Both the position numbers and the translations under genes were made by a program. Positions 1-64,000 of a DNA stretch of 64,000 bases are shown in pieces. Source of the stretch: a virus. The DNA lies in IMG/VR virus record IMGVR_UViG_3300010885_014887, positions 4,464-68,463 of that record; one strand, written 5' to 3'. A model generated the notes under the pieces. The model saw nothing but the letters and a program-made list of their open reading frames with translations, was not told the origin of the DNA and made no database searches. Position 1 is the stretch's first letter. The number at the start of each line of letters is the position of its first letter.

Positions 1-795
1 TTAAATCGTCAGACTCGTAAGATGGTATATCGAGTAATTCCATATATGGTACATCTTAGTAAATTAATTCCTCCTAATGTAATCCCTCCAGGTTATGCTG
101 AGATAAAGAAAACAGTATTACGTGTTTATGATTATATCTATACTGGCAAGAACACTGAGATTTTAAATCTCGAGTTAGATTTTAATGTGAGTTTCTTTTC
201 TGAATTACCTGCAGATGCTGGACGAAGGACTGGACAAAATGCTCCTAACCTTACTGGTGATGCCAGCGGAGGCGATCCTGTTACAAATCTCAATAGCACC
301 GGTACTGGCCACACTTCTGAAGTATCAACTGGGACGACATCTAATTCAAAAGAAGCATTACGTTTACCAGGAGGTGGTTCTAGTACTAATGATACGCGAA
401 CTATGCAGGTTAGAGCATTAGCAGCACTATTAGAAAATCCTGCTGATCTTGTTAGGATCACAATGACTGTTATGGGAGATCCTTATTATCTTCCTACTAG
501 CGGAATGGGAAATATAATAGTTCCACCTAAAGGTGAAAATGAATTAACTGACGGTTCTATGAATTATCAGAATGGCGAAGTTGATATTACGATTAATTTT
601 CGTACACCAGTTGATTTAGATCCTGTAACTGGATTATATAGATTTATAAAAACTGCCGATCAATTTAGTGGATTATATATGATAATAAGAGTAGAATCAA
701 AATTTAATCAAAATAAATTTACACAGACAATAACTGCAAATAAACGTTTAGCACAGTTGTCCGGCAGTCCACAGAGCGAAATAGCATTAGGATAG
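1..795 (+). CDS. 5'-truncated baseplate hub / tail protein (C-terminal part)
   Basis: Frame is open from base 1 (LNRQTRK-M...). The C-terminal pattern MTVMGDPYY...FSGLYMIIRVESKFNQNKFTQTI resembles gp27/late-control-D-like hub proteins. It lies directly upstream of the spike gene. Confidence 0.55.
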   Translation, partial: LNRQTRKMVYRVIPYMVHLSKLIPPNVIPPGYAEIKKTVLRVYDYIYTGKNTEILNLELDFNVSFFSELPADAGRRTGQNAPNLTGDASGGDPVTNLNSTGTGHTSEVSTGTTSNSKEALRLPGGGSSTNDTRTMQVRALAALLENPADLVRITMTVMGDPYYLPTSGMGNIIVPPKGENELTDGSMNYQNGEVDITINFRTPVDLDPVTGLYRFIKTADQFSGLYMIIRVESKFNQNKFTQTITANKRLAQLSGSPQSEIALG

Positions 796-807
796 ATAAG
801 GTAAAAA

Positions 808-3399
808 ATGGCAGAATCATCTAGATCACGGATAGATACATATAGAGACGGACTTTCTTCTCCGGGCCCTTATCTGGCTCGTGTAATCAATAATATCGAT
901 CCTATGCGTCAAGGATCTTTAGAAGTTGAATTATTAAGGACTATTGGTAATAGAGAAGCATCGAATCAGCAATTATTCACAGTAAAATATCTCAGTCCTT
1001 TTTATGGAACTACTGATATTATGCTAAATGGCGCCGATCCTAATGACTTTAATCACACACAAAAAAGTTACGGATTTTGGTTTGTACCTCCAGATACAGG
1101 TACACTTGTTATGGTTATATTTGTTGAAAGCGATCCTGGACAAGGGTATTGGATAGGATGTGCTCAAGACATTTACACTAATCATATGGTTCCAGGAATC
1201 GCAGGAAGTAAAGCATCATCTGAACAGACTAGGGATAGTGATGAGACAACTTGGAAAGAAGTAAAAAAATCAAAAGAGTTATACGGAACAGATTTCCTTC
1301 CAGTAGGTGAGATTAATAGGAACTCTATTAAGCAAGGTTCTACTACTATTAATCCTGAAATTGATGCTATGACTAAGCCAGTGCATCCTATAGCAAAGGT
1401 ATTATCAGATCAAGGAACTATAGGTGATACAGTACGAGGTGTACATACATCAAGTGCTAGGAGAGATACGCCAAGTAATGTTTACGGTATTAGTACTCCT
1501 GGTCCAATTGATAAAAGAACAAATGCTCAAAAGGCTAGCGTAGGTAGGGCTGATAATAAAGTTAACAAATTCATCAGTCGATTAGGCGGGCATACTATGG
1601 TCATGGATGACGGAAATGATCGGTTCTTGAGGAAATTCAAACCCGGTGAAGGTCCGCCTGAGTATGCTGATTTAGAAAAAGGTGAAACAGGAGGACTTGT
1701 TGAATTTCCCCAGGACGAGAGTTTCCGTATTAGGACCAGGACCGGTCATCAGATTCTAATGCATAATAGTGAAGATATAATCTATATTACTAACGCTAGT
1801 GGATCGGCATGGATTGAATTAACTAGCCAAGGTAAGATCGATATCTATTCATCTGATAGTGTTAGTATAAGGACAGAAGCTGATTTTAACTTTGTTGCTG
1901 ACAGAGATATTAATTTATCAGCAGGACGTAGTATTAATTTACATTCAGCATCGAGGACGAACATTAATGCGATTGATAATGTAAGCATTAGATCAGATTC
2001 TACGATATATGTTAATGCTGAAAGTAATTTACATTTAAAATCAACTGGTAAATTAATGGTCAGTGGTGATAATAGTGTTGAAATAAAAACACAAGCATTT
2101 AAGTTAGGAAGTAGTACTACAGATATTCTAACAGCAGGTGCAATACATATGACTGCTAGTGGAAATATTGAATTAAAAGGAAGTAGTACACTAATAAGTT
2201 CAGAAGGTAGCACAGAAATATTAAGTGGAATTAGCAATAAGTTAACATCATCAGATTTACATATTAATGCTTCTGGTAGTGCTCTAATAACTAGTTTCAG
2301 GACCCACTTAAGCAGTTCTGGTTCTATTATAGCAAAAGGCACTACTATTGATTTAGGATCTTCAGGTAATATTACTATTAAAAGTGGTGCTAATATAGAT
2401 TTAAATGGAGGAAATGCTGCTACTCCTGATCCTGCTGATGTAGCAAGACAAGCAAATGCTGCTACGGTTGCTTCGGGTGCTGAGTCTGCTCCGAAATTAG
2501 TATTGTTTCCAAATCCAGGTGTTGGTCAGTTAATAGTTAAGAGAGCGCCAACACAGGAACCATGGGATCATCATGAGAATCAAAATCCAGCAGGATTTAC
2601 ATTTGATCTAACAGACAGAGAATCGTCACAGATGCCTTATACTAAGGACGGACCAAAGATTGAAATACGAAGTACTGAGGATAATGAAAAAGTTCCATCT
2701 GAACAGGGAGGTAATGCCGGATACGATGGTCAATCTTCAGAAGGTGTTGCAGGTGGCGGCATTGGAAACAGTCGCAGACAATCTAAACTTCCTCCCGATT
2801 CTTCCAATTCTACTACTGAAAAGGTCAACGAAGCACAACTTGCTAAGATGCCAAGTGAATGGACTAAAGATCAAGATTTCCTCAGTGCTGTCCAGGCCCT
2901 TGCTGGTAAGATGGGATCTAAACCTATCGAATTATTAGCACTAATGTCCTTTGAATCAGCAGGAACGATGAGTCCTTCGATTACTAATAGTTTGGGATAC
3001 ACTGGTTTGATACAGTTTGGTAATTCAGCGTGTGAAACAATGTCTAAGTATTACAAGACAAGTATTACTACTGCAATGTTAAGACAGATGAGTCGTGCGC
3101 AACAGATGGAATGGGTTGACAAATACTTTAGTTATTGGATGAAAAATAAAAATGTAAAACCTCCAATGACATTGGCACAGATGTATATTTTAGTAGCACT
3201 ACCTAAATATGTCAATGCCCCAGCAAACGAAACTCTTGCAGGTCCTAACGGTCCAAATATTCCAATATGGAGAGCTAATCCAGGATGGAGAATAGGTACC
3301 GGCGATGTTATTACACGAGAATCGATTGGAAACGCTCCAAGGAAGCATATTCCTAGAGTACAGGGACTATTGGATAGAAACGGTGTAAAGTTTGAATAG
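808..3399 (+). CDS. gp5/VgrG-like baseplate spike with C-terminal lysozyme-like domain
   Basis: N-terminal OB-fold pattern (ARVINNIDPMRQGSLEV...FWFVPPDTGTLVMVIF...YWIGC), then RIRTRTGHQILM and a long S/G/I-rich beta-helix. The C-terminal ALMSFESAGTMSPSITNSLGYTGLIQF is a lysozyme/SLT-like catalytic Glu + GLxQ motif. Confidence 0.8.
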   Translation: MAESSRSRIDTYRDGLSSPGPYLARVINNIDPMRQGSLEVELLRTIGNREASNQQLFTVKYLSPFYGTTDIMLNGADPNDFNHTQKSYGFWFVPPDTGTLVMVIFVESDPGQGYWIGCAQDIYTNHMVPGIAGSKASSEQTRDSDETTWKEVKKSKELYGTDFLPVGEINRNSIKQGSTTINPEIDAMTKPVHPIAKVLSDQGTIGDTVRGVHTSSARRDTPSNVYGISTPGPIDKRTNAQKASVGRADNKVNKFISRLGGHTMVMDDGNDRFLRKFKPGEGPPEYADLEKGETGGLVEFPQDESFRIRTRTGHQILMHNSEDIIYITNASGSAWIELTSQGKIDIYSSDSVSIRTEADFNFVADRDINLSAGRSINLHSASRTNINAIDNVSIRSDSTIYVNAESNLHLKSTGKLMVSGDNSVEIKTQAFKLGSSTTDILTAGAIHMTASGNIELKGSSTLISSEGSTEILSGISNKLTSSDLHINASGSALITSFRTHLSSSGSIIAKGTTIDLGSSGNITIKSGANIDLNGGNAATPDPADVARQANAATVASGAESAPKLVLFPNPGVGQLIVKRAPTQEPWDHHENQNPAGFTFDLTDRESSQMPYTKDGPKIEIRSTEDNEKVPSEQGGNAGYDGQSSEGVAGGGIGNSRRQSKLPPDSSNSTTEKVNEAQLAKMPSEWTKDQDFLSAVQALAGKMGSKPIELLALMSFESAGTMSPSITNSLGYTGLIQFGNSACETMSKYYKTSITTAMLRQMSRAQQMEWVDKYFSYWMKNKNVKPPMTLAQMYILVALPKYVNAPANETLAGPNGPNIPIWRANPGWRIGTGDVITRESIGNAPRKHIPRVQGLLDRNGVKFE

Positions 3400-3409
3400 G
3401 AGTAGTTAA

Positions 3410-3841
3410 ATGGCAGTCCAGGGTTACAATAATCTTCAGATAGGGTCAACGAATAGTCAGAAACCTTTTCTTCCGAGGACATATAAGGGGTTCAGTACAG
3501 TTAATAGTAATTCTATTAAAGGATCTCTATATGATTTAACATTGATTAAACAAGATCTAATCAATCAATTTTATATTAGGAAGGGTGAAAAGTTAGAGAA
3601 TCCTGAGTTTGGAACTATCATATGGGATATGATTTTTGAACCATTAACTGAACAAACAAAATCATTAATAGTAAATGATGTTACTGTAATTGTTAATAGC
3701 GATCCTCGCATTAAATCGATACAAACTATTGTTACACAAGTAAAATTAGGTTTACAGATTGAATTAACTTTGATGTACGTTCCTTATAATATACAAGAAA
3801 CAATGCAGCTTACATTTGATCAATCTAACGGCATTTCTTAA
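3410..3841 (+). CDS. gp25-like baseplate wedge / sheath initiator
   Basis: LIKQDLINQFYIRKGEKLENPEFGTIIWDMIFEP...DPRI pattern, 143 aa, located between the spike and wedge genes; GGAG RBS upstream. Confidence 0.85.
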   Translation: MAVQGYNNLQIGSTNSQKPFLPRTYKGFSTVNSNSIKGSLYDLTLIKQDLINQFYIRKGEKLENPEFGTIIWDMIFEPLTEQTKSLIVNDVTVIVNSDPRIKSIQTIVTQVKLGLQIELTLMYVPYNIQETMQLTFDQSNGIS

Positions 3842-3893
3842 TAAAATACCATATTTTAATTAAAATAAATAAACTAAACGGGGTATGTGATCG

Positions 3894-6800
3894 ATGTCAA
3901 TAACTGGTCGTCAAAATAATTTATTTCTAGCAGAGGATTGGAAAAAAATATACCAATCCTTTAAAAATTCTAACTTCGCTAGCTATGATTTTGAAAATCT
4001 GCGTAGAGTGATGATTGCGTATCTTAGAGAAAATTATCCAGAGGATTTTAATGATTACATCGAGTCTAGTGAATATATCGCTCTAATTGATCTTATTGCA
4101 TTCCTTGGACAAAGTTTAGCATTCCGTATCGATCTTAATGCTCGTGAGAACTTTTTAGAATTAGCAGAGCGTAGAGAAAGCATTTTAAGGCTCGCTCAAT
4201 TAATAAGTTATAATCCTAAGCGTAGTATCTGTGGTAGTGGATTGCTTAAAGTTGAGTCTATTTCTACTACTGAAATGATTATTGATTCAACAGGACGTAA
4301 TTTACAAAACATTGAAGTAGTATGGAATGATATAACTAATACCAATTGGTTTGATCAGTTTATTAAAGTTGTTAATGCGTCAATGGTAGAAAATATGGAA
4401 TTTGGATTACCCGGACCTAGTGATTGGGTTGATGGTATCTGGTCCGAACAATATAAGATTAATAGTGTTATAAATGACTTACCAATCTTTCCATTTAGTA
4501 AAACAATAGACGGAAAATCATTTTCATTTGAGACTACAAGCACTGTAGTAAGCAAAGATCAGATAACAGGATATAGTACAATACAGGAAGACACTCCATT
4601 GCATGGTAATAGTGTTTCCTTTATATATAGAGATGACTTGTCTGGATATGGTAGTAACAATACTGGATTTTTCTTCCATTTCCGTCAGGGTGACCTTCAT
4701 ACTCAAGATTTTACATTAACAACTCCGACTACTAATCAGATAGTTAGTATAAGTGATAAAAATATTAACAATGACGATGTTTGGTTATATTCATTATCAA
4801 ACACTGATATTGAAAATTCAAGTAACTTATGGACCAAAGTATCTGCCATTACTGGAAATAATATTATCTATAATAGTATTTCTAAAACAATTAAAAACAT
4901 CTATAGTGTACAGACATCAACTGACGATTCAGTTAATTTAATATTTGCCGATGGCATCTTTGGTAATTTACCAAAAGGATCTTTCCGTTGTTATTATAGA
5001 ACATCTAACGGCATATCATACACGATTAATCCAAAAGATATGAGAGGAATAGTTATTAGTATTCCTTATACTTCAGCAACTGGTTCTTTAGAAACTATTA
5101 GATTTGTTGCTTCTCTTAAGTCTTCAGTGACAAATGCTACAGCGGCTGAAACTAACGATGAGATTAGATTAAGAGCTCCTTCAACATATTATACTCAAAA
5201 TAGAATGATCACTGGTGAAGATTATAATTTAGCACCACTTAGTGTTAGTCAGAACATAGCAAAAATAAAATCAATCAACCGCACTTCTAGCGGCATTAGT
5301 AGGAATTTTGATATTGTTGATGCTACTGGAAATTATAGTACTACATCGACTTTTTGTACAGACGGTATAATTTATAGAGAACCTATACAAAATCAACTTG
5401 AATTTAAATTCAATTCTAGAACTGACATTGAATCAATAATAACTAATAAGATTGAACCTATAACTAAGATGCCAATGATACGTGATTTTTATTATCGATA
5501 TTATAGTAAAACTAATCTATCTAACCCGTATCCTATTTTTACACAAGTAACATCTAGTTATAACGAATCAACTGGTTATTTAAAAAATAATATTGGTACT
5601 GTAATTAAGATAGGATCATTTACAGGAGACACTGTAAAATATATTGAACCCGGTGCTTTAGTTAAATTCACAGCTCCAACAGGAAAGTCATTTAAAAAAG
5701 GTAAGTTAGTAACAACAGTTCCTACAGATCCTGATCAGACTGATTTTATATGGACTAAGGTAGTATCAGTAGTAGGTGATGGAACTGCAAATGCTCTGGG
5801 TATTTTGCCAACTAAAATTGGTCCATTAGTGTTCAATGTTAATATCCCAACAGGTTCATTAGTATCACAGATCATACCTAAATTTTTAGGATACATTCCA
5901 ACTGACATACAGTCACTAATGATGGATCTAATTTTCAATTATAAGAATTTTGGATTAAGATATGACATAACAACAAGAACTTGGAATATTATACAACAGA
6001 GAAACTTAAATCTTTATGAAAGTTGGAATTATTCGGCCTCGGGAGACAATTCAGGAACTAACCAAGATAAGAGTTGGATTTTTGCATTTGAAACTAATGG
6101 TGAGAAATATACAGTGACTTATAGAGGATTGGAATATTACTTTGAATCAATAAAAGAAAATCGCTTTTTCTTTGATGGAACGAGAAAAGTATATGATAGT
6201 TCTACTGGTAAAGTACAAAAAGATAAAGTTTCAATATTAAAAGTTAATCCAAAACCCAATACTCTATATGGGTTAGGCGCTGATTATCCTTGGCAGATTA
6301 TAGGTAATACTATTGAAAATGATGGATATATTAGTAGTAAAGCAGTAAAGATTACATTCTGGGATGATAATGATGACAACATCGTTGATAACCCTGAAGC
6401 ATTTGATATAGTGGTTAATCCAACTGCTACTGTTGAAATAGGAGGTAAATCTTATTTAAAGAATTTTATTTTCTTTGAAAAATATACTACTAACAATTAT
6501 GTAGAAGATTATAGATATGTTTCTAATGAAACTGATATGTTTATAATTAGAGATTCTGAAAATTCAGTAACTGATTTATCATCCTACACTGATGGACAAT
6601 TATTTTATTTTTATGAAAGTGATACTGTAAAGAAATTCAATAAAGCCTCAATGAAACTAACTGTAACTTTAGATTACTATGCAGTTATAGGAAGACAGGG
6701 TATATATTTCCATTACTTACATAACGCAGAATCAACTACTAGAATTGATCCAAGTTCTACAAATATAATTGATTTATATCTTTTAACTAAAGATTATGAT

Positions 6801-7379
6801 ACAACATATCGTCAATATCTTAGTGGAGCAATTGAATCGGCACCGTTACCTCCAAGTAGTACTAGTTTAAGATTAACATATGGTAAAAATCTTGAAAATA
6901 TTAAAAGTGTTAGTGATGATTTAATTTATCATCCTGTTAATTATAAAGTATTATTTGGATCAACTGCTGATCCTAAATTACAAGCATCTTTTAAAGTAGT
7001 CAAGAATAATGAACAGGTTATAACTGATAATGATATCAAGACTAGAATAATTATATCTATTAATGAATTTTTTAGATTAGATAATTGGGATTTTGGAGAT
7101 ACTTTTTACTTTACTGAACTATCTACATATGTAATGAATAAAGTTTCACCGTTTATTACAACATTTGTTATTGTTCCTACAAACAGCCATCAAGTATATG
7201 GTAGTTTACAACAGATAACATCATCACCGAATGAGATATTTATTAGTGGTGCAACTGTTAGTGATATTGAGATAATACCAGCAATAACTGCTTCAAGATT
7301 AAAGACATCAGGTTACATAGTAACTACATCGTTAAGTGAAGTTAATACTACAAGCATACAAAGTTCTACAAATTATTAA
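3894..7379 (+). CDS. gp6-like baseplate wedge subunit (jumbo-phage type, 1161 aa)
   Basis: SYDFENLRRVMIAYLRENYPEDFNDYIESSEYIALIDLIAFLGQ...ENFLELAERRESILRLA; LIFADGIFGNLP; AETNDEIRLRAP...QNRMITGEDY (gp6/baseplate-J motifs). Confidence 0.85.
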   Translation: MSITGRQNNLFLAEDWKKIYQSFKNSNFASYDFENLRRVMIAYLRENYPEDFNDYIESSEYIALIDLIAFLGQSLAFRIDLNARENFLELAERRESILRLAQLISYNPKRSICGSGLLKVESISTTEMIIDSTGRNLQNIEVVWNDITNTNWFDQFIKVVNASMVENMEFGLPGPSDWVDGIWSEQYKINSVINDLPIFPFSKTIDGKSFSFETTSTVVSKDQITGYSTIQEDTPLHGNSVSFIYRDDLSGYGSNNTGFFFHFRQGDLHTQDFTLTTPTTNQIVSISDKNINNDDVWLYSLSNTDIENSSNLWTKVSAITGNNIIYNSISKTIKNIYSVQTSTDDSVNLIFADGIFGNLPKGSFRCYYRTSNGISYTINPKDMRGIVISIPYTSATGSLETIRFVASLKSSVTNATAAETNDEIRLRAPSTYYTQNRMITGEDYNLAPLSVSQNIAKIKSINRTSSGISRNFDIVDATGNYSTTSTFCTDGIIYREPIQNQLEFKFNSRTDIESIITNKIEPITKMPMIRDFYYRYYSKTNLSNPYPIFTQVTSSYNESTGYLKNNIGTVIKIGSFTGDTVKYIEPGALVKFTAPTGKSFKKGKLVTTVPTDPDQTDFIWTKVVSVVGDGTANALGILPTKIGPLVFNVNIPTGSLVSQIIPKFLGYIPTDIQSLMMDLIFNYKNFGLRYDITTRTWNIIQQRNLNLYESWNYSASGDNSGTNQDKSWIFAFETNGEKYTVTYRGLEYYFESIKENRFFFDGTRKVYDSSTGKVQKDKVSILKVNPKPNTLYGLGADYPWQIIGNTIENDGYISSKAVKITFWDDNDDNIVDNPEAFDIVVNPTATVEIGGKSYLKNFIFFEKYTTNNYVEDYRYVSNETDMFIIRDSENSVTDLSSYTDGQLFYFYESDTVKKFNKASMKLTVTLDYYAVIGRQGIYFHYLHNAESTTRIDPSSTNIIDLYLLTKDYDTTYRQYLSGAIESAPLPPSSTSLRLTYGKNLENIKSVSDDLIYHPVNYKVLFGSTADPKLQASFKVVKNNEQVITDNDIKTRIIISINEFFRLDNWDFGDTFYFTELSTYVMNKVSPFITTFVIVPTNSHQVYGSLQQITSSPNEIFISGATVSDIEIIPAITASRLKTSGYIVTTSLSEVNTTSIQSSTNY

Positions 7380-7398
7380 ATGGAGTTTTTACAGATAA

Positions 7399-10300
7399 AT
7401 GGCTCAGAATAATCAAGATGAATTTCCACTTACTACAGGGTTAGAAAGTCAGATTAAGAGACAGACTGCCCGTCATCTTCCTAATTTTTTTCGTACGGAT
7501 CCTAATAAAAAATTCTTAGGAGGAACATTAGATCCTCTAACTCAACCTGGAAAATTGACTAGAATTAATTCTTACATTGGTCGTAAAGATATTCCAAATT
7601 ATGAATTTACTGACAATTATATAGAAGAAGATACAACTGCTAGACAATCTTATCAGTTAGAGCCCTCATTTGTTCACGATGACATTGTTACTGGTAACGT
7701 TGAGTGGTATGCTGATTACAACGATTACATCAATAGTTTAAAGTATTTTGGAGTATTTACTGGCAATCATAGCAACTTAAACAAGAGTGAAGCATATTCA
7801 TGGGATCCACATATTGATTGGGATAAATTTGTAAATTATAAAGAATACTATTGGCTTCCAAATGGTCCTGATCCTATTACTGTATATGGTGAGAAAGAAA
7901 CAATTGTCTCACAGTATACAGTAACAAGTCGAAAAGACGATGACAATGTGGCTTACATATTTTCTCCAGATGGCCTTAGCGTTAATCCGTTACTAACTCT
8001 TTATAGAGGACAGACTTATAATTTTACAATTGATGCTAAAGGAGCACCATTTTGTATTAAAACTAAACCTGAAGTAGGACCAAGTTATTTTTATAATACA
8101 GGTGTTAATTTACAATCAGTTGAAAGTGGTAAATTAATATTCACAGTTCCACTAGAAGCACCGTCTCTTCTTTTTTATATGAATTCTAAAGATGCTAATA
8201 CTGTAGGTATTATTGAGATTAAAGATATTGTTGAAGCTACTCATCTTGATGTTGAAGCATCTATTATTGGCATGAAAACAGTTTCTATTATGAAGACTGA
8301 CGTTAATCCGTCAGGAACTGAACTTATAAATGGTCTTAAACTTAAATTTTCCGGAAATGTATTACCTGAGAAATATGCTACTGGATATTGGTATGTTGAA
8401 GGTGTTGGAAGTAAGATTAAGTTAATAAATTCAACAGATTTAGATAGTCCTCTTACATACGGCAATACAGTAGAAGCACCGTTTGATGCACAACCTTTTG
8501 ATTCGTATCCTTGGGAGACAGCAGAAAATTATTCAGGAACTAAAGACTATATCCTAATTAACAGAGCCTCTAAGGATAGAAACAATTGGTCTAGAAATAA
8601 CAGATGGTTCCATATTAATGTTATTAATACTACTTCAGCAGCCAATAATCGAGTTTCTCTATTTGCTCAATCACAGAGAGCAATACGACCCATTATTGAG
8701 TTTGCTTCAGATATAAAACTTTTCAATAATGGTTGGATCGCAAAACAAGATGTTGATCTTATAGATACGATCACAACAGATGTATTCTCAACAATTGAAG
8801 GGAAAATTGAATATTGGATTGATGAAGAAAAAGTTTATCCAGGGTATCGAATTTTATTTACTGCCGATACTGATACAACAGTTGTTGGTAGAATATTCCA
8901 AGTAGTGAATATTTTTAATGCTAATGAGAATAAGAATCAACTTTCTTTACAGAGTGTTAGCGATTCTGAACCATTAGACGGTGAAGTAGTATATGCAAGA
9001 AAAGGATCTGTTAATAAGGGAAATTCTTATTACTATCAAGACGGTGTTTGGTCAAAATCACAGATCAAAAATGCATTAAATCAGACACCATTATTTGATT
9101 TATTTGACGAATCTTATAACAGTTACTCAGATAAAATAAACTATCCATTTAGTACATTTTCTGGAAATAAGATTTTTAGTTATGCGATTGGTACCGGAAA
9201 ATCTGATACTGAATTAGGATTTTCATTAGCATATCGTGCTATTGACAATGTTGGAGATATTGAGTTCTCTTTCGATTTACAGAAAGAATCTTGGATATAT
9301 CAAGAAAATAATATAATAACTTCTGTAAATTCATATGAAGGATTTTTTAGGAAACTAAACGATAACAATACATTTTCATACTCAAATGGATGGGTTAGGA
9401 CATATAAGAATCTAGAACAACCTGTAGTAAGAGTATTAAAAGTTACTAAAGTAACAGATTTAATTCCAATTGATGTATATAACGAAAGTGCTAACCTAAC
9501 TGATTTATCAGTTAGAGTATATGTTGCTAAGACAGACGGTGTTCTTAAGAAAGTAGAACCATCAACGATATCTTTTGAAAAAATCAACGGATTTTATTAT
9601 ATAAAGTTTGCTTCATCGTTAGAAATTGGTAATAGGGTTGTATATAAAGTTAAATCAACTTCTAATAAAAATGCTAGAGGTTATTATGAAATTCCTCATA
9701 ACTGGCAAAACAACCCATTGAATGAAACTGTAGATTCTTTTACTTTTGGAGAAGTAATTGATCATGTTAGTACGATAATTGATAACATATTACCATTCAG
9801 TGGTAACTTTCCAGGAATTAGCAATTTAGCCAGCCTTGGATCAATATCACATTATGGACAGAGATTCTTACAACATGCAGGATCGATGCCACTAGCAACT
9901 TTTGTACTAACTGATAAACATGCTAATATAATAAAATCTTTACGTTACACTGCTAAAAAATATACATCGTTTAAAAAAGAATTTGTTCGTTTAGCAACTA
10001 ATACAGGAGTAGATGGTACTCCAGCAGAGATTGTTGATTCAATATTAAATGGATACACTACTGCGAAAAGTTTTGATCAATCTGCATTTTTCTATTCAGA
10101 TATGGCTGCTTCTGGTGCTGCTTCAGTTAGAAATTATACAGTAAACGATCCTAGGCTTCCTGTATTTGTTATTGATAAAATTTTTACACCAATGACATCT
10201 GACAAGAGGCAGATACTGATATACGTTAATGATGATCAATTATTATATGGTATAGATTATGAATTTGAAACAGTTGATGCATTTGTTAGAATTTTATCTC

Positions 10301-13300
10301 CATTAAAGATTGGAGACAAGATTTTAATTAAAGACTACATCAATACTGACGGACGCTCATATATTCCATTTACTCCATCGAAACTTGGATTATTTCCAAG
10401 TTATGTCCCACGTATATATGTCGATGACACATATGTTACTCCGACTAAGGTTATACAAGGGCATGATGGAAGCATAACTGTAGCTTATAACGATTATCGT
10501 GACGATGTTATACTTGAATTAGAAAAAAGGATATTTAATTCTCGTAAAGTTAATTATGATCCTTTAATGTTTAACATTGACGATGTTATGGGAGGATATT
10601 ATCGAAAAACTGATTTTTCTAATGGTGAAGTTAATAACCTCCTGTTAAATGATTTCTTAAGATGGAATTCTGTAGCAGATTTAAATCTTAACAGTAACGA
10701 TTATTATGTTGAAGAAAACTCATTTACTTACAATTATAATTCTTCTCTAACACCAAATAGCAACGAGTCACTCTACGGATATTGGAGAGGTATTTACAAA
10801 TATTTCTATGACACTGATCGTCCGCATACTTGTCCATGGGAGATGCAAGGATTTACTATTAAACCTAAGTGGTGGGATAGTGTATATGGAGAAGCACCAT
10901 ATACTAGTGAAAATCGAATAATGTGGGATAATATTGAAAAAGGATTAATTGCCGATCCTGCCTATCTTAGAATAAATCTTAGATATACTAGATCCGGATT
11001 AAAAAATTATATCCCAGTAAATGCCGATGGTGATCTCCTTAGCCCATTAGACAGTAGTCTTGCACAAGCGTTTTCATTAATCACTGCTAGAAACGACTAT
11101 TCATTTTCTGATCAAGCACCTGTTGAGACAGCATGGCGCCGCTCAAGTGAATTTCCTTATTCAGTAATTTCAACAATGTGTCTTTTAAGAGGATCTGAAT
11201 TTATTGGAAAGATGTGGGATAGATTTACTATTAAGAGGAACATTGCTGGTCAGATATATTCAACTAAAACTGGATTAAAGATACAACCTTCAAAACTTAC
11301 ATTTCCAAATCAGACCGATCCAACGAATCCAAATGACCCAACTGCGCTAGTAACAGTTACCTCAGGATTAGTTAATTTTATTGAAGAATATCTTTTTGAT
11401 GCAAAGTATACAAACACTGATGTATATAAAGATAATATAAAATCATTAGATTCTAAGTTATCTTATCGAATAGGAGGATTTACAAGCAAGGAACAGATTA
11501 GCGTCTTGCTTGATAGTCGTAGCCCAAATGCTACAGGCACTATATTCCTTCCTAACGAAAACTATAAGATTTTTTACAATAAGAGTTCACCGGTTGATAC
11601 TATTACCTATAGTGGTGTTGTTATTGAAAAAGTAGGTACTTCTTATCCGTTATGGGTTTCTGGTTATAGATATCGTGCTAATGATCATGTTACTTTCCAA
11701 AGTGAAATATACCGTTGTCTATCAACTCATGTTAGTAATAATTCACTTGTTCTTGATTCTATCGCAAAATTTAACCAAGACAGCCAATATTGGATTAAAT
11801 CAACTACTCAACGGATTGGATATAAAGTTAGAGGTTATGATTCTGAAAAGAATTACTTTGAGATTTTTGGATATCGAAAAAACAATAATGATCCAGTAAT
11901 GAATGTTGGTGGAATATCGGAATCTTATGTACAGTGGGAAACTAATAGATATTACAATAAAGATCAGATCGTTAAAACAAATGATAATACTTTCTATAAG
12001 GCAAAGTATAGTCATACTGCATCAACATCAAATTTCAATACAGATTTATCTAAGTGGACTCTATTAGCTAAACTTCCAATTGTTGGCGGAACTTCAGCAA
12101 TACGTAGGACACAGTTTGGTGATAACCCGATCAAGATTAATTACGGAACTATACTTTCGACAGTACAAGAAGTAGTTGATTTTCTAGTTGGATATCAAAG
12201 AAGATTGGAATATTGGGGATTTAGTTTTGATGAGTATAGTAAAGAATTAGATGTTCCATTAACTTGGGTAACAAGTGCTAAGGAATTTATGTTCTGGACA
12301 TTACAGAATTGGGCCGCCGGATCAGTCATAACGCTAAGTCCCGCATCAAATAAAATATCATTTTCGCCGCTAGTTAAAGGATCAATAGATAATACAGATA
12401 CTGATTTTTATGATTATAGTATCTTTAAAGCTGACGGTGCACCTCTCAAGGCAGACTTAACTGATATCTATAGAGAAGGCTCAGGTTTTGTTATTAAACC
12501 TTCTGATCAGACTAACGATGGTATATTCCATATTAGAACTAATTTAGTATATAAAGAACATGTTATCTTATTTGATAATAGATCAATATTCAATGATGTG
12601 CTTTATGATAAAGTTCCTGGCTATCGACAGGGTCGACTAAAGATTCTTGGATATAAAACAATGGATTGGGACGGTAGTTATGTCAGTCCAGGATTTATGT
12701 ATGATGATGCTAAAATAAAAGATTGGCAACCAAATACAGATTATATGATTGGTGATGTAGTTAAATTTAAGAGTTATTATTTTAGTGCTTTAGTAAATGT
12801 ATTAGGTAAAGTTGAATTTAGTTATATGGATGGAAATTGGAAACAATTAGAGTCCGCTCCAGTCGCAGGATTGATTCCTAACTTTGATTATAAGACTGAA
12901 CAATTCCGAGATTTCTATAGTTTAGATGCTAGTAACTTTGATTCAAATCAAGAAGCATTAGCAAGGCATCTTATAGGTTATCAACCACGACAGTACCTAG
13001 CTAATATTATTAATGATGAAGTTTCGCAATATAAATTTTATCAGGGATTTATTAAAGAGAAAGGTACTTTAAACAGTATAACTAAATTGTTTGATGTATT
13101 ACGTGCTAGTGGTTTTGGTAATATTGATATTAAAGAAGAGTGGGCATTCAAGGTAGGAGAATTTGGTGCTACTGATGCATATTCTGAAATTGAATTTGCA
13201 TTAGATGAAGAGAAGTTTTTACATAATCCTCAAAATATTAATCTAACAGAAAATCCTTTAGATTTTTCTGATCTATCAATATATAATATAACTTCGAATG

Positions 13301-16300
13301 ATATTTCTATTAAACCAAGTAGTTACAATAGTAAACCTTTCAACACAGTTAAAATTGACACAACAGAAAATAATTATGGATTATTTAAATATCAAGTAGC
13401 AGGTTATGTTAGAGATGAAGATGTTGATCATGTTGTGATTAATGAGTCAGCATTATTAAATTATGATACAACACTCTTCAAAGAAAAAGATAAAATATGG
13501 TTAGGATATACTTCTAATAATGATTGGAACGTTTATGAATATCTTAATACTAATATAACGATTACAGGATGGACTGCATCTGATAATATTATTTCTTTAG
13601 AATGTAATATTGCTCCTGATGTTAGTGTAGATGATATAATTGTTTTATCAAATCTAGATGCTCTTGATGGCTCATATAAAGTACAGAGTGTTTATAATAA
13701 TATTATAGACATTTATACATTTAATTCTACAATCTTTACTATACAAGATAATATAACTTCCGGAATAGTTCATTTAATGAAATCATCTAGATTTGCTTCG
13801 TTATCGGCTGTATCGGCAAATAGATATAACACTAAGAATATACTTGGTGACACTATCTGGGTAGATACTGATAAAGACGGTAATTGGTTAGTTTTGGAAA
13901 ATCAAAGTGCTTTTACTAAGTCTGAAGTACCTGCAAGATATCAAATAGCTAATCAATTATATGGTCACGAAGTTAAACTTAGTGCTGATAATAAATGGAT
14001 GTTCGTTACTTGTTTAAATTATAAGTCAGGAATTATAGTTGTATATAATCGAGCATCAAATACAGATACTTGGACTTTCGTACAGCCAATAGTATTTCCT
14101 GATACATATTTCTCCGATTCAAATTCCGATTCAAAATTTGGAACAAGTATTGATGTTACTGACGATGGATCTGTTGTTGTAGTTGGCTGCACAGATGTTA
14201 GTAATTTAACATATGATTCTAGTTATTATAATACTTACGGGATTTACTTTGGAGTTGATATTGGACCACCAAGCAATAGAGTAAATCAAGGAGCCGCTGT
14301 AGTATATGTTTACAATTCAACTACCAAAGTATACGAGTTAGATGCTGTAATTGGATCTTACGTACAAACTGATAATGAGAAGTTTGGTAATAAAGTAAAG
14401 ATAGCAAATGATGGAACTAATCTTTGGTTGTTTGTTTCTAGTAAAAATTATAATAACGATAGTGGAAGAGTACAGATATTTAGAAAGACTAATGGATTCT
14501 GGAGAGCAAATGCTCAAACTACATTAGGATCTTCTGGAAGTACTGGTGATATGCGTGGATACGATATTGATTGTACTAACAGTGCAACTAAAGTTGTTAT
14601 ATCTGCTCCTTATGCTTCTAATGGTATATCAAAATCTGGAGAGGTTTTAGTATATGAGAGAGTAGGAAATACATTTAATCTTATCGCTCAAATAAATTCT
14701 AGTACATTAGTTTCAGCAGTTGTTAACGATGTAACAACAAATACTTACTTAGATGATAATGATTATTTTGGATATAGTGTTGCTATTACTAAAAACTATC
14801 TGTTTGTTTCGGCACCTGGTCACGATACTTATGGATCTAATGTTGGTGCTGTTTATAAGTTTTCCTTAACAACTAATACTACTTTTAATAAAACTTACAA
14901 GTTATCTCAATTGATACTTCCACCTATCGTTAATACTAATGAAAGATTTGGTACTAAACTATCAATTAATCCTTTAAATACTGTTTTAGCAATATCAGCA
15001 ATTGGCGGAAATAGTATAGTTCAAACAACATTTGATGGGTATTCTGAAAGGATATCATCAGCAACTTACGAATTAAATCCTGACAGCATTAAGATAACCG
15101 GAACTACATATGACGGAAACTCAACATCATTTTATGATAATGCATTATATACTGGTGCTGTTTATGTTTATAATAAATTTGATGAAAATTATATCTACGG
15201 TGATAGATTAATACCAGTAGAATTTTTAGAATCAGATGATAAATTTGGTTCATCTATTTCCGTAACTGATAATTCTATTATTGTTGGAACACCTAGTAGA
15301 CTTGTTGGAAACGAGAGACGAGGTACAGTTTTTGTATTTGATTATAATAAATTAAGTTGGAATATTAAAAATTCACAGAATTCTTTAGTTGATATTTCTA
15401 AATTTAAGAAAGCATTTATCTACAATTCAAAGCAGAACACACTGATTGAGTCGCTTGATTTCTATGATCCACTTAAGGGAAGAATACCATCAATTGCAGA
15501 TCAAGAACTCAAATATCAGACTTACTACGATCCTGCCGTGTATCAATATGGTGTTGATACAGAAGTATCTGTTGATGAGAGTATGCCATGGACCGACGAA
15601 CATGTTGGTGAATTGTGGTGGGATCTATCCAAGGTAAAGTTTACTTGGTATGAACAAGGTGATTCAACTTTCAGGAATAATAACTGGGGCCGTATCTTTA
15701 CAGGTTGTACAATTGACATATATGAATGGGTTGAAACTACATATCTACCAAGCAAGTGGGCTGAGTTAGCAGATACAGAAACAGGTGTTGCTCTTGGAAT
15801 CAGTGGTATACCAAAAGATATAGACAACTTCACATGGAGTAGTAAATTTAAATACGATTCGATTAGCGGAACTAAAACTACCCTATATTACTATTGGGTT
15901 AAAAATAAAAATATAGTTCCTAATATTAGTAGCCGATACTTAAGTTGTGCTGATGTAGCCAGATTAATTTTAGATCCTAAATCTCAAGGTTATCAATATG
16001 TCTGTATAACAAGTGAAAATACACTGTCCTTAACTAATATCGCAAATAAGTTAATCGACACTGATATATCTTTAAATCTACAATTTTATGAAGTAGAAAA
16101 TACTGATTTATTAGTACACAGAGAATATGCTCTAATAGCAAAGGATGATAAGAATGCTATTATTCCTCCTTCGATTGAAACTAAATGGTTTGATAGTCTT
16201 ATCGGATCAAATATCAAAGGTCAATCACTACCTGATATGAAGCTTAATAAAAAGCAAAGATATGGTAATTTAAATAGCCCAAGGCAGTCTTGGTTTATCA

Positions 16301-19300
16301 ATAGATTTGAAGCATTAAAGCAGTTATTTGAGTACACAAATACTGTATTAAGAACTGTATCTACTCCGATAGTAGATGAGATTAATTTTGAAAAATTAAA
16401 TAAAAATGATCCAATTCCTACATTGATGTCAGGAACAATTGATAAAATTATTGATGTTCATTATGAATTAAAATTTATCGGAACAGTAAAACTTAAGACA
16501 GCCAAACTTTCAATACAAGTAATAAACGGAAAATTAACTAATATCTTTATAGATAATCCTGGATATGGTTATGGTTGTAATAAAGTGTATGCACATGATA
16601 TTTTTGGTGCTCCAACTTCTTGGTACGGTCCCGAAGTTGATATAAATGGAACTGGAAAAGGCGCTAAAGTACAGACTGTAATTAATGCACAAGGTAAAGT
16701 TATAGAGGCTTTAATAATTAAAGCAGGAGAGCAATACGATAAAAATGACACGACTCTAATTGTAAGAGATTTTACTGTTCTAATTAATAACGATGAGGAA
16801 TCGAATAATTCGTGGAGTATGTACAGGTGGAAATCCTTAACTAACGAATGGGTAAAATTTAAAACTCAATCATTTGATGTAACACGATATTGGAAAAAGA
16901 AAGATTGGTATTTAAACGGATACGGATTAGATTCTGATATCATTTATCAAATTGATCGAACAGTTGATCTTAATGGTCTTCCATCTAATGTTGGAGATAT
17001 AGTTAAGATTAATAATATCGGTTATGAAAATTGGTTATTGTTAGAAAGAATACAAGTTACAAATGATCCTGATTTTACTAAAGATTATCGAGTAGTAGGA
17101 AAAGAAAATGGAACTATTGAATTTTCCGATAAACTTTATAATCTATATAAAGATTTAGGATTTGATACTAAGAATAGTTATGATTTAGGATTTTACGATC
17201 AAAGTGTATCTGAAGAATTACGTATAATATTAGAAACATTGCGTGATAATATTTTTATTAACAGCCTAAGAGAAGAGTATATAAAGATATTCTTTAATAG
17301 CGTTTACTATGTTTTAAGTGAACAATTATATACTGATTGGTGTTTTAAAACTAGTTTCTTAAAAATTAATCATTCTGTTGGATCTCTCAAGCAGAGAAAA
17401 ACTTTCCAGAGTGACGAAGTTGCTAGTTATGAATCATTCTTAGAAGAAGCTAAACCATATAAGACTAAAGTTAGAGAATGGGTGACTTCTTATGATTCGT
17501 TAGACACTTCTGATAACGTAATAACAGATTTTGATTTACCATCATATTACAATGTTAATAACAAACTAATTGAAAGAACACGAATTTCAAGTGATAATGT
17601 TGAGTTATATCCTTGGAAAAATTGGTTTGATAATTACAAATATCAAATTACAGATATAGTGTTAACAGATAGTGGAAGTAATTATGTAAACACTCCTATG
17701 GTAATTATTTCCGGCGGCGGCGGTTCTGGCGCAAAGGCATCTGCTTATCTTGCAAACGGAAAAGTTTATAGGATTGCAATTGATGATCCTGGTAAAGGAT
17801 ATACATCAGTTCCTACAATATTCATAAGTGGTGATAACGGTAATAGTTCTCCTACTAGAGCAAAGGCCCATGCTAAAATTGGTAAAACTTTAGTAAGAAC
17901 TAATTCTATTGGTATGAAATTTGACAGAATATCTTTTGGAAAAGAAATTAAGAATTTTAGATATACTGATAGTTTTAAAGGTACAGGAACTCAAAAAACA
18001 TTTAAATTGACATTTGCTCCTGAAATTGAAAAACATAAATTTACAATTCTTATCAATGATATTGAATATTATGGATCACAATATGAGATTTCTATTGTAG
18101 AAAGCAAACATGATAGTTATACAACATTTGATGGCTATATTATTTTCGCAATAGCACCGATATCAGAGTCTAAAATTACAGTAACTTATGATAAGAATAT
18201 TGATTTATATTCGGCTATTGATAGGATTGATTATGCTTATAATCCGACAGCCGGACAGTTTGGTATTAACTATATCTATAATCCAGTTACAAAAGAGTAT
18301 GAAAAAGATTTCAGTCAGTTAATGACAGGAATTGATTATAGTGGTGTAACTGTTACTAGTATTGATTTTGAAATTGCTGGTGGTTGGGATGTACTAGATT
18401 GGGATATATCTGCCTGGGACGGAATTATCACAAGTAATGATGATCAAGTCGAAGTAGTTACTGGTAATCCACCTAATAGAGTTTATACACTTCAGTATAT
18501 TCCATTAGTCGGTGAACAGATTAATGTTTATCTAACCTATGCCGGAACTACAGAAACTACAGATAATGTTAGATTAAATTATAATTTCCAAGGAAACGGT
18601 ACTGATAACACACTAACAATCCCTTCAACTATAACATTACATACAAATGATCTATTAACTTTCCGTAAGAGTACAAGTGACGGATCGATATTGATAACAG
18701 ATAGAAGTTTAATTGATTCTACTATAACCGGCGGAGATTTCTCAGTACATTCTTCAGCTTATGGTATTGCCTCTGAAGATTTAATTATTGATGGTGATGG
18801 ATTTGTTACTTCTGATACAGGGCATGGTCCTGAGGAATTAGTTTCGGGACAAGTCTTTGATACCCTATCAGTTAAAGTATATCATACACCTTCATCAGGA
18901 GGACCAAATGTATATGTTTATAACTATACCGGTAATGGAATTAATAATGTGTTTAACATTGATCAACTACCAGCAACGAACAAAAGTTTGATAGCGATAG
19001 TTGATAATGTATCGGTAGAATTTTCAATTGATTTCATGGATAAAACAGTTACTCTTGTTAATACTCCTGATAATAACTCAAGGATAGTTCTTGCTGTATT
19101 TGATACTGCTGGATATGATATCCTAGATAAATTACTAACAATTGGAGATGGAAATACTCAAGATTTCTTAACAGCAGCATATTATTCTAAAGATAATATT
19201 ACAGTATATGTAACAGTTGATGGTATTGAAGTTGGAGCAGATATTAAGTCTAGCGATAACACATATGAAGTTGTAGGTAACGTAGTAGTTACACTTAACG

Positions 19301-21135
19301 AAAAACCAGCAATTGATTCAGTAATACAGATTATAGTATTTTCTGGAAACTTTAAGAAATATAGTAAAATGATAACAGAAAATATTGCTGTAGTATCAGG
19401 ACAATCAATTTATAGTCTTGCTAACGTACCTGCGGTAAAAGGACCAATATCAGCAAGTGTATTTGTCGCAGTTGACGATGAGTATTTAATTGCTCCTAAC
19501 TATAAAAATTATATCTATTCTAGTTCCTCATTAGAAATTGACGACAATAGATATCAACCATTTTCGTTAACCCAATCTAATATTAATGTTTATCGAAACG
19601 GTATAAAGTTAGTTTCATCAACAGATTATGTATTAAATCCAGCAACTAACATAATATCAATTACATCGAGTGCAAATGCCATTAATGGTGACGAAATTAC
19701 TGTAGAAATACTTAAAACTTATGATTATCAGATAATAGGTAATCAATTGTTTATTTCTTATGATCTAACAGGTAAAAATACTATTAAAATAACTACTTTT
19801 ACAAATCATGACATTGTTAAAATGAAGAGAGTTAGCAAAGGATTTAGTTTTGCTACTGGATTTAATCTACTTGGATTTGATATTTTTAGTGTACCATTTA
19901 CAACTAATAACAGTGGTATTTTTGACTTACCAAATACATTATCTAATACTAGTGGCATATTTGTAGTATTAAGCCATAAAATATTAGAACAAAATATTGA
20001 TTATGTAATACTTGATAATAGGAAGCAAATTAAAGTTATATTACCTCTTATGTTAGATAGTAGTGATTACATTGAAATTATTACTACAAATAGTCAAACA
20101 GTACGTCCTAGTTTTGGATTTAATATATTTAAAGATATGTTAAATCGTGTATCATACAAGGTATTAGATAAAACTAAAATTACTAAACTTGCTAAAGAAT
20201 TAACTGTTTATGATACTGAAATTATTGTAACTGATGGGTCAGTACTAACTTCTGTCCTTAACAATCAAACCAAAGGATCTAGAATTCCTGGAGTCATTGA
20301 GATCAACGGAGAGCGGATTGAATACTTTGTAAAGAATGGTAATATCATTAGTCAATTAAGAAGAGCTACTTTAGGTACTAGTATTAATAGCATTGTCCCT
20401 GTAGGTACCCAAGTTTTTGACATCGGATCTAAGTTAAATATTCCATATTCTGATTCAGAATCTAAAAGAACAGCATATGGTGATCACGTAATACCAACTG
20501 ATCCGACATCTCCATTAAAACAAGTTTTTGATTTAGATTTTATTCCAAGAGTAACTACATTACCTAGTCCGTATTTTTATAACGATACCTTAGATATAAA
20601 TGGAACTTGGTATAGAAAAACTACAATTTCAACATCTGCAACACCTGCAGGTACTTTTATTATAGGTAGAATTTATGTTATTGACTTTAAAGGAACTACT
20701 AACTTTAAAGCATTTGGAGCATCTGAAAATAAAATAGGAATTAAATTTAAAGCAACAAGTGTAGGATCTGGTTCTGGAAAAGCATTACTAGTCACTTACC
20801 CAAGTATTCCTGCAAATTTTGGACAATGCGATGGAATTGAAGTATATGTTGGTGGGCGCCGATTAAACAAATCTCCTATGTCAATATATGATCAAACTAT
20901 GGGACAAGATAGTTATAATGGTGTATCTGATAAGCAGATTGAAGCAGAATTTTCAGTTGATGGTATTAGCAAGTCAGTAAGACTAACAGTGGCTCCAGCA
21001 GCAGGAGAACGGGTTGTAATCATATCAAAATTAGGCAAGATATGGCAGAAATATGATGAAAAGATTCCGTTAATTTTTAGTAATACTCCAGTTGCTAAGT
21101 TCCTAAACACAAGAGAGGTAGATTTACCTAAATAA
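7399..21135 (+). CDS. Giant (4578 aa) multidomain virion/baseplate structural protein
   Basis: Single 13.7-kb ORF following the gp6-like gene. It contains a cupredoxin-like insert, CBM5/12-like W..Y..D.V repeats, FG-GAP-like repeats and GxGY/GGGGSGA repeats; GGAG RBS upstream. Confidence 0.75.
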   Translation: MAQNNQDEFPLTTGLESQIKRQTARHLPNFFRTDPNKKFLGGTLDPLTQPGKLTRINSYIGRKDIPNYEFTDNYIEEDTTARQSYQLEPSFVHDDIVTGNVEWYADYNDYINSLKYFGVFTGNHSNLNKSEAYSWDPHIDWDKFVNYKEYYWLPNGPDPITVYGEKETIVSQYTVTSRKDDDNVAYIFSPDGLSVNPLLTLYRGQTYNFTIDAKGAPFCIKTKPEVGPSYFYNTGVNLQSVESGKLIFTVPLEAPSLLFYMNSKDANTVGIIEIKDIVEATHLDVEASIIGMKTVSIMKTDVNPSGTELINGLKLKFSGNVLPEKYATGYWYVEGVGSKIKLINSTDLDSPLTYGNTVEAPFDAQPFDSYPWETAENYSGTKDYILINRASKDRNNWSRNNRWFHINVINTTSAANNRVSLFAQSQRAIRPIIEFASDIKLFNNGWIAKQDVDLIDTITTDVFSTIEGKIEYWIDEEKVYPGYRILFTADTDTTVVGRIFQVVNIFNANENKNQLSLQSVSDSEPLDGEVVYARKGSVNKGNSYYYQDGVWSKSQIKNALNQTPLFDLFDESYNSYSDKINYPFSTFSGNKIFSYAIGTGKSDTELGFSLAYRAIDNVGDIEFSFDLQKESWIYQENNIITSVNSYEGFFRKLNDNNTFSYSNGWVRTYKNLEQPVVRVLKVTKVTDLIPIDVYNESANLTDLSVRVYVAKTDGVLKKVEPSTISFEKINGFYYIKFASSLEIGNRVVYKVKSTSNKNARGYYEIPHNWQNNPLNETVDSFTFGEVIDHVSTIIDNILPFSGNFPGISNLASLGSISHYGQRFLQHAGSMPLATFVLTDKHANIIKSLRYTAKKYTSFKKEFVRLATNTGVDGTPAEIVDSILNGYTTAKSFDQSAFFYSDMAASGAASVRNYTVNDPRLPVFVIDKIFTPMTSDKRQILIYVNDDQLLYGIDYEFETVDAFVRILSPLKIGDKILIKDYINTDGRSYIPFTPSKLGLFPSYVPRIYVDDTYVTPTKVIQGHDGSITVAYNDYRDDVILELEKRIFNSRKVNYDPLMFNIDDVMGGYYRKTDFSNGEVNNLLLNDFLRWNSVADLNLNSNDYYVEENSFTYNYNSSLTPNSNESLYGYWRGIYKYFYDTDRPHTCPWEMQGFTIKPKWWDSVYGEAPYTSENRIMWDNIEKGLIADPAYLRINLRYTRSGLKNYIPVNADGDLLSPLDSSLAQAFSLITARNDYSFSDQAPVETAWRRSSEFPYSVISTMCLLRGSEFIGKMWDRFTIKRNIAGQIYSTKTGLKIQPSKLTFPNQTDPTNPNDPTALVTVTSGLVNFIEEYLFDAKYTNTDVYKDNIKSLDSKLSYRIGGFTSKEQISVLLDSRSPNATGTIFLPNENYKIFYNKSSPVDTITYSGVVIEKVGTSYPLWVSGYRYRANDHVTFQSEIYRCLSTHVSNNSLVLDSIAKFNQDSQYWIKSTTQRIGYKVRGYDSEKNYFEIFGYRKNNNDPVMNVGGISESYVQWETNRYYNKDQIVKTNDNTFYKAKYSHTASTSNFNTDLSKWTLLAKLPIVGGTSAIRRTQFGDNPIKINYGTILSTVQEVVDFLVGYQRRLEYWGFSFDEYSKELDVPLTWVTSAKEFMFWTLQNWAAGSVITLSPASNKISFSPLVKGSIDNTDTDFYDYSIFKADGAPLKADLTDIYREGSGFVIKPSDQTNDGIFHIRTNLVYKEHVILFDNRSIFNDVLYDKVPGYRQGRLKILGYKTMDWDGSYVSPGFMYDDAKIKDWQPNTDYMIGDVVKFKSYYFSALVNVLGKVEFSYMDGNWKQLESAPVAGLIPNFDYKTEQFRDFYSLDASNFDSNQEALARHLIGYQPRQYLANIINDEVSQYKFYQGFIKEKGTLNSITKLFDVLRASGFGNIDIKEEWAFKVGEFGATDAYSEIEFALDEEKFLHNPQNINLTENPLDFSDLSIYNITSNDISIKPSSYNSKPFNTVKIDTTENNYGLFKYQVAGYVRDEDVDHVVINESALLNYDTTLFKEKDKIWLGYTSNNDWNVYEYLNTNITITGWTASDNIISLECNIAPDVSVDDIIVLSNLDALDGSYKVQSVYNNIIDIYTFNSTIFTIQDNITSGIVHLMKSSRFASLSAVSANRYNTKNILGDTIWVDTDKDGNWLVLENQSAFTKSEVPARYQIANQLYGHEVKLSADNKWMFVTCLNYKSGIIVVYNRASNTDTWTFVQPIVFPDTYFSDSNSDSKFGTSIDVTDDGSVVVVGCTDVSNLTYDSSYYNTYGIYFGVDIGPPSNRVNQGAAVVYVYNSTTKVYELDAVIGSYVQTDNEKFGNKVKIANDGTNLWLFVSSKNYNNDSGRVQIFRKTNGFWRANAQTTLGSSGSTGDMRGYDIDCTNSATKVVISAPYASNGISKSGEVLVYERVGNTFNLIAQINSSTLVSAVVNDVTTNTYLDDNDYFGYSVAITKNYLFVSAPGHDTYGSNVGAVYKFSLTTNTTFNKTYKLSQLILPPIVNTNERFGTKLSINPLNTVLAISAIGGNSIVQTTFDGYSERISSATYELNPDSIKITGTTYDGNSTSFYDNALYTGAVYVYNKFDENYIYGDRLIPVEFLESDDKFGSSISVTDNSIIVGTPSRLVGNERRGTVFVFDYNKLSWNIKNSQNSLVDISKFKKAFIYNSKQNTLIESLDFYDPLKGRIPSIADQELKYQTYYDPAVYQYGVDTEVSVDESMPWTDEHVGELWWDLSKVKFTWYEQGDSTFRNNNWGRIFTGCTIDIYEWVETTYLPSKWAELADTETGVALGISGIPKDIDNFTWSSKFKYDSISGTKTTLYYYWVKNKNIVPNISSRYLSCADVARLILDPKSQGYQYVCITSENTLSLTNIANKLIDTDISLNLQFYEVENTDLLVHREYALIAKDDKNAIIPPSIETKWFDSLIGSNIKGQSLPDMKLNKKQRYGNLNSPRQSWFINRFEALKQLFEYTNTVLRTVSTPIVDEINFEKLNKNDPIPTLMSGTIDKIIDVHYELKFIGTVKLKTAKLSIQVINGKLTNIFIDNPGYGYGCNKVYAHDIFGAPTSWYGPEVDINGTGKGAKVQTVINAQGKVIEALIIKAGEQYDKNDTTLIVRDFTVLINNDEESNNSWSMYRWKSLTNEWVKFKTQSFDVTRYWKKKDWYLNGYGLDSDIIYQIDRTVDLNGLPSNVGDIVKINNIGYENWLLLERIQVTNDPDFTKDYRVVGKENGTIEFSDKLYNLYKDLGFDTKNSYDLGFYDQSVSEELRIILETLRDNIFINSLREEYIKIFFNSVYYVLSEQLYTDWCFKTSFLKINHSVGSLKQRKTFQSDEVASYESFLEEAKPYKTKVREWVTSYDSLDTSDNVITDFDLPSYYNVNNKLIERTRISSDNVELYPWKNWFDNYKYQITDIVLTDSGSNYVNTPMVIISGGGGSGAKASAYLANGKVYRIAIDDPGKGYTSVPTIFISGDNGNSSPTRAKAHAKIGKTLVRTNSIGMKFDRISFGKEIKNFRYTDSFKGTGTQKTFKLTFAPEIEKHKFTILINDIEYYGSQYEISIVESKHDSYTTFDGYIIFAIAPISESKITVTYDKNIDLYSAIDRIDYAYNPTAGQFGINYIYNPVTKEYEKDFSQLMTGIDYSGVTVTSIDFEIAGGWDVLDWDISAWDGIITSNDDQVEVVTGNPPNRVYTLQYIPLVGEQINVYLTYAGTTETTDNVRLNYNFQGNGTDNTLTIPSTITLHTNDLLTFRKSTSDGSILITDRSLIDSTITGGDFSVHSSAYGIASEDLIIDGDGFVTSDTGHGPEELVSGQVFDTLSVKVYHTPSSGGPNVYVYNYTGNGINNVFNIDQLPATNKSLIAIVDNVSVEFSIDFMDKTVTLVNTPDNNSRIVLAVFDTAGYDILDKLLTIGDGNTQDFLTAAYYSKDNITVYVTVDGIEVGADIKSSDNTYEVVGNVVVTLNEKPAIDSVIQIIVFSGNFKKYSKMITENIAVVSGQSIYSLANVPAVKGPISASVFVAVDDEYLIAPNYKNYIYSSSSLEIDDNRYQPFSLTQSNINVYRNGIKLVSSTDYVLNPATNIISITSSANAINGDEITVEILKTYDYQIIGNQLFISYDLTGKNTIKITTFTNHDIVKMKRVSKGFSFATGFNLLGFDIFSVPFTTNNSGIFDLPNTLSNTSGIFVVLSHKILEQNIDYVILDNRKQIKVILPLMLDSSDYIEIITTNSQTVRPSFGFNIFKDMLNRVSYKVLDKTKITKLAKELTVYDTEIIVTDGSVLTSVLNNQTKGSRIPGVIEINGERIEYFVKNGNIISQLRRATLGTSINSIVPVGTQVFDIGSKLNIPYSDSESKRTAYGDHVIPTDPTSPLKQVFDLDFIPRVTTLPSPYFYNDTLDINGTWYRKTTISTSATPAGTFIIGRIYVIDFKGTTNFKAFGASENKIGIKFKATSVGSGSGKALLVTYPSIPANFGQCDGIEVYVGGRRLNKSPMSIYDQTMGQDSYNGVSDKQIEAEFSVDGISKSVRLTVAPAAGERVVIISKLGKIWQKYDEKIPLIFSNTPVAKFLNTREVDLPK

Positions 21136-21143
21136 ATAAGAGA

Positions 21144-21821
21144 GTGACAATCATGCAGACAAAAGATAGTAAACCTAAAGAAACTAAGGATCAGGATAAA
21201 GATATGAAGACACAGCCTAATGAAACGGGACCTTTCCATATAGAGGGACATATTAAAATATTTGACCCAGAGTCAGGTCATGTCTATATCAATAAACGTA
21301 ATGCTATCCATTATGAAAATATGAGTTTAGCATTAGCACAGAGTCTTGCTAATAGTGGACAAGGTACTATCTATCAGATGGCATTTGGTAATGGGGGAAC
21401 AATTGTTGATCCTACGGGAATCATTACTTACTTAACTCCAAATAGTGTTGGCACCAACAGTACTCTTTATAATCAAACATATAAGAAAGTAGTAGATGAT
21501 CGAAGTGTATCTAATACTGATCCTACTCGTAATAAGATAGAATGGGAACATCTTACAGGTACTACTTATACTGATATTAAGGTATCTTGTTTGTTAGATT
21601 ACGGTGAACCATCCGGGCAGGAAGCATTTGACAATGGCGATAATAGCGGAGACTATGTTTTTGACGAATTAGGTCTCAAAGGATTTGACCCAACTGCAAC
21701 CGATAACGAAGGAAAATTATTAACTCACGTAATGTTCCATCCTGTACAAAAAAGTTTAAACAGATTAATACAAATAGATTATACAGTTCGCATTCAGAGC
21801 TTATCGGGGTTTAATGGATAA
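21144..21821 (+). CDS. Virion structural protein (baseplate/fibre attachment-like)
   Basis: MAFGNGG...YVFDELGL...LLTHVMFHPVQKSLNRLIQIDYTVRI pattern typical of tail/baseplate proteins; coupled to the next gene (TAATG). The start may be the ATG at 21153. Confidence 0.6.
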   Translation: MTIMQTKDSKPKETKDQDKDMKTQPNETGPFHIEGHIKIFDPESGHVYINKRNAIHYENMSLALAQSLANSGQGTIYQMAFGNGGTIVDPTGIITYLTPNSVGTNSTLYNQTYKKVVDDRSVSNTDPTRNKIEWEHLTGTTYTDIKVSCLLDYGEPSGQEAFDNGDNSGDYVFDELGLKGFDPTATDNEGKLLTHVMFHPVQKSLNRLIQIDYTVRIQSLSGFNG

Positions 21822-24184
21822 TGGCTTACTTTGTCAAATACACAGATCAGATTCAAAATAATGTGCCTATCGAAATTCTCGATAACACTACTAATACTAG
21901 TACAAGTTTAGGATTTCCAGGTAGAAATCAAAAAGGGTATGCTAGTGTAATTGCTGAAAATTTCCTACATTTACTGGAAAACTTTGCAGCATCTACTCCG
22001 CCTAATCTAACACCTGGAATGTCTGGACAAGCAGTTACTGGGCAGCTTTGGTACGACACCACTGACGGTGTTGAGGAATTAAAAGTTTATGATGGATCTT
22101 CTTGGAAATCCTCTGGTTCATTAAAAAAAGCATCTAGTGAACCTACTGTTAGTAACAGTGTAATTGGAGATTTGTGGGTTGATACTTCTAATCAACAGTT
22201 GTACCTTTTTAATGGTGGTAAATGGATATTAGTAGGTCCTACATTTAGTAGTGGTCTCTTAACTGGATCTAAACCTGAAGCAATTGATGATGCTACAACA
22301 GCACAAATAACTCATGTGACTTTATTAAATTATGTTAATGATTCTGTAGTTACAATAGCAAGCAATAGTACTTTTACTCCAAAATCTGGTATTTCTGGAT
22401 TCTCTATACTTAAACCTGGAATAAATTTAAATTCTGATTCTTCGTACAAGTATTGGGGTACAAGTGAGAAAGCTGAAAATCTAGTTGATGGTACTAGTGT
22501 TTTTCCTGCTAGTAGTTTTCTTAGAAAAGATAATAATAATGTTACAACACAATCTTTTACAATTGCCAATAATTCCGGATTACTTATTGGTGATAATTCT
22601 TCACTACAACTTAACATAGACAATAACAGAGGTGTTTTATATTATTCTAGAACACAATCAAAATTAGATTTTAGAGTTAATTATGATCCAACAAAGTCTA
22701 CAGGAACTACATTAATAAGTTTAGATTCTGAATTTGGTCGCGTTGGAATCGGTATTGACAATACATCACCTACAGCATCTTTATCAGTTAAGGGAACTAG
22801 TAATTTTACCGAAACAATGAGAATTGTTTCTACAGAAGATACTACTGATGCTTCTAGTGGTGCATTAATAGTAAGTGGTGGAGTTGTTTTTAGTAAAACG
22901 TTACGTGTTAATGATACAATTAATGCATACGGAGAAATAATTACTACTTCTATAGTTCCAAGAACAACTGCTATAACCGAAACGGGGTATACTGTTGGAT
23001 CATTAGATTTTGTATTTGCTGGGATGTATGCTAATAGATTTCATGGAAATTTAACAGGAAATGTTATAGGAAATGTTACAGGAAATATTACAGGAAAATC
23101 AACAGGACTAACTAGTCTTACAAAGTTTACAATGACAGGTGATATACGAAGTGGTGGATTCAGTTTTGATGGATCCTCATCTCTTGTACAGGCTGGATCG
23201 TTTACAAGGAATCAAGAGTATAAAATTGCAACTCTAGGTGATACTAACTGGAATGCAATTGCTGGTACAAGCGGAGCAACATATATTGTTGGAATGGTTA
23301 TTACAGCAACCATTCCTGGAGCAATTACTAGTAATCCAGGTACAGCATGGACTTCACAGATTTGCAATTTTACTACTACAGTAGATTCAGATTTTGTTAA
23401 TAATAAATCTTCTCTTACAACTACTTTATATGATACTGATGAAATATTGATAAACAGACCTGAAATTCCTGGTAAAGGTGTTAAGGGATTATATAAGACT
23501 ACTAAAGCAAATCTTCTTACTAACCTACCATTTGTTCCGGTTGGATCAATTTTTCCGTTTGCCGGAAAAACAATTCCAAAAGGATATTTACTATGCGATG
23601 GAAGTGAAAAATTAATAGGTGTATATAGTGATCTTTTCGATCTCATCAAATATACATACACTCCGGATACTGCTAGTTTAGTTGGTAAGGGTACATTTAA
23701 ACTTCCTGATTTAAGAGGTAGATTCCCCTTAGGTTTAGATAATATGGACAACGGCGATACAGTTCCAGATAAAAACGAACAAATAGTAAATGCAGGCTCG
23801 TTCATTACTGGTCAAATATATAAAATTCACTTTTTAGGTAATCCTGGTACTCTTACTGACTTCGTGTCACTAGGTGCTAGTAGAAGTGAAATTAATATCG
23901 TATTCACAGCAACAGGACCGGGTAGTGGATCAGGGACTGCTTCATTAACTAGTACAAGTTATATCGATAGCGGCGGCGGCGCAGCAAATAGAGTAACTGC
24001 TGATACGGCTAAAAATCTAGGTCAAGGTGCCGGAGCAGAAATCTTAAGACCTGCTGTAAATGGTATCATTGGATATAGTGGATCTAAAGGTGATATTGAT
24101 TCTAGATCAATAATGAATCCATATTTGGCCATTAATTATATAATCTATGCTGGAATAACTACAGCAGACGGAGCAACACAATGA
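21821..24184 (+). CDS. Tail fibre protein with phage tail-collar domain
   Basis: Collar motif VPVGSIFPFAGKTIPKGYLLCDG...YSDLFDLI...FKLPDLRGRFPLG and C-terminal MNPYLAINYII. The N-terminal ENFLHLLENFA...GQLWYD module is shared with the next two genes. Confidence 0.8.
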   Translation: MAYFVKYTDQIQNNVPIEILDNTTNTSTSLGFPGRNQKGYASVIAENFLHLLENFAASTPPNLTPGMSGQAVTGQLWYDTTDGVEELKVYDGSSWKSSGSLKKASSEPTVSNSVIGDLWVDTSNQQLYLFNGGKWILVGPTFSSGLLTGSKPEAIDDATTAQITHVTLLNYVNDSVVTIASNSTFTPKSGISGFSILKPGINLNSDSSYKYWGTSEKAENLVDGTSVFPASSFLRKDNNNVTTQSFTIANNSGLLIGDNSSLQLNIDNNRGVLYYSRTQSKLDFRVNYDPTKSTGTTLISLDSEFGRVGIGIDNTSPTASLSVKGTSNFTETMRIVSTEDTTDASSGALIVSGGVVFSKTLRVNDTINAYGEIITTSIVPRTTAITETGYTVGSLDFVFAGMYANRFHGNLTGNVIGNVTGNITGKSTGLTSLTKFTMTGDIRSGGFSFDGSSSLVQAGSFTRNQEYKIATLGDTNWNAIAGTSGATYIVGMVITATIPGAITSNPGTAWTSQICNFTTTVDSDFVNNKSSLTTTLYDTDEILINRPEIPGKGVKGLYKTTKANLLTNLPFVPVGSIFPFAGKTIPKGYLLCDGSEKLIGVYSDLFDLIKYTYTPDTASLVGKGTFKLPDLRGRFPLGLDNMDNGDTVPDKNEQIVNAGSFITGQIYKIHFLGNPGTLTDFVSLGASRSEINIVFTATGPGSGSGTASLTSTSYIDSGGGAANRVTADTAKNLGQGAGAEILRPAVNGIIGYSGSKGDIDSRSIMNPYLAINYIIYAGITTADGATQ

Positions 24185-25623
24185 CCTATACTATTAATAA
24201 ATCTAACGGAACAAAATTAGTTGATGTGCTTGATGGAACGATTGATGAGACAACTAATCTTAAATTAATAGGAAAAAATGCTACTACATTTGGAGAAGCA
24301 CTTAACGAAGATCTTGTTTTCCTCTTAGAGAATTTTTCTAATTCTATTCCTCCTAGTCGTCCATTAACTGGACAGATATGGTACAACACTGCGGATTCTA
24401 AACTACAAGTTTATTCAGGATTAACAGGCGGATGGAGGACAGCTGGATCTCCGATCGTAAGTCAGACACAGCCCGCTAGCCTTACTACTGGCGATCTTTG
24501 GATTAATAGTTTTGATAAACAACTTTATTTCTTTGATGGAACTGCTTTAACTTTAGCTGGTCCTATATGGTCTGACAAGCAAGGAACAACTGGATTCGTT
24601 GCTGAAACATTATATGATGAATTTGGTAACTCTAAACCAATTTTAAAACTTTGGGTTAACAATGTTAATTTAGGAATGTTTTCATCTGCTGAATTCGTAC
24701 CTGTTCCTGCAATGACCGGTTATACTATAATAAGAAAAGGTTACACTTCTAATTCAGCGGTTTCGAGCACATTTGATCTTATAGCAATTGATTCTACATT
24801 ATTAGGTGGTGTTGCGGCGTCTGGATATTTAAGGAGAGATAGTATCTCCAATGGTGCATCAACAATGACGGTGCCCCTTTATGTTGCAAATAATTCTGGT
24901 GTAACTGTTGGAACTACACAAAATGCTCAATTTAAAGTTAGTGGATATAATTTACAGATAGAAAATACTAGATCTAATGGTAATATATCTATTAGGACTA
25001 CAAAAACATCTGGTACTGATATTATAACCGATAACATTGTTATTAGTGCCTCAAATGGATTTGTAGGTATCAACAACTCGTTACCCAGTGTTCAACTCGA
25101 TATTACTGGAAATATTAAAGCATCTGGTACTAGTGAATTTATCGGAAATCTCTATGTCAATACTGACAAGTTTACAGTAGCATCATCGACTGGTAATACT
25201 GTAGTTGCTGGAACACTAAATGTAACAGGGTTGTCAACATTGGGTTCAGCAAAGATTAGTAGCCTAACTAGCGGTCGTGTGTTATTAGCAGGGTCATCAG
25301 GATTAATACAAGATAATAGTAAATTAACATTTAATAATTCTACTTCTACTTTAGCTGTTACTGGTAATTTAACTGTTAGTGGTAAAATTCTCACAAAGCC
25401 AATTGCACTTTCATTAATTGATAATGATATATTAGTAGGTACTGATGTGGTAGCAGGAACTATCACGATATTAAATCAACTTGCAAGTCCTAGCGACTAT
25501 CTAGATACACAAAAAGCAATAATCCGCTACACTCATATAAACTTCCTTACAAGTTCAGTTGATAATAGTTATAATAAGAGTTATACCCTAACAGGAGGAG
25601 TATGGACTTTGGATAGTCCATAG
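24181..25623 (+). CDS. Tail fibre-like structural protein (paralogue 2)
   Basis: LIGKNATTFGEALNEDLVFLLENFS...GQIWYN...GDLWIN module; G/S/T/N-rich beta repeats; ATGA overlap with the upstream gene. Confidence 0.7.
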   Translation: MTYTINKSNGTKLVDVLDGTIDETTNLKLIGKNATTFGEALNEDLVFLLENFSNSIPPSRPLTGQIWYNTADSKLQVYSGLTGGWRTAGSPIVSQTQPASLTTGDLWINSFDKQLYFFDGTALTLAGPIWSDKQGTTGFVAETLYDEFGNSKPILKLWVNNVNLGMFSSAEFVPVPAMTGYTIIRKGYTSNSAVSSTFDLIAIDSTLLGGVAASGYLRRDSISNGASTMTVPLYVANNSGVTVGTTQNAQFKVSGYNLQIENTRSNGNISIRTTKTSGTDIITDNIVISASNGFVGINNSLPSVQLDITGNIKASGTSEFIGNLYVNTDKFTVASSTGNTVVAGTLNVTGLSTLGSAKISSLTSGRVLLAGSSGLIQDNSKLTFNNSTSTLAVTGNLTVSGKILTKPIALSLIDNDILVGTDVVAGTITILNQLASPSDYLDTQKAIIRYTHINFLTSSVDNSYNKSYTLTGGVWTLDSP

Positions 25624-25665
25624 TAATTGATAAATATTTCATAAGTATGACCAGGAGCTATTAGT

Positions 25666-27225
25666 ATGCCATATGAATTAAAACGATATAATAACGATAG
25701 ATTAGTCACTGTACCGGATTCTCAAAACGATACTCTTACTACATCTTTAACATTCATAGGAAAGAACTTTGCCGGATACGGTGCAGATCAGAATGAAAAT
25801 TTCCTTTATCTATTGGAAAACTTTGCTAGAGGAACAGCTCCGCAGAAACCAATTACAGGACAGATATGGTATGACTCTCAGGCTAAAAAATTAAAGTACT
25901 ATGATGAGACTATTTCTGGTACTAATAAGTGGCGCACAACTGGAGGATCATATGTAGGAACGGTTGATCCTTCGCAGACAAATGCACTTAATATTGGTGA
26001 TCTTTGGTTTGATGAAGACACTAAGCAACTAAAAGCATGGTCAGGCTTAACTTTTGTATTAGTTGGTCCACAGGCTGTTAGTGGCGCAGGCACAACAAAT
26101 TTAGAAAGCGTATCTGTAACTGATGATGTTGGTGGTACACATCCTATAATTAAAGCATCGATCGGTGGTATTGTTATGTACATTATTAGCAATTCCTCAT
26201 TTACTCTTGCTAGCAGCAATTCAATAACTGGTTTTTCTTATATAAGAGAAGGTATAACTTTAAAGAATAGTAGTACTACAGGAATCACAGACATTGCTGC
26301 TTCAACTAGATTCTGGGGAACAGCATCAGATTCTGATAAATTAGGTGGATTAGCAGCCAATACATATGTACAAAAAGGTAGTGCATCTTTCAGTGCTTTA
26401 GCAGCATTTCCAAATGCAGGTATTACTATTGGAAATCCTGCTCTTATTAAGATCTTTGTTGACGAGTCAAATAGTAATCTAGGAACTATCCAGAATTTAA
26501 TATCAAGTACTTTGTCAATTAAGGTAAGAAATCCAAGCACTAATGATACATTAAATCCAATCGTAGTTTCTCTTTATAATGTAAATCCTGGAGCACATCA
26601 GACATATGATTTAGGAACAGATGCATTACAATGGAATAAGTTATATGCTAAAGATGTTTATGCTACAAATTTCCATGGAGCATTAGTCGGCGGTACCTCA
26701 GAAAAATCTGATACATTAAAATATGCTAGAGCAACTCCTGTTAATAGTTATGTATCAGCAACAGATGAAAGCGTTGCTAACACTATCGTTGCTAGAGATA
26801 ACAATTCTAATTTTGCAGCAAATATTATAACTGCTGTAGCGACACAAGCACGATACGCTGACTTAGCAGAAAAATATGATGCAGATGCAATTTATGATCC
26901 AGGTACAGTTGTTGTGTTTGGCGGAGTTAGAGAGATAACAGTTACAACTATCGAAGAAGATACAAGGGTCGCTGGAGTTATTTCAACTAACCCGGCTTAT
27001 CTAATGAATGTTGAATCAGAAGGATTAGCAGTAGCACTGAGAGGTAAAGTTCCTTGTAAAGTAATTGGTCCAATTAAAAAAGGTGATATATTAGTATCAT
27101 CATCAGTACTTGGTTATGCTATGGCAAGCCGCAGTAATAATCCGTTGGCTGCATCTATTATTGGAAAAAGCTTAGAAGACAAGTTTGATCTAGATCTTGG
27201 AACCATAATGATAGTAGTTACATAA
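25666..27225 (+). CDS. Tail fibre-like protein (paralogue 3) with C-terminal intramolecular-chaperone/peptidase-G2-like domain
   Basis: Same N-terminal module. The C-terminal YADLAEKY...PGTVVVFGG...VAGVISTNPAYLMN...VALRGKVPCKVIGPIKKGDILVSS is typical of autocleaved fibre chaperone domains; AGGAG RBS. Confidence 0.75.
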   Translation: MPYELKRYNNDRLVTVPDSQNDTLTTSLTFIGKNFAGYGADQNENFLYLLENFARGTAPQKPITGQIWYDSQAKKLKYYDETISGTNKWRTTGGSYVGTVDPSQTNALNIGDLWFDEDTKQLKAWSGLTFVLVGPQAVSGAGTTNLESVSVTDDVGGTHPIIKASIGGIVMYIISNSSFTLASSNSITGFSYIREGITLKNSSTTGITDIAASTRFWGTASDSDKLGGLAANTYVQKGSASFSALAAFPNAGITIGNPALIKIFVDESNSNLGTIQNLISSTLSIKVRNPSTNDTLNPIVVSLYNVNPGAHQTYDLGTDALQWNKLYAKDVYATNFHGALVGGTSEKSDTLKYARATPVNSYVSATDESVANTIVARDNNSNFAANIITAVATQARYADLAEKYDADAIYDPGTVVVFGGVREITVTTIEEDTRVAGVISTNPAYLMNVESEGLAVALRGKVPCKVIGPIKKGDILVSSSVLGYAMASRSNNPLAASIIGKSLEDKFDLDLGTIMIVVT

Positions 27226-27262
27226 GTAAAAGAGATAAATTAAAGAATAGGAAGAATGTAAG

Positions 27263-28207
27263 ATGGTCGCAAATACTGATTTAATAAGTGCAGCTGAATA
27301 TAATTATTCTAGGGGTTTAGTTTCGGGTATTCTTACTAGTTATGGGTATACTGCTACTGCTGTTGCTGTTACTGGCGGAACTACAATCGTATCAGCACAG
27401 ACTTCTGCTTATCAGTGGCTTGCATTAGTTGCTGATATGAATAGATGTGCAGCACACCAAGGAACAACTCTTACATTACCATCTGCAGGAAGAGTAGCAT
27501 CGGGTAACTTAGTATATGCGACAGATATTACTCTCTTTAGAACTGCTGCTGATTTATTAGATGCTAACAGATATAATATTGCTGAAGCTAGTCTTGTTAC
27601 ATTAAGGAATCCTCAGAGAAATGATACATATCCTGGTAGTTATTGGGGCGCTGCTGCTGGTTCTGTCTCGCATAACTTTACGATTACATTTAATGATGCT
27701 ACCCATATAACTAGTTTCTTCAATGCTGGCGGAAAAATAGTATGGAATGCAACTCGCACTGGCGGCGCTGCTACACTACAGAATTCTAACTGGGAGACTC
27801 TGCTTAATAGTTTAGGAACGGTGCTATATGCTTATAATGAAACTAAATGGGGTGCATCTACTGATAGAACTGGAAATTTTGGATATAAAACTACACCAAC
27901 AGCGTCATCGGGTATACTACTTGTGCAGCAAGGAACTGATACTGCTAGTTCGGTTCGTGGTACTTTTTATGCTGATAATGATTGTACAATAAGTGTAGTT
28001 AAGAGTGCAACTGCAATTACCTTTAGTGTATTATTTAGAGATGACGACAAAACTGTTGCTATTGGTGCAAATCCTAACGGTGCTGAATGGGGAAATTATG
28101 ACTATGTTGACGGACTTCTACAATCTTTTGTTAAAGTTCTTAGACCATCCGGTGCTAATATAGATATTGCTGTTCCAACGTATTCCTTTACAGCAGAACT
28201 TACATAA
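27263..28207 (+). CDS. Putative virion structural protein
   Basis: A/T/G-rich, with an FFNAGGKI motif; last gene of the structural block. Confidence 0.5.
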   Translation: MVANTDLISAAEYNYSRGLVSGILTSYGYTATAVAVTGGTTIVSAQTSAYQWLALVADMNRCAAHQGTTLTLPSAGRVASGNLVYATDITLFRTAADLLDANRYNIAEASLVTLRNPQRNDTYPGSYWGAAAGSVSHNFTITFNDATHITSFFNAGGKIVWNATRTGGAATLQNSNWETLLNSLGTVLYAYNETKWGASTDRTGNFGYKTTPTASSGILLVQQGTDTASSVRGTFYADNDCTISVVKSATAITFSVLFRDDDKTVAIGANPNGAEWGNYDYVDGLLQSFVKVLRPSGANIDIAVPTYSFTAELT

Positions 28208-28214
28208 TCAAAAC

Positions 28215-28243
28215 TTGATTTCCTAATAATTCTAATGTATAAT
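28215..28243 (+). promoter_or_regulatory. Sigma70-like promoter at the start of the enzyme cluster
   Basis: TTGATT (28215-28220), 17-bp spacer, TATAAT (28238-28243); GGAG RBS at 28256-28259 before the ATG at 28267. Confidence 0.6.
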
Positions 28244-28266
28244 TACATTATTATTGGAGATTTCAT

Positions 28267-28617
28267 ATGGATGACAGATTAAAATCTGCTCTCGATGTAG
28301 CTAATCGAATGGTTACATTTAATACTCAAAAAGAATTAATAAAGCAAGAATATAAAGAAAATTGTCTTTACTACGAAAATGGGCATCAATTTACAGTTAA
28401 TCGAGAACTTATTAATTTTTTAACATCACTTATCCAAATGGGATATACTGAAGATGTAGTAGTCGTTGATGATTTTGAAAATCCATATATGATATCTAAT
28501 ATTGAAGATTTTCGTTCTGCTATTTTTGATATTTACGCAGAAACAAGTAATCATTATTATCAAAAATATATCGAATTAAAGAAAAGTCGTTCGGTATTAA
28601 CGATGATTGGAATATAA
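28267..28617 (+). CDS. Hypothetical protein (possibly fibre-assembly chaperone-like)
   Basis: 116-aa ORF with a good RBS, abutting the next gene; function inferred from position only. Confidence 0.5.
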   Translation: MDDRLKSALDVANRMVTFNTQKELIKQEYKENCLYYENGHQFTVNRELINFLTSLIQMGYTEDVVVVDDFENPYMISNIEDFRSAIFDIYAETSNHYYQKYIELKKSRSVLTMIGI

Positions 28618-29499
28618 ATGTCATTGGGTGTATTAATGTTTGCCCATAATAATCGAGAAATTGATTACGGTACAATGGCATATGTATCGGCTAGATATGT
28701 GAACAAATATCTAAATGTACCAGTGAGTCTAGTAACAGATTCTAGTACAGTTAGATGGTTAGATAATAAAGATCCTAATATAATAAAATTCTTTGATAAG
28801 ATTATCTTAACTGATAACATACCCCAACCTAATAGGCAGGATAAAAGATTTTATGACGGGTCTTTAACTTTTAAAAGGATACCTTTTAAAAACGGATTTC
28901 GTTCTCGAGCGTATGAGTTAAGTCCTTATGATAAAACTCTAGTAATAGATACTGATGTGTTAATTAAGAATGATAGATTAAAATATATATGGAACTCTAA
29001 TACAGATTTTATGATTAATTCTAAACATATTGATATTGCACAAAATCGAGAGACTATGGAATTTAAAAGAGTTAGTGATCATACTATTGATTTTTATTGG
29101 GCTACAATTTTTTATTTTGAAAAAACAGAATGGACAAAAACTTTTTTCAATCTCTGTCAATTTATAGTTGAAAACTATGAATATTATAAATTCCTTTATC
29201 AGATATCATATTCAGTGATGCGCAATGACTATGTTTTTAGTATCGCTATTCATATAATGAATGGGTTTAATAATTTGACAAAGCCAGATACATTGCCTGC
29301 AGATTTATACTATACTGTTGACAGAGATGAATTGTATCAGATTAATGATGATGGAACATTAATTTTTTTGATACAGAAAGCAAATGTTCTTGGAGAATAT
29401 ACTCTGGCTAAAACAGGAAATCAAAATATACATATAATGAACAAGTACAGTTTTAATAGGAACACTTCAAGATTATTGGAGGTGCTAAATGACAACTAA
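28618..29499 (+). CDS. GT-A fold glycosyltransferase-like protein (GT8-like)
   Basis: SPYDKTLVIDTDVLI DxD motif; FYWATIFYF; RNDYVFSIA; HIMNK. Confidence 0.7.
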   Translation: MSLGVLMFAHNNREIDYGTMAYVSARYVNKYLNVPVSLVTDSSTVRWLDNKDPNIIKFFDKIILTDNIPQPNRQDKRFYDGSLTFKRIPFKNGFRSRAYELSPYDKTLVIDTDVLIKNDRLKYIWNSNTDFMINSKHIDIAQNRETMEFKRVSDHTIDFYWATIFYFEKTEWTKTFFNLCQFIVENYEYYKFLYQISYSVMRNDYVFSIAIHIMNGFNNLTKPDTLPADLYYTVDRDELYQINDDGTLIFLIQKANVLGEYTLAKTGNQNIHIMNKYSFNRNTSRLLEVLNDN

Positions 29500-30358
29500 G
29501 GGTTATGTAATATTAGCACAGAATAATAGTTCTAATGACTATGTACGTATGGCATATGTCTTGGCTCTTTCTATAAAGTTAACTCAAAAAGAAATTACAT
29601 CTGTTTGTCTTATTACAGATGTTCCTGACGCGGTTCCTCATCATTGTAACAAAGTTTTCGATCATGTTATACAAATACCTTGGTATGATGATGCACTAAA
29701 TTCAGAATGGAAGATAGAAAATCGATGGAAGATTTATTACATTACTCCATATGACGAAACTATATTACTTGATGCTGATATGTTGTTTTTAAGCAATGTT
29801 GATAACAGATGGAAATTTCTTAACAAGAATTATGATTTATTCATTACTTCAGATGTGTTGACTTATAGAAATGAATTAGTGATTGATAATTATTATAGAA
29901 AGGCATTTGTAGAAAATAAACTACCAAATACTTATAGTGCTTTTACATATTTTAAAAAATCAAAACTTGCTGATGAATTTTGGTTGCTAGTTGATATTAT
30001 ATATAAAAATTGGCAAGAATTTTATAATAGATTTCTACCAAACTATAAACCAACACATCTTAGTATGGATGTAGTATTTGCATTGGCAGTAAAGATATTA
30101 GATATAGAAGACCAAATTACAACACCATTTACTTATCCTACCTTTATACATATGAAAAGTCGTATACAGAATTGGGGAAATATTTCTAACGAATGGACAG
30201 AATCTATAACACCCTATATTAGCAACGAAGGTAAACTTAAAATAGGTAATTTCCAGCAGACTGGTATATTTCACTACACGGAGAAGAAGTTTTTAAATAG
30301 ACATGTAGAGAATGTATATCGAACGATATATGAGGAAAGATTAAATGGATCAAAATGA
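29489..30358 (+). CDS. GT-A fold glycosyltransferase-like protein (GT8/mannosyltransferase-like)
   Basis: YVRMAYVLALSIK...CLITD; TPYDETILLDADMLFL DxD motif; MDVVFALA; FIHMK. Confidence 0.75.
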   Translation: MTTKGYVILAQNNSSNDYVRMAYVLALSIKLTQKEITSVCLITDVPDAVPHHCNKVFDHVIQIPWYDDALNSEWKIENRWKIYYITPYDETILLDADMLFLSNVDNRWKFLNKNYDLFITSDVLTYRNELVIDNYYRKAFVENKLPNTYSAFTYFKKSKLADEFWLLVDIIYKNWQEFYNRFLPNYKPTHLSMDVVFALAVKILDIEDQITTPFTYPTFIHMKSRIQNWGNISNEWTESITPYISNEGKLKIGNFQQTGIFHYTEKKFLNRHVENVYRTIYEERLNGSK

Positions 30359-30974
30359 AAAAGATGCAATTGAAGAATTGCTTAGAGTCCTCTCTGAAAA
30401 ATCTAATCCAATGTACTATTTTTATTACGATCCCTCGACTGGTGAAATAATACATATGCGAAATTATCTAGAAGTAGATAAATTACCACATATTGAAATT
30501 CCTCAAAGCGAAGTTGAAAGTAATATAATGTTTTCTTTATCTGATTATCAGATATTAGAAAAAGATGAAAAAATACAATTAGTTAAAAAAGAAAAAATAA
30601 TTGATGTATCTAGAATATACAGTAATATAAAAGATATCAAACGACTATTCATTAATCCTATTAACGAAATATCTCACAGGATTTACCAGTATGATATATT
30701 AATTGAACAAGACACAATTAAAAAAGAATATAGAATAAGATTGTCTGATGTAATAAAAGATCATTCTGAAAAATATTTAGATTTAAATCAACAATTTATT
30801 TTTTATGTAACCAAAGATTATGATCCTAACATTGTTCTTAATACACTTTATACTTCATTCCAGGAATTGTTAAAATGTTCTAGTGTTACTATACCTTATA
30901 GTGATCATGATGAAATTTATTCTAATATATTTTCTTCTTATTCTTATGATTTTTTACATTTGGTGATTGTATGA
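30345..30974 (+). CDS. Hypothetical protein
   Basis: 209-aa ORF overlapping both neighbours in the operon. Confidence 0.55.
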   Translation: MDQNEKDAIEELLRVLSEKSNPMYYFYYDPSTGEIIHMRNYLEVDKLPHIEIPQSEVESNIMFSLSDYQILEKDEKIQLVKKEKIIDVSRIYSNIKDIKRLFINPINEISHRIYQYDILIEQDTIKKEYRIRLSDVIKDHSEKYLDLNQQFIFYVTKDYDPNIVLNTLYTSFQELLKCSSVTIPYSDHDEIYSNIFSSYSYDFLHLVIV

Positions 30975-31846
30975 ATATTATGTTACATGATATTGATACT
31001 ATATTCATTAGCTACGACGAACCTAATGCTGATAAAAATTATTCAGAATTAGTAAAGATATTACCATGGGCTAAACGTATTCATGGAGTTAAAGGCAGTG
31101 ATAGCGCACACAAGGCTGCTGCTAATCTAAGTGAAACTGACAGATTTATTACAGTTGATGCTGATAATATAATAGATCCTAAGTTTTTTTCGCAGATTAT
31201 TCTTTTAACAGATGAAAATAAAGATTATGTATTTTCGTGGTGCGGAAAGAATTCGATAAATGGTCTTATATACGGCAATGGCGGACTTAAATGTTGGACT
31301 AAAGATTTTGTCCTCAACATGAAGACACACGAAAATGCAGATCCCAATGACGCTGAAAGTGTAGTTGAATTTTGCTTCGACCCTAGATATTATCAAATGA
31401 ATGAATGTTATTCTACAAGTTATATCAATGGCAGTCCTTTCCAAGCATGGCGGGCTGGCTTCCGTGAAGGAGTTAAGATGTGTCTTGATAGGGGAGCAAA
31501 ATCTGAAAATATTAAAAGAGTTTGGTGGCAGAATTATCATAGATTATTAATATGGTGCAATGTTGGTGCTGATGTAAAAAATGGCGTATGGGCAATTTAT
31601 GGAGCTCGGTTAGGTTGTTATCTTACAGCGTGTACTGAATGGGATTACACGCAAGTAAGAGATTTTGAGTACTTAACAGATTATTGGAAGAAACATGTTG
31701 AACATGTTGATGTTGAAAATGAAGTTGAAGGTATTGGAAATAATTTACGTCAAAATTTAAATTTAGAAATAGCAGATTTAGATGTTAATGCTTCTCGATT
31801 TTTTAAATCTGTATACCAAAATACCCCCAGAGTGATAGAAAGATAA
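30971..31846 (+). CDS. Glycosyltransferase-like protein (GT-A, DxD)
   Basis: IFISYDEPNA...RIHGVKGSDSAHKAAA...FITVDADN...NGLIYGNGGLK...AWRAGFREGVK; paralogue of 37860-38537. Confidence 0.6.
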   Translation: MNIMLHDIDTIFISYDEPNADKNYSELVKILPWAKRIHGVKGSDSAHKAAANLSETDRFITVDADNIIDPKFFSQIILLTDENKDYVFSWCGKNSINGLIYGNGGLKCWTKDFVLNMKTHENADPNDAESVVEFCFDPRYYQMNECYSTSYINGSPFQAWRAGFREGVKMCLDRGAKSENIKRVWWQNYHRLLIWCNVGADVKNGVWAIYGARLGCYLTACTEWDYTQVRDFEYLTDYWKKHVEHVDVENEVEGIGNNLRQNLNLEIADLDVNASRFFKSVYQNTPRVIER

Positions 31847-31847
31847 A

Positions 31848-33080
31848 ATGACAATGAGTAAGACTATTTGTGCTGTTCCGTGGATGCATCTAAATTTTGA
31901 ACCTAATGGTAAAGTAGTGCCATGTTGTTTAACAAGTTATCATAATTATTTTGCAGGTGATCTTAATAAAGAGTCTATTGAAGAAATTTGGAATAGTCAA
32001 AATATGAAAGATCTCCGCAAGGAGATGATAGCAGGAAATGAACCAAAGATATGCAGTACTTGCTTCGATAGAGAAAAAGTAACTGGAGAGAGCGGACGCA
32101 TCTATCAAAATAGAGAATTTAAAGATATAGTGGAAAAAATTCCAGATATCACTCTTGAAGATGGCACTTGTACTACTATGGATCTATTATATTGGGATTT
32201 TCGTTTTAGTAATCTATGTAATTTTAAATGTCGCAGTTGCGGTCCAAGATATAGTTCAGCATGGGTTTCTGATATTAAAAAATTAGGATGGAAGATGGAG
32301 GTGGAAAAGGTCACTAACATCGATTCTGTTGACGATGAGACTAATTTTGATTTTCTTAAAGATCAGATTAAGACAGTAAGAAAGATTTATTTTGCTGGAG
32401 GCGAACCTTTATTGATGCCAGAACATTGGCAGATATTAGAACTTTTAGTAGAGAACAAGAGATTTGATGTAAAATTAAATTATAATACTAATGCTTCTAA
32501 TTTAACATATGGTGGGAAGAATGTTTTAGATTATTGGAAACAATGGGAATATGGTAAGTTAGAAGTTTGGCCTAGTATTGACGAGATAGGAGATCGTGCC
32601 GAACTTATACGTTCAGGAACTGTCTGGTCTAAAGTAGAAGATAATCTAAAAGAAATTTCTAAGTTTGAAAATATCATTATACGTCCGGGAATTACAGTTG
32701 GTGCTTGGAATGTTAATAGATTACCTGAGATCATATATCATCTAGTTGATATTGGGGTCATTAGACCAACATTGAAGCATAAGAATTTCTTTTTAAATCT
32801 ATTATCTCATCCTACACATTATCACGTACATATATTATCTGATGATTATAGGAAATCTACGATTGAAAAATTAAAAAAATTTATGGTAGATTATGATAGA
32901 AATTATGGAACTAATATCGAGCCATTGTTTATTCACATTTTGCATGAACTTGAAAAACCATTTTCTCCTTCTGCTGCTAAAAAGTTTTTAGAAATTACAA
33001 AACAAATAGATACGATTCGTGATGAAGATATCTTTAGAGTTATTCCTGATTTAGAAGACATACGGAGAATAAATATATGA
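31848..33080 (+). CDS. Radical SAM protein with N-terminal twitch/SPASM-like domain
   Basis: CNFKCRSC motif, YFAGGEP, YNTN; N-terminal CAVPW...VPCC...IEEIWNS...CSTC. Confidence 0.9.
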   Translation: MTMSKTICAVPWMHLNFEPNGKVVPCCLTSYHNYFAGDLNKESIEEIWNSQNMKDLRKEMIAGNEPKICSTCFDREKVTGESGRIYQNREFKDIVEKIPDITLEDGTCTTMDLLYWDFRFSNLCNFKCRSCGPRYSSAWVSDIKKLGWKMEVEKVTNIDSVDDETNFDFLKDQIKTVRKIYFAGGEPLLMPEHWQILELLVENKRFDVKLNYNTNASNLTYGGKNVLDYWKQWEYGKLEVWPSIDEIGDRAELIRSGTVWSKVEDNLKEISKFENIIIRPGITVGAWNVNRLPEIIYHLVDIGVIRPTLKHKNFFLNLLSHPTHYHVHILSDDYRKSTIEKLKKFMVDYDRNYGTNIEPLFIHILHELEKPFSPSAAKKFLEITKQIDTIRDEDIFRVIPDLEDIRRINI

Positions 33081-34084
33081 TTAAGACGGATAAAGCATTA
33101 AAAGTAAATGCTATTAATTCTAAAAATAAAAATATGTTAGAATTAGAGTATGCGATACTGGATATTGATATATCTGATCGATGGATATCTCTTATTAATA
33201 AAAATAACGATCTTAAACGTACTTTAAGATATAATTATCGTAGAATTTTAACAGATTTAGAAGTTGAAGAAAAATTTCAAGATTTTAAAAATAACATTCT
33301 TTATATAAATGATCATTATGATAGGAAATTAACTGATATAATTTCTTTAGATTTCTTACATGGAAACCAAGATATATTAAATGATCTACATGAAGAATAT
33401 GAGATTTATGGAGATAGGCTAGCAGAATTAGTAAATGACAGATATTTTGATGATCCTATGAAGAGTGTATTTTTTAATCCTATCTGGCCCGGAATAAGAC
33501 AGAATAAAATTTTACACGAGGGATTTCTTTTATTAAACGAACAGATACATAATTTTGAAGCAATATTTCGTTCATATGGAAATAATAAAAGATTCTTATG
33601 CACTTGTTTGTTTGATTTTATGCCATCTGGCATACATGAAAATTTAAAACCAGAAGATTTTATGTTATTTTCTCCCGAGTCACAATGGGGATGGGCATAT
33701 TTAGGATATAACACTTTAGGAAAACATTGGGGTAGTGCGTGTCATGATAATGATATAGAAGCAGTAAAAAGAAAAGCCATTAGACCACAACAAAGATTTG
33801 CTGCTGAAACTTACTTGAATTTTAATTTAAATTCTGGAGGATATTCAACCCGTGTTAAATTATATAAATGGTGGTTAAAGAATAATTTCAGTGAAATACA
33901 TGATCCAAATATGAGATTGAATGAATTTTGTTTAGGATTTATTCCAATTGCAAAATTTACTGGTTATAAGATTAATAATCTCAATTGGACTACAATTGAT
34001 GAAAAAACCAATCAAGAAGAATGGAATGCTAGTGTTTGGAGTTTATTTGATACTATAGATTCTGTAGAGATAATTACTAGATGA
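33077..34084 (+). CDS. Hypothetical protein (His/Glu-rich helical motifs)
   Basis: 335-aa ORF with ATGA overlaps; LNDLHEEYE and LNEQIHNFE motifs. Confidence 0.55.
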   Translation: MIKTDKALKVNAINSKNKNMLELEYAILDIDISDRWISLINKNNDLKRTLRYNYRRILTDLEVEEKFQDFKNNILYINDHYDRKLTDIISLDFLHGNQDILNDLHEEYEIYGDRLAELVNDRYFDDPMKSVFFNPIWPGIRQNKILHEGFLLLNEQIHNFEAIFRSYGNNKRFLCTCLFDFMPSGIHENLKPEDFMLFSPESQWGWAYLGYNTLGKHWGSACHDNDIEAVKRKAIRPQQRFAAETYLNFNLNSGGYSTRVKLYKWWLKNNFSEIHDPNMRLNEFCLGFIPIAKFTGYKINNLNWTTIDEKTNQEEWNASVWSLFDTIDSVEIITR

Positions 34085-35028
34085 ACCAAGAAAAGATTAT
34101 AAGAGTAGAACAAAGTAAAGATAGTCCATTATACCTAACATGGATTATTAACAATATTTGTACTAATCAATGTAGTTATTGTCCAACATCACTTCATAAC
34201 GGAACAAATCATAATTACAGTTGGGATAATGCTAAAAAGTTTTTTAAATTGTTATTTGAAAGATATCCAAAAATTCATTGTTCAGTAGCAGGGGGGGAAC
34301 CAAGTGTTAGTCCATTTTTTCCAGAATTTGTAGAAATTTTTCGTAAAAATAATTCTACAATAGGGTTAACATCAAATGCTGCTAAAACTGTTAAGTATTG
34401 GGAAAGACTTGCCCCTGATTTACAATATATTTGTTTTAGTTGGCATTCGGAATTTATAGATAAAGATTTTGATGAAAAAGTAAAAGTTGCATCACAATAT
34501 ACTCCAGTAACTGTTAGGATAATGATGCATCCTGCTCACTGGGAAAAATGTGTAGAAAAGTTTAATAGTTATAAAAAACAAAATTCTGTTTTCTTTGAAG
34601 CTGTCCGTATACATTATTGGGGCGGCGGCTCTGATCTAAATGCGTCTATATATACTGATGATCAGTTACAATGGTTTAAAGAAAATGATAATGATAAATT
34701 TAAATTTATAATACCTAATTATAATAAACCTCCGTTAATTATGAAATCAATTTTTTATTTTAATAATGGAGAAGTTATTGAATACGGTAACACTGTGAAA
34801 TATATTAATAATGGTCTTACTAATTTTAATGGGTATAATTGTGCTATTGGTCTCAGATCATTATTTATTGATTATCAGGGACAAATTCAGAGAGGAAATT
34901 GTTCAGTTGGTGGATATATTGGAAATATTAACGATTCGGATAATATTCAATGGCCTACTGAACCTGTAAAATGCAATATAAATCTTTGTCATTGTACAAC
35001 AGATGTTGAGATTGAAAAATGGATTTAG
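34081..35028 (+). CDS. Radical SAM protein with C-terminal Cys cluster
   Basis: CTNQCSYC, VAGGEP, LTSN; C-terminal CAIG...GNC...CNINLCHC. Confidence 0.9.
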   Translation: MNQEKIIRVEQSKDSPLYLTWIINNICTNQCSYCPTSLHNGTNHNYSWDNAKKFFKLLFERYPKIHCSVAGGEPSVSPFFPEFVEIFRKNNSTIGLTSNAAKTVKYWERLAPDLQYICFSWHSEFIDKDFDEKVKVASQYTPVTVRIMMHPAHWEKCVEKFNSYKKQNSVFFEAVRIHYWGGGSDLNASIYTDDQLQWFKENDNDKFKFIIPNYNKPPLIMKSIFYFNNGEVIEYGNTVKYINNGLTNFNGYNCAIGLRSLFIDYQGQIQRGNCSVGGYIGNINDSDNIQWPTEPVKCNINLCHCTTDVEIEKWI

Positions 35029-35684
35029 ATTTTCCAAAAGAATTAATGGAATTTTATGAAGCAAATAAATCGTTTTCGTCTCCTGTACACGATAATGTTA
35101 TATCGTCACGAGACGATATAAATTGCGCATATTATCCTATAAAGTTTAATTTTGATACAGAATTACTTTTAGAAGAATGTAAGAGCGTAGATCATTTATA
35201 TTTTAATCATAGAAACCAAGATAAGAAAAAAGGATATGGTCATCGAGGTTGGCAGAGTCTTACATTGCATGGAATAGACAAACATAAGACAGAACATTTT
35301 ATTAGATATGGATTTAATACACTAGAAGAAGCAAATTATCATTGGACTGATGTATGTGAAAATGTTCCTAACCTTTATAAATTTTTGAGTAGTCTTCCTT
35401 ATAAAATATTTGATCGTGTTAGGATTATGCGATTAGCACCATATGGTTATATAATGCCTCATACTGATGGAAATGGTCGGATATTCAGTCCATTGAATAT
35501 CGCTATAAATAATCCCGATAATTGTCATTTTGTTTTTAAAGACAAAGGAATAGTACCTTTTGTTGCTGGCACTGGAATGATTATTGATGTAGCACAGGAA
35601 CATATTGTTATTAATCAGAGCGACGAACCAAGATATCATATTATAGTTCATGGACATCAATCAAGTGAGTTTACAAAATTATGA
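35019..35684 (+). CDS. Fe(II)/2-oxoglutarate oxygenase (Asp/Asn beta-hydroxylase-like)
   Basis: RVRIMRLAPYGYIMPHTD...LNIAINNP...EHIVINQSDEPRYHII (HxD...H triad plus Arg). Confidence 0.8.
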   Translation: MDLDFPKELMEFYEANKSFSSPVHDNVISSRDDINCAYYPIKFNFDTELLLEECKSVDHLYFNHRNQDKKKGYGHRGWQSLTLHGIDKHKTEHFIRYGFNTLEEANYHWTDVCENVPNLYKFLSSLPYKIFDRVRIMRLAPYGYIMPHTDGNGRIFSPLNIAINNPDNCHFVFKDKGIVPFVAGTGMIIDVAQEHIVINQSDEPRYHIIVHGHQSSEFTKL

Positions 35685-37027
35685 TGAATAAAGTTTATTT
35701 TGAAAACAAACCATTACATGGTAAATCTGTAGTTTTTGCTATCGTAGACCAAGCCAACGTCAAAATGAAGCATTTTAATCTTTATGAAAAAATGTTAGAT
35801 ATAACAAAATTTTATACTAATAAATTCCAATCGATAGTTGATTGTGAAATTTTATATTTTGATAATATAGATCAAGCATTGAATTCTTGTGATGAAACTG
35901 ATATCATGATAATTCAATCTATTAGTAATCATATATTTTCAAATGTATTTGTAGAATATATTGATGATTATATTAAAGAAAATCCTGAATTCTTCTTAAT
36001 TGGATTTACCCTAGATTGGCAAGATGATCGTTGGCTTGAACTACATAATCAGATGATAGTCATGAATATGAATAAATGGAAAGAATTAGGTAGACCTTCG
36101 TATGGTGGTTGGGAAAAGAAAGAAGAATCTTTACCTAATTACACTCGTTCTATTGAAAATTTTCATGATCATTATACTCCGTATTGGATCAAAGGTGAAC
36201 CTGGAAATACTTTATGTAGACACGGACGCCAAGGTTGGAATATTCTCAAAACAGCCTTAGAAGCAGGAATAAAGATTGATAATTTTACCCAAGAAATGCG
36301 AGATTGTAGATTATATCTATATCCAGAAGCAGATAGTGAAACATTTTGGAATTGTATACAGGCAAAGCAACCGATAGATGATATGAATCCAAATCAAAAA
36401 AAATGGATTAAAAGTTTTACCCAACCCTCGAAACAAATATGGGTTTACAATAGCGAACGCTATAGTTTTCCACATAAAGTTGAGAATTTAAAGACCTATA
36501 TCGGCCCTTGTGCTGGTTTTAAATTTTTAGATGTTTTAAAATATTCTGATAATGTAGAATTTGTCTTTTATGATTTTAATATTAAATCTATTGAATGGCT
36601 TCAATTTCTTAGAGAAACATGGGACGGTAGAGAATTTTTAAGATTTATTAAACGGCAAGAAGAATGGAAAAAAATTTACAAATTTATTAATAAAGATATC
36701 AATGACAATCAAAGAATATTATTAGAAGAATTTGGTGGTGAAGAACAGTTGTATAATCTTTGGCAAAAATTTTTAAAATGTAAAGTTACTTTTACGGTTG
36801 CTAATCTTTACGAAAAAGAGTCATTAGAAATTTTATCTAACTATGTATCTGGAAAAACTTTATTTTATTATAGCAATATATTTGCTACAGATTATATGAT
36901 TAGGCATCATATGCTAACTGAAATTATTACTAGTCATAATAAAGTTATAGATATATTTTTATCTAAAAAGAATGTAATATTATACGGAACTAACCCTCTT
37001 TCAGAATGGAAAATACATCAAGGATAA
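35681..37027 (+). CDS. Hypothetical two-domain protein (possible transferase)
   Basis: 448-aa ORF; the C-terminal half has Rossmann-like YIGPCAGF...FVFYDFN elements. Confidence 0.5.
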   Translation: MMNKVYFENKPLHGKSVVFAIVDQANVKMKHFNLYEKMLDITKFYTNKFQSIVDCEILYFDNIDQALNSCDETDIMIIQSISNHIFSNVFVEYIDDYIKENPEFFLIGFTLDWQDDRWLELHNQMIVMNMNKWKELGRPSYGGWEKKEESLPNYTRSIENFHDHYTPYWIKGEPGNTLCRHGRQGWNILKTALEAGIKIDNFTQEMRDCRLYLYPEADSETFWNCIQAKQPIDDMNPNQKKWIKSFTQPSKQIWVYNSERYSFPHKVENLKTYIGPCAGFKFLDVLKYSDNVEFVFYDFNIKSIEWLQFLRETWDGREFLRFIKRQEEWKKIYKFINKDINDNQRILLEEFGGEEQLYNLWQKFLKCKVTFTVANLYEKESLEILSNYVSGKTLFYYSNIFATDYMIRHHMLTEIITSHNKVIDIFLSKKNVILYGTNPLSEWKIHQG

Positions 37028-37033
37028 TTTAAA

Positions 37034-37837
37034 ATGACAAAAATTCTAATTTATGGTGACAGTTTTTCTTCTTGTGAAAATTCCTTTTGTTGGTCATTTT
37101 TTTTAAAAGATCAATATAATGTAGAAGTAAGAAACAAGGCAATTAGTGGATCTAGTACTGAAAATGCTATGATTGAATTTGAATCTTCTATTAGAAATAA
37201 TGAAATAAATGATGGAGATACTATTATATTCCAACTTAGTACACCTGGTAGATTTTATTTAAAAATACAGCGTGATTACCCTGAAACTGCTTCGTTATTT
37301 TATCACCCAGTTTCTCCTACTCATTATAAATACCAATGGTGGAAAGAAAATAAAAATCATATTGATTGGTATTTAGGTAATTTTGATAATCATGTTAACA
37401 TTATAAATCATGAATGTTATATACATGTTATGAAGAATTATGCTGAATCTTTTCCTAATCAAAAAGTAATGGTTTTACAAAATACTTCTCAGGATATAAA
37501 ATTTCCAATTTCACGAACACTATCAAATTTCTATATGCCTAATATAGATTTAAATAAAATTGCCGAAAACGAAATAATAGATTTTAAATCATATAACGAT
37601 TGGTCAAAATATACCGGATGGGATTTTAGAGAAAATCATTTGTCTATTCCAAATAGACAAATATTAGTTAATTTAATCTATGAAAGTTTACAGACAGGAA
37701 ACACTGATAATTTTACTTATGATAGATTTCAAAAAAATATCTTTAGAAGAATGGAAAATTTAGATCAATACTTGCATTATGTTACTAATGGTTATTTAAA
37801 TGATGATCCTAGAAAAAGATCATCTTTTCAAAAATAA
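37034..37837 (+). CDS. SGNH/GDSL-like hydrolase or acyltransferase
   Basis: ILIYGDSFS (block I), NKAISGSS (block II), late ENH. Confidence 0.65.
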   Translation: MTKILIYGDSFSSCENSFCWSFFLKDQYNVEVRNKAISGSSTENAMIEFESSIRNNEINDGDTIIFQLSTPGRFYLKIQRDYPETASLFYHPVSPTHYKYQWWKENKNHIDWYLGNFDNHVNIINHECYIHVMKNYAESFPNQKVMVLQNTSQDIKFPISRTLSNFYMPNIDLNKIAENEIIDFKSYNDWSKYTGWDFRENHLSIPNRQILVNLIYESLQTGNTDNFTYDRFQKNIFRRMENLDQYLHYVTNGYLNDDPRKRSSFQK

Positions 37838-37859
37838 ATCTTAATTAGAAAGATTACAA

Positions 37860-38537
37860 ATGTATGATATAATTTTTATCAGTTACAATGAGCCTAATGC
37901 TGAAGAAAATTGGCAAAAATTAAAAGATAGATTTCCTATGGCTAAACGTGTAACTGGTATCAAAGGAATACATCAATCCCATATAGTTGCTGCTAAAAAA
38001 AGTTTTACTAAAATGTTTTGGGTAGTTGATGGTGATGCTATTATTAAAGATGAATTTAAATTTGATCACATTGTATCAGAATGGGATCTAAATACAGTTC
38101 ATGTTTGGCGTAGTGAAAATCCTGTAAATGGATTAATATATGGCTACGGTGGAGTTAAACTTCTACCTACTAATTTAACTAAGAAAATGGACATATCTAA
38201 AACTGATATGACTACTAGCATTAGCAGTAGATTCAAGATAGCTAATGCGGTCTCAAATATAACAAATTTTAATACTGACCCATTTAATACTTGGAGATCG
38301 GCATTTCGTGAGTGTGTAAAATTGTCAAGTAATACTATAGATAGATATAATCTTAAAGATAATAAGGAAAGATTAGAGATATGGTGTACTGTTGGATCTG
38401 AAAAACCTTTTGGAAAATATGCTATACAGGGTGCTAATCAAGGTAAAGAATATGGTATTGCCAATACAGGGAATGTTGAGATGTTATCTAAGATTAATGA
38501 TTGGGAATGGTTAACAAATGAATTTAACAAACTCTAA
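37860..38537 (+). CDS. Glycosyltransferase-like protein (GT-A, DxD)
   Basis: IFISYNEPNA...GIKGIHQSH...FWVVDGDA...NGLIYGYGGVK...TWRSAFRECVK; paralogue of 30971-31846. Confidence 0.6.
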   Translation: MYDIIFISYNEPNAEENWQKLKDRFPMAKRVTGIKGIHQSHIVAAKKSFTKMFWVVDGDAIIKDEFKFDHIVSEWDLNTVHVWRSENPVNGLIYGYGGVKLLPTNLTKKMDISKTDMTTSISSRFKIANAVSNITNFNTDPFNTWRSAFRECVKLSSNTIDRYNLKDNKERLEIWCTVGSEKPFGKYAIQGANQGKEYGIANTGNVEMLSKINDWEWLTNEFNKL

Positions 38538-39513
38538 TTTTCAAAATATTCCTTGGAATGATATAACTAGTTTTGGACAAAAAACTATGTTAAATAATCC
38601 TTTATTTTCTGTTAGTTGGATATTAGGAAGATTCTGTAATTATAATTGTTCTTATTGCTGGCCATATGCTCGTAGTGATAAAGTTGATCACTATAATCTT
38701 GATTTATATAAAACAACTATAGACGAGATTAAAAAACAAGCAAGATCTAACGGATTTACAGATTTTCATTTTAGTTTTAGTGGCGGAGAACCGACTGCTT
38801 ATAAAGATTTTTTAAATTTAATAGATCACTATGCTAGTGATACTGATTCTAAGTATCAAAGTTTCCATATGACTAGTAATTGTAGTCCGGGATTAAAATG
38901 GTGGAAAAGATTAGTTAGTAAGTTGTCTCTTTTAGATAGAGCCAGTGTTACTGCTAGTTTTCATGCAGAATTTGCTAACGAAATAGAATTTAGTGAAAAA
39001 TTATTATTTCTTCTTGATAATCAAATACATGTAACTATTAATCAAGTAATGGTTCCTGATCAATTTTACGAATATTATGATCGGTGTAAACGGTTTCATG
39101 ATCGTGGTATATCTGTAACCTTAAAACCTCAAAGTAATGATACAGCTACTGAAATAGTTAATGGATATACAAAAGAAATGATAGACATTATGCAGACTGG
39201 ATTTCCTCAACATGTTAAGCATGATGCTGTTTATCAGATCGAATTAACAGATTTCAACGGAAATAAATATGAATTTGATCAAGCTGAAAGATTTAATGCA
39301 TTTGGATTTAATAGATTTAAAGGATGGAGTTGTAATAGTGGTTATCAAAGCATAATAATTAGAGGTAATGAAGTAAAAAGATCATATAGTTGTCATGACA
39401 ATATATTAGGTACAATAAATGATAGATTTATATTATTTGATTCTCCTAAATCCTGTATAACTACTAGTTGTATTAGTAGTGCAGATTCAAAGGTACCAAA
39501 ATGGAAATTATAG
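38518..39513 (+). CDS. Radical SAM protein with C-terminal Cys cluster
   Basis: CNYNCSYC, FSGGEP, MTSN; FKGWSCNSG...SC...CITTSC. Confidence 0.9.
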   Translation: MNLTNSNFQNIPWNDITSFGQKTMLNNPLFSVSWILGRFCNYNCSYCWPYARSDKVDHYNLDLYKTTIDEIKKQARSNGFTDFHFSFSGGEPTAYKDFLNLIDHYASDTDSKYQSFHMTSNCSPGLKWWKRLVSKLSLLDRASVTASFHAEFANEIEFSEKLLFLLDNQIHVTINQVMVPDQFYEYYDRCKRFHDRGISVTLKPQSNDTATEIVNGYTKEMIDIMQTGFPQHVKHDAVYQIELTDFNGNKYEFDQAERFNAFGFNRFKGWSCNSGYQSIIIRGNEVKRSYSCHDNILGTINDRFILFDSPKSCITTSCISSADSKVPKWKL

Positions 39514-40478
39514 AAATTAAACAAAATTGGCCAAGTGATAGACTGCTAATAAATTATGCAATACATAATGTTTGTAATTATAGATGCCAATATTGTTTTA
39601 AAGGATCTAATGAAGGAACATATCGTTGGCCTAATCTTGAATTAGTAACGTCAAATCTATTGTATCTTATTGAATATTATAGGAAAAATTTAGGAAAAAC
39701 ACAAATGCAATTAAACTTATTAGGCGGGGAACCAACATTGTGGCCTGAATTATCTTTGTTTGTAGAAAGATTAAAAGATAAATTAGGAAATAAGATCTCA
39801 ATAATGATTACTACTAATGGATCACGTTCGGAAAAATGGTGGGAACGAAATGGATATTTGTTTGATCATGTATTAATTAGTTGCCATCCGGAATTTGTTA
39901 ATACAGCACATATAATAAATGTAGCAGATTTATTATATGAAAAAAAAGTTCATGTTGATACAAGTGTCTTAATGGATGTAATGTATTGGGATAGGGCTGT
40001 TAATATAATTAAAGAATTAAAATCTAGCAAAAGACGATGGAGTATTATTGCTTCTCAAGTCATTTATGACACGCCAAAATATTCTTTAGAACAAGAGGAA
40101 TTTTTAAAAAAATATCTCAAAAGAATGCCTAATTTATTTTGGTTTTATAGAGTTAATAAAGAACATAATTATAAAGTATCTATTATTGATAAAAATCATA
40201 AAGTAACAAATGTAAAGAAAAATTATTTACTAATACATAATTTAAACTATTTTCAAGGATGGGATTGTGATATTGGTATTGATAATATTAGTATACAATT
40301 TACAGGAGATTTAACAGGCTCATGCGGAGAATTTTTATATAAATTAGATATTCCATATAATTTATATGATATTGATTTTGCACTTAAATTTAATCCTAAA
40401 TTAATATCTACAACATGTAAAAAAATAGGATGTTTTTGCGAACATGAATATAATACTAATAAAAGAAAAACGGAATAA
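39501..40478 (+). CDS. Radical SAM protein with C-terminal Cys cluster
   Basis: CNYRCQYC, LLGGEP, ITTNGS; FQGWDCDIG...GSC...CKKIGCFC. Confidence 0.9.
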   Translation: MEIIEIKQNWPSDRLLINYAIHNVCNYRCQYCFKGSNEGTYRWPNLELVTSNLLYLIEYYRKNLGKTQMQLNLLGGEPTLWPELSLFVERLKDKLGNKISIMITTNGSRSEKWWERNGYLFDHVLISCHPEFVNTAHIINVADLLYEKKVHVDTSVLMDVMYWDRAVNIIKELKSSKRRWSIIASQVIYDTPKYSLEQEEFLKKYLKRMPNLFWFYRVNKEHNYKVSIIDKNHKVTNVKKNYLLIHNLNYFQGWDCDIGIDNISIQFTGDLTGSCGEFLYKLDIPYNLYDIDFALKFNPKLISTTCKKIGCFCEHEYNTNKRKTE

Positions 40479-40490
40479 ACTGTAAATTTC

Positions 40491-41099
40491 ATGATAGTTG
40501 ATATAGATCATATTTTATATTGGATGGATGCTATTCGTAATAGTGATGACAAATCTAGAACCTTAGAAAGTTTTTGGAAAGGTCAAATACATAGCAAGAT
40601 TTGGTTAATAGATAAAATTATATCATATGTACCTCTAAAATCTATTAAGATAGTAATACATGGAGGATGGAATGGTGTATTATCTAGTCTTTTATTCCAA
40701 TCAAATATCAAAGTTGATAAAATAACCTCTATAGATATTGATCCTTCTTGTGAAGAAATAGCCAATACTATGAATAAAATAGAAAAAAAAGAACGTAGAT
40801 TTCAAGCAATAACTTGTAATATGGTAGATTATGATTATAGTTTTTTTCCAGATATTGTTATTAATACTAGTTGTGAACATATAGATCAAGAAACATATGA
40901 AAAATGGTTAAAAAAAATACCTAATGGATCCATTATTGTATTACAAAGTAATAATTATTTTGAATTAGATGAACATGTAAGATGCAGTAAAGATTTAAAT
41001 GATTTTAAAGAACAGAGTAATATTAAAGTAATAGATTCTTCTATATTAGAATTATCAAAATATAATAGATTTATGTTAATAGGATATAAAAATGTTTAA
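40491..41099 (+). CDS. Class I SAM-dependent methyltransferase-like protein
   Basis: VIHGGWNG (motif I), SIDIDP (motif II), DIVINTSCEH. Confidence 0.75.
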   Translation: MIVDIDHILYWMDAIRNSDDKSRTLESFWKGQIHSKIWLIDKIISYVPLKSIKIVIHGGWNGVLSSLLFQSNIKVDKITSIDIDPSCEEIANTMNKIEKKERRFQAITCNMVDYDYSFFPDIVINTSCEHIDQETYEKWLKKIPNGSIIVLQSNNYFELDEHVRCSKDLNDFKEQSNIKVIDSSILELSKYNRFMLIGYKNV

Positions 41100-42177
41100 A
41101 TTTAAAGAATTAAAAATTATTCACTTAGAAATTACCAATAACTGTCAAGCAAAATGTCCTATGTGTTCTAGAAATTTTCATAGCGGATTACAAAATCCAC
41201 TATTAAAATTAAATGGATGGACCTTATCTGATTTTAAAAAAATTATGTCAGTTGAAGTTCTTAATACGATTGAATTTATTTACTTTTGTGGAAATTTTGG
41301 TGATCCTATTTTAAACAATGATCTCATAAAAATGTGCGAGTATGTTAAGTCTATAAATCCAAATTTAACTATCTCAATACATACTAATGGTGGAGCTAGA
41401 AAAGCATCTTGGTGGAAAGAACTATTCCATGCCTTACCTAAAAATCATAACATTCATTTTGCTATAGATGGATTGGAAGATACACATCATCTATATAGAG
41501 TAGGAACAACATATAATGATGTTATTGAAAATGCTTCATCTTTTATTAATGAGGGAGGTATAGCAGAATGGACTTTTTTAAAATTCAAACATAACGAACA
41601 TCAAGTAGAAGAATGTAGATCAATAGCTAAATCTTTAGGATTTAAAAAATTTGCCTTAAAAAATAGTTCTAGATTTTTAGGAGATCCAAAATTTAAAGTT
41701 TTAGATAAAAATGGTAATATTACACATTTTATTGAACCACCAAGTGAATCGCCATTGTCTCTTATTACTACAGATATAATTAATTCTTATAAAGAATTAG
41801 TTCAAGAAGCTGATATACAATGTATAGTTAAAGAAAAAAAAGAAATTTATATTGATGCTCATAAAAAACTTATGCCATGCTGTTGGGTGTCTTCAATTCC
41901 GTCAACATACAATGAACCAACTGGTGTTATTCCTGAATTTCTTGATAAGGAAATGAAAGATCAATATGCAAATCTCATAAAGGACTTAAAAGGAGAGAAG
42001 TTTTTAGATGCTAGATTAGGTATAAGGAAAATAATTGATACAGAAGAATGGCAGAATGTTTGGAAAAAATATTGGAATGAGGAAAAGATGATTACGTGTG
42101 CTAGAATATGTGGAAAGTTTAAAGAAGTTACAATTTCTCAGCCCAATGATCAATTTATAGAGACTGATTTTTATTAA
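41092..42177 (+). CDS. Radical SAM/SPASM-like protein
   Basis: CQAKCPMC, FCGNFGDP, HTNGG, FAIDGLEDTH; C-terminal C...PCC...CARIC. Confidence 0.9.
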   Translation: MFKFKELKIIHLEITNNCQAKCPMCSRNFHSGLQNPLLKLNGWTLSDFKKIMSVEVLNTIEFIYFCGNFGDPILNNDLIKMCEYVKSINPNLTISIHTNGGARKASWWKELFHALPKNHNIHFAIDGLEDTHHLYRVGTTYNDVIENASSFINEGGIAEWTFLKFKHNEHQVEECRSIAKSLGFKKFALKNSSRFLGDPKFKVLDKNGNITHFIEPPSESPLSLITTDIINSYKELVQEADIQCIVKEKKEIYIDAHKKLMPCCWVSSIPSTYNEPTGVIPEFLDKEMKDQYANLIKDLKGEKFLDARLGIRKIIDTEEWQNVWKKYWNEEKMITCARICGKFKEVTISQPNDQFIETDFY

Positions 42178-42724
42178 ATGTTAGTATAGTTTCTTTAATA
42201 CTATTATTATTATTAAATTTTCCACAGATAATCGAACAAATTGGATTTTTCCCAGAATTCATTGATTTGTTCCAAGAATTTTTTATTTTTGTAAAAGTAG
42301 TTGATTGTATTATATCTTTTATGTCATTTTTATGTAGATCAATTTCGTCTTTATTAATTGACTGGTTAGCATGTTTAACCCAGTCATATCCCTTAGGTAA
42401 AAAATCATCTGGAATTTGCATTAATCCAGCAGTATGACAACATGGATATACTAGCCCTTCAGCAGATATGTATATATGACTAATCTGTATTGAGAAGCAA
42501 TCTATGTTAGTTAAATTTAAATAATTTTCAACTGAGATCATATCATTGAAATCTAAATTAAATCCAGAGTAAGTATAATCTGGATTTGTACTATTCTCTA
42601 CTTTATTTTTTTTATTTTGTGGTTGATTTATTAAATTTCTATGAGATTTTTTTATAAAGAAATTATTGAATCCTAAGGATTTAGATATTGATCTACATTC
42701 TTCTATTTGATGTTCGTTATGTTT
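41587..42724. repeat. 56-bp inverted repeat pair (41587-41642 / 42669-42724; 3 mismatches) inside convergent radical SAM paralogues
   Basis: aaacataacgaacatcaa[g/a]tagaagaatgtagatcaata[g/t]ctaaatc[t/c]ttaggatt is present on the + strand and on the - strand. Confidence 0.85.
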
Positions 42725-43237
42725 AAATGGTATAAATTGCCATTCTGCCATTGCTCCGGTTGAAATATAAGATTTTATATTTTCTATCAGTAAATTCCAT
42801 TTAACATTTATTCTATATATATGATTTGTATCTTCTAATCCATCAACTGCAAATATTACCTTGCCGTTTAATTTTAAAAGATTTCCAATATCGATCCACC
42901 AAGAAGTATCTTGTACTCCGCCGTTAGTACATATGTCAATAGATATATCTGGATTATGTGTTAAAAACCATTTAATAATCTCTGGTAATTCTTTGTTCAT
43001 GGCAGGTTCTCCCATTACTCCAACAAATGAGAGACAACGTAAATTCTTAACAAATTCTTTCGATAGTCGTTCTTCAAAAAACTTTTTTGTTAAATTTACT
43101 TGTTTAAAAAAAGAAAGATCACCATTTCTACTTTCTCTTAGACAATGTGGACATCTTGCATTACATCTAGATGATGCTTCTATTTCTATTTTCTGTATAT
43201 CGGAATTATAAAACATTGTATTCTTCAAAAATAACAT
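42155..43237 (-). CDS. Radical SAM/SPASM-like protein (paralogue of 41092-42177)
   Basis: CNARCPHC, FVGVMGEP, CTNGG, FAVDGLEDTN; YPCC...CSIIC; the 3' end overlaps the paralogue by 23 bp. Confidence 0.9.
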   Translation of the reverse strand: MLFLKNTMFYNSDIQKIEIEASSRCNARCPHCLRESRNGDLSFFKQVNLTKKFFEERLSKEFVKNLRCLSFVGVMGEPAMNKELPEIIKWFLTHNPDISIDICTNGGVQDTSWWIDIGNLLKLNGKVIFAVDGLEDTNHIYRINVKWNLLIENIKSYISTGAMAEWQFIPFKHNEHQIEECRSISKSLGFNNFFIKKSHRNLINQPQNKKNKVENSTNPDYTYSGFNLDFNDMISVENYLNLTNIDCFSIQISHIYISAEGLVYPCCHTAGLMQIPDDFLPKGYDWVKHANQSINKDEIDLHKNDIKDIIQSTTFTKIKNSWNKSMNSGKNPICSIICGKFNNNNSIKETILTFNKNQSL

Positions 43238-43889
43238 TAAATTTTTTATCTTTTAATTTTTTTATATAAGGATTTAAAACTGATATATTATCACAATTAA
43301 TTAGCACTTCTTTTGAATTTATTTTTTCAAAACCAGTTATTAATCCTTTTTTAATAGATCTATTAAAAAATTTCATTAGTATTAAATATGCTTCATGTTT
43401 CCAATCAAATTCATCACTTTCAATTGATAGTATATATCCCGGAGATTTAAATTTAGGTAGCAATACTCTTACATTTAAATGTATTCTGTCTCTACTGCCA
43501 AAATTTGATGCCACATGTGTAAAACTAGTATCCATGTGATATATGGTTCCGTTGACTGGAATATGATAATTCTTATTATTATCAAAATCTATTAATAAGC
43601 AATATGGATTAGTAGTTATTGCTAAATGTAAACGATCGTCTGGATCACTGTGTGCTATATACGATTCTCCGGGAGAAAGTTTTAATAATCGTGCTTCACC
43701 GATATTACCTAGAGAATTTAACAAATCTCCCAAAGGCGAGTTTTGAAATTCGCTTTTAATATTGTAAGGACCACTTAATAATTTACCATCTGTTTCATTT
43801 AAAATTATACTACTGTTAAACAGTCCTATATCTTTAACTTGTTGAATTATTGGAACAATATCAACTTTTGTATCTAACTTGGTAATCAT
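43206..43889 (-). CDS. Fe(II)/2OG oxygenase (Asp/Asn beta-hydroxylase-like)
   Basis: ARLLKLSPGESYIAHSD...RLHLAITTN...THVASNFGSRDRIHL. Confidence 0.8.
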   Translation of the reverse strand: MITKLDTKVDIVPIIQQVKDIGLFNSSIILNETDGKLLSGPYNIKSEFQNSPLGDLLNSLGNIGEARLLKLSPGESYIAHSDPDDRLHLAITTNPYCLLIDFDNNKNYHIPVNGTIYHMDTSFTHVASNFGSRDRIHLNVRVLLPKFKSPGYILSIESDEFDWKHEAYLILMKFFNRSIKKGLITGFEKINSKEVLINCDNISVLNPYIKKLKDKKFNVIFEEYNVL

Positions 43890-43928
43890 GAAATATTTAT
43901 TTGAATATTATTACTGGGTAAATATTCC
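43890..43928. promoter_or_regulatory. Divergent pair of TAAATA (T4-late-like) promoter motifs
   Basis: Minus strand: ATAAATA (43894-43900) 4 nt before ATG. Plus strand: GTAAATA (43918-43924) 4 nt before ATG. Confidence 0.45.
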
Positions 43929-44786
43929 ATGGGTAGGAAAAAAATAGCATGTATTTATGATACTTCTGAACTAGAAGTTGATAGACCTCAACCCTTAACG
44001 GATTCTAAGATAGAAGAGTTAATAAACAATATTATTTCTAAAAAAATGAAACATGATATAACTGATCAAATATATGAAGATTTTAAAATAGAAATGTGTA
44101 ATTGGTTAAAAAAATCTACATTAAATAACTTAGTTGGATTAGATACTTTTAATCGAATTGATATTTGTAATGGTTGTACCCAATTTATTGATTCTATATA
44201 TATGAGAACAACTCCTCAGGTTTTTTTAGGAGATTACAAATATCATGAAAGATTAAATAAAAATATCCAATATAGTGAAACAGGAAAACTAAAAGAAAAT
44301 AGTCCATTGCTAATTGCTATGCCTTTTCCATTATCTGGTTCCCCACATAGTCAAATGTCTAAAATATTAGATGAATGTTTAGAAAAAAATATAGATGTTT
44401 ATATAGATGGTGCTTGGATAACTTGTTGTAGAGATATTGAATTTAATTTTTCGCATCCAGCAATAAAAGAAGTTGCTATTAGTCTTAGTAAAGGTTTAGG
44501 ATTAGGATGGAATAGAATTGGATTAAGATGGACTAAAAATATAGAGCCAGATTCAATTAGTATAATGAATGATTTTCATATGAACAATAGAGTATTAGTT
44601 ATTATAGGATTATATTTTTTAAGGAATTTACCCGTTGATTATCTTTGGAAGATACACGAAAATTCTTATTATAAAATTTGTTCAGACTTTAATTTGACCC
44701 CAACAAATGCTATACATTTAGCTCTTAAAGATAACAGTCCTGTCGGAATAAGTCCACTTATAAGGTATTTAGAAAAATATGTATGA
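43929..44786 (+). CDS. PLP-dependent fold-type-I enzyme (aminotransferase/decarboxylase-like)
   Basis: NGCTQFID, VYIDGAW (Asp-x-Ala), ISLSKGLGLGWNRIG (PLP lysine SxSK...RxG). Confidence 0.7.
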   Translation: MGRKKIACIYDTSELEVDRPQPLTDSKIEELINNIISKKMKHDITDQIYEDFKIEMCNWLKKSTLNNLVGLDTFNRIDICNGCTQFIDSIYMRTTPQVFLGDYKYHERLNKNIQYSETGKLKENSPLLIAMPFPLSGSPHSQMSKILDECLEKNIDVYIDGAWITCCRDIEFNFSHPAIKEVAISLSKGLGLGWNRIGLRWTKNIEPDSISIMNDFHMNNRVLVIIGLYFLRNLPVDYLWKIHENSYYKICSDFNLTPTNAIHLALKDNSPVGISPLIRYLEKYV

Positions 44787-45504
44787 TAATAACATTGATA
44801 ATGTAAATATACCATTTTCAAAAAAATGGAACAGTATTGCTATTGGATTAAGTGGCGGAGCAGATAGTGCTTTATTAGCATACTTATTATGTACACTTGT
44901 TGATAAGCAAATGGTACATATTATATCTCACACACGAATGTGGAAAACTCGTCCATGGCAAGGATATGATAGTATTAATGTTTTTATGTGGTTAACATCT
45001 CGATTTCCTAATATTAGATTTGAAAGACATATAAATTTTATAGCACCTGATATAGAATACGGAAATATAGGACCTTCTATAACAGATGAATATGGAAAAC
45101 TAGTTAGTGGAGATAATATACAACAACGAGCCTATGCTGAATATATTTGTCATTATAATAATATTGATGCGTATTACAATGCTGTAACAAGAAATCCTAG
45201 AAATATAGATTTATTAGGAATGGCCGAGCGAGATATAGAACCTAACGAACAAAATCAACATTTATCAATAATGAAACATATGGGAGTGTGGGCGATACAC
45301 CCATTTAGATTTGTTGAAAAATCTTGGATAGTAAAACAATATAAAGATTATGATATTATGGATCTCTTTGATTTAACTAGAAGTTGTGAAGGAGAATTTG
45401 AAGGTTTAGATTATAAGACATATAGCGTAGGGGAAAAAATTCCAGAATGTAGAGTTTGTTTTTGGTGTAAAGAACGTGAGTGGGCAATTGAACAAAATAA
45501 GTAA
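44779..45504 (+). CDS. QueC-like PP-loop ATPase
   Basis: IAIGLSGGADS PP-loop; HPF...KSWIV; C-terminal TRSC...CRVCFWCKER Zn site as in the QueC family. Confidence 0.7.
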   Translation: MYDNNIDNVNIPFSKKWNSIAIGLSGGADSALLAYLLCTLVDKQMVHIISHTRMWKTRPWQGYDSINVFMWLTSRFPNIRFERHINFIAPDIEYGNIGPSITDEYGKLVSGDNIQQRAYAEYICHYNNIDAYYNAVTRNPRNIDLLGMAERDIEPNEQNQHLSIMKHMGVWAIHPFRFVEKSWIVKQYKDYDIMDLFDLTRSCEGEFEGLDYKTYSVGEKIPECRVCFWCKEREWAIEQNK

Positions 45505-46756
45505 AACTTTTTGTATGCATCCTTTTACAGGATTAGCAACAAGAGGCGACGGTGCTATACTAGCATGTTGTCGAAGCCAACCTATTGGGTGGATACAAGA
45601 TAATTCTTTAGAAGACATTTGGAATAATGATACTATAAGAAGTATTCGACATAAAGTATTAAATGATGAAAGACCTAATGAATGTTCTGCTTGTTTTAAT
45701 TTAGAAGATCAAAATGTAGAAAGTTTACGACAACGACATATAAAAAATAATATTCCTGAATCTCGGGTTAATCTTTATCCAAATGCTTTGTTAAAGTTAG
45801 AAGATGATTTTTCTATGCCTTTTGAGATCCCTACAATGGAAATTAAACTTAATAATCTCTGTAATTTAAAATGTAAAATGTGTCATCCATTAGATAGTAC
45901 TAGTTGGAATGATTGGAATCAAGTAGAATCTTTTTATAAAGACGAAGACAACTTTATGGTCGAAGCAATCAATAATCTTAACCTCAAGAAAAAACCGTAT
46001 TTAGATTTTTTTGATGATAACCCTAATTGGTGGAATAGTTTTGAAAAAATAATACCATATTTTCAAAGGGCAGAGTTTGCAGGTGGGGAGCCGTTAATGG
46101 ATCCACAACATTATCGTATTTTAGACATGTTAGCACCATACGGTCATCAGATTGAAATCAAGTATGCTACTAATATGAGTGTATTAGGAATAAAAGGTGG
46201 AAGATCAGTTTGGGACTATTGGCCTAAATTTAAAAGCGTTGCAGTAAATGTTAGTATAGACGGTATAGGTGAATCATACGAACATATTAGAAGTAATGCT
46301 AACTGGAATATTATGGTAGAAAATATTAAACATATACAAACCATACCTAATATTACTCGTATCGTAGGTGCAGTATGTGTTCAAGCCGGAAATATAATGA
46401 TATTAGACGAAATGATTGAATATTTTCTTGACGATTTAGGAATAGTATTCTACAACAATCATTGTGAGTATCCAAATCTATTATCAGCACAAGTCATTCC
46501 ATATGATTTAAAAATAAAGGCTATAGAAAAATTAGAAGCAATTAAACCGAAACTTAAAGAGTTTAAATTGATTAAAGAAAAACCAATATTGTTAGATATA
46601 ACTACAAAATTAATCAACGGAAATATTAACTATCTTAAATCTAGAGATCAAAGTCATTTATGGAAAAAATATTTAGAATTTAATAAAAAATTAGATGCAG
46701 TTAGGAATCAAAAATCTATCACAGATATTGTTCCGGAATTTTTAGATTATGTATAA
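45476..46756 (+). CDS. Radical SAM protein with N-terminal twitch/SPASM-like domain
   Basis: CNLKCKMC, EFAGGEP, YATN; N-terminal CMHPF...ACC...LEDIWN...CSAC. Exact start uncertain. Confidence 0.9.
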   Translation: MSGQLNKISKTFCMHPFTGLATRGDGAILACCRSQPIGWIQDNSLEDIWNNDTIRSIRHKVLNDERPNECSACFNLEDQNVESLRQRHIKNNIPESRVNLYPNALLKLEDDFSMPFEIPTMEIKLNNLCNLKCKMCHPLDSTSWNDWNQVESFYKDEDNFMVEAINNLNLKKKPYLDFFDDNPNWWNSFEKIIPYFQRAEFAGGEPLMDPQHYRILDMLAPYGHQIEIKYATNMSVLGIKGGRSVWDYWPKFKSVAVNVSIDGIGESYEHIRSNANWNIMVENIKHIQTIPNITRIVGAVCVQAGNIMILDEMIEYFLDDLGIVFYNNHCEYPNLLSAQVIPYDLKIKAIEKLEAIKPKLKEFKLIKEKPILLDITTKLINGNINYLKSRDQSHLWKKYLEFNKKLDAVRNQKSITDIVPEFLDYV

Positions 46757-47645
46757 AATAAATTCTAAGTGGAAGCATCAAGACTCTATTAAAATAGAAT
46801 GGAATCTAGGTAAACGCTGTAATCTAGATTGCGGTTATTGTCCAGAATATATACACGATAACCACAGTCCACATACAGACATAGAAGTACTTAAACATAC
46901 TGTGGCGGTTTTAAACGCATTAGAGAAGCCTGTACGTCTAAGTCTTACAGGAGGCGAGCCTAGCGTACATCCTCAGATAGAAGAGCTTCTAGAGTCTATA
47001 AATGCTGCCAATAATATAGTGTGGTTAAGTATGACCACTAATGCTACACGCACAGGAAAGTGGTATGTAGATCAATCAAAATATGTAGATCAATATGTAT
47101 TCAGTCTCCATTATGAAAAAAACAGTAAAACATCACTCGAACATATTATAGCATTTCATTCTGCCAAAACCGATACAAAAATTCTAGTCCATATTATGGC
47201 ACATCACAAATATATGCAAGAAGTAAAAGGTGGAGTTTTTAGTTGTAAGGCATTTGAAATTCCATATGTTATTAGGCGGATACGATGGACAGAAGGTAAT
47301 CATGATCTATTTGATGACATGAGATACGATTATCATGATTTAGAATGGATTAAACAATCTACTAAAACCGCAGAACCAAACTGTATAATCGACAATGATG
47401 AATTGTTACATGCTAATGATGTAATTAAATCACATATGAATCAATTCAATGGGTGGTCATGTAATGCGGGAATAGAAAGTTTAATGATTAACTGGGACGG
47501 CGAGGTCCATAGAGCAACATGTCGTGTAGGGGGGTCTTTAGGAAATATCTATAATAGAACTTTTATAGTTCCTAAAGATACTATTACATGTACAAGGAAT
47601 TGGTGTACCTGTGAAGCCGATATACCGCTAACTAAATGGAAATAA
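46749..47645 (+). CDS. Radical SAM protein with C-terminal Cys cluster
   Basis: CNLDCGYC, LTGGEP, MTTN; FNGWSCNAG...ATC...CTRNWCTC. Confidence 0.9.
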   Translation: MYKINSKWKHQDSIKIEWNLGKRCNLDCGYCPEYIHDNHSPHTDIEVLKHTVAVLNALEKPVRLSLTGGEPSVHPQIEELLESINAANNIVWLSMTTNATRTGKWYVDQSKYVDQYVFSLHYEKNSKTSLEHIIAFHSAKTDTKILVHIMAHHKYMQEVKGGVFSCKAFEIPYVIRRIRWTEGNHDLFDDMRYDYHDLEWIKQSTKTAEPNCIIDNDELLHANDVIKSHMNQFNGWSCNAGIESLMINWDGEVHRATCRVGGSLGNIYNRTFIVPKDTITCTRNWCTCEADIPLTKWK

Positions 47646-47649
47646 TTAG

Positions 47650-48489
47650 ATGAAGATAACAAATTTAGATCCTAAGAAGTATAAAAGATTTTTTGCGTTT
47701 GGTTGTAGTTATACAAATTACATATGGCCAACTTGGGCAGATATTATAGGACAAGATATTGAATTTTATGAAAATTGGGGTCATCCTGGTGCAGGTAACT
47801 ATTTTATTTTTAATAGTATAATTGAAGCGGATACTAGATATAATTTTAATTCTGATGATTTAATCATAGTAATGTGGTCTACGAAAGAACGTGAGGATAG
47901 ATATTCTAATGGAAATTGGATCCATGCTACAAATATAGGAATAGAAGAAATATATGGAAAAGAATGGGTTGATCGATTTTATATTGATTCTAGGTCTCAA
48001 TTAATTAGAGATCTTGCTTATATGAAATCTATACCTTTAATTTTAGAACATAAGAATACTAATTGGTCAACTATGTCTTGGAATGAGAATATGAATAGTT
48101 CTTCTCTTCGACCATTTTTCCATAGATTACAAAGTAAAAAGAAAAAAGACGAAATGATAGATATATGGAAGAAAAACAGTAAAGACGTATATAATGGTAA
48201 AGATATACCAGAAATGATAGACGATAAAGATGTTATAAAATTATATCAAGATGTTTTTGTTAATATGACTAGCGTATTTGTATGGTTCCGTGATATATAC
48301 TTGAAAGATCGTAAAGCACCCAACGATGATCTACATCCAATGCCACAGGAAGCATTATCATTTTTAGACTGGGTTTGGCCAAACAATACAATTAGTAATG
48401 AATCTAGAGAATATGTAAAATTTTGGAGTACGAAAATTTTTGATGAAATAGATAACACTAAACCTATCTTTAAACCTAATCGTTTATAA
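47650..48489 (+). CDS. SGNH-like hydrolase/acyltransferase
   Basis: FFAFGCSYT, NWGHPGAGN, DLHP (DxH). Confidence 0.65.
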   Translation: MKITNLDPKKYKRFFAFGCSYTNYIWPTWADIIGQDIEFYENWGHPGAGNYFIFNSIIEADTRYNFNSDDLIIVMWSTKEREDRYSNGNWIHATNIGIEEIYGKEWVDRFYIDSRSQLIRDLAYMKSIPLILEHKNTNWSTMSWNENMNSSSLRPFFHRLQSKKKKDEMIDIWKKNSKDVYNGKDIPEMIDDKDVIKLYQDVFVNMTSVFVWFRDIYLKDRKAPNDDLHPMPQEALSFLDWVWPNNTISNESREYVKFWSTKIFDEIDNTKPIFKPNRL

Positions 48490-49485
48490 TTTAGATTTTG
48501 TTACATGTGTATCTGGTTGGCAAGTGCAACTATTCATACTACATATACTAGATATATTAATAGGTAATTCTTGTTTAATAAAATTATCATTTAATATATT
48601 ATATGATTTTGTTTTTCCAAATAATATCTGACCGCAGCTACCTTTAATATCTCCATTCCAACTTACATATATGGCTTCTTGATTAATATTACAATTCCAT
48701 CCGCGAAAATTAGTATATCCATTATTGATATAAGTTGAATTTCCTGCTTGTATTTTTTTACCATTATCTAAAGTTGCTATACTTCTAGGGTATCTAATAT
48801 TATAATTAGTTAATAATTTAATATTTTTAGAAAACCAAAAAAGATTAGGTAATCTTTTTAATTCTTTTTCTAGATATATGAGTTGAGAATTGTTATATTC
48901 TATTTTAACTAATTCTGTATCAACTACTGGTTTTGCTTCGATAAACCAACTATGTTTACTATTATTTTTCATGTAATTAATTGCTGCTACACAATCATCC
49001 CATTGATTGGGATCCATTAACACTGGAACTGTGACTTTTTTTCCTTGTTCATAAAGTATATCTGCTACTTCTATATGATGATCTATATTAGAATCTTTTA
49101 TATGGAATGACAATACAGCATTATCGATAAATTTACCATAAGTATTCCACCATCGTACAGATCTAGAAGCATTTGAAACTACGGATATGTATATATTATC
49201 TTTTTTAATTTCTTTTAGGAATATACCAAAGTTTTTCCATAGTGTTGGTTCTCCTCCAGTAATAAAAAAATGAAAGTTAGTTTTACCTAATTTTTTTGTA
49301 TATTGATCAAAAAGATGATTAAAGCTATTAACAAGCAAACTAATATTATCAATTGTTGGATGTGTCCTAGCATTAGAATCTGGAAAGCAATATCTACAAG
49401 AGAAATTACATACGTTATTTACGCCCCATCTTACTTCTAACGTGTTATCTGGTTGTGTTGATTTTATACTTACTGGATATGTCAT
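48484..49485 (-). CDS. Radical SAM protein with C-terminal Cys cluster
   Basis: CNFSCRYC, ITGGEP, VVSN; FRGWNC...GSC...CSMNSCTC. Confidence 0.9.
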   Translation of the reverse strand: MTYPVSIKSTQPDNTLEVRWGVNNVCNFSCRYCFPDSNARTHPTIDNISLLVNSFNHLFDQYTKKLGKTNFHFFITGGEPTLWKNFGIFLKEIKKDNIYISVVSNASRSVRWWNTYGKFIDNAVLSFHIKDSNIDHHIEVADILYEQGKKVTVPVLMDPNQWDDCVAAINYMKNNSKHSWFIEAKPVVDTELVKIEYNNSQLIYLEKELKRLPNLFWFSKNIKLLTNYNIRYPRSIATLDNGKKIQAGNSTYINNGYTNFRGWNCNINQEAIYVSWNGDIKGSCGQILFGKTKSYNILNDNFIKQELPINISSICSMNSCTCQPDTHVTKSKL

Positions 49486-50867
49486 AATAGATGAGAAATT
49501 TCCGGAAATATTTCACGAGATTTAGTATGTCGTATGTTGTCTAAATTATTTACATATTCCTTAAAATCAGGCAATAGATATGTGTGATCCTCGGCATTAA
49601 TAAACCTCAATATGGCTTCCCATCTTTTCCAACCGTAGGGATTTTCTTTCCAAAAGTTGTCATCCTGTCTATAATTATTCCATAACCAATCTTTAAAATC
49701 ATGAAACATAATTTGAATTTTTTCTTTATCTTCTTTTGGTAAAATTCTAGCACTAAGGAATGTTGGAATGTAGAGTAGATGTAAGTTTATAATACCACCA
49801 CCTGCTTCATATTGATCCATTTTAAATTTGTTTATTTTTTTAAAATTTTGATTTAATTTCCATTTAGCAAAATCTATAATATGATTAATATTGAATATTT
49901 GTACAGCACAGGCTATGTGTACATGGATATTATCGGGAGTATTATCTAAAAGTTTTAAACTTTTTTCTATATCATTCCAATTAGTAGGGTATCTAATATA
50001 CCAATTTTTTTCAAACAGCGCATCGATACTAAAGGCAAATCTAACCTGTCTAAATTTTGACCATATTTTTATTATTTCATTGTCGACCATTATTCCGTTA
50101 GAATTGTATCTTAACATGATTTTATCACTATATCCTAGGCGTATAATTTCATCTAGAAATTTTCTATGTTCTTTGATTATTAATGGTTCACCACCTGCAA
50201 AATAAATCTGACTTATATTAGGAATTTGATCAAATATCTCTTGCCAAAATTCTGGTTTCTTATACCAGAAATTATTAAATTCTTTTTTATCCCAACTAAT
50301 CTGATTTATAACTACCTCACTCTTTGTAGCATCAATCATTTTTGAGTGATCTTCTATCCACTTACTACTATCGTGAGGACTACACATTACACATTTAAGA
50401 TTACAAGTATGACCTAATCTCAAATCTAAATATCGTATAACTGGCGGAACTATTCCGTCTTCGGATGTTTCGTCAATTAATTTGTTAAAATCTAAACCTT
50501 CTTTATTCCATTCGTATAGTTCCCAAAGACGTTTACTTACAACACCATTTGATTCTTCTTCAAAACACTTAGTACAACTAGCAGGAATATTTCCTGCTAA
50601 CATAGTTTTCCTAACATCTTTCATATATTCATTGTTAAAAGCATTAAGCGGTGTATCTTTTCCAAAATTAGCAGTCTCTCCGTTTTCTTTTTTAACTAAT
50701 CCTACAGAATGATCTCCAGTATGTGCTCCACTAGCATTAGTAACGCAACATAGTCTAGCATCACCATTTGGGCGAGTGGCTAGATGTATCCAAGGTAGTA
50801 CACAAAATGTACAAGAACCAGTTCGCTCTTTAATCATTTGACTATATTCTTTAATTTTATCTTTCAC
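49482..50867 (-). CDS. Radical SAM protein with N-terminal twitch/SPASM-like domain
   Basis: CNLKCVMC, YFAGGEP, YNSNG; N-terminal CVLPW...LCC...CTKC. Confidence 0.9.
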   Translation of the reverse strand: MKDKIKEYSQMIKERTGSCTFCVLPWIHLATRPNGDARLCCVTNASGAHTGDHSVGLVKKENGETANFGKDTPLNAFNNEYMKDVRKTMLAGNIPASCTKCFEEESNGVVSKRLWELYEWNKEGLDFNKLIDETSEDGIVPPVIRYLDLRLGHTCNLKCVMCSPHDSSKWIEDHSKMIDATKSEVVINQISWDKKEFNNFWYKKPEFWQEIFDQIPNISQIYFAGGEPLIIKEHRKFLDEIIRLGYSDKIMLRYNSNGIMVDNEIIKIWSKFRQVRFAFSIDALFEKNWYIRYPTNWNDIEKSLKLLDNTPDNIHVHIACAVQIFNINHIIDFAKWKLNQNFKKINKFKMDQYEAGGGIINLHLLYIPTFLSARILPKEDKEKIQIMFHDFKDWLWNNYRQDDNFWKENPYGWKRWEAILRFINAEDHTYLLPDFKEYVNNLDNIRHTKSREIFPEISHLL

Positions 50868-50963
50868 TATTTACTTAGTAATTAAATATTTTTGAAGAAA
50901 TAAATAATAAAATCTACCTAAATAGATAATTTATCTTCAAAAAATATTCTAATAAATACAGAT

Positions 50964-52448
50964 ATGACACATCATGGACTTATATTTCCTTGTAATTTTT
51001 TAAATATGCAAAGATTCCTAGGAGCATATCGGATAGCATCTTTTTTACGTGAAAACAATTGGGATGTAGAAGTGATTGATTTTATGAAATTTTTTACGCT
51101 AGATGAACTGAAAGAAATCACAAAATCTAGAGTAAATTTAGAAACTAAATTCATAGGATTCTCTACATTATATAATGTATGGAATGATACGCTAGAAGAT
51201 TTTATATCGTGGATAAAACTAACCTATCCTGATATACTGATCATAGTTGGTGGACAATACTGTGAAGTCCTTAATTTGAATGCTGATTATTATGTTGGCG
51301 GGTATGGCGAGAATTCTATATTAGCAATATTAAATTATCATTTTACAAATAGTAATGAAGAATTAAAACTAGATCCTAAGTGGTTATCGCAATCTAAAAA
51401 CGTTGTTCAAAATGTTTATTATCCATCTGCCCCAATGAAAAGTCTATTGGTAAAATATGAAGATAGAGATTTTATTGAGCCAAATGAATGGCTCTTTATG
51501 GAATTTAGTAGAGGATGTATATTTAAATGTGATTTCTGTAACGTTCCAATGATGGGTGTAAAGGGAGACTGGACACGAGATGCAGAAGATTTTGAATTAC
51601 AGATGAGAGATACATATGAACGATTCGGAGTTAAAAATTATTATACTACTGACGAAACGTTCAATGACTCAACTGAAAAACTTCAAAAATATGCCGAAGT
51701 AGTTAAAAGATTAGATTTTGATCCAATCTTTTCAGGTTGTCTTAGGGCAGATCTTTTAATCAGTAGATTGTCAGATAGAGAATTATTAGGAGAAATGGGA
51801 TTTATTTCTCATTTCTATGGTATAGAAACATTTAATCATCCTTCTGGAAAATCGATAGGTAAAGGAATGCATCCAGATAGACTTAAAGAAGGTTTATTGG
51901 ATTTACAATCTTATTATAAAAAACAAGGCCCGTATAGAGGACATATATCTATGATAATTGGATTACCTCAAGAAACAGAAGAGACTATCGCACAATCTGT
52001 TGATTGGATTTTTAATAATTGGCAAGGCGAGTCAATGTCTTTCTTACCATTAGAGATATCAGATAAAACACGCAAAAATACAGTAGAAAATCATATCAGT
52101 GCATTATCTAGAAATCCGGAAAAATACGGATATAGGAAATCAAATTTAGAAATTCCTCCAGATAACTTTTATATAAAGAAACATCATATAAGATTAAAAT
52201 TTGCTCAAACTATTTACAATTGGCACAGTGACGGTCTTTCTTATGTACGTGCTTGTGAATTAGCAGATAACATTTTTAGAGAAAGTTTACAAAAAGATTT
52301 TAGATTAGGTACTTATAATTTACATAATCCAGGGATAACAGACATAAATGAAATATTAGAATACCCCCAAAGGATGGAAAATACATGGAAAATTGAATTA
52401 GATGCTGTCGAAAAATATAAAGAAAAAAAAATAAATTATAAAGAATAA
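50964..52448 (+). CDS. B12-binding-domain radical SAM protein (class B methyltransferase-like)
   Basis: N-terminal LGAYRIASFLRENNWDVEVID...IGFS...IIVGG cobalamin-domain pattern; EFSRGCIFKCDFC; TDETFN; GIETF; IIGLPQET. Confidence 0.85.
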   Translation: MTHHGLIFPCNFLNMQRFLGAYRIASFLRENNWDVEVIDFMKFFTLDELKEITKSRVNLETKFIGFSTLYNVWNDTLEDFISWIKLTYPDILIIVGGQYCEVLNLNADYYVGGYGENSILAILNYHFTNSNEELKLDPKWLSQSKNVVQNVYYPSAPMKSLLVKYEDRDFIEPNEWLFMEFSRGCIFKCDFCNVPMMGVKGDWTRDAEDFELQMRDTYERFGVKNYYTTDETFNDSTEKLQKYAEVVKRLDFDPIFSGCLRADLLISRLSDRELLGEMGFISHFYGIETFNHPSGKSIGKGMHPDRLKEGLLDLQSYYKKQGPYRGHISMIIGLPQETEETIAQSVDWIFNNWQGESMSFLPLEISDKTRKNTVENHISALSRNPEKYGYRKSNLEIPPDNFYIKKHHIRLKFAQTIYNWHSDGLSYVRACELADNIFRESLQKDFRLGTYNLHNPGITDINEILEYPQRMENTWKIELDAVEKYKEKKINYKE

Positions 52449-53529
52449 TATAATGAAGAATCATGCACTAATATTTCCATGTGTTTATCCTGATAAGATA
52501 CAAAGATCTTTAGGGGGGCATCGTATTGCTTCTTTTTTACGAGAATATAATTGGGATGTTGAGGTTATAGATTATGTGTTACATTTTACTATTGATGAAT
52601 TAAAAGAAATAGTTAGATCTAGAGTAACTTCTTGTACAAAATTTTTTGGATTTTCTTTTATTTTTAATGAATATGATCATAATTTCCTACAAGAATTTTT
52701 ACCTTGGTTAAAGAAAATGTATTCGGATATTTTAATAATCTTTGGAGGACAAAATATTGTTGTAAATCCATATCCTGCTGATTATTATGTAAATGGTTTT
52801 GGTGAAAATGCATTGATGGCAATACTTAACTATCATTTTACAAATAGTAATAAAGAATTAAAACTAGATGATCGATGGTTATTGGTAGGAAAAAAAGTTA
52901 TTACAAATAATAACTACTCTTCTGCTCCAATGAAAAGCCTATTAGTGAATTATGAAGATAGAGATTTTATTCAACCAGATGAATGGGTGTATACCGAATT
53001 AAGTAGAGGATGCAAGTTTAAATGTGAATTTTGTAATTTTCCTTTGTTAGGAGTAAAAGGTGATTGGACCCGAGATGCAGAAGATTTTGAATTATATTTA
53101 AAAAACATGTACGATAGGTTTGGAGTTAAAAATTATTATATTACAGATGAGACATTTAATGACTCAACTGGAAAAATAGAGAAATTTTCTAATGTAGTTA
53201 AAAGATTAGATTTTGATCCTATATTTTCGGGATTTATTAGAGCAGATTTATTAGTTAGTCGTCCATTAGATAGAGAATTATTAGGAGAAATGGGATTCAT
53301 ATCTCATTTTTACGGAACAGAAACTTTTAATCATTTAACTGGTAAGATAATAGGTAAAGGAATGCATCCGGATAGACTTAAAGAAGGTTTACTAGATGTT
53401 AGAAAATATTTTAAAAATAATACCGTATTATATAGAGGGCAACTTACTTTAATTGTTGGATTACCTCAAGAAACAGAAGAGACTATCGCACAATCTGTTG
53501 ATTGGATTTTTAATAATTGGCAAGGCGAG
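51958..53529. repeat. 74-bp identical direct repeat (51958-52031 / 53456-53529) within tandem B12 radical SAM genes
   Basis: ttggattacctcaagaaacagaagagactatcgcacaatctgttgattggatttttaataattggcaaggcgag occurs exactly in both genes. Confidence 0.9.
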
Positions 53530-53934
53530 GCTATAGTATTTAATTCGTTAGAGTTACAAGAATTTAATAGTTTAGATGCTAATTTAAGTATATTATCTAA
53601 AAATCCAGAAAAATACGGGTATAGAAGATCAAATATACCTATCCCCTCAGTTGACACATTTGAAAGTAAAAAAAAATATATACAGACTAAATTTTCAGAC
53701 AAAATTTTTAATTGGGAAAATGATAATTTTACTTATTCTAGAGCATTAGATTTAGTTAATAAAATTTATCTAAAAGCACATAAGTTAGATTTTAGATTAG
53801 GTGCGTTTAATCTACATGTTTCTGGAGTAAATGATATAAATGAAACTTTAAAATGTGATCAGAAAGTTTATAATTGGTCAGCATTTGATGGAAAAATTTC
53901 TAGATATAAAAACAGTAAGATAAATTATAAATGA
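52453..53934 (+). CDS. B12-binding-domain radical SAM protein (tandem paralogue)
   Basis: LGGHRIASFLREYNWDVEVID; ELSRGCKFKCEFC; TDETFN; IVGLPQET. Confidence 0.85.
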   Translation: MKNHALIFPCVYPDKIQRSLGGHRIASFLREYNWDVEVIDYVLHFTIDELKEIVRSRVTSCTKFFGFSFIFNEYDHNFLQEFLPWLKKMYSDILIIFGGQNIVVNPYPADYYVNGFGENALMAILNYHFTNSNKELKLDDRWLLVGKKVITNNNYSSAPMKSLLVNYEDRDFIQPDEWVYTELSRGCKFKCEFCNFPLLGVKGDWTRDAEDFELYLKNMYDRFGVKNYYITDETFNDSTGKIEKFSNVVKRLDFDPIFSGFIRADLLVSRPLDRELLGEMGFISHFYGTETFNHLTGKIIGKGMHPDRLKEGLLDVRKYFKNNTVLYRGQLTLIVGLPQETEETIAQSVDWIFNNWQGEAIVFNSLELQEFNSLDANLSILSKNPEKYGYRRSNIPIPSVDTFESKKKYIQTKFSDKIFNWENDNFTYSRALDLVNKIYLKAHKLDFRLGAFNLHVSGVNDINETLKCDQKVYNWSAFDGKISRYKNSKINYK

Positions 53935-54623
53935 AAAATATAGACATAACTGACTGGACAAATTACGGAAAATTGATAGATGGTGCATATTCAAGATCTA
54001 ATCTATTATATACTCCTAAAATGAATAAAAATAAAGATATACTTTGTATGTCATGGGATATACATGACCCATACCAGTATAATGATGGAAAAAAAAGAGA
54101 AGGTTTAACATTAGAGTTGATGGATTTCTTTTTTGAAAGAGAAGTAAAAAATCTACAGTTTTTTAAAGATTATGATTGGGTTCCTAAAATTTTAGATTTA
54201 GATATTTTTAATAAAAAAATATTTTTAGAATGGAATGGTGATACAGTAAATGATCTTATAAGTAAAGGATATAACATAGATGAGATTTGTCCTACATGGA
54301 AAAATCAATTACATAATATTTTAAATGATATTTTAGATTCTGGTTATTATAAAATGAGTTTATATACACACTGTTTTTTTATTAATAATAAAGGAATATT
54401 AAAAACTTTTGATTTTTATGCCTGTGTTGAGCGCAGTTATCCTTTTATAGAAATAAAAAAATTAAAAGGAATGATGGGAGAAGATTCTTCTGGAAGATTC
54501 CAAGAGGCTACTGTAAATGATTATGTAGATTTTGATTTTTTCTTTAAACAAGCTATTAAAAAATATATTAAATGGCCTGATAATGCATTGATGGAATTTT
54601 ATAAGGAAAAATTTAATGAATGA
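53931..54623 (+). CDS. Protein-kinase-like fold protein with degenerate catalytic loop
   Basis: FFEREVKNL...VPKILDLD...IFLEW...GYYKMSLYTHCFFI...LKTFDFY. Confidence 0.5.
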   Translation: MKNIDITDWTNYGKLIDGAYSRSNLLYTPKMNKNKDILCMSWDIHDPYQYNDGKKREGLTLELMDFFFEREVKNLQFFKDYDWVPKILDLDIFNKKIFLEWNGDTVNDLISKGYNIDEICPTWKNQLHNILNDILDSGYYKMSLYTHCFFINNKGILKTFDFYACVERSYPFIEIKKLKGMMGEDSSGRFQEATVNDYVDFDFFFKQAIKKYIKWPDNALMEFYKEKFNE

Positions 54624-55191
54624 TTATATTGGTAATTGTAAAAATTTAATAGATTGGAATAAAGTTATAGAAAATTTAGAAAAATCTGATGAAGGTGAAA
54701 TTTTTAACAAAAAAAGAATAGAAAAATTAATAGAAGATATATCTAAAGATGTAAAAAATTCTTCCGAAATCGAACATAATAAACAAACTTCTGTGATATG
54801 GAAAGAAAATAATTATTTTTTAGACTCGATCAATTTTAAATTATATCGACCTGGAAAAAATTACGAACATACAATTTGTGATATAATTTCTTCTTTTTTA
54901 AAAGGAAAATATTTAACGTCGAGTATAAGTAGAGTAGATCCTGGATTCACAGTAGGAATACATAGGGATTCAACACCAAATTTATTGTTAGATAAAACTG
55001 TTAAGAGATATGTTATTTTTATAAATCCTCCAGAAGTGGGACAAATCTTTATATTAGGAGATGAATGTTTTCATAATGAAGAATTAGGAAATATTTATGA
55101 ATGGAGAAATATGGATTTATTGCACTCTGCTGCTAACACTAGTTTTAAATCACAATATCTTTTTCATATTGAGTGTAAATTTGATATATAA
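54616..55191 (+). CDS. Fe(II)/2OG oxygenase-like cupin
   Basis: ISRVDPGFTVGIHRD...RYVIFI...LLHSAAN. Confidence 0.7.
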   Translation: MNDYIGNCKNLIDWNKVIENLEKSDEGEIFNKKRIEKLIEDISKDVKNSSEIEHNKQTSVIWKENNYFLDSINFKLYRPGKNYEHTICDIISSFLKGKYLTSSISRVDPGFTVGIHRDSTPNLLLDKTVKRYVIFINPPEVGQIFILGDECFHNEELGNIYEWRNMDLLHSAANTSFKSQYLFHIECKFDI

Positions 55192-55194
55192 ATA
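55187..55194 (+). promoter_or_regulatory. Perfect T4-type late promoter motif TATAAATA
   Basis: TATAAATA at the gene junction, followed by a GAGG RBS and the ATG at 55218. Confidence 0.45.
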
Positions 55195-55217
55195 TTTTTT
55201 ATAATTGAGGATTTAAA

Positions 55218-55832
55218 ATGGCAACATATATTGGTAATTGTGCTGATCTAATTGATTGGAAAAAAATTACTGCTCCGTTGGATGATATAGTTTCGGATGA
55301 ACTATATAACGCCGATACGATGAGACTTTATGAAAATCATTTTCTCAATAGCACTAATCAATTAAGTGATTTTTTAAAAGATCAAGTTGCTACGAGTTCA
55401 AGTCAAATAGATTATAATTTATTTTTAATCAAAGAATGGTCTTCAAAGTATAGACTAGATACGATTGGTTTTTCTTTATATAGACCTGGAAAACATTATG
55501 ATGCTACAGTAGATAATATTTTAATAAAACTATTAGGAGGTAATATTACTACTACATCAATAAGTAGATTAGATCCTGGCTATAATGTACCTATCCATGA
55601 AGATTATACTAATATAAAAGAACCAAACTATGATCCTAATAAAAAAGTTTGTAGATATGTTATTTTTATTACTCCTCCAGAAACTGGACAATTCTTTACA
55701 TTAGGAGATGAATGTTTTCATAATATAAAAATTGGCGAAATCTATAAATGGGATCGTCCACAACAACTACATTGCGCTGCTAATGCTAGTTATAAGATAA
55801 ATTACCTTTATCATTTACAAGTAGAATATTAA
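55218..55832 (+). CDS. Fe(II)/2OG oxygenase-like cupin (tandem paralogue)
   Basis: ISRLDPGYNVPIHED...RYVIFI...QLHCAAN; shares LGDECFHN with the upstream gene. Confidence 0.7.
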   Translation: MATYIGNCADLIDWKKITAPLDDIVSDELYNADTMRLYENHFLNSTNQLSDFLKDQVATSSSQIDYNLFLIKEWSSKYRLDTIGFSLYRPGKHYDATVDNILIKLLGGNITTTSISRLDPGYNVPIHEDYTNIKEPNYDPNKKVCRYVIFITPPETGQFFTLGDECFHNIKIGEIYKWDRPQQLHCAANASYKINYLYHLQVEY

Positions 55833-55836
55833 AAAT

Positions 55837-56661
55837 ATGAATGATTTATCTGGATTAACGGCATTAGTTACTGGCGGCGGCCAAAATATAGGATTAGGAA
55901 TCTCGAAAGCTTTGGCAAAACGAGGTGCTAATATTATTGTAGCACAGCGTTCAAAAGAAATAGCAAACGATTGTGCTAAGATGATATCTAACAATTATGG
56001 AGTAAAATCTATTGCGATATCGTGTGATTTAACAAAACAAAACGATATAGACATGTTATTTAAAGAATCCCAATTATATTTTGAAAAAATAGACATTTTA
56101 GTTAACGGAGTTGGTGGAAGATTGGGAATTGATTCTATTAAAATAGAAGATCTAACACTAGATCAAATAAATGATAGCATGGATTTAAATTTTAAAACTG
56201 CTTTTTTATGTATGAAATCGGTTTTTCCGTTGATGAAAAAACAGAATTTTGGAAGAATTATTAATGTAACAAGCCATATCACTGAAGGTTTCCATGCCTA
56301 TAGTGCTCAATACAATATAAGTAAACAGGCATTAGTTAGTCTTACAAAAACAGCAGCAGTTGAATGGGGAAAATATAATATTACAGTTAATGCTATATGT
56401 CCTGCTGTAGGTAATGAGAAAATTAAAGTATTAGAAGGCACAGATTTACACAACCTAATACTTAAAATGATACCCACGGGACACTTATCTACTTCTGAAG
56501 ATGATGTTGGATCTATAGTTTCATGGTTAGCAAGTAAAGAGTCAAGATCTATTACAGGTACAATTCAATATGTAGATGGCGGCGTACATATAAATGGTTT
56601 AGGTTCAGATGGCGATAAAACTTTTCACGAAGCTATTAAAAAAACAACACGAGTGCCATAA
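55837..56661 (+). CDS. Short-chain dehydrogenase/reductase (classical SDR)
   Basis: VTGGGQNIG, DILVN, YNISK (YxxxK), ITVNAICP, ITG...VDGG. Confidence 0.9.
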   Translation: MNDLSGLTALVTGGGQNIGLGISKALAKRGANIIVAQRSKEIANDCAKMISNNYGVKSIAISCDLTKQNDIDMLFKESQLYFEKIDILVNGVGGRLGIDSIKIEDLTLDQINDSMDLNFKTAFLCMKSVFPLMKKQNFGRIINVTSHITEGFHAYSAQYNISKQALVSLTKTAAVEWGKYNITVNAICPAVGNEKIKVLEGTDLHNLILKMIPTGHLSTSEDDVGSIVSWLASKESRSITGTIQYVDGGVHINGLGSDGDKTFHEAIKKTTRVP

Positions 56662-56662
56662 A

Positions 56663-57214
56663 ATGGAAAATGTTTTATTTTTAGGACAATTTAATGAAAT
56701 AAATTGGAATGATATATTGGAGGATTTAGAAAATAAAAAAGGTATTAGTATAAATCCTGATTTTTCTAAATGGAATTTAAATACACCAGGATACTTGCAA
56801 ATTTATAAAATATGGAAAGATGCTAAATTTAATTCTAATGCTATTGAATGGATAAATTATTATCCCGAAGATCACTATCCGACATCTGTTGTAGACTCAA
56901 TAGCAAGATTTTTAAATGTAATTCCTTTACGATCTTGGATCAGTCAAATCAATCCTGGATATTTTGCTCCATGGCATTGGGATGTAGACGATAATGAAAC
57001 TGAATATTTAAAATTAGGAACGCCAATAAGGTATAGTTGTTTTATAGAATCTCCTTCGCATGGCCATATATTTATAATTGGAAATGATTATCTTTACAAT
57101 CAAGATCAAGGGAATTTATATCAATGGATAGATTATAAAGAATGGCATAGTGGGATAAATGCCGGAATGGTTCCAAAATATATGTTTCATTTAATTGGAA
57201 TCAAACGTAGTTAA
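56663..57214 (+). CDS. Fe(II)/2OG oxygenase-like cupin
   Basis: WISQINPGYFAPWHWD...RYSCFI...WHSGIN. The start was moved to the ATG at 56663, just after the SDR stop. Confidence 0.7.
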   Translation: MENVLFLGQFNEINWNDILEDLENKKGISINPDFSKWNLNTPGYLQIYKIWKDAKFNSNAIEWINYYPEDHYPTSVVDSIARFLNVIPLRSWISQINPGYFAPWHWDVDDNETEYLKLGTPIRYSCFIESPSHGHIFIIGNDYLYNQDQGNLYQWIDYKEWHSGINAGMVPKYMFHLIGIKRS

Positions 57215-57718
57215 TTGTAATGTGTATCTATTGTCGTATCCAATATTAACGCACCCATGATAACACAGTGGATCTACCCATTGATATAAATCTCCTGCTT
57301 TATAATTTGTAATAATATTATCTTCCCAAACAAAAATATGTCCTGGTTTAAAATCTTCTAGAAACATAGTATATCTTTTTGGATTTTTAATGTCTATTAA
57401 ATGCGGATCGAAATGCATCGGTTGCATTTGTCCCGGTAATAATTTAATTATCCACCAAAGAATCTGTCTATTGTCATTTGGCAATTTAGGCAATACTATA
57501 TTAAATTCTTTCATATCATTGGATTTTTCATTAAACTGCTGGAAGTAATGATTTGATTGACTATAACCTTCTCTAGCCCGTTCTAACGCTTCTTCCAATA
57601 ATGGATTATCTTTCCATCTATACGGTTGCCATACAGGTGTTGTGTCTCCATTGTGAGATTTTATATGACTCATTAAATTTTCAGTTATTAATTCTTTATA
57701 ATTGCCAATATATATCAT
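57191..57718 (-). CDS. Fe(II)/2OG oxygenase-like cupin
   Basis: IIKLLPGQMQPMHFD...RYTMFLEDFKPGHIF...YHGCVNIGYDNRYTLQ. Confidence 0.7.
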   Translation of the reverse strand: MIYIGNYKELITENLMSHIKSHNGDTTPVWQPYRWKDNPLLEEALERAREGYSQSNHYFQQFNEKSNDMKEFNIVLPKLPNDNRQILWWIIKLLPGQMQPMHFDPHLIDIKNPKRYTMFLEDFKPGHIFVWEDNIITNYKAGDLYQWVDPLCYHGCVNIGYDNRYTLQLTTFDSN

Positions 57719-57724
57719 CTTTTT

Positions 57725-58216
57725 TTACTCGTAAGTAGCACATTGAAAAGTTAGTCTTGGGCTATAACCAATATTAGACGCTCCGTGTATTATATTTGGA
57801 TCATCATAAACCCACATGTCTCCTAGTTTATAGTCGGTAATAAATGTTTTATCATATATGAATATATGACCAGGTTGATAATCTTGTAAAGGCATCCAAT
57901 ATCTAATATAATTAGTTTTATCTGGTAAAAACACATCTTTATGCATCGGCATAAAATTTCCTGGAGTCATTTTTATGAACCACCATTGCTCGTATCCTTT
58001 TGTTTGAAAAGGAAGTTTTACTTTAAATGGAAAACTACGAGAGTCATATGAATGCCAATATGTTTTTGTTAAATCGTAACCACATTCTGATGCTATACGA
58101 AATTCTTCTGTATCAGGATTTTCGCTTTTTCCTGGTCTCTCAACGCCATCGTTTGACATTATATAATCTACCCATCTTGGATCTATCCAATTTTTAAAAT
58201 TTCCTATAAATTTCAT
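57725..58216 (-). CDS. Fe(II)/2OG oxygenase-like cupin
   Basis: FIKMTPGNFMPMHKD...RYWMPLQDYQPGHIF...IHGASNIGYSPRLTFQ. Confidence 0.7.
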   Translation of the reverse strand: MKFIGNFKNWIDPRWVDYIMSNDGVERPGKSENPDTEEFRIASECGYDLTKTYWHSYDSRSFPFKVKLPFQTKGYEQWWFIKMTPGNFMPMHKDVFLPDKTNYIRYWMPLQDYQPGHIFIYDKTFITDYKLGDMWVYDDPNIIHGASNIGYSPRLTFQCATYE

Positions 58217-59022
58217 TAGTAACTCTCTAAATGATCTATATTTAATTTTTTTCTAAATGAATCTGAAAATTTACCATCAATTCTTAATCCGTAACTTTGC
58301 TCTATTATTTTTTCTCCACCATGCCAATCTTGATCATTCCACCATGCTGCTCTGGTATTTAGATAAATTTTATTTTTTGTATTAGGGTCCCATAAGTAAA
58401 ATGCTTTTTTTGTATTTGGTCTAATATGTATAAATTCATTTCTATGTAATGTATACGTTTGGTTATTTCCTTTATTTCCATCAAAATCTCTATGCTCAAA
58501 TGGTATACCATCAGCTTCGCAATGAAAAAATATTACTCTTCCTATACTGTCAAAGATATTATCTTCTATCATTTTCTCTACCCACTTAACAACATTTGGA
58601 AAATAAGCGGCTTCTTCCGTTAGTTTTCTTGGAGATGATCTTTCATCCCAACTACCTTGTTCCCATAAGAAGTAATAGATGTAAGGATCATATGCTCCCA
58701 TAGCCATTTTTATATATCTAGTAAATTTATTCCTAATTCTAAAATCATGGAAGTCTTTATATAAATCAATACCTCCTTTTTTTACAGGATTATCATCAGG
58801 GAGGGCTAAGAATTCTTCTATTGCTTTATAAATTGGTTTCCAGTGTATATTATAACTCATGTCTTTAAAATCAAAACCTGGTTTCATCCATGTACCTTCT
58901 TTAGCAAACTCTCTAGATTCGCTAAATCCTCTATATATTTCTGGTTGTAATTTTTCAAAGGTGTCCATGTCTATATATGGTTCTATATCAAAATAAGGTT
59001 GATTATTAATCCCCTTAATCAT
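58216..59022 (-). CDS. Putative Fe(II)/2OG oxygenase-like protein
   Basis: IGRVIFF...PFEHRD...DWHGG...YGLRIDG (HxD...H...R). Confidence 0.55.
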   Translation of the reverse strand: MIKGINNQPYFDIEPYIDMDTFEKLQPEIYRGFSESREFAKEGTWMKPGFDFKDMSYNIHWKPIYKAIEEFLALPDDNPVKKGGIDLYKDFHDFRIRNKFTRYIKMAMGAYDPYIYYFLWEQGSWDERSSPRKLTEEAAYFPNVVKWVEKMIEDNIFDSIGRVIFFHCEADGIPFEHRDFDGNKGNNQTYTLHRNEFIHIRPNTKKAFYLWDPNTKNKIYLNTRAAWWNDQDWHGGEKIIEQSYGLRIDGKFSDSFRKKLNIDHLESY

Positions 59023-60068
59023 GGGTATCTCCTATATTTTTCAGGAATTAAATCTGGCAAAGGTAATCCTTTATTTAATAATGCATCTCTTAAAATAACT
59101 TGATGTACTAGAGGAGAAATTGGATATCCTGGCAATATATCTGCCCACGCTTCTGTTTGTATTTCTTCTAAATCTATAGTTCTAGCATCAGGCCATTGTA
59201 TAAGTTTTACAAAAACGCCATTAATTAAAAATGGATAATGTGCCCTAATACCACTTTTTTCTAATGGAATAATAGACCAGTTGTTTTTATATGCTATTTC
59301 CTTTGTCTTTTGCACTAATTGGCTTAGATAAATTTGTGGTTGTTTTGGATTTCTACCTATATCAGCACTACATCTTATCCTAAAATTTGCGGATGTTTTT
59401 TTATAAAGTTCTTGTATTTCTTTTAGGCAATATTCCATTTGTGACATATCGTCTAATGTATAACTAATATCTTTTATTGTTAATCCTAGTTTAATACAAT
59501 TTTCAATACCTTCTACTTGCTTTTTTCTTATTTTTAACCCGTGATAATCTGGATGATTTAATCCAATAGTCCAAATTAGTTGTTCTATCTCGGTAAATTT
59601 TTTAGCATAATCTAAATCAGATAATCTAACCCCATTTGAAAGTATTATTGTTCGTCTAGGTTGTATAGGTAATTTGAAAACAGAATTAATTAATATATCC
59701 AAATCTTTTCTCATAGTTGGTTCTGCACCAGCTAATGCTAATCCGTATCCGTCATTTTCCCAAGACATTATTTGATCTAATATTGCATCGATTGATCTAT
59801 CTTTAGACATATTATCTGGTACTTGATAACAGTGTTGACATTTAAGATTGCAATGATTTGTTATATCTATAAAATAACCTTTTGGTAAATCTATTTTATA
59901 TTTGTAATTTAAATAAAACTCGGCATCGGGCTCTATTAAATTTTCGCTATAACCATGGACCGGGCAATTTTTTCCAATCCATATTTCATCGTTTTTTTCA
60001 AATTTTGTTCCAGAAATATGTCGATAACAATATTCACATAATGTCATAGTATCATTTAATTTTAACAT
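59019..60068 (-). CDS. Radical SAM protein with N-terminal CxxC...CPxHG metal motif
   Basis: TLCEYC...KNCPVHG; DITNHCNLKCQHCY; LAGAEPT; LSNG. Confidence 0.85.
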   Translation of the reverse strand: MLKLNDTMTLCEYCYRHISGTKFEKNDEIWIGKNCPVHGYSENLIEPDAEFYLNYKYKIDLPKGYFIDITNHCNLKCQHCYQVPDNMSKDRSIDAILDQIMSWENDGYGLALAGAEPTMRKDLDILINSVFKLPIQPRRTIILSNGVRLSDLDYAKKFTEIEQLIWTIGLNHPDYHGLKIRKKQVEGIENCIKLGLTIKDISYTLDDMSQMEYCLKEIQELYKKTSANFRIRCSADIGRNPKQPQIYLSQLVQKTKEIAYKNNWSIIPLEKSGIRAHYPFLINGVFVKLIQWPDARTIDLEEIQTEAWADILPGYPISPLVHQVILRDALLNKGLPLPDLIPEKYRRYP

Positions 60069-60096
60069 TATTGGTATTTATGATAAATTAGTTTAT

Positions 60097-60810
60097 ATGA
60101 AAACATTTAGAAATTTAAAATACAAATATTATTATAATACTGTTCCTGGAGAATCTTCTTGGAGGAATAATTTAATTTATACAAGTCTAGTGTCAGAAGA
60201 TTTTAAAGTATTTGTACAATGGTATTATAACGATGGAGTATATCATGCTGGACAAAATCAAGTAGTAGATCCTGCACTTATGGATGAAAAATGGCAAAGA
60301 GAAATAAAATTTTTATCTTTAATGGAAAAACATTATCCAGATATGATTCCTAAAATATTACATATTAATCAAAAAGAAAAGAAAATATATTTAGAAATAG
60401 ATGGTGTAGATTTCTGGCAACGTAGTTTAGACAGTAATTCTAGTTTTGATAAAATCTTGCCTAATTGGCAAGAGCAAATGCTTGATATAATTAAAGCACA
60501 TAGAACTCTTGGTTTATACAAATATTCTATGCATCCTAGTAGTTATTTTATAATAGATGGTAAACTTAAAAGTATTAATTACTTTTTTACATACAATGAA
60601 TTAGAATCTCAGATATCAATTAAAGATGTTGAAAGCCATATACATAGTAACAGACAGATAGAAATAAAAAAACATCTAGATAAATTGGGAATTAAATGGG
60701 ACATACCTCAATCTTTTGAAACACTAAATCAATTATGCTGGGAAAGTTTTAGAAAAAATTATCCTGAAGAATTTATTGAGAAAGTTAAAAATATAGCATG
60801 TACAAAATAA
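60097..60810 (+). CDS. Protein-kinase-like fold protein (paralogue of 53931-54623)
   Basis: NNLIYT; WQREIKFL...IPKILHIN...IYLEI...GLYKYSMHPSSYFI...LKSINYF. Confidence 0.5.
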   Translation: MKTFRNLKYKYYYNTVPGESSWRNNLIYTSLVSEDFKVFVQWYYNDGVYHAGQNQVVDPALMDEKWQREIKFLSLMEKHYPDMIPKILHINQKEKKIYLEIDGVDFWQRSLDSNSSFDKILPNWQEQMLDIIKAHRTLGLYKYSMHPSSYFIIDGKLKSINYFFTYNELESQISIKDVESHIHSNRQIEIKKHLDKLGIKWDIPQSFETLNQLCWESFRKNYPEEFIEKVKNIACTK

Positions 60811-61364
60811 TACCTTGGTCTCCTTCTTTAGATTTAAAAGAATTTTATGCTAATGCAGCATCTAGAGGATTTGAAAATAACGCCAATCAAAAGATGTTAG
60901 TAGACTCGTTTAATACTGAACGTGAAAAGCAAGTTTGGATTTTGTATTGCGGTGATACTGCTGTCGGCAGTGTTGCTGCCCATAGTTTTGATAATGTAAT
61001 GGGTAAAAATAGTTATAGGATTGCTGCTCGTACTTGTGTGTTTACTGATTTATTATCTGGAAATTACAGAAACGCCTTACGAGGTATTAGTTGTATCACT
61101 AAAAATCAAAACCCAACAGCACAATTTTTAATCCCTACTTGTATTAATTGGGCACCTTCGGGGGCTAACTTATACATTACTACTAATGAAAGTGAAGTTG
61201 GAACACAACGACTAGTTCATCGAATTTTTGGGCCATCTATGGAAAAAACAGGACAGATGAAACGCATTAAAGATGTTGAATATAGGGGTGCATTACAGAC
61301 AGTTTGGCAGTTATTTCCGGATAAATTTTTTGAAATTCTAAATAAATATCCTCAATGGGAATAA
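60798..61364 (+). CDS. Possible GNAT-fold acyltransferase
   Basis: VWILYCGDTAVGSVAAH...YRIAARTC...LYITTN strand pattern; weak. Confidence 0.35.
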   Translation: MYKIIPWSPSLDLKEFYANAASRGFENNANQKMLVDSFNTEREKQVWILYCGDTAVGSVAAHSFDNVMGKNSYRIAARTCVFTDLLSGNYRNALRGISCITKNQNPTAQFLIPTCINWAPSGANLYITTNESEVGTQRLVHRIFGPSMEKTGQMKRIKDVEYRGALQTVWQLFPDKFFEILNKYPQWE

Positions 61365-61385
61365 ATAGTATTAGAGGAGAAAACT

Positions 61386-62315
61386 ATGAATTACTCTAAA
61401 TTTCTAGAAACTATTTCTGATGTGATATATCTAGCTCCATCACGTTGCGGTAGAACTTTTTATGAATGTCGCATTAAGGAAAATGAATCAAATATATCTG
61501 TTAGGTTTATTTTTACACAAAAATATATTGATTCCGATCATAGACTAAGAAAAGATAGACTTTTTCCTGATTGCTTAAAGATTCATGAACAGTGGCATCA
61601 AACGGGCATGGCTATTGGAACATTAGAGTATTTTTTAATAGAAAACAATATTCCTTATACAATCAATGATGAAAACGTAGAAGAATATGTTGAAGTTTTC
61701 ATTGATTCAAATAACATTGAAAATGCAAGAATAAGTATAGACAAATATACCCATCATAATCATACTAATCGCGGATTTGATATATCTACTCCGGTTGATG
61801 ATATTACTTTTGATAAAATAAACAAGATGATTGATGATTTTATGATTGAACATCCTGATAATTATAAAATAGTAATTACAGATAATGAAACAATTGAAAA
61901 TTTATACACCTTATCTACTACTACAATGTTAGCAACTACCCAAAATTATGATTTGAAACAACAGCAAATGATGGCTCCGTTGATAGTATCAATTCCTTCT
62001 AAAACAGTAAACAAAAGAGATTTTTACAATACAGGAAGATTATATTGCAAGATCGGGTTAACTGCACACGATGCGGGATATCATACAGGGTATAATAATT
62101 GTTTTAATTATGAAGATCCGAGATTTAAGCGAGTTGAAGATGTACTTCATATGAAATTTAATGAAATAGATCACGAAAATTATGTGCTAAGATGCTTTAT
62201 TTCTATAGGTAAAAGATACGACTACTCAAAAGCATTTAATTGGCATCCGTTTGAAACTAGAATCATAACTAGCAGACCAAAATTATCAAAGGAATTTATA
62301 AAAGTTGAAGCATAA
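61386..62315 (+). CDS. Nitroreductase-like (FMN) protein
   Basis: RGFDISTPVDD, APLIV, TGRLYCKIGLTAHDAGYHTG...C, FISIGK; GAGGAG RBS and ATAAATA at 61361-61367. Confidence 0.55.
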   Translation: MNYSKFLETISDVIYLAPSRCGRTFYECRIKENESNISVRFIFTQKYIDSDHRLRKDRLFPDCLKIHEQWHQTGMAIGTLEYFLIENNIPYTINDENVEEYVEVFIDSNNIENARISIDKYTHHNHTNRGFDISTPVDDITFDKINKMIDDFMIEHPDNYKIVITDNETIENLYTLSTTTMLATTQNYDLKQQQMMAPLIVSIPSKTVNKRDFYNTGRLYCKIGLTAHDAGYHTGYNNCFNYEDPRFKRVEDVLHMKFNEIDHENYVLRCFISIGKRYDYSKAFNWHPFETRIITSRPKLSKEFIKVEA

Positions 62316-62318
62316 AAT

Positions 62319-62618
62319 ATGTTAAAAGTAAGATATATTTCTATAATTTTGGACTCAAAGGCCCCAAGATTTTTTATTCATGATTCTGATTTAATAAAGT
62401 TAATTCATAGAGAATACATTGATACCGGAAAAATGATTTCTATGTTTGAAACTATATCTGATAATGATCGTCGCAAAGAAGAAATTTTTATTTTCAAATC
62501 AGAAAAAGATTATGAAGATTTTAAAAATAATGAAATAATAGCCTATATCTACAAAGTTAGGCTATTATATAATATTCATTATCATATTGATCATGCAGTA
62601 AAAATAGAAGAAATTTAA
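62319..62618 (+). CDS. Hypothetical protein
   Basis: 99-aa ORF, last gene of the + strand run. Confidence 0.5.
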   Translation: MLKVRYISIILDSKAPRFFIHDSDLIKLIHREYIDTGKMISMFETISDNDRRKEEIFIFKSEKDYEDFKNNEIIAYIYKVRLLYNIHYHIDHAVKIEEI

Positions 62619-62625
62619 TATTTTT

Positions 62626-63741
62626 TTAAGCTGCTGAACCGTTGTCGAGGTTAATCCAACTACTATTTTGATACCCCTGGAATTTATTAACGGTAGTATT
62701 ATAGATTATCATACCATTTGCTGGAGTTAAGTTTCCTCTATTAGTAGTTGTATAAGAGCCAAATTGAACATACCCACTAAATTTACCAGATCCATTTACA
62801 TCTAAATGAGTACTTGGATTTGTTTTATTAATTCCTAAATAACCATCTGAAGTTATAATATGACCTATTCCTGAAGAAGGGTCAGATGTAGCCTGAGTAA
62901 AAAAGATAATTGATCCAGGTACTGCACCTGATGAAACAGATTTGTTTGGATCAACACAAAATACTATTCCTGATGTGTTAATAAATGAATTACCATCATA
63001 TCCTTTAGCTTGGAATTTACTAATAAAATCTCCAGAACTTAAAACTGTAGGAGAATTTAAAGTTCCTCTAGATGATTTAAATTCTATTTGGGGCGATCCG
63101 TATGGTGGATTTATTGATCCATTAATAGAAATAACAGCATCGTCACTATTATTTTCACCCCAATACAACGACAATTGATTATTATTTGACTTGCTACCAA
63201 TTTTAATAATCTTATAATCTGTTGTTGGAAATGTTGATGAAGGAACATTACTATATAACGTAGAAGTAGTTATACTGTAATCGGTTCCGTTAATAACTAA
63301 ATTTTGACCATTTGCTATTTTATAAGTAGAAATATTTAAATCTGAAGTAAGTGTCCCACCATTACCACCACCTCCGGATACAGTACTCCAATTAACATCG
63401 TAATCGGTACCTGAAACTTTACTTAATACTTGACCAGTAGTTCCACCTGTTGGAATTCGTGTAGCTGATCCAGTATAACCAATTGGTCCTTGTACAGTGC
63501 TTGCTGATCCAACAAAACCAACATCACCTTGCAATCCTCTTGATCCAGCAAAACCAACATCACCTTGCGAGCCAACGAAACCAGTACCACCCCCACCGCT
63601 AGCAGTTACTACTCTTCCGCCGGACGTAGTTCCGTCGCCCACATAAAGCAATTTGGTATCAGTAGTATAGATTAGTTCTCCTTCAGCGGGTGTAATCGTT
63701 ACTCTTTCGCTATCGGTACCTCTGCGTATTTTAAGTGACAT
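62626..63741 (-). CDS. Fibre/decoration protein with Mtd-like N-terminal domain and short collagen-like Gly-X-Y segment
   Basis: LKIRRGT...PAEGELIYTTDTKLLYVGDG; GFVGSQGDVGFAGSRGLQGDVGFVGS; PTGGTTGQVLSK; C-terminal NGMIIYNTTVNKFQGY; AGGAG RBS. Confidence 0.7.
   Translation of the reverse strand: MSLKIRRGTDSERVTITPAEGELIYTTDTKLLYVGDGTTSGGRVVTASGGGGTGFVGSQGDVGFAGSRGLQGDVGFVGSASTVQGPIGYTGSATRIPTGGTTGQVLSKVSGTDYDVNWSTVSGGGGNGGTLTSDLNISTYKIANGQNLVINGTDYSITTSTLYSNVPSSTFPTTDYKIIKIGSKSNNNQLSLYWGENNSDDAVISINGSINPPYGSPQIEFKSSRGTLNSPTVLSSGDFISKFQAKGYDGNSFINTSGIVFCVDPNKSVSSGAVPGSIIFFTQATSDPSSGIGHIITSDGYLGINKTNPSTHLDVNGSGKFSGYVQFGSYTTTNRGNLTPANGMIIYNTTVNKFQGYQNSSWINLDNGSAA
63505..63568. repeat. 28-bp direct repeat (period 36, 1 mismatch) encoding collagen-like units
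   Basis: tgatcca[a/g]caaaaccaacatcaccttgc at 63505-63532 and 63541-63568. Confidence 0.8.
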
Positions 63742-63748
63742 GAATAAA

Positions 63749-63785
63749 CTCCTAGATCAGTTATTTTTATTTATCTGATCTAGAG
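63749..63785 (-). promoter_or_regulatory. RBS-occluding hairpin with a late-promoter-like motif in its loop
   Basis: The minus strand reads ctctagatcag-ATAAATAaaaataa-ctgatctAGGAG-tttattc-ATG. Confidence 0.65.
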
Positions 63786-63789
63786 ATAC

Positions 63790-63999
63790 TTAAATCCACT
63801 TTGACTTAAATTCTTCTAGTTCACGCTTACTAAGATCAAATTTCTTAGCAATTCCGTCCTCATCACGAAGGTCTTCAAGTAGATCTAACCATTTTTCATT
63901 GCTAATTATGCGCTTTAGCAATGCTACTTCTAACTTGCTAACCTTAACAGAGTCTACAGCATAGTCTTCAAATGCTTCGCAAGCTAATGGAAAATATGG
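63790..63999 (-). CDS. thyX: 3' end of FAD-dependent thymidylate synthase (truncated by the window; absent from the ORF track)
   Basis: Manual translation gives PYFPLACEAFEDYAVDSVKVSKLEVALL...LSKRELEEFKSKWI*, matching the ThyX C-terminal P..C/EAFEDY...SKRE..EF pattern. Confidence 0.65.
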   Translation of the reverse strand, partial: PYFPLACEAFEDYAVDSVKVSKLEVALLKRIISNEKWLDLLEDLRDEDGIAKKFDLSKRELEEFKSKWI

Positions 64000-64000
64000 T

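Follow-up and report, generated by a model that had tools for sequence, protein, structure and literature searches.

A hypervariable enzyme island in the fibre module of a freshwater giant phage, possibly devoted to glycan assembly and editing

The window, i.e. the whole stretch of DNA analysed here, covers 64,000 nt of the record IMGVR_UViG_3300010885_014887, which derives from an uncultured freshwater giant (jumbo) phage; genes are labelled by their start coordinate in the window (Table 1). At positions 28267-62618 lies an enzyme block of about 34 kb with 40 ORFs, 32 on the plus and 8 on the minus strand: 24 of the 39 junctions are overlaps, 11 are gaps of 0-25 nt, and the widest gap is 96 nt. 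An earlier, sequence-only reading had described about 40 tightly packed ORFs with fibre genes on both sides, and both points are borne out. The three fibre-like paralogues on the left share an N-terminal region of about 250-350 aa (28-34% identity among them), while the Gly-X-X-repeat protein on the right has a homologue that also closes the island in a complete 382-kb relative, G001, at 279243-280358. The protein that immediately precedes the island, 27263, finds no match in PHROG and retains 26-33% identity only, even where its neighbour genes reach 70-90%; we infer that it is a candidate distal fibre or receptor-binding protein. None of the 40 ORFs reaches the transmembrane threshold, no flippase, polymerase or initiating transferase is found among them, and the window itself holds no nucleotide-sugar synthesis gene.

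Table 1. Genes of the island and its flanks, in window coordinates (rSAM, radical SAM)
Coordinates	Strand	Feature	Match or remark
21821-24184, 24181-25623, 25666-27225	+	Three fibre-like paralogues	Left structural context; PHROG tail fibre/collar matches
27263-28207	+	Hypervariable 314-aa protein	Immediately precedes island
28267-28617	+	Conserved 116-aa protein, first anchor gene	No Pfam match
28618-29499	+	GT8-like (glycogenin-like) GT-A transferase	Profile A2 against PDB: glycogenin E 4e-5
29489-30358	+	Second GT8-like transferase	Paralogue of 28618, 27% identity; A2 member
30345-30974	+	209-aa protein, position conserved	No Pfam match
30971-31846	+	GT2-like GT-A domain protein, anchor gene	PF00535 E 0.0033, under cut-off
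31848-33080	+	N-terminal-twitch rSAM copy 1	NF033640 E 6e-109, 365 bits (cut-off 170)
33077-34084	+	335-aa protein	No Pfam or NCBIfam match
34081-35028	+	rSAM	PF04055 E 2e-9; motif CTNQCSYC
35019-35684	+	Fe/2OG cupin, Asp/Asn beta-hydroxylase family	PF05118 E 8e-12; triad invariant
35681-37027	+	448-aa protein, family mostly viral	Directly after 35019 cupin
37034-37837	+	267-aa protein	No family match; N-terminal GDS motif visible
37860-38537	+	Second GT2-like domain protein	Paralogue of 30971, 35% identity
38518-39513	+	Core rSAM	PF04055 E 6e-12
39501-40478	+	rSAM	PF04055 E 1e-12; 34% identity with 48484
40491-41099	+	Rossmann-type protein, methyltransferase-like (weak)	Methyltransf_23/25 E 0.15-0.17
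41092-42177	+	Core rSAM	PF04055 E 2e-7
42155-43237	-	rSAM with C-terminal SPASM	PF04055 E 6.5e-7, SPASM E 1.8e-4; paralogue of 41092, 33%
43206-43889	-	Fe/2OG cupin	PF05118 E 5e-7; triad invariant
43929-44786	+	PLP-fold-like protein (weak)	Profile A9: aminotransferase E 0.018; K188 invariant
44779-45504	+	PP-loop ATPase-like protein	NAD_synthase E 9e-4; NAD+ synthase/TilS N-domain E 2e-4 to 1e-3
45476-46756	+	N-terminal-twitch rSAM copy 2	NF033640 E 2e-91
46749-47645	+	rSAM	PF04055 E 3e-11
47650-48489	+	279-aa protein	No family match
48484-49485	-	rSAM	PF04055 E 5e-10
49482-50867	-	N-terminal-twitch rSAM copy 3, core type	NF033640 E 1e-112
50964-52448, 52453-53934	+	B12-binding-domain rSAM tandem	PF04055 E 2e-11, 2e-12; pair 61% identical
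53931-54623	+	Kinase-fold protein	Profile A11 against PDB protein kinases, E 4e-5
54616-55191, 55218-55832	+	Two cupins	Mutual identity 43%; triad invariant
55837-56661	+	Short-chain dehydrogenase/reductase (SDR)	adh_short_C2 E 1e-48
56609-57214	+	Cupin	Paralogue of 54616, 33% identity; triad present
57191-57718, 57725-58216	-	Two cupins	Mutual identity 37%; triad present
58216-59022	-	268-aa protein, possible eighth cupin	hhalign against cupin alignment E 0.0076, probability 5%
59019-60068	-	rSAM with N-terminal zinc ribbon	PF04055 E 5e-13, PF23545 E 4e-11
60097-60810	+	Kinase-fold protein	Paralogue of 53931, 27% identity; A11 member
60798-61364, 61386-62315, 62319-62618	+	Three ORFs	No family match at E <= 0.01
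62626-63741	-	Fibre-like protein, collagen-like Gly-X-X repeats at residues 51-80	Right boundary

The left end of the island carries the anchor and glycosyltransferase-like genes. The family of the first anchor gene is represented by a 20-sequence alignment (A4), with a 28% identical homologue in the Ralstonia phage RsoM2USA, and homologues of 30345 in closer loci are 28-45% identical. Four GT-A proteins had been proposed: the GT8-like pair is upheld by the glycogenin profile match, with D111 and D113 invariant in the family alignment, and the GT2-like pair is assigned from sub-threshold matches. The 30971 protein matches viral Atlas clusters annotated as "glycosyltransferase 2-like", and its family comprises at least 8000 database clusters, a few members of which carry PF00535 or PF13641; in hhalign comparisons, neither the match of the GT2-like family to bona fide GT2 (E 0.19) nor that to the GT8-like family (E 0.11) is significant. 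The 37860 family occurs in 61 of 71 sources, with Bdellovibrionota homologues at 40-46% identity, and in many relatives (e.g. P0004) the 30971 and 37860 types are fused as a single protein. The one methyltransferase that had been claimed, 40491, is methyltransferase-like at weak E-values only; its family is found in 50 sources and has no significant match in a PDB search.

The count of 13 radical SAM proteins is confirmed: of the 51 ORFs examined, exactly 13 contain the CxxxCxxC motif, each of them within the block, and PF04055 matches the same 13. When all six frames of the 68.5-kb record are searched, 13 matches are again obtained: 11 pass the cut-off alone, one passes only jointly with its in-frame neighbours, and the minus-strand gene 42155, at 28.0 bits, fails it. 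In the 31848 protein, Pfam places SPASM at residues 8-72 and the radical SAM domain at 120-232. The third N-terminal-twitch copy, 49482, shares 69% identity with the copy of relative G005 and 43-50% with the main Bdellovibrionota group. On the B12-binding-domain pair, PF02310 scores 26.2 and 16.8 bits, both under the cut-off of 32.1, and there are weak NCBIfam matches to PhpK-type and lipid B12-rSAM families.

Seven of the eight proposed cupins are upheld by an H..D...H triad that is invariant across a 16-sequence alignment, PF05118 matching three of them, i.e. two over the cut-off and one, 57725, under it (E 0.004). The eighth, 58216, is a weak candidate, whose HRD and subsequent His align with the cupin motifs and which has no match in Pfam or PDB. 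The 35019 cupin family is found in 31 sources, and the 35681 type always comes after it; the two are fused, in both orders, in loci L199 and L212, and database relatives of 35681 include fusions to radical SAM or PF05118 domains as well. The 35681 protein, which has no match in PDB or Pfam, is therefore probably the functional partner of the 35019 cupin. A GT2-like structural row for 35681 in the Atlas is noted as a lead only.

Twitch/SPASM radical SAM enzymes are best known for peptide maturation, and SkfB, a peptide maturase, is the closest solved relative of the N-terminal-twitch family (E 2e-6). The radical SAM enzymes and hydroxylases could thus act directly on residues of a fibre or giant structural protein, introducing cross-links, epimerisation, methylation or hydroxylation as in peptide-maturing radical SAM systems; PF05118, named after protein Asp/Asn hydroxylation, and the fusion of cupin and 35681 domains are in line with this. 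However, the many NCBIfam matches to peptide maturases are weak and all far under their cut-offs, no recognition (RRE) domain or precursor-like gene appears among the island ORFs searched with Pfam, and such maturation would not account for the core of four transferases or for the nucleotide-sugar genes of the relatives (see below); we give it a very low probability.

Among the remaining genes, the SDR and the two kinase-fold proteins had been correctly recognised, while the proposed PLP enzyme and QueC-like protein are found to be PLP-like and PP-loop-like (E 2e-4 to 9e-4), respectively, and both only weakly. Family searches give no match for the two supposed SGNH proteins, 37034 and 47650, the motif of the former being all that is visible, nor for a nitroreductase-like protein. 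The best hit for the GNAT-like assignment, FeeM to 60798 (E 0.058), is a lead only. The 33077 family occurs in 6 sources and has a 29% identical homologue in one Bdellovibrionales locus.

In order to follow the island across related phages, IMG/VR loci were collected with the 30971 protein as the query, and counts were restricted to loci whose flanks are long enough. All 49 such loci have the 29489 type upstream of the 30971 anchor, and the 28267 and 28618 types occur together upstream in all 41 loci that reach that far; downstream, the 37860 type is present in 32 of 37 loci and at least one CxxxCxxC ORF in 55 of 56. Of the 33 loci with at least 6 kb of upstream flank, 29 have a fibre paralogue before the island and four have no recognisable one there. 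In G001, 14 radical SAM genes are clustered at 241.6-271.2 kb, preceded by the same order of wedge, giant ORF and fibre, and an 86-kb relative fragment carries 7. A pathway-like module tied to fibre genes is real, and it keeps this association in the related genomes examined.

Its core consists of the four glycosyltransferase-like genes together with radical SAM and methyltransferase-like genes, and the cargo between the anchors is exchanged even among close relatives: 588 ORFs fall into 112 families, 61 of them single-source, and loci whose anchor is 87-90% identical hold unrelated cargo. Diversity thus arises mainly through cassette exchange between conserved anchors. Paralogue expansion, which had been proposed as its source, is mostly not recent: the three N-terminal-twitch copies form three deep clades, each with bacterial members mixed in, and are 57-69% identical to orthologues elsewhere versus 26-31% to their paralogues in the window; local duplication seems to account only for the B12-rSAM pair and some cupins. 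Locus L098 carries a UDP-glucose 6-dehydrogenase (E 1e-21) between its two GT2-like genes, which, by length and position only, we take to correspond to an unmatched family of about 410 aa found in 8 sources. A Pfam tally over 100 ORFs of relatives counts six UDPG_MGDP_dh, three Epimerase and two GDP_Man_Dehyd matches.

The cargo also bears on two further explanations. The toolkit of twitch rSAM, B12-rSAM, kinase-fold, PLP-like, SDR and Fe/2OG proteins resembles the tailoring sets of pseudo-oligosaccharide antibiotics; every island enzyme is soluble, and the cargo of one relative includes a class III aminotransferase and a gene of the DHQ-synthase family, as would suit a free metabolite derived from sugars, e.g. 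an aminoglycoside-like or nucleoside-like one, that is made during infection. This appears distinctly improbable: neither an enzyme to form the scaffold nor an exporter or self-resistance gene is present in the window, the core of four transferases remains the same and goes with fibre genes, and the differing cargo of near-identical phages fits surface variation better than a single metabolite. Alternatively, the transferases might glycosylate modified bases of the phage DNA, with the other enzymes tailoring the adduct, so that restriction is evaded; phage glycosyltransferases that modify DNA are known, according to a passage of PMC12619734 citing Pyle et al. 2024. Such an arms race would be in keeping with the cargo turnover, and a PP-loop protein is present in the window, as are two QueC-family matches in the relatives. 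Against this, the only strong ThyA-type match in G001 (338 bits) lies far away from the island, which is located among structural rather than replication genes, and the cellular homologues adjoin GT2 and membrane proteins; Tet_JBP also finds no match in G001, a weak blank given that the Tet_JBP control matched nowhere. We regard DNA hypermodification as highly improbable.

Homologous islands of radical SAM and glycosyltransferase genes occur in chromosomes of the predatory Bdellovibrionota, names of Bdellovibrio type being attached to 69 of the best 80 bacterial loci. Among these best 80, homologues of 38518 are found in 48 loci, of the 41092/42155 family in 48, and of 43929 in 10; the Bdellovibrionota homologues of 38518 are mostly 46-55% identical, with two weaker ones at 30-31%. 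Genes like 38518, 41092 and the GT2-like type occur together in 19 of the 69 Bdellovibrio-type loci, and of the 135 unmatched neighbours of the bacterial loci, 16 belong to GT2, more than to any other family. The Bdellovibrionota islands include or adjoin proteins of 7-8 transmembrane segments, the PMT family being assigned to one of nine homologues of one of them, and the cellular product may consequently be exported, which would also fit a host-envelope target. The phage enzymes might then alter the LPS, capsule or other envelope glycan through the lipid carrier and export machinery of the host, and the purpose could be a block of superinfection or a changed surface of the lysing cell. Among the members of GT8 and PF05118 are transferases of the LPS core and LpxO, which hydroxylates lipid A, and LPS core kinases share the fold of the island's two kinase-fold proteins. 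We nevertheless consider this unlikely: the 40 ORFs lack the membrane and polymerisation components listed above, the island is embedded in the fibre module, continuing from the fibre genes on the same strand, and no lytic jumbo phage is known to invest 30-40 kb in serotype conversion.

The reading that we prefer, at a probability of roughly 0.45, is that the hypervariable island encodes soluble enzymes which assemble a glycan and then edit it, most likely on a fibre or baseplate protein of the virion. The identification of the product as a glycan, the reactions assigned to the individual editing enzymes and the choice of a virion protein as acceptor are all inferred. A glycan is suggested by the four-transferase core, the UDP-glucose 6-dehydrogenase between GT2-like genes, the nucleotide-sugar enzymes of the relatives and the GT2-rich cellular counterparts; the modified glycan proposed earlier gains from these, while the sub-threshold status of the GT2-like matches, the lack of a nucleotide-sugar synthesis gene in the window and the peptide link of twitch/SPASM enzymes count against it. 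The location within a late baseplate/fibre module and the lack of any membrane or export component point to a virion protein. The conserved core, i.e. two GT8-like and two GT2-like proteins, at least one N-terminal-twitch rSAM, two more rSAM types and the methyltransferase-like protein, would use nucleotide sugars to build an oligo- or polysaccharide in the cytoplasm, where the acceptor would also be produced. The swappable cargo of further rSAM enzymes, Fe/2OG cupins, B12-rSAM putative C-methylases and kinase-fold, SDR, PLP-like and PP-loop proteins would then edit the sugars by oxidation, epimerisation, deoxygenation, C-methylation, hydroxylation, phosphorylation, and amination or amidation. 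If so, each phage lineage would have a surface glycan of its own.

Our literature searches returned no description of the module. Phages usually carry only a few radical SAM genes, but large numbers are not unprecedented: phages CP220 and CPt10 are credited with 11 and 12 in passages of PMC2853527. The Campylobacter phage CP220 also encodes a relative of 41092 at 28% identity. Finally, the cultured Ralstonia phage RsoM2USA carries, behind its fibre genes, an eight-gene minimal form of the module.

The window comprises nearly the whole of a linear IMG/VR record of 68,463 bp, rated 19% complete by CheckV, and its left 28 kb hold structural genes: the baseplate hub, the wedge proteins, a giant ORF of 4578 aa and three fibre-like paralogues. 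With its counterparts in Atu_ph07, SCTP-2, RaK2, 121Q and other jumbo myoviruses, the wedge protein shares 33-38% identity, and its relatives in IMG/VR number at least 593. The giant ORF has counterparts of 4522 aa (36% identity) in G001, a complete relative of 381,886 bp, and of 4472 aa (38% identity) in G005, a fragment of 85.9 kb from another relative; a shorter counterpart, ORF361 of phage RsoM2USA, has been identified among the virion protein bands, according to the consulted sections of PMC8504454. The G+C content of the window is ~30%, with most structural genes at 0.33-0.37, the giant ORF at about 0.30-0.33 and the enzyme island (28000-62000) at 0.25-0.32; the lower value of the island is consistent with exchangeable, horizontally moving cargo. 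No tRNA is found in the window, its promoter-like sites (142 against 136.5 expected) and terminator-like sites (5 against 4.7) occur at chance level, and a megablast search with 20 kb of the island has given no match among 50,697 phage records. Most of 44001-63807 is tiled, with 0-1 differences, by contigs from two DNA runs that carry the label 'freshwater metagenome'; since the two runs may be the source sample, they do not provide independent support.

The island consists of 40 ORFs, 32 on the forward strand and 8 on the reverse strand, and 24 of their 39 junctions are overlaps, while 11 are gaps of at most 25 nt. The sequence-only reading had counted about 40 packed or overlapping ORFs with 13 radical SAM proteins, and both counts stand: the CxxxCxxC motif occurs in 13 of the 51 ORFs examined and is missing from the other 38, and the radical SAM profile PF04055 matches the same 13 ORFs, 12 of them over the cut-off in hmmscan. 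A six-frame PF04055 search of the record also gives 13 matches, of which 11 pass alone, one passes only with its frame neighbours and one falls below (28.0 bits). Three of these proteins match the N-twitch family NF033640, as listed in the table; a SPASM-type match is located at the N-terminus of all three, over the cut-off in 31848 and 45476 (ORFs are named by their first coordinate) and at 16.9 bits against 21.5 in 49482, and four N-terminal cysteines are invariant in the family alignment. The putative B12-type radical SAM proteins form a tandem pair, 61% identical, which PF02310 matches with 26.2 and 16.8 bits (below its cut-off of 32.1) and the NCBIfam B12-radical SAM families match far below their cut-offs; no relative was returned by a related-locus search with this query. 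One island radical SAM protein carries an N-terminal zinc ribbon.

Coordinates of the features discussed, with the scores or identities that belong to them
Feature	Location	Strand	Details
Giant ORF	window 7399-21135	+	between wedge and fibre genes
27263 protein	window 27263-28207	+	
Enzyme island	window 28267-62618		
N-twitch radical SAM 31848	window, from 31848		NF033640, 365 bits (cut-off 170)
N-twitch radical SAM 45476	window, from 45476		NF033640, 307 bits (cut-off 170)
N-twitch radical SAM 49482	window, from 49482		NF033640, 377 bits (cut-off 170)
Right boundary protein	window 62626-63741	-	30-residue collagen-like Gly-X-X run; Gly-, Ser- and Thr-rich
35681 domain fused to PF05118 cupin	L199:10540-12966	-	
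35681 domain fused to PF05118 cupin	L212:10746-12701	+	
Bacterial island (within L240-L244)	G006:C1:1858000-1895000		11 CxxxCxxC ORFs
Bacterial island (within L240-L244)	G008:C2:2131000-2158000		11 CxxxCxxC ORFs
Island of phage RsoM2USA (MG752970)	ORF347-354		in order, with identity: small protein 28%, GT8-like 36%, GT8-like 41%, ~184-aa ORF, GT2-like 43%, N-twitch radical SAM 25%, GT2-like 44%, methyltransferase-like 29%

As for the remaining enzymes, the kinase fold is supported for 53931 and 60097 and the SDR match is clear, while the PP-loop, PLP-like and methyltransferase-like assignments are weak matches; the SGNH, GNAT-like and nitroreductase-like proteins that had also been named from the sequence have found no confirming match in family profile searches. 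Pfam at E values up to 10 has added nothing firm for ten ORFs without a family, and profile searches of the PDB have given no significant match for the GT2-like family (A1), the 35681 family (A3 and A12), the methyltransferase-like 40491 family (A10) or the 58216 family (A14). Direct protein maturation is one rival to the assembly of a glycan by these enzymes: among the 40 island ORFs, all of at least 80 aa, Pfam finds no RRE/PqqD-like recognition domain at E ≤ 0.01, and no ORF is precursor-like, while a precursor could be held by a shorter ORF.

The glycan reading is based on the constant four-transferase-like core, the fusions of GT2-like proteins, a dehydrogenase in the related locus L098, the nucleotide-sugar cargo of relatives and the abundance of GT2 enzymes in homologous bacterial islands. 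The family of 28618 and 29489 (profile A2) matches glycogenin-1/2, of family GT8, over ~104 residues (E 4e-5) and has an invariant DxD motif; this match is distant, because single-sequence Pfam searches gave nothing. PF00535 reaches 17.8 bits in 30971, short of its cut-off (23.3), and gives no match in 37860, and a few members of their family, which numbers at least 8000 database clusters, carry PF00535 or PF13641; an hhalign comparison of A1 with a true GT2 enzyme is not significant (E 0.19), nor is that of A1 with A2, so that the family is putatively GT2-like, by sub-threshold evidence. In many database relatives, the 30971 and 37860 types are fused into one protein of ~535 aa. At L098, the two GT2-like genes flank one for a UDP-glucose 6-dehydrogenase (E 1e-21 in comparison with solved enzymes), which we take, by length and position, to belong to an otherwise unmatched family of ~410 aa from 8 sources. 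A Pfam tally of 100 ORFs of relatives (39 from the G001 island and 61 unmatched cargo ORFs, some possibly past the island end) has counted Radical_SAM 13 times, UDPG_MGDP_dh 6 times, Epimerase 3 times and GDP_Man_Dehyd twice, and GT2 is the commonest family among the 135 unmatched neighbours in the homologous bacterial islands (16/135, two of them confirmed in an isolate). The same 100 ORFs (alignment A8) also include five alternative oxidases, a match to the RuBisCO large-chain family, two ThyX and an Orn/Arg decarboxylase with a saccharopine dehydrogenase, some of which may lie beyond the island.

The sequence-only reading had listed eight cupins with the HxD...H triad; seven of them stand, the triad being invariant in these seven and nine relatives, while the eighth is a weak candidate. 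The Fe(II)/2OG Asp/Asn beta-hydroxylase profile PF05118 matches two cupin ORFs with 45.7 and 30.1 bits and a third with 17.4 (cut-off 22.6), and by profile and triad the window cupins belong with this family, as putative 2OG enzymes. In every locus compared, the cupin 35019 is adjacent to 35681, a pairing that recalls systems of a hydroxylase plus a transferase (Skp1, collagen modification). A structural row of the Atlas hints at a GT2-like part in 35681, at a level below that tool's bar, and hhalign comparisons of the 35681 family (A3) with A1 and with A2 are not significant. Elsewhere, the 35681 domain and a PF05118 cupin are fused, in both orders, and the 35681 domain is joined to a radical SAM domain in proteins of ~810 aa, found among P0165, P0184, P0187, P0190, P0191 and P0212.

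The clustering of these genes next to fibre genes, which had been put forward from the window, recurs in related jumbo phages. In G001 and G005, the order is that of the window: the giant ORF, 21144, the three fibre paralogues, 27263, and then the anchor, i.e. 28267 (a small protein), 28618, 29489 and 30971; in G001 a homologue of the collagen-like right boundary protein closes the island ~41 kb further on. An assembly chimera is rejected, because the gene order recurs in relatives. The 14 radical SAM matches of G001 are all located within 241.6-271.2 kb, and G005 has 7; the other three of the five large relatives give no radical SAM match but, being 27-70% complete, may still hold such genes. 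A search of IMG/VR with the 30971 protein has returned 70 loci, two of which lack the full anchor ORF and were dropped from the counts. Upstream of the 30971 type, the 29489 type is found in all 49 loci with enough flank and the 28267 and 28618 types in 41 of 41, while a fibre paralogue precedes the anchor in 29 of 33. Downstream, the 37860 type follows in 32 of 37 loci, and 55 of 56 have one CxxxCxxC ORF or more; where the downstream flank measures 9 kb or longer (32 loci), each locus has 1-6 such ORFs. The order that is common in more distant loci is 30971, 37860, 38518 (radical SAM), 41092 (radical SAM), 40491, 35019 (cupin), 35681, 45476 (N-twitch), 46749, 39501/48484 and 49482 (N-twitch).

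Behind this constant anchor, the cargo is exchanged. The ORFs downstream of the anchor, pooled from 71 sources, amount to 588 proteins in 112 families, 61 of which come from a single source; 218 of the 588 carry CxxxCxxC, and most of these 218 belong to three radical SAM families, none of which has a characterised member nearby. Loci with an anchor 87-90% identical to that of the window continue with mostly unrelated genes, and other loci keep 37860, 38518 and 40491 at 72-82% identity, with the two GT2-like genes separated by another insert. Encoded just before the island, the 27263 protein keeps only 26-33% identity even where the genes on either side of it are 70-90% identical from phage to phage, and it is present twice in some loci; it behaves like a putative receptor-binding tip that diversifies in step with the enzyme cargo. 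Diversification by paralogue expansion, as had been claimed from the window, does not agree with a midpoint-rooted FastTree of 108 sequences: each of the three N-twitch copies of the window belongs to a deep clade of its own that also contains bacterial sequences, which contradicts a recent burst of paralogues in situ. By this tree, the three copies are ancient subfamilies.

Counterparts of the island are also found in bacteria. The core N-twitch type, as a 6-sequence alignment (A6), was used for a pattern search of 185,579 species genomes, since a set of 28 N-twitch sequences proved too diverse for this purpose. The search has returned 259 relatives; among the best 80 of the 259, which were examined, 69 loci carry Bdellovibrio-type names, all of which we take to belong to one phylum. 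These 69 loci from the best 80 include the 38518-like radical SAM in 44, the 41092-like radical SAM in 41, the methyltransferase-like protein in 27 and the GT2-like protein in 21, and the 38518-like, 41092-like and GT2-like types occur together in 19. Three Bdellovibrionota genomes have 9, 13 and 13 NF033640 matches, and none of 14 control genomes has a match over the cut-off. A ~37-kb region of the isolate Bdellovibrio sp. HCB2-146 contains 11 CxxxCxxC ORFs with homologues among the window families, two 43929-like (PLP-like) proteins, one 40491-like protein, one cupin and two GT2 enzymes, and ends at a protein with 8 TM segments and one of 1965 aa; homologues of the former match the PMT family in one of nine cases, which is a lead only. 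Two islands of ~30-40 kb have their coordinates in the table, and in a second Bdellovibrionota genome proteins with 7-8 TM segments are located inside the island. The islands are considered chromosomal, because in one locus the flanks are housekeeping genes.

Window proteins with homologues in the Bdellovibrionota islands are the core N-twitch radical SAM, at 43-50% identity in the main group, the 41092 type, at ~34%, the 38518 type, for which most loci show about 46-55%, and the methyltransferase-like, GT2-like, 43929-like and cupin types; these islands differ in having multi-TM proteins and ordinary GT2 enzymes, and in lacking the small protein and both GT8-like transferases, which only one of the 69 loci has, apparently as a misbinned phage contig. 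Contigs with phage-type gene orders also occur in MAGs of Crocinitomicaceae, Thermoplasmata, Neisseriaceae and Bdellovibrionales (L160, L161, L212 and L219; the order in L219 is 27263-28267-28618-29489-30971), and are probably misbinned fragments of jumbo phages. We have found no description of the Bdellovibrionota radical SAM/glycosyltransferase islands in the literature.

None of the 40 island ORFs reaches the transmembrane threshold (19-residue hydrophobicity window), and Pfam finds no initiating transferase, exporter, flippase or polymerase family among them, so the pathway would run in the cytoplasm. Remodelling of the host envelope is a rival destination; the membrane machinery of a surface-polysaccharide locus (O-antigen or capsule type) is not found in the island. 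The transferase genes adjoin structural genes in the window and in relatives, and the fibre genes lie ahead of the island, on the same strand, with a further fibre-like gene beyond it; we infer that a virion protein is the most likely acceptor, set against a free metabolite as the rival product. Glycosylation of the phage's own DNA bases is a weakened rival: in the complete relative G001, a single ThyA-type gene matches strongly and Tet_JBP gives no match, with the Tet_JBP control matching nowhere either.

To the full reading we assign a probability of roughly 0.2: these phages and, independently, predatory Bdellovibrionota may use an unrecognised glycan chemistry, in which soluble transferases of the GT8-like and GT2-like kinds would build a chain on a protein, perhaps at an acceptor site first hydroxylated by the cupin-35681 pair, and a large, exchangeable set of radical SAM enzymes and Fe/2OG cupins would edit the chain once assembled; the outcome would be tail fibres (or a predator surface) that vary in a serotype-like way, which would affect prey or host recognition or the escape from defence. 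If so, a widespread group of freshwater and marine jumbo phages would devote about a tenth of its genome to lineage-specific, radically edited particle sugars, adding a layer of host recognition and of immune and defence evasion that is invisible to the comparison of fibre sequences. The chemistry is experimentally approachable, through the homologous islands in cultivable Bdellovibrio and an 8-gene version in a cultured phage, and the enzymes of interest include the 35681 domain, which has no known family and is fused to either a cupin or a radical SAM domain.

The cultured phage is RsoM2USA, whose ORF347-354 follow the wedge, a large structural ORF and fibre genes in the island order of the window, but comprise 8 genes with one radical SAM protein, against 40 and 13 in the window; all eight are annotated 'hypothetical', the whole genome has only two radical SAM-like matches, and a term search of the accessible sections of the genome paper (PMC8504454) has found no mention of ORF347-354. 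The Campylobacter phages CP220 and CPt10 encode 11 and 12 radical SAM proteins, of which an interchangeable central module accounts for five, as stated in the consulted part of PMC2853527. A relative of the 41092 family, 28% identical, occurs there by sequence search; CP220 and CPt10 differ from the window in being T4-like phages of about 177 kb, and that same part describes no link of their radical SAM genes to fibre genes. Searches by tblastn with the 30971, 38518, 48484 and 49482 proteins did not recover CP220/CPt10, and 38518 and 48484 gave no match to phages. In the 'Moraphage' aquatic jumbo phages, which are described as a different lineage with predicted Bacteroidota hosts and are compared here by description rather than by sequence, four separate core orthogroups are putative glycosyltransferases, and the term 'radical SAM' is absent from the text searched (PMC12619734, in part). 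High radical SAM counts in phages and virion glycosylation are already known; for the combination of a fibre-linked island, a four-transferase core, radical SAM-dominated exchangeable cargo and a Bdellovibrionota counterpart, no description has been found in the literature, with supplements outside the search.

In mycobacteriophages, phage-encoded transferases put glycans on capsid and tail-tube subunits (Freeman et al. 2023, as cited in the consulted part of PMC12619734). The acceptors there are known virion proteins, whereas the acceptor in the window is putative. That mycobacteriophage system reportedly has a few transferases and no radical SAM or cupin set. In the Skp1 system of protists, a soluble Fe/2OG hydroxylase makes the glycan site and the soluble GT-A enzymes include a glycogenin homologue (bioRxiv 10.1101/764241, in the sections consulted), and in Mimivirus the hydroxylysine of collagen is glycosylated by viral collagen transferases (PMC9546862, likewise in part). 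Both systems differ from the window in their hydroxylase family, which in the window is PF05118, and involve no radical SAM enzymes; by analogy only, the window resembles them in the coupling of a cupin to the 35681 domain, fused elsewhere, amid GT8-like and GT2-like genes.
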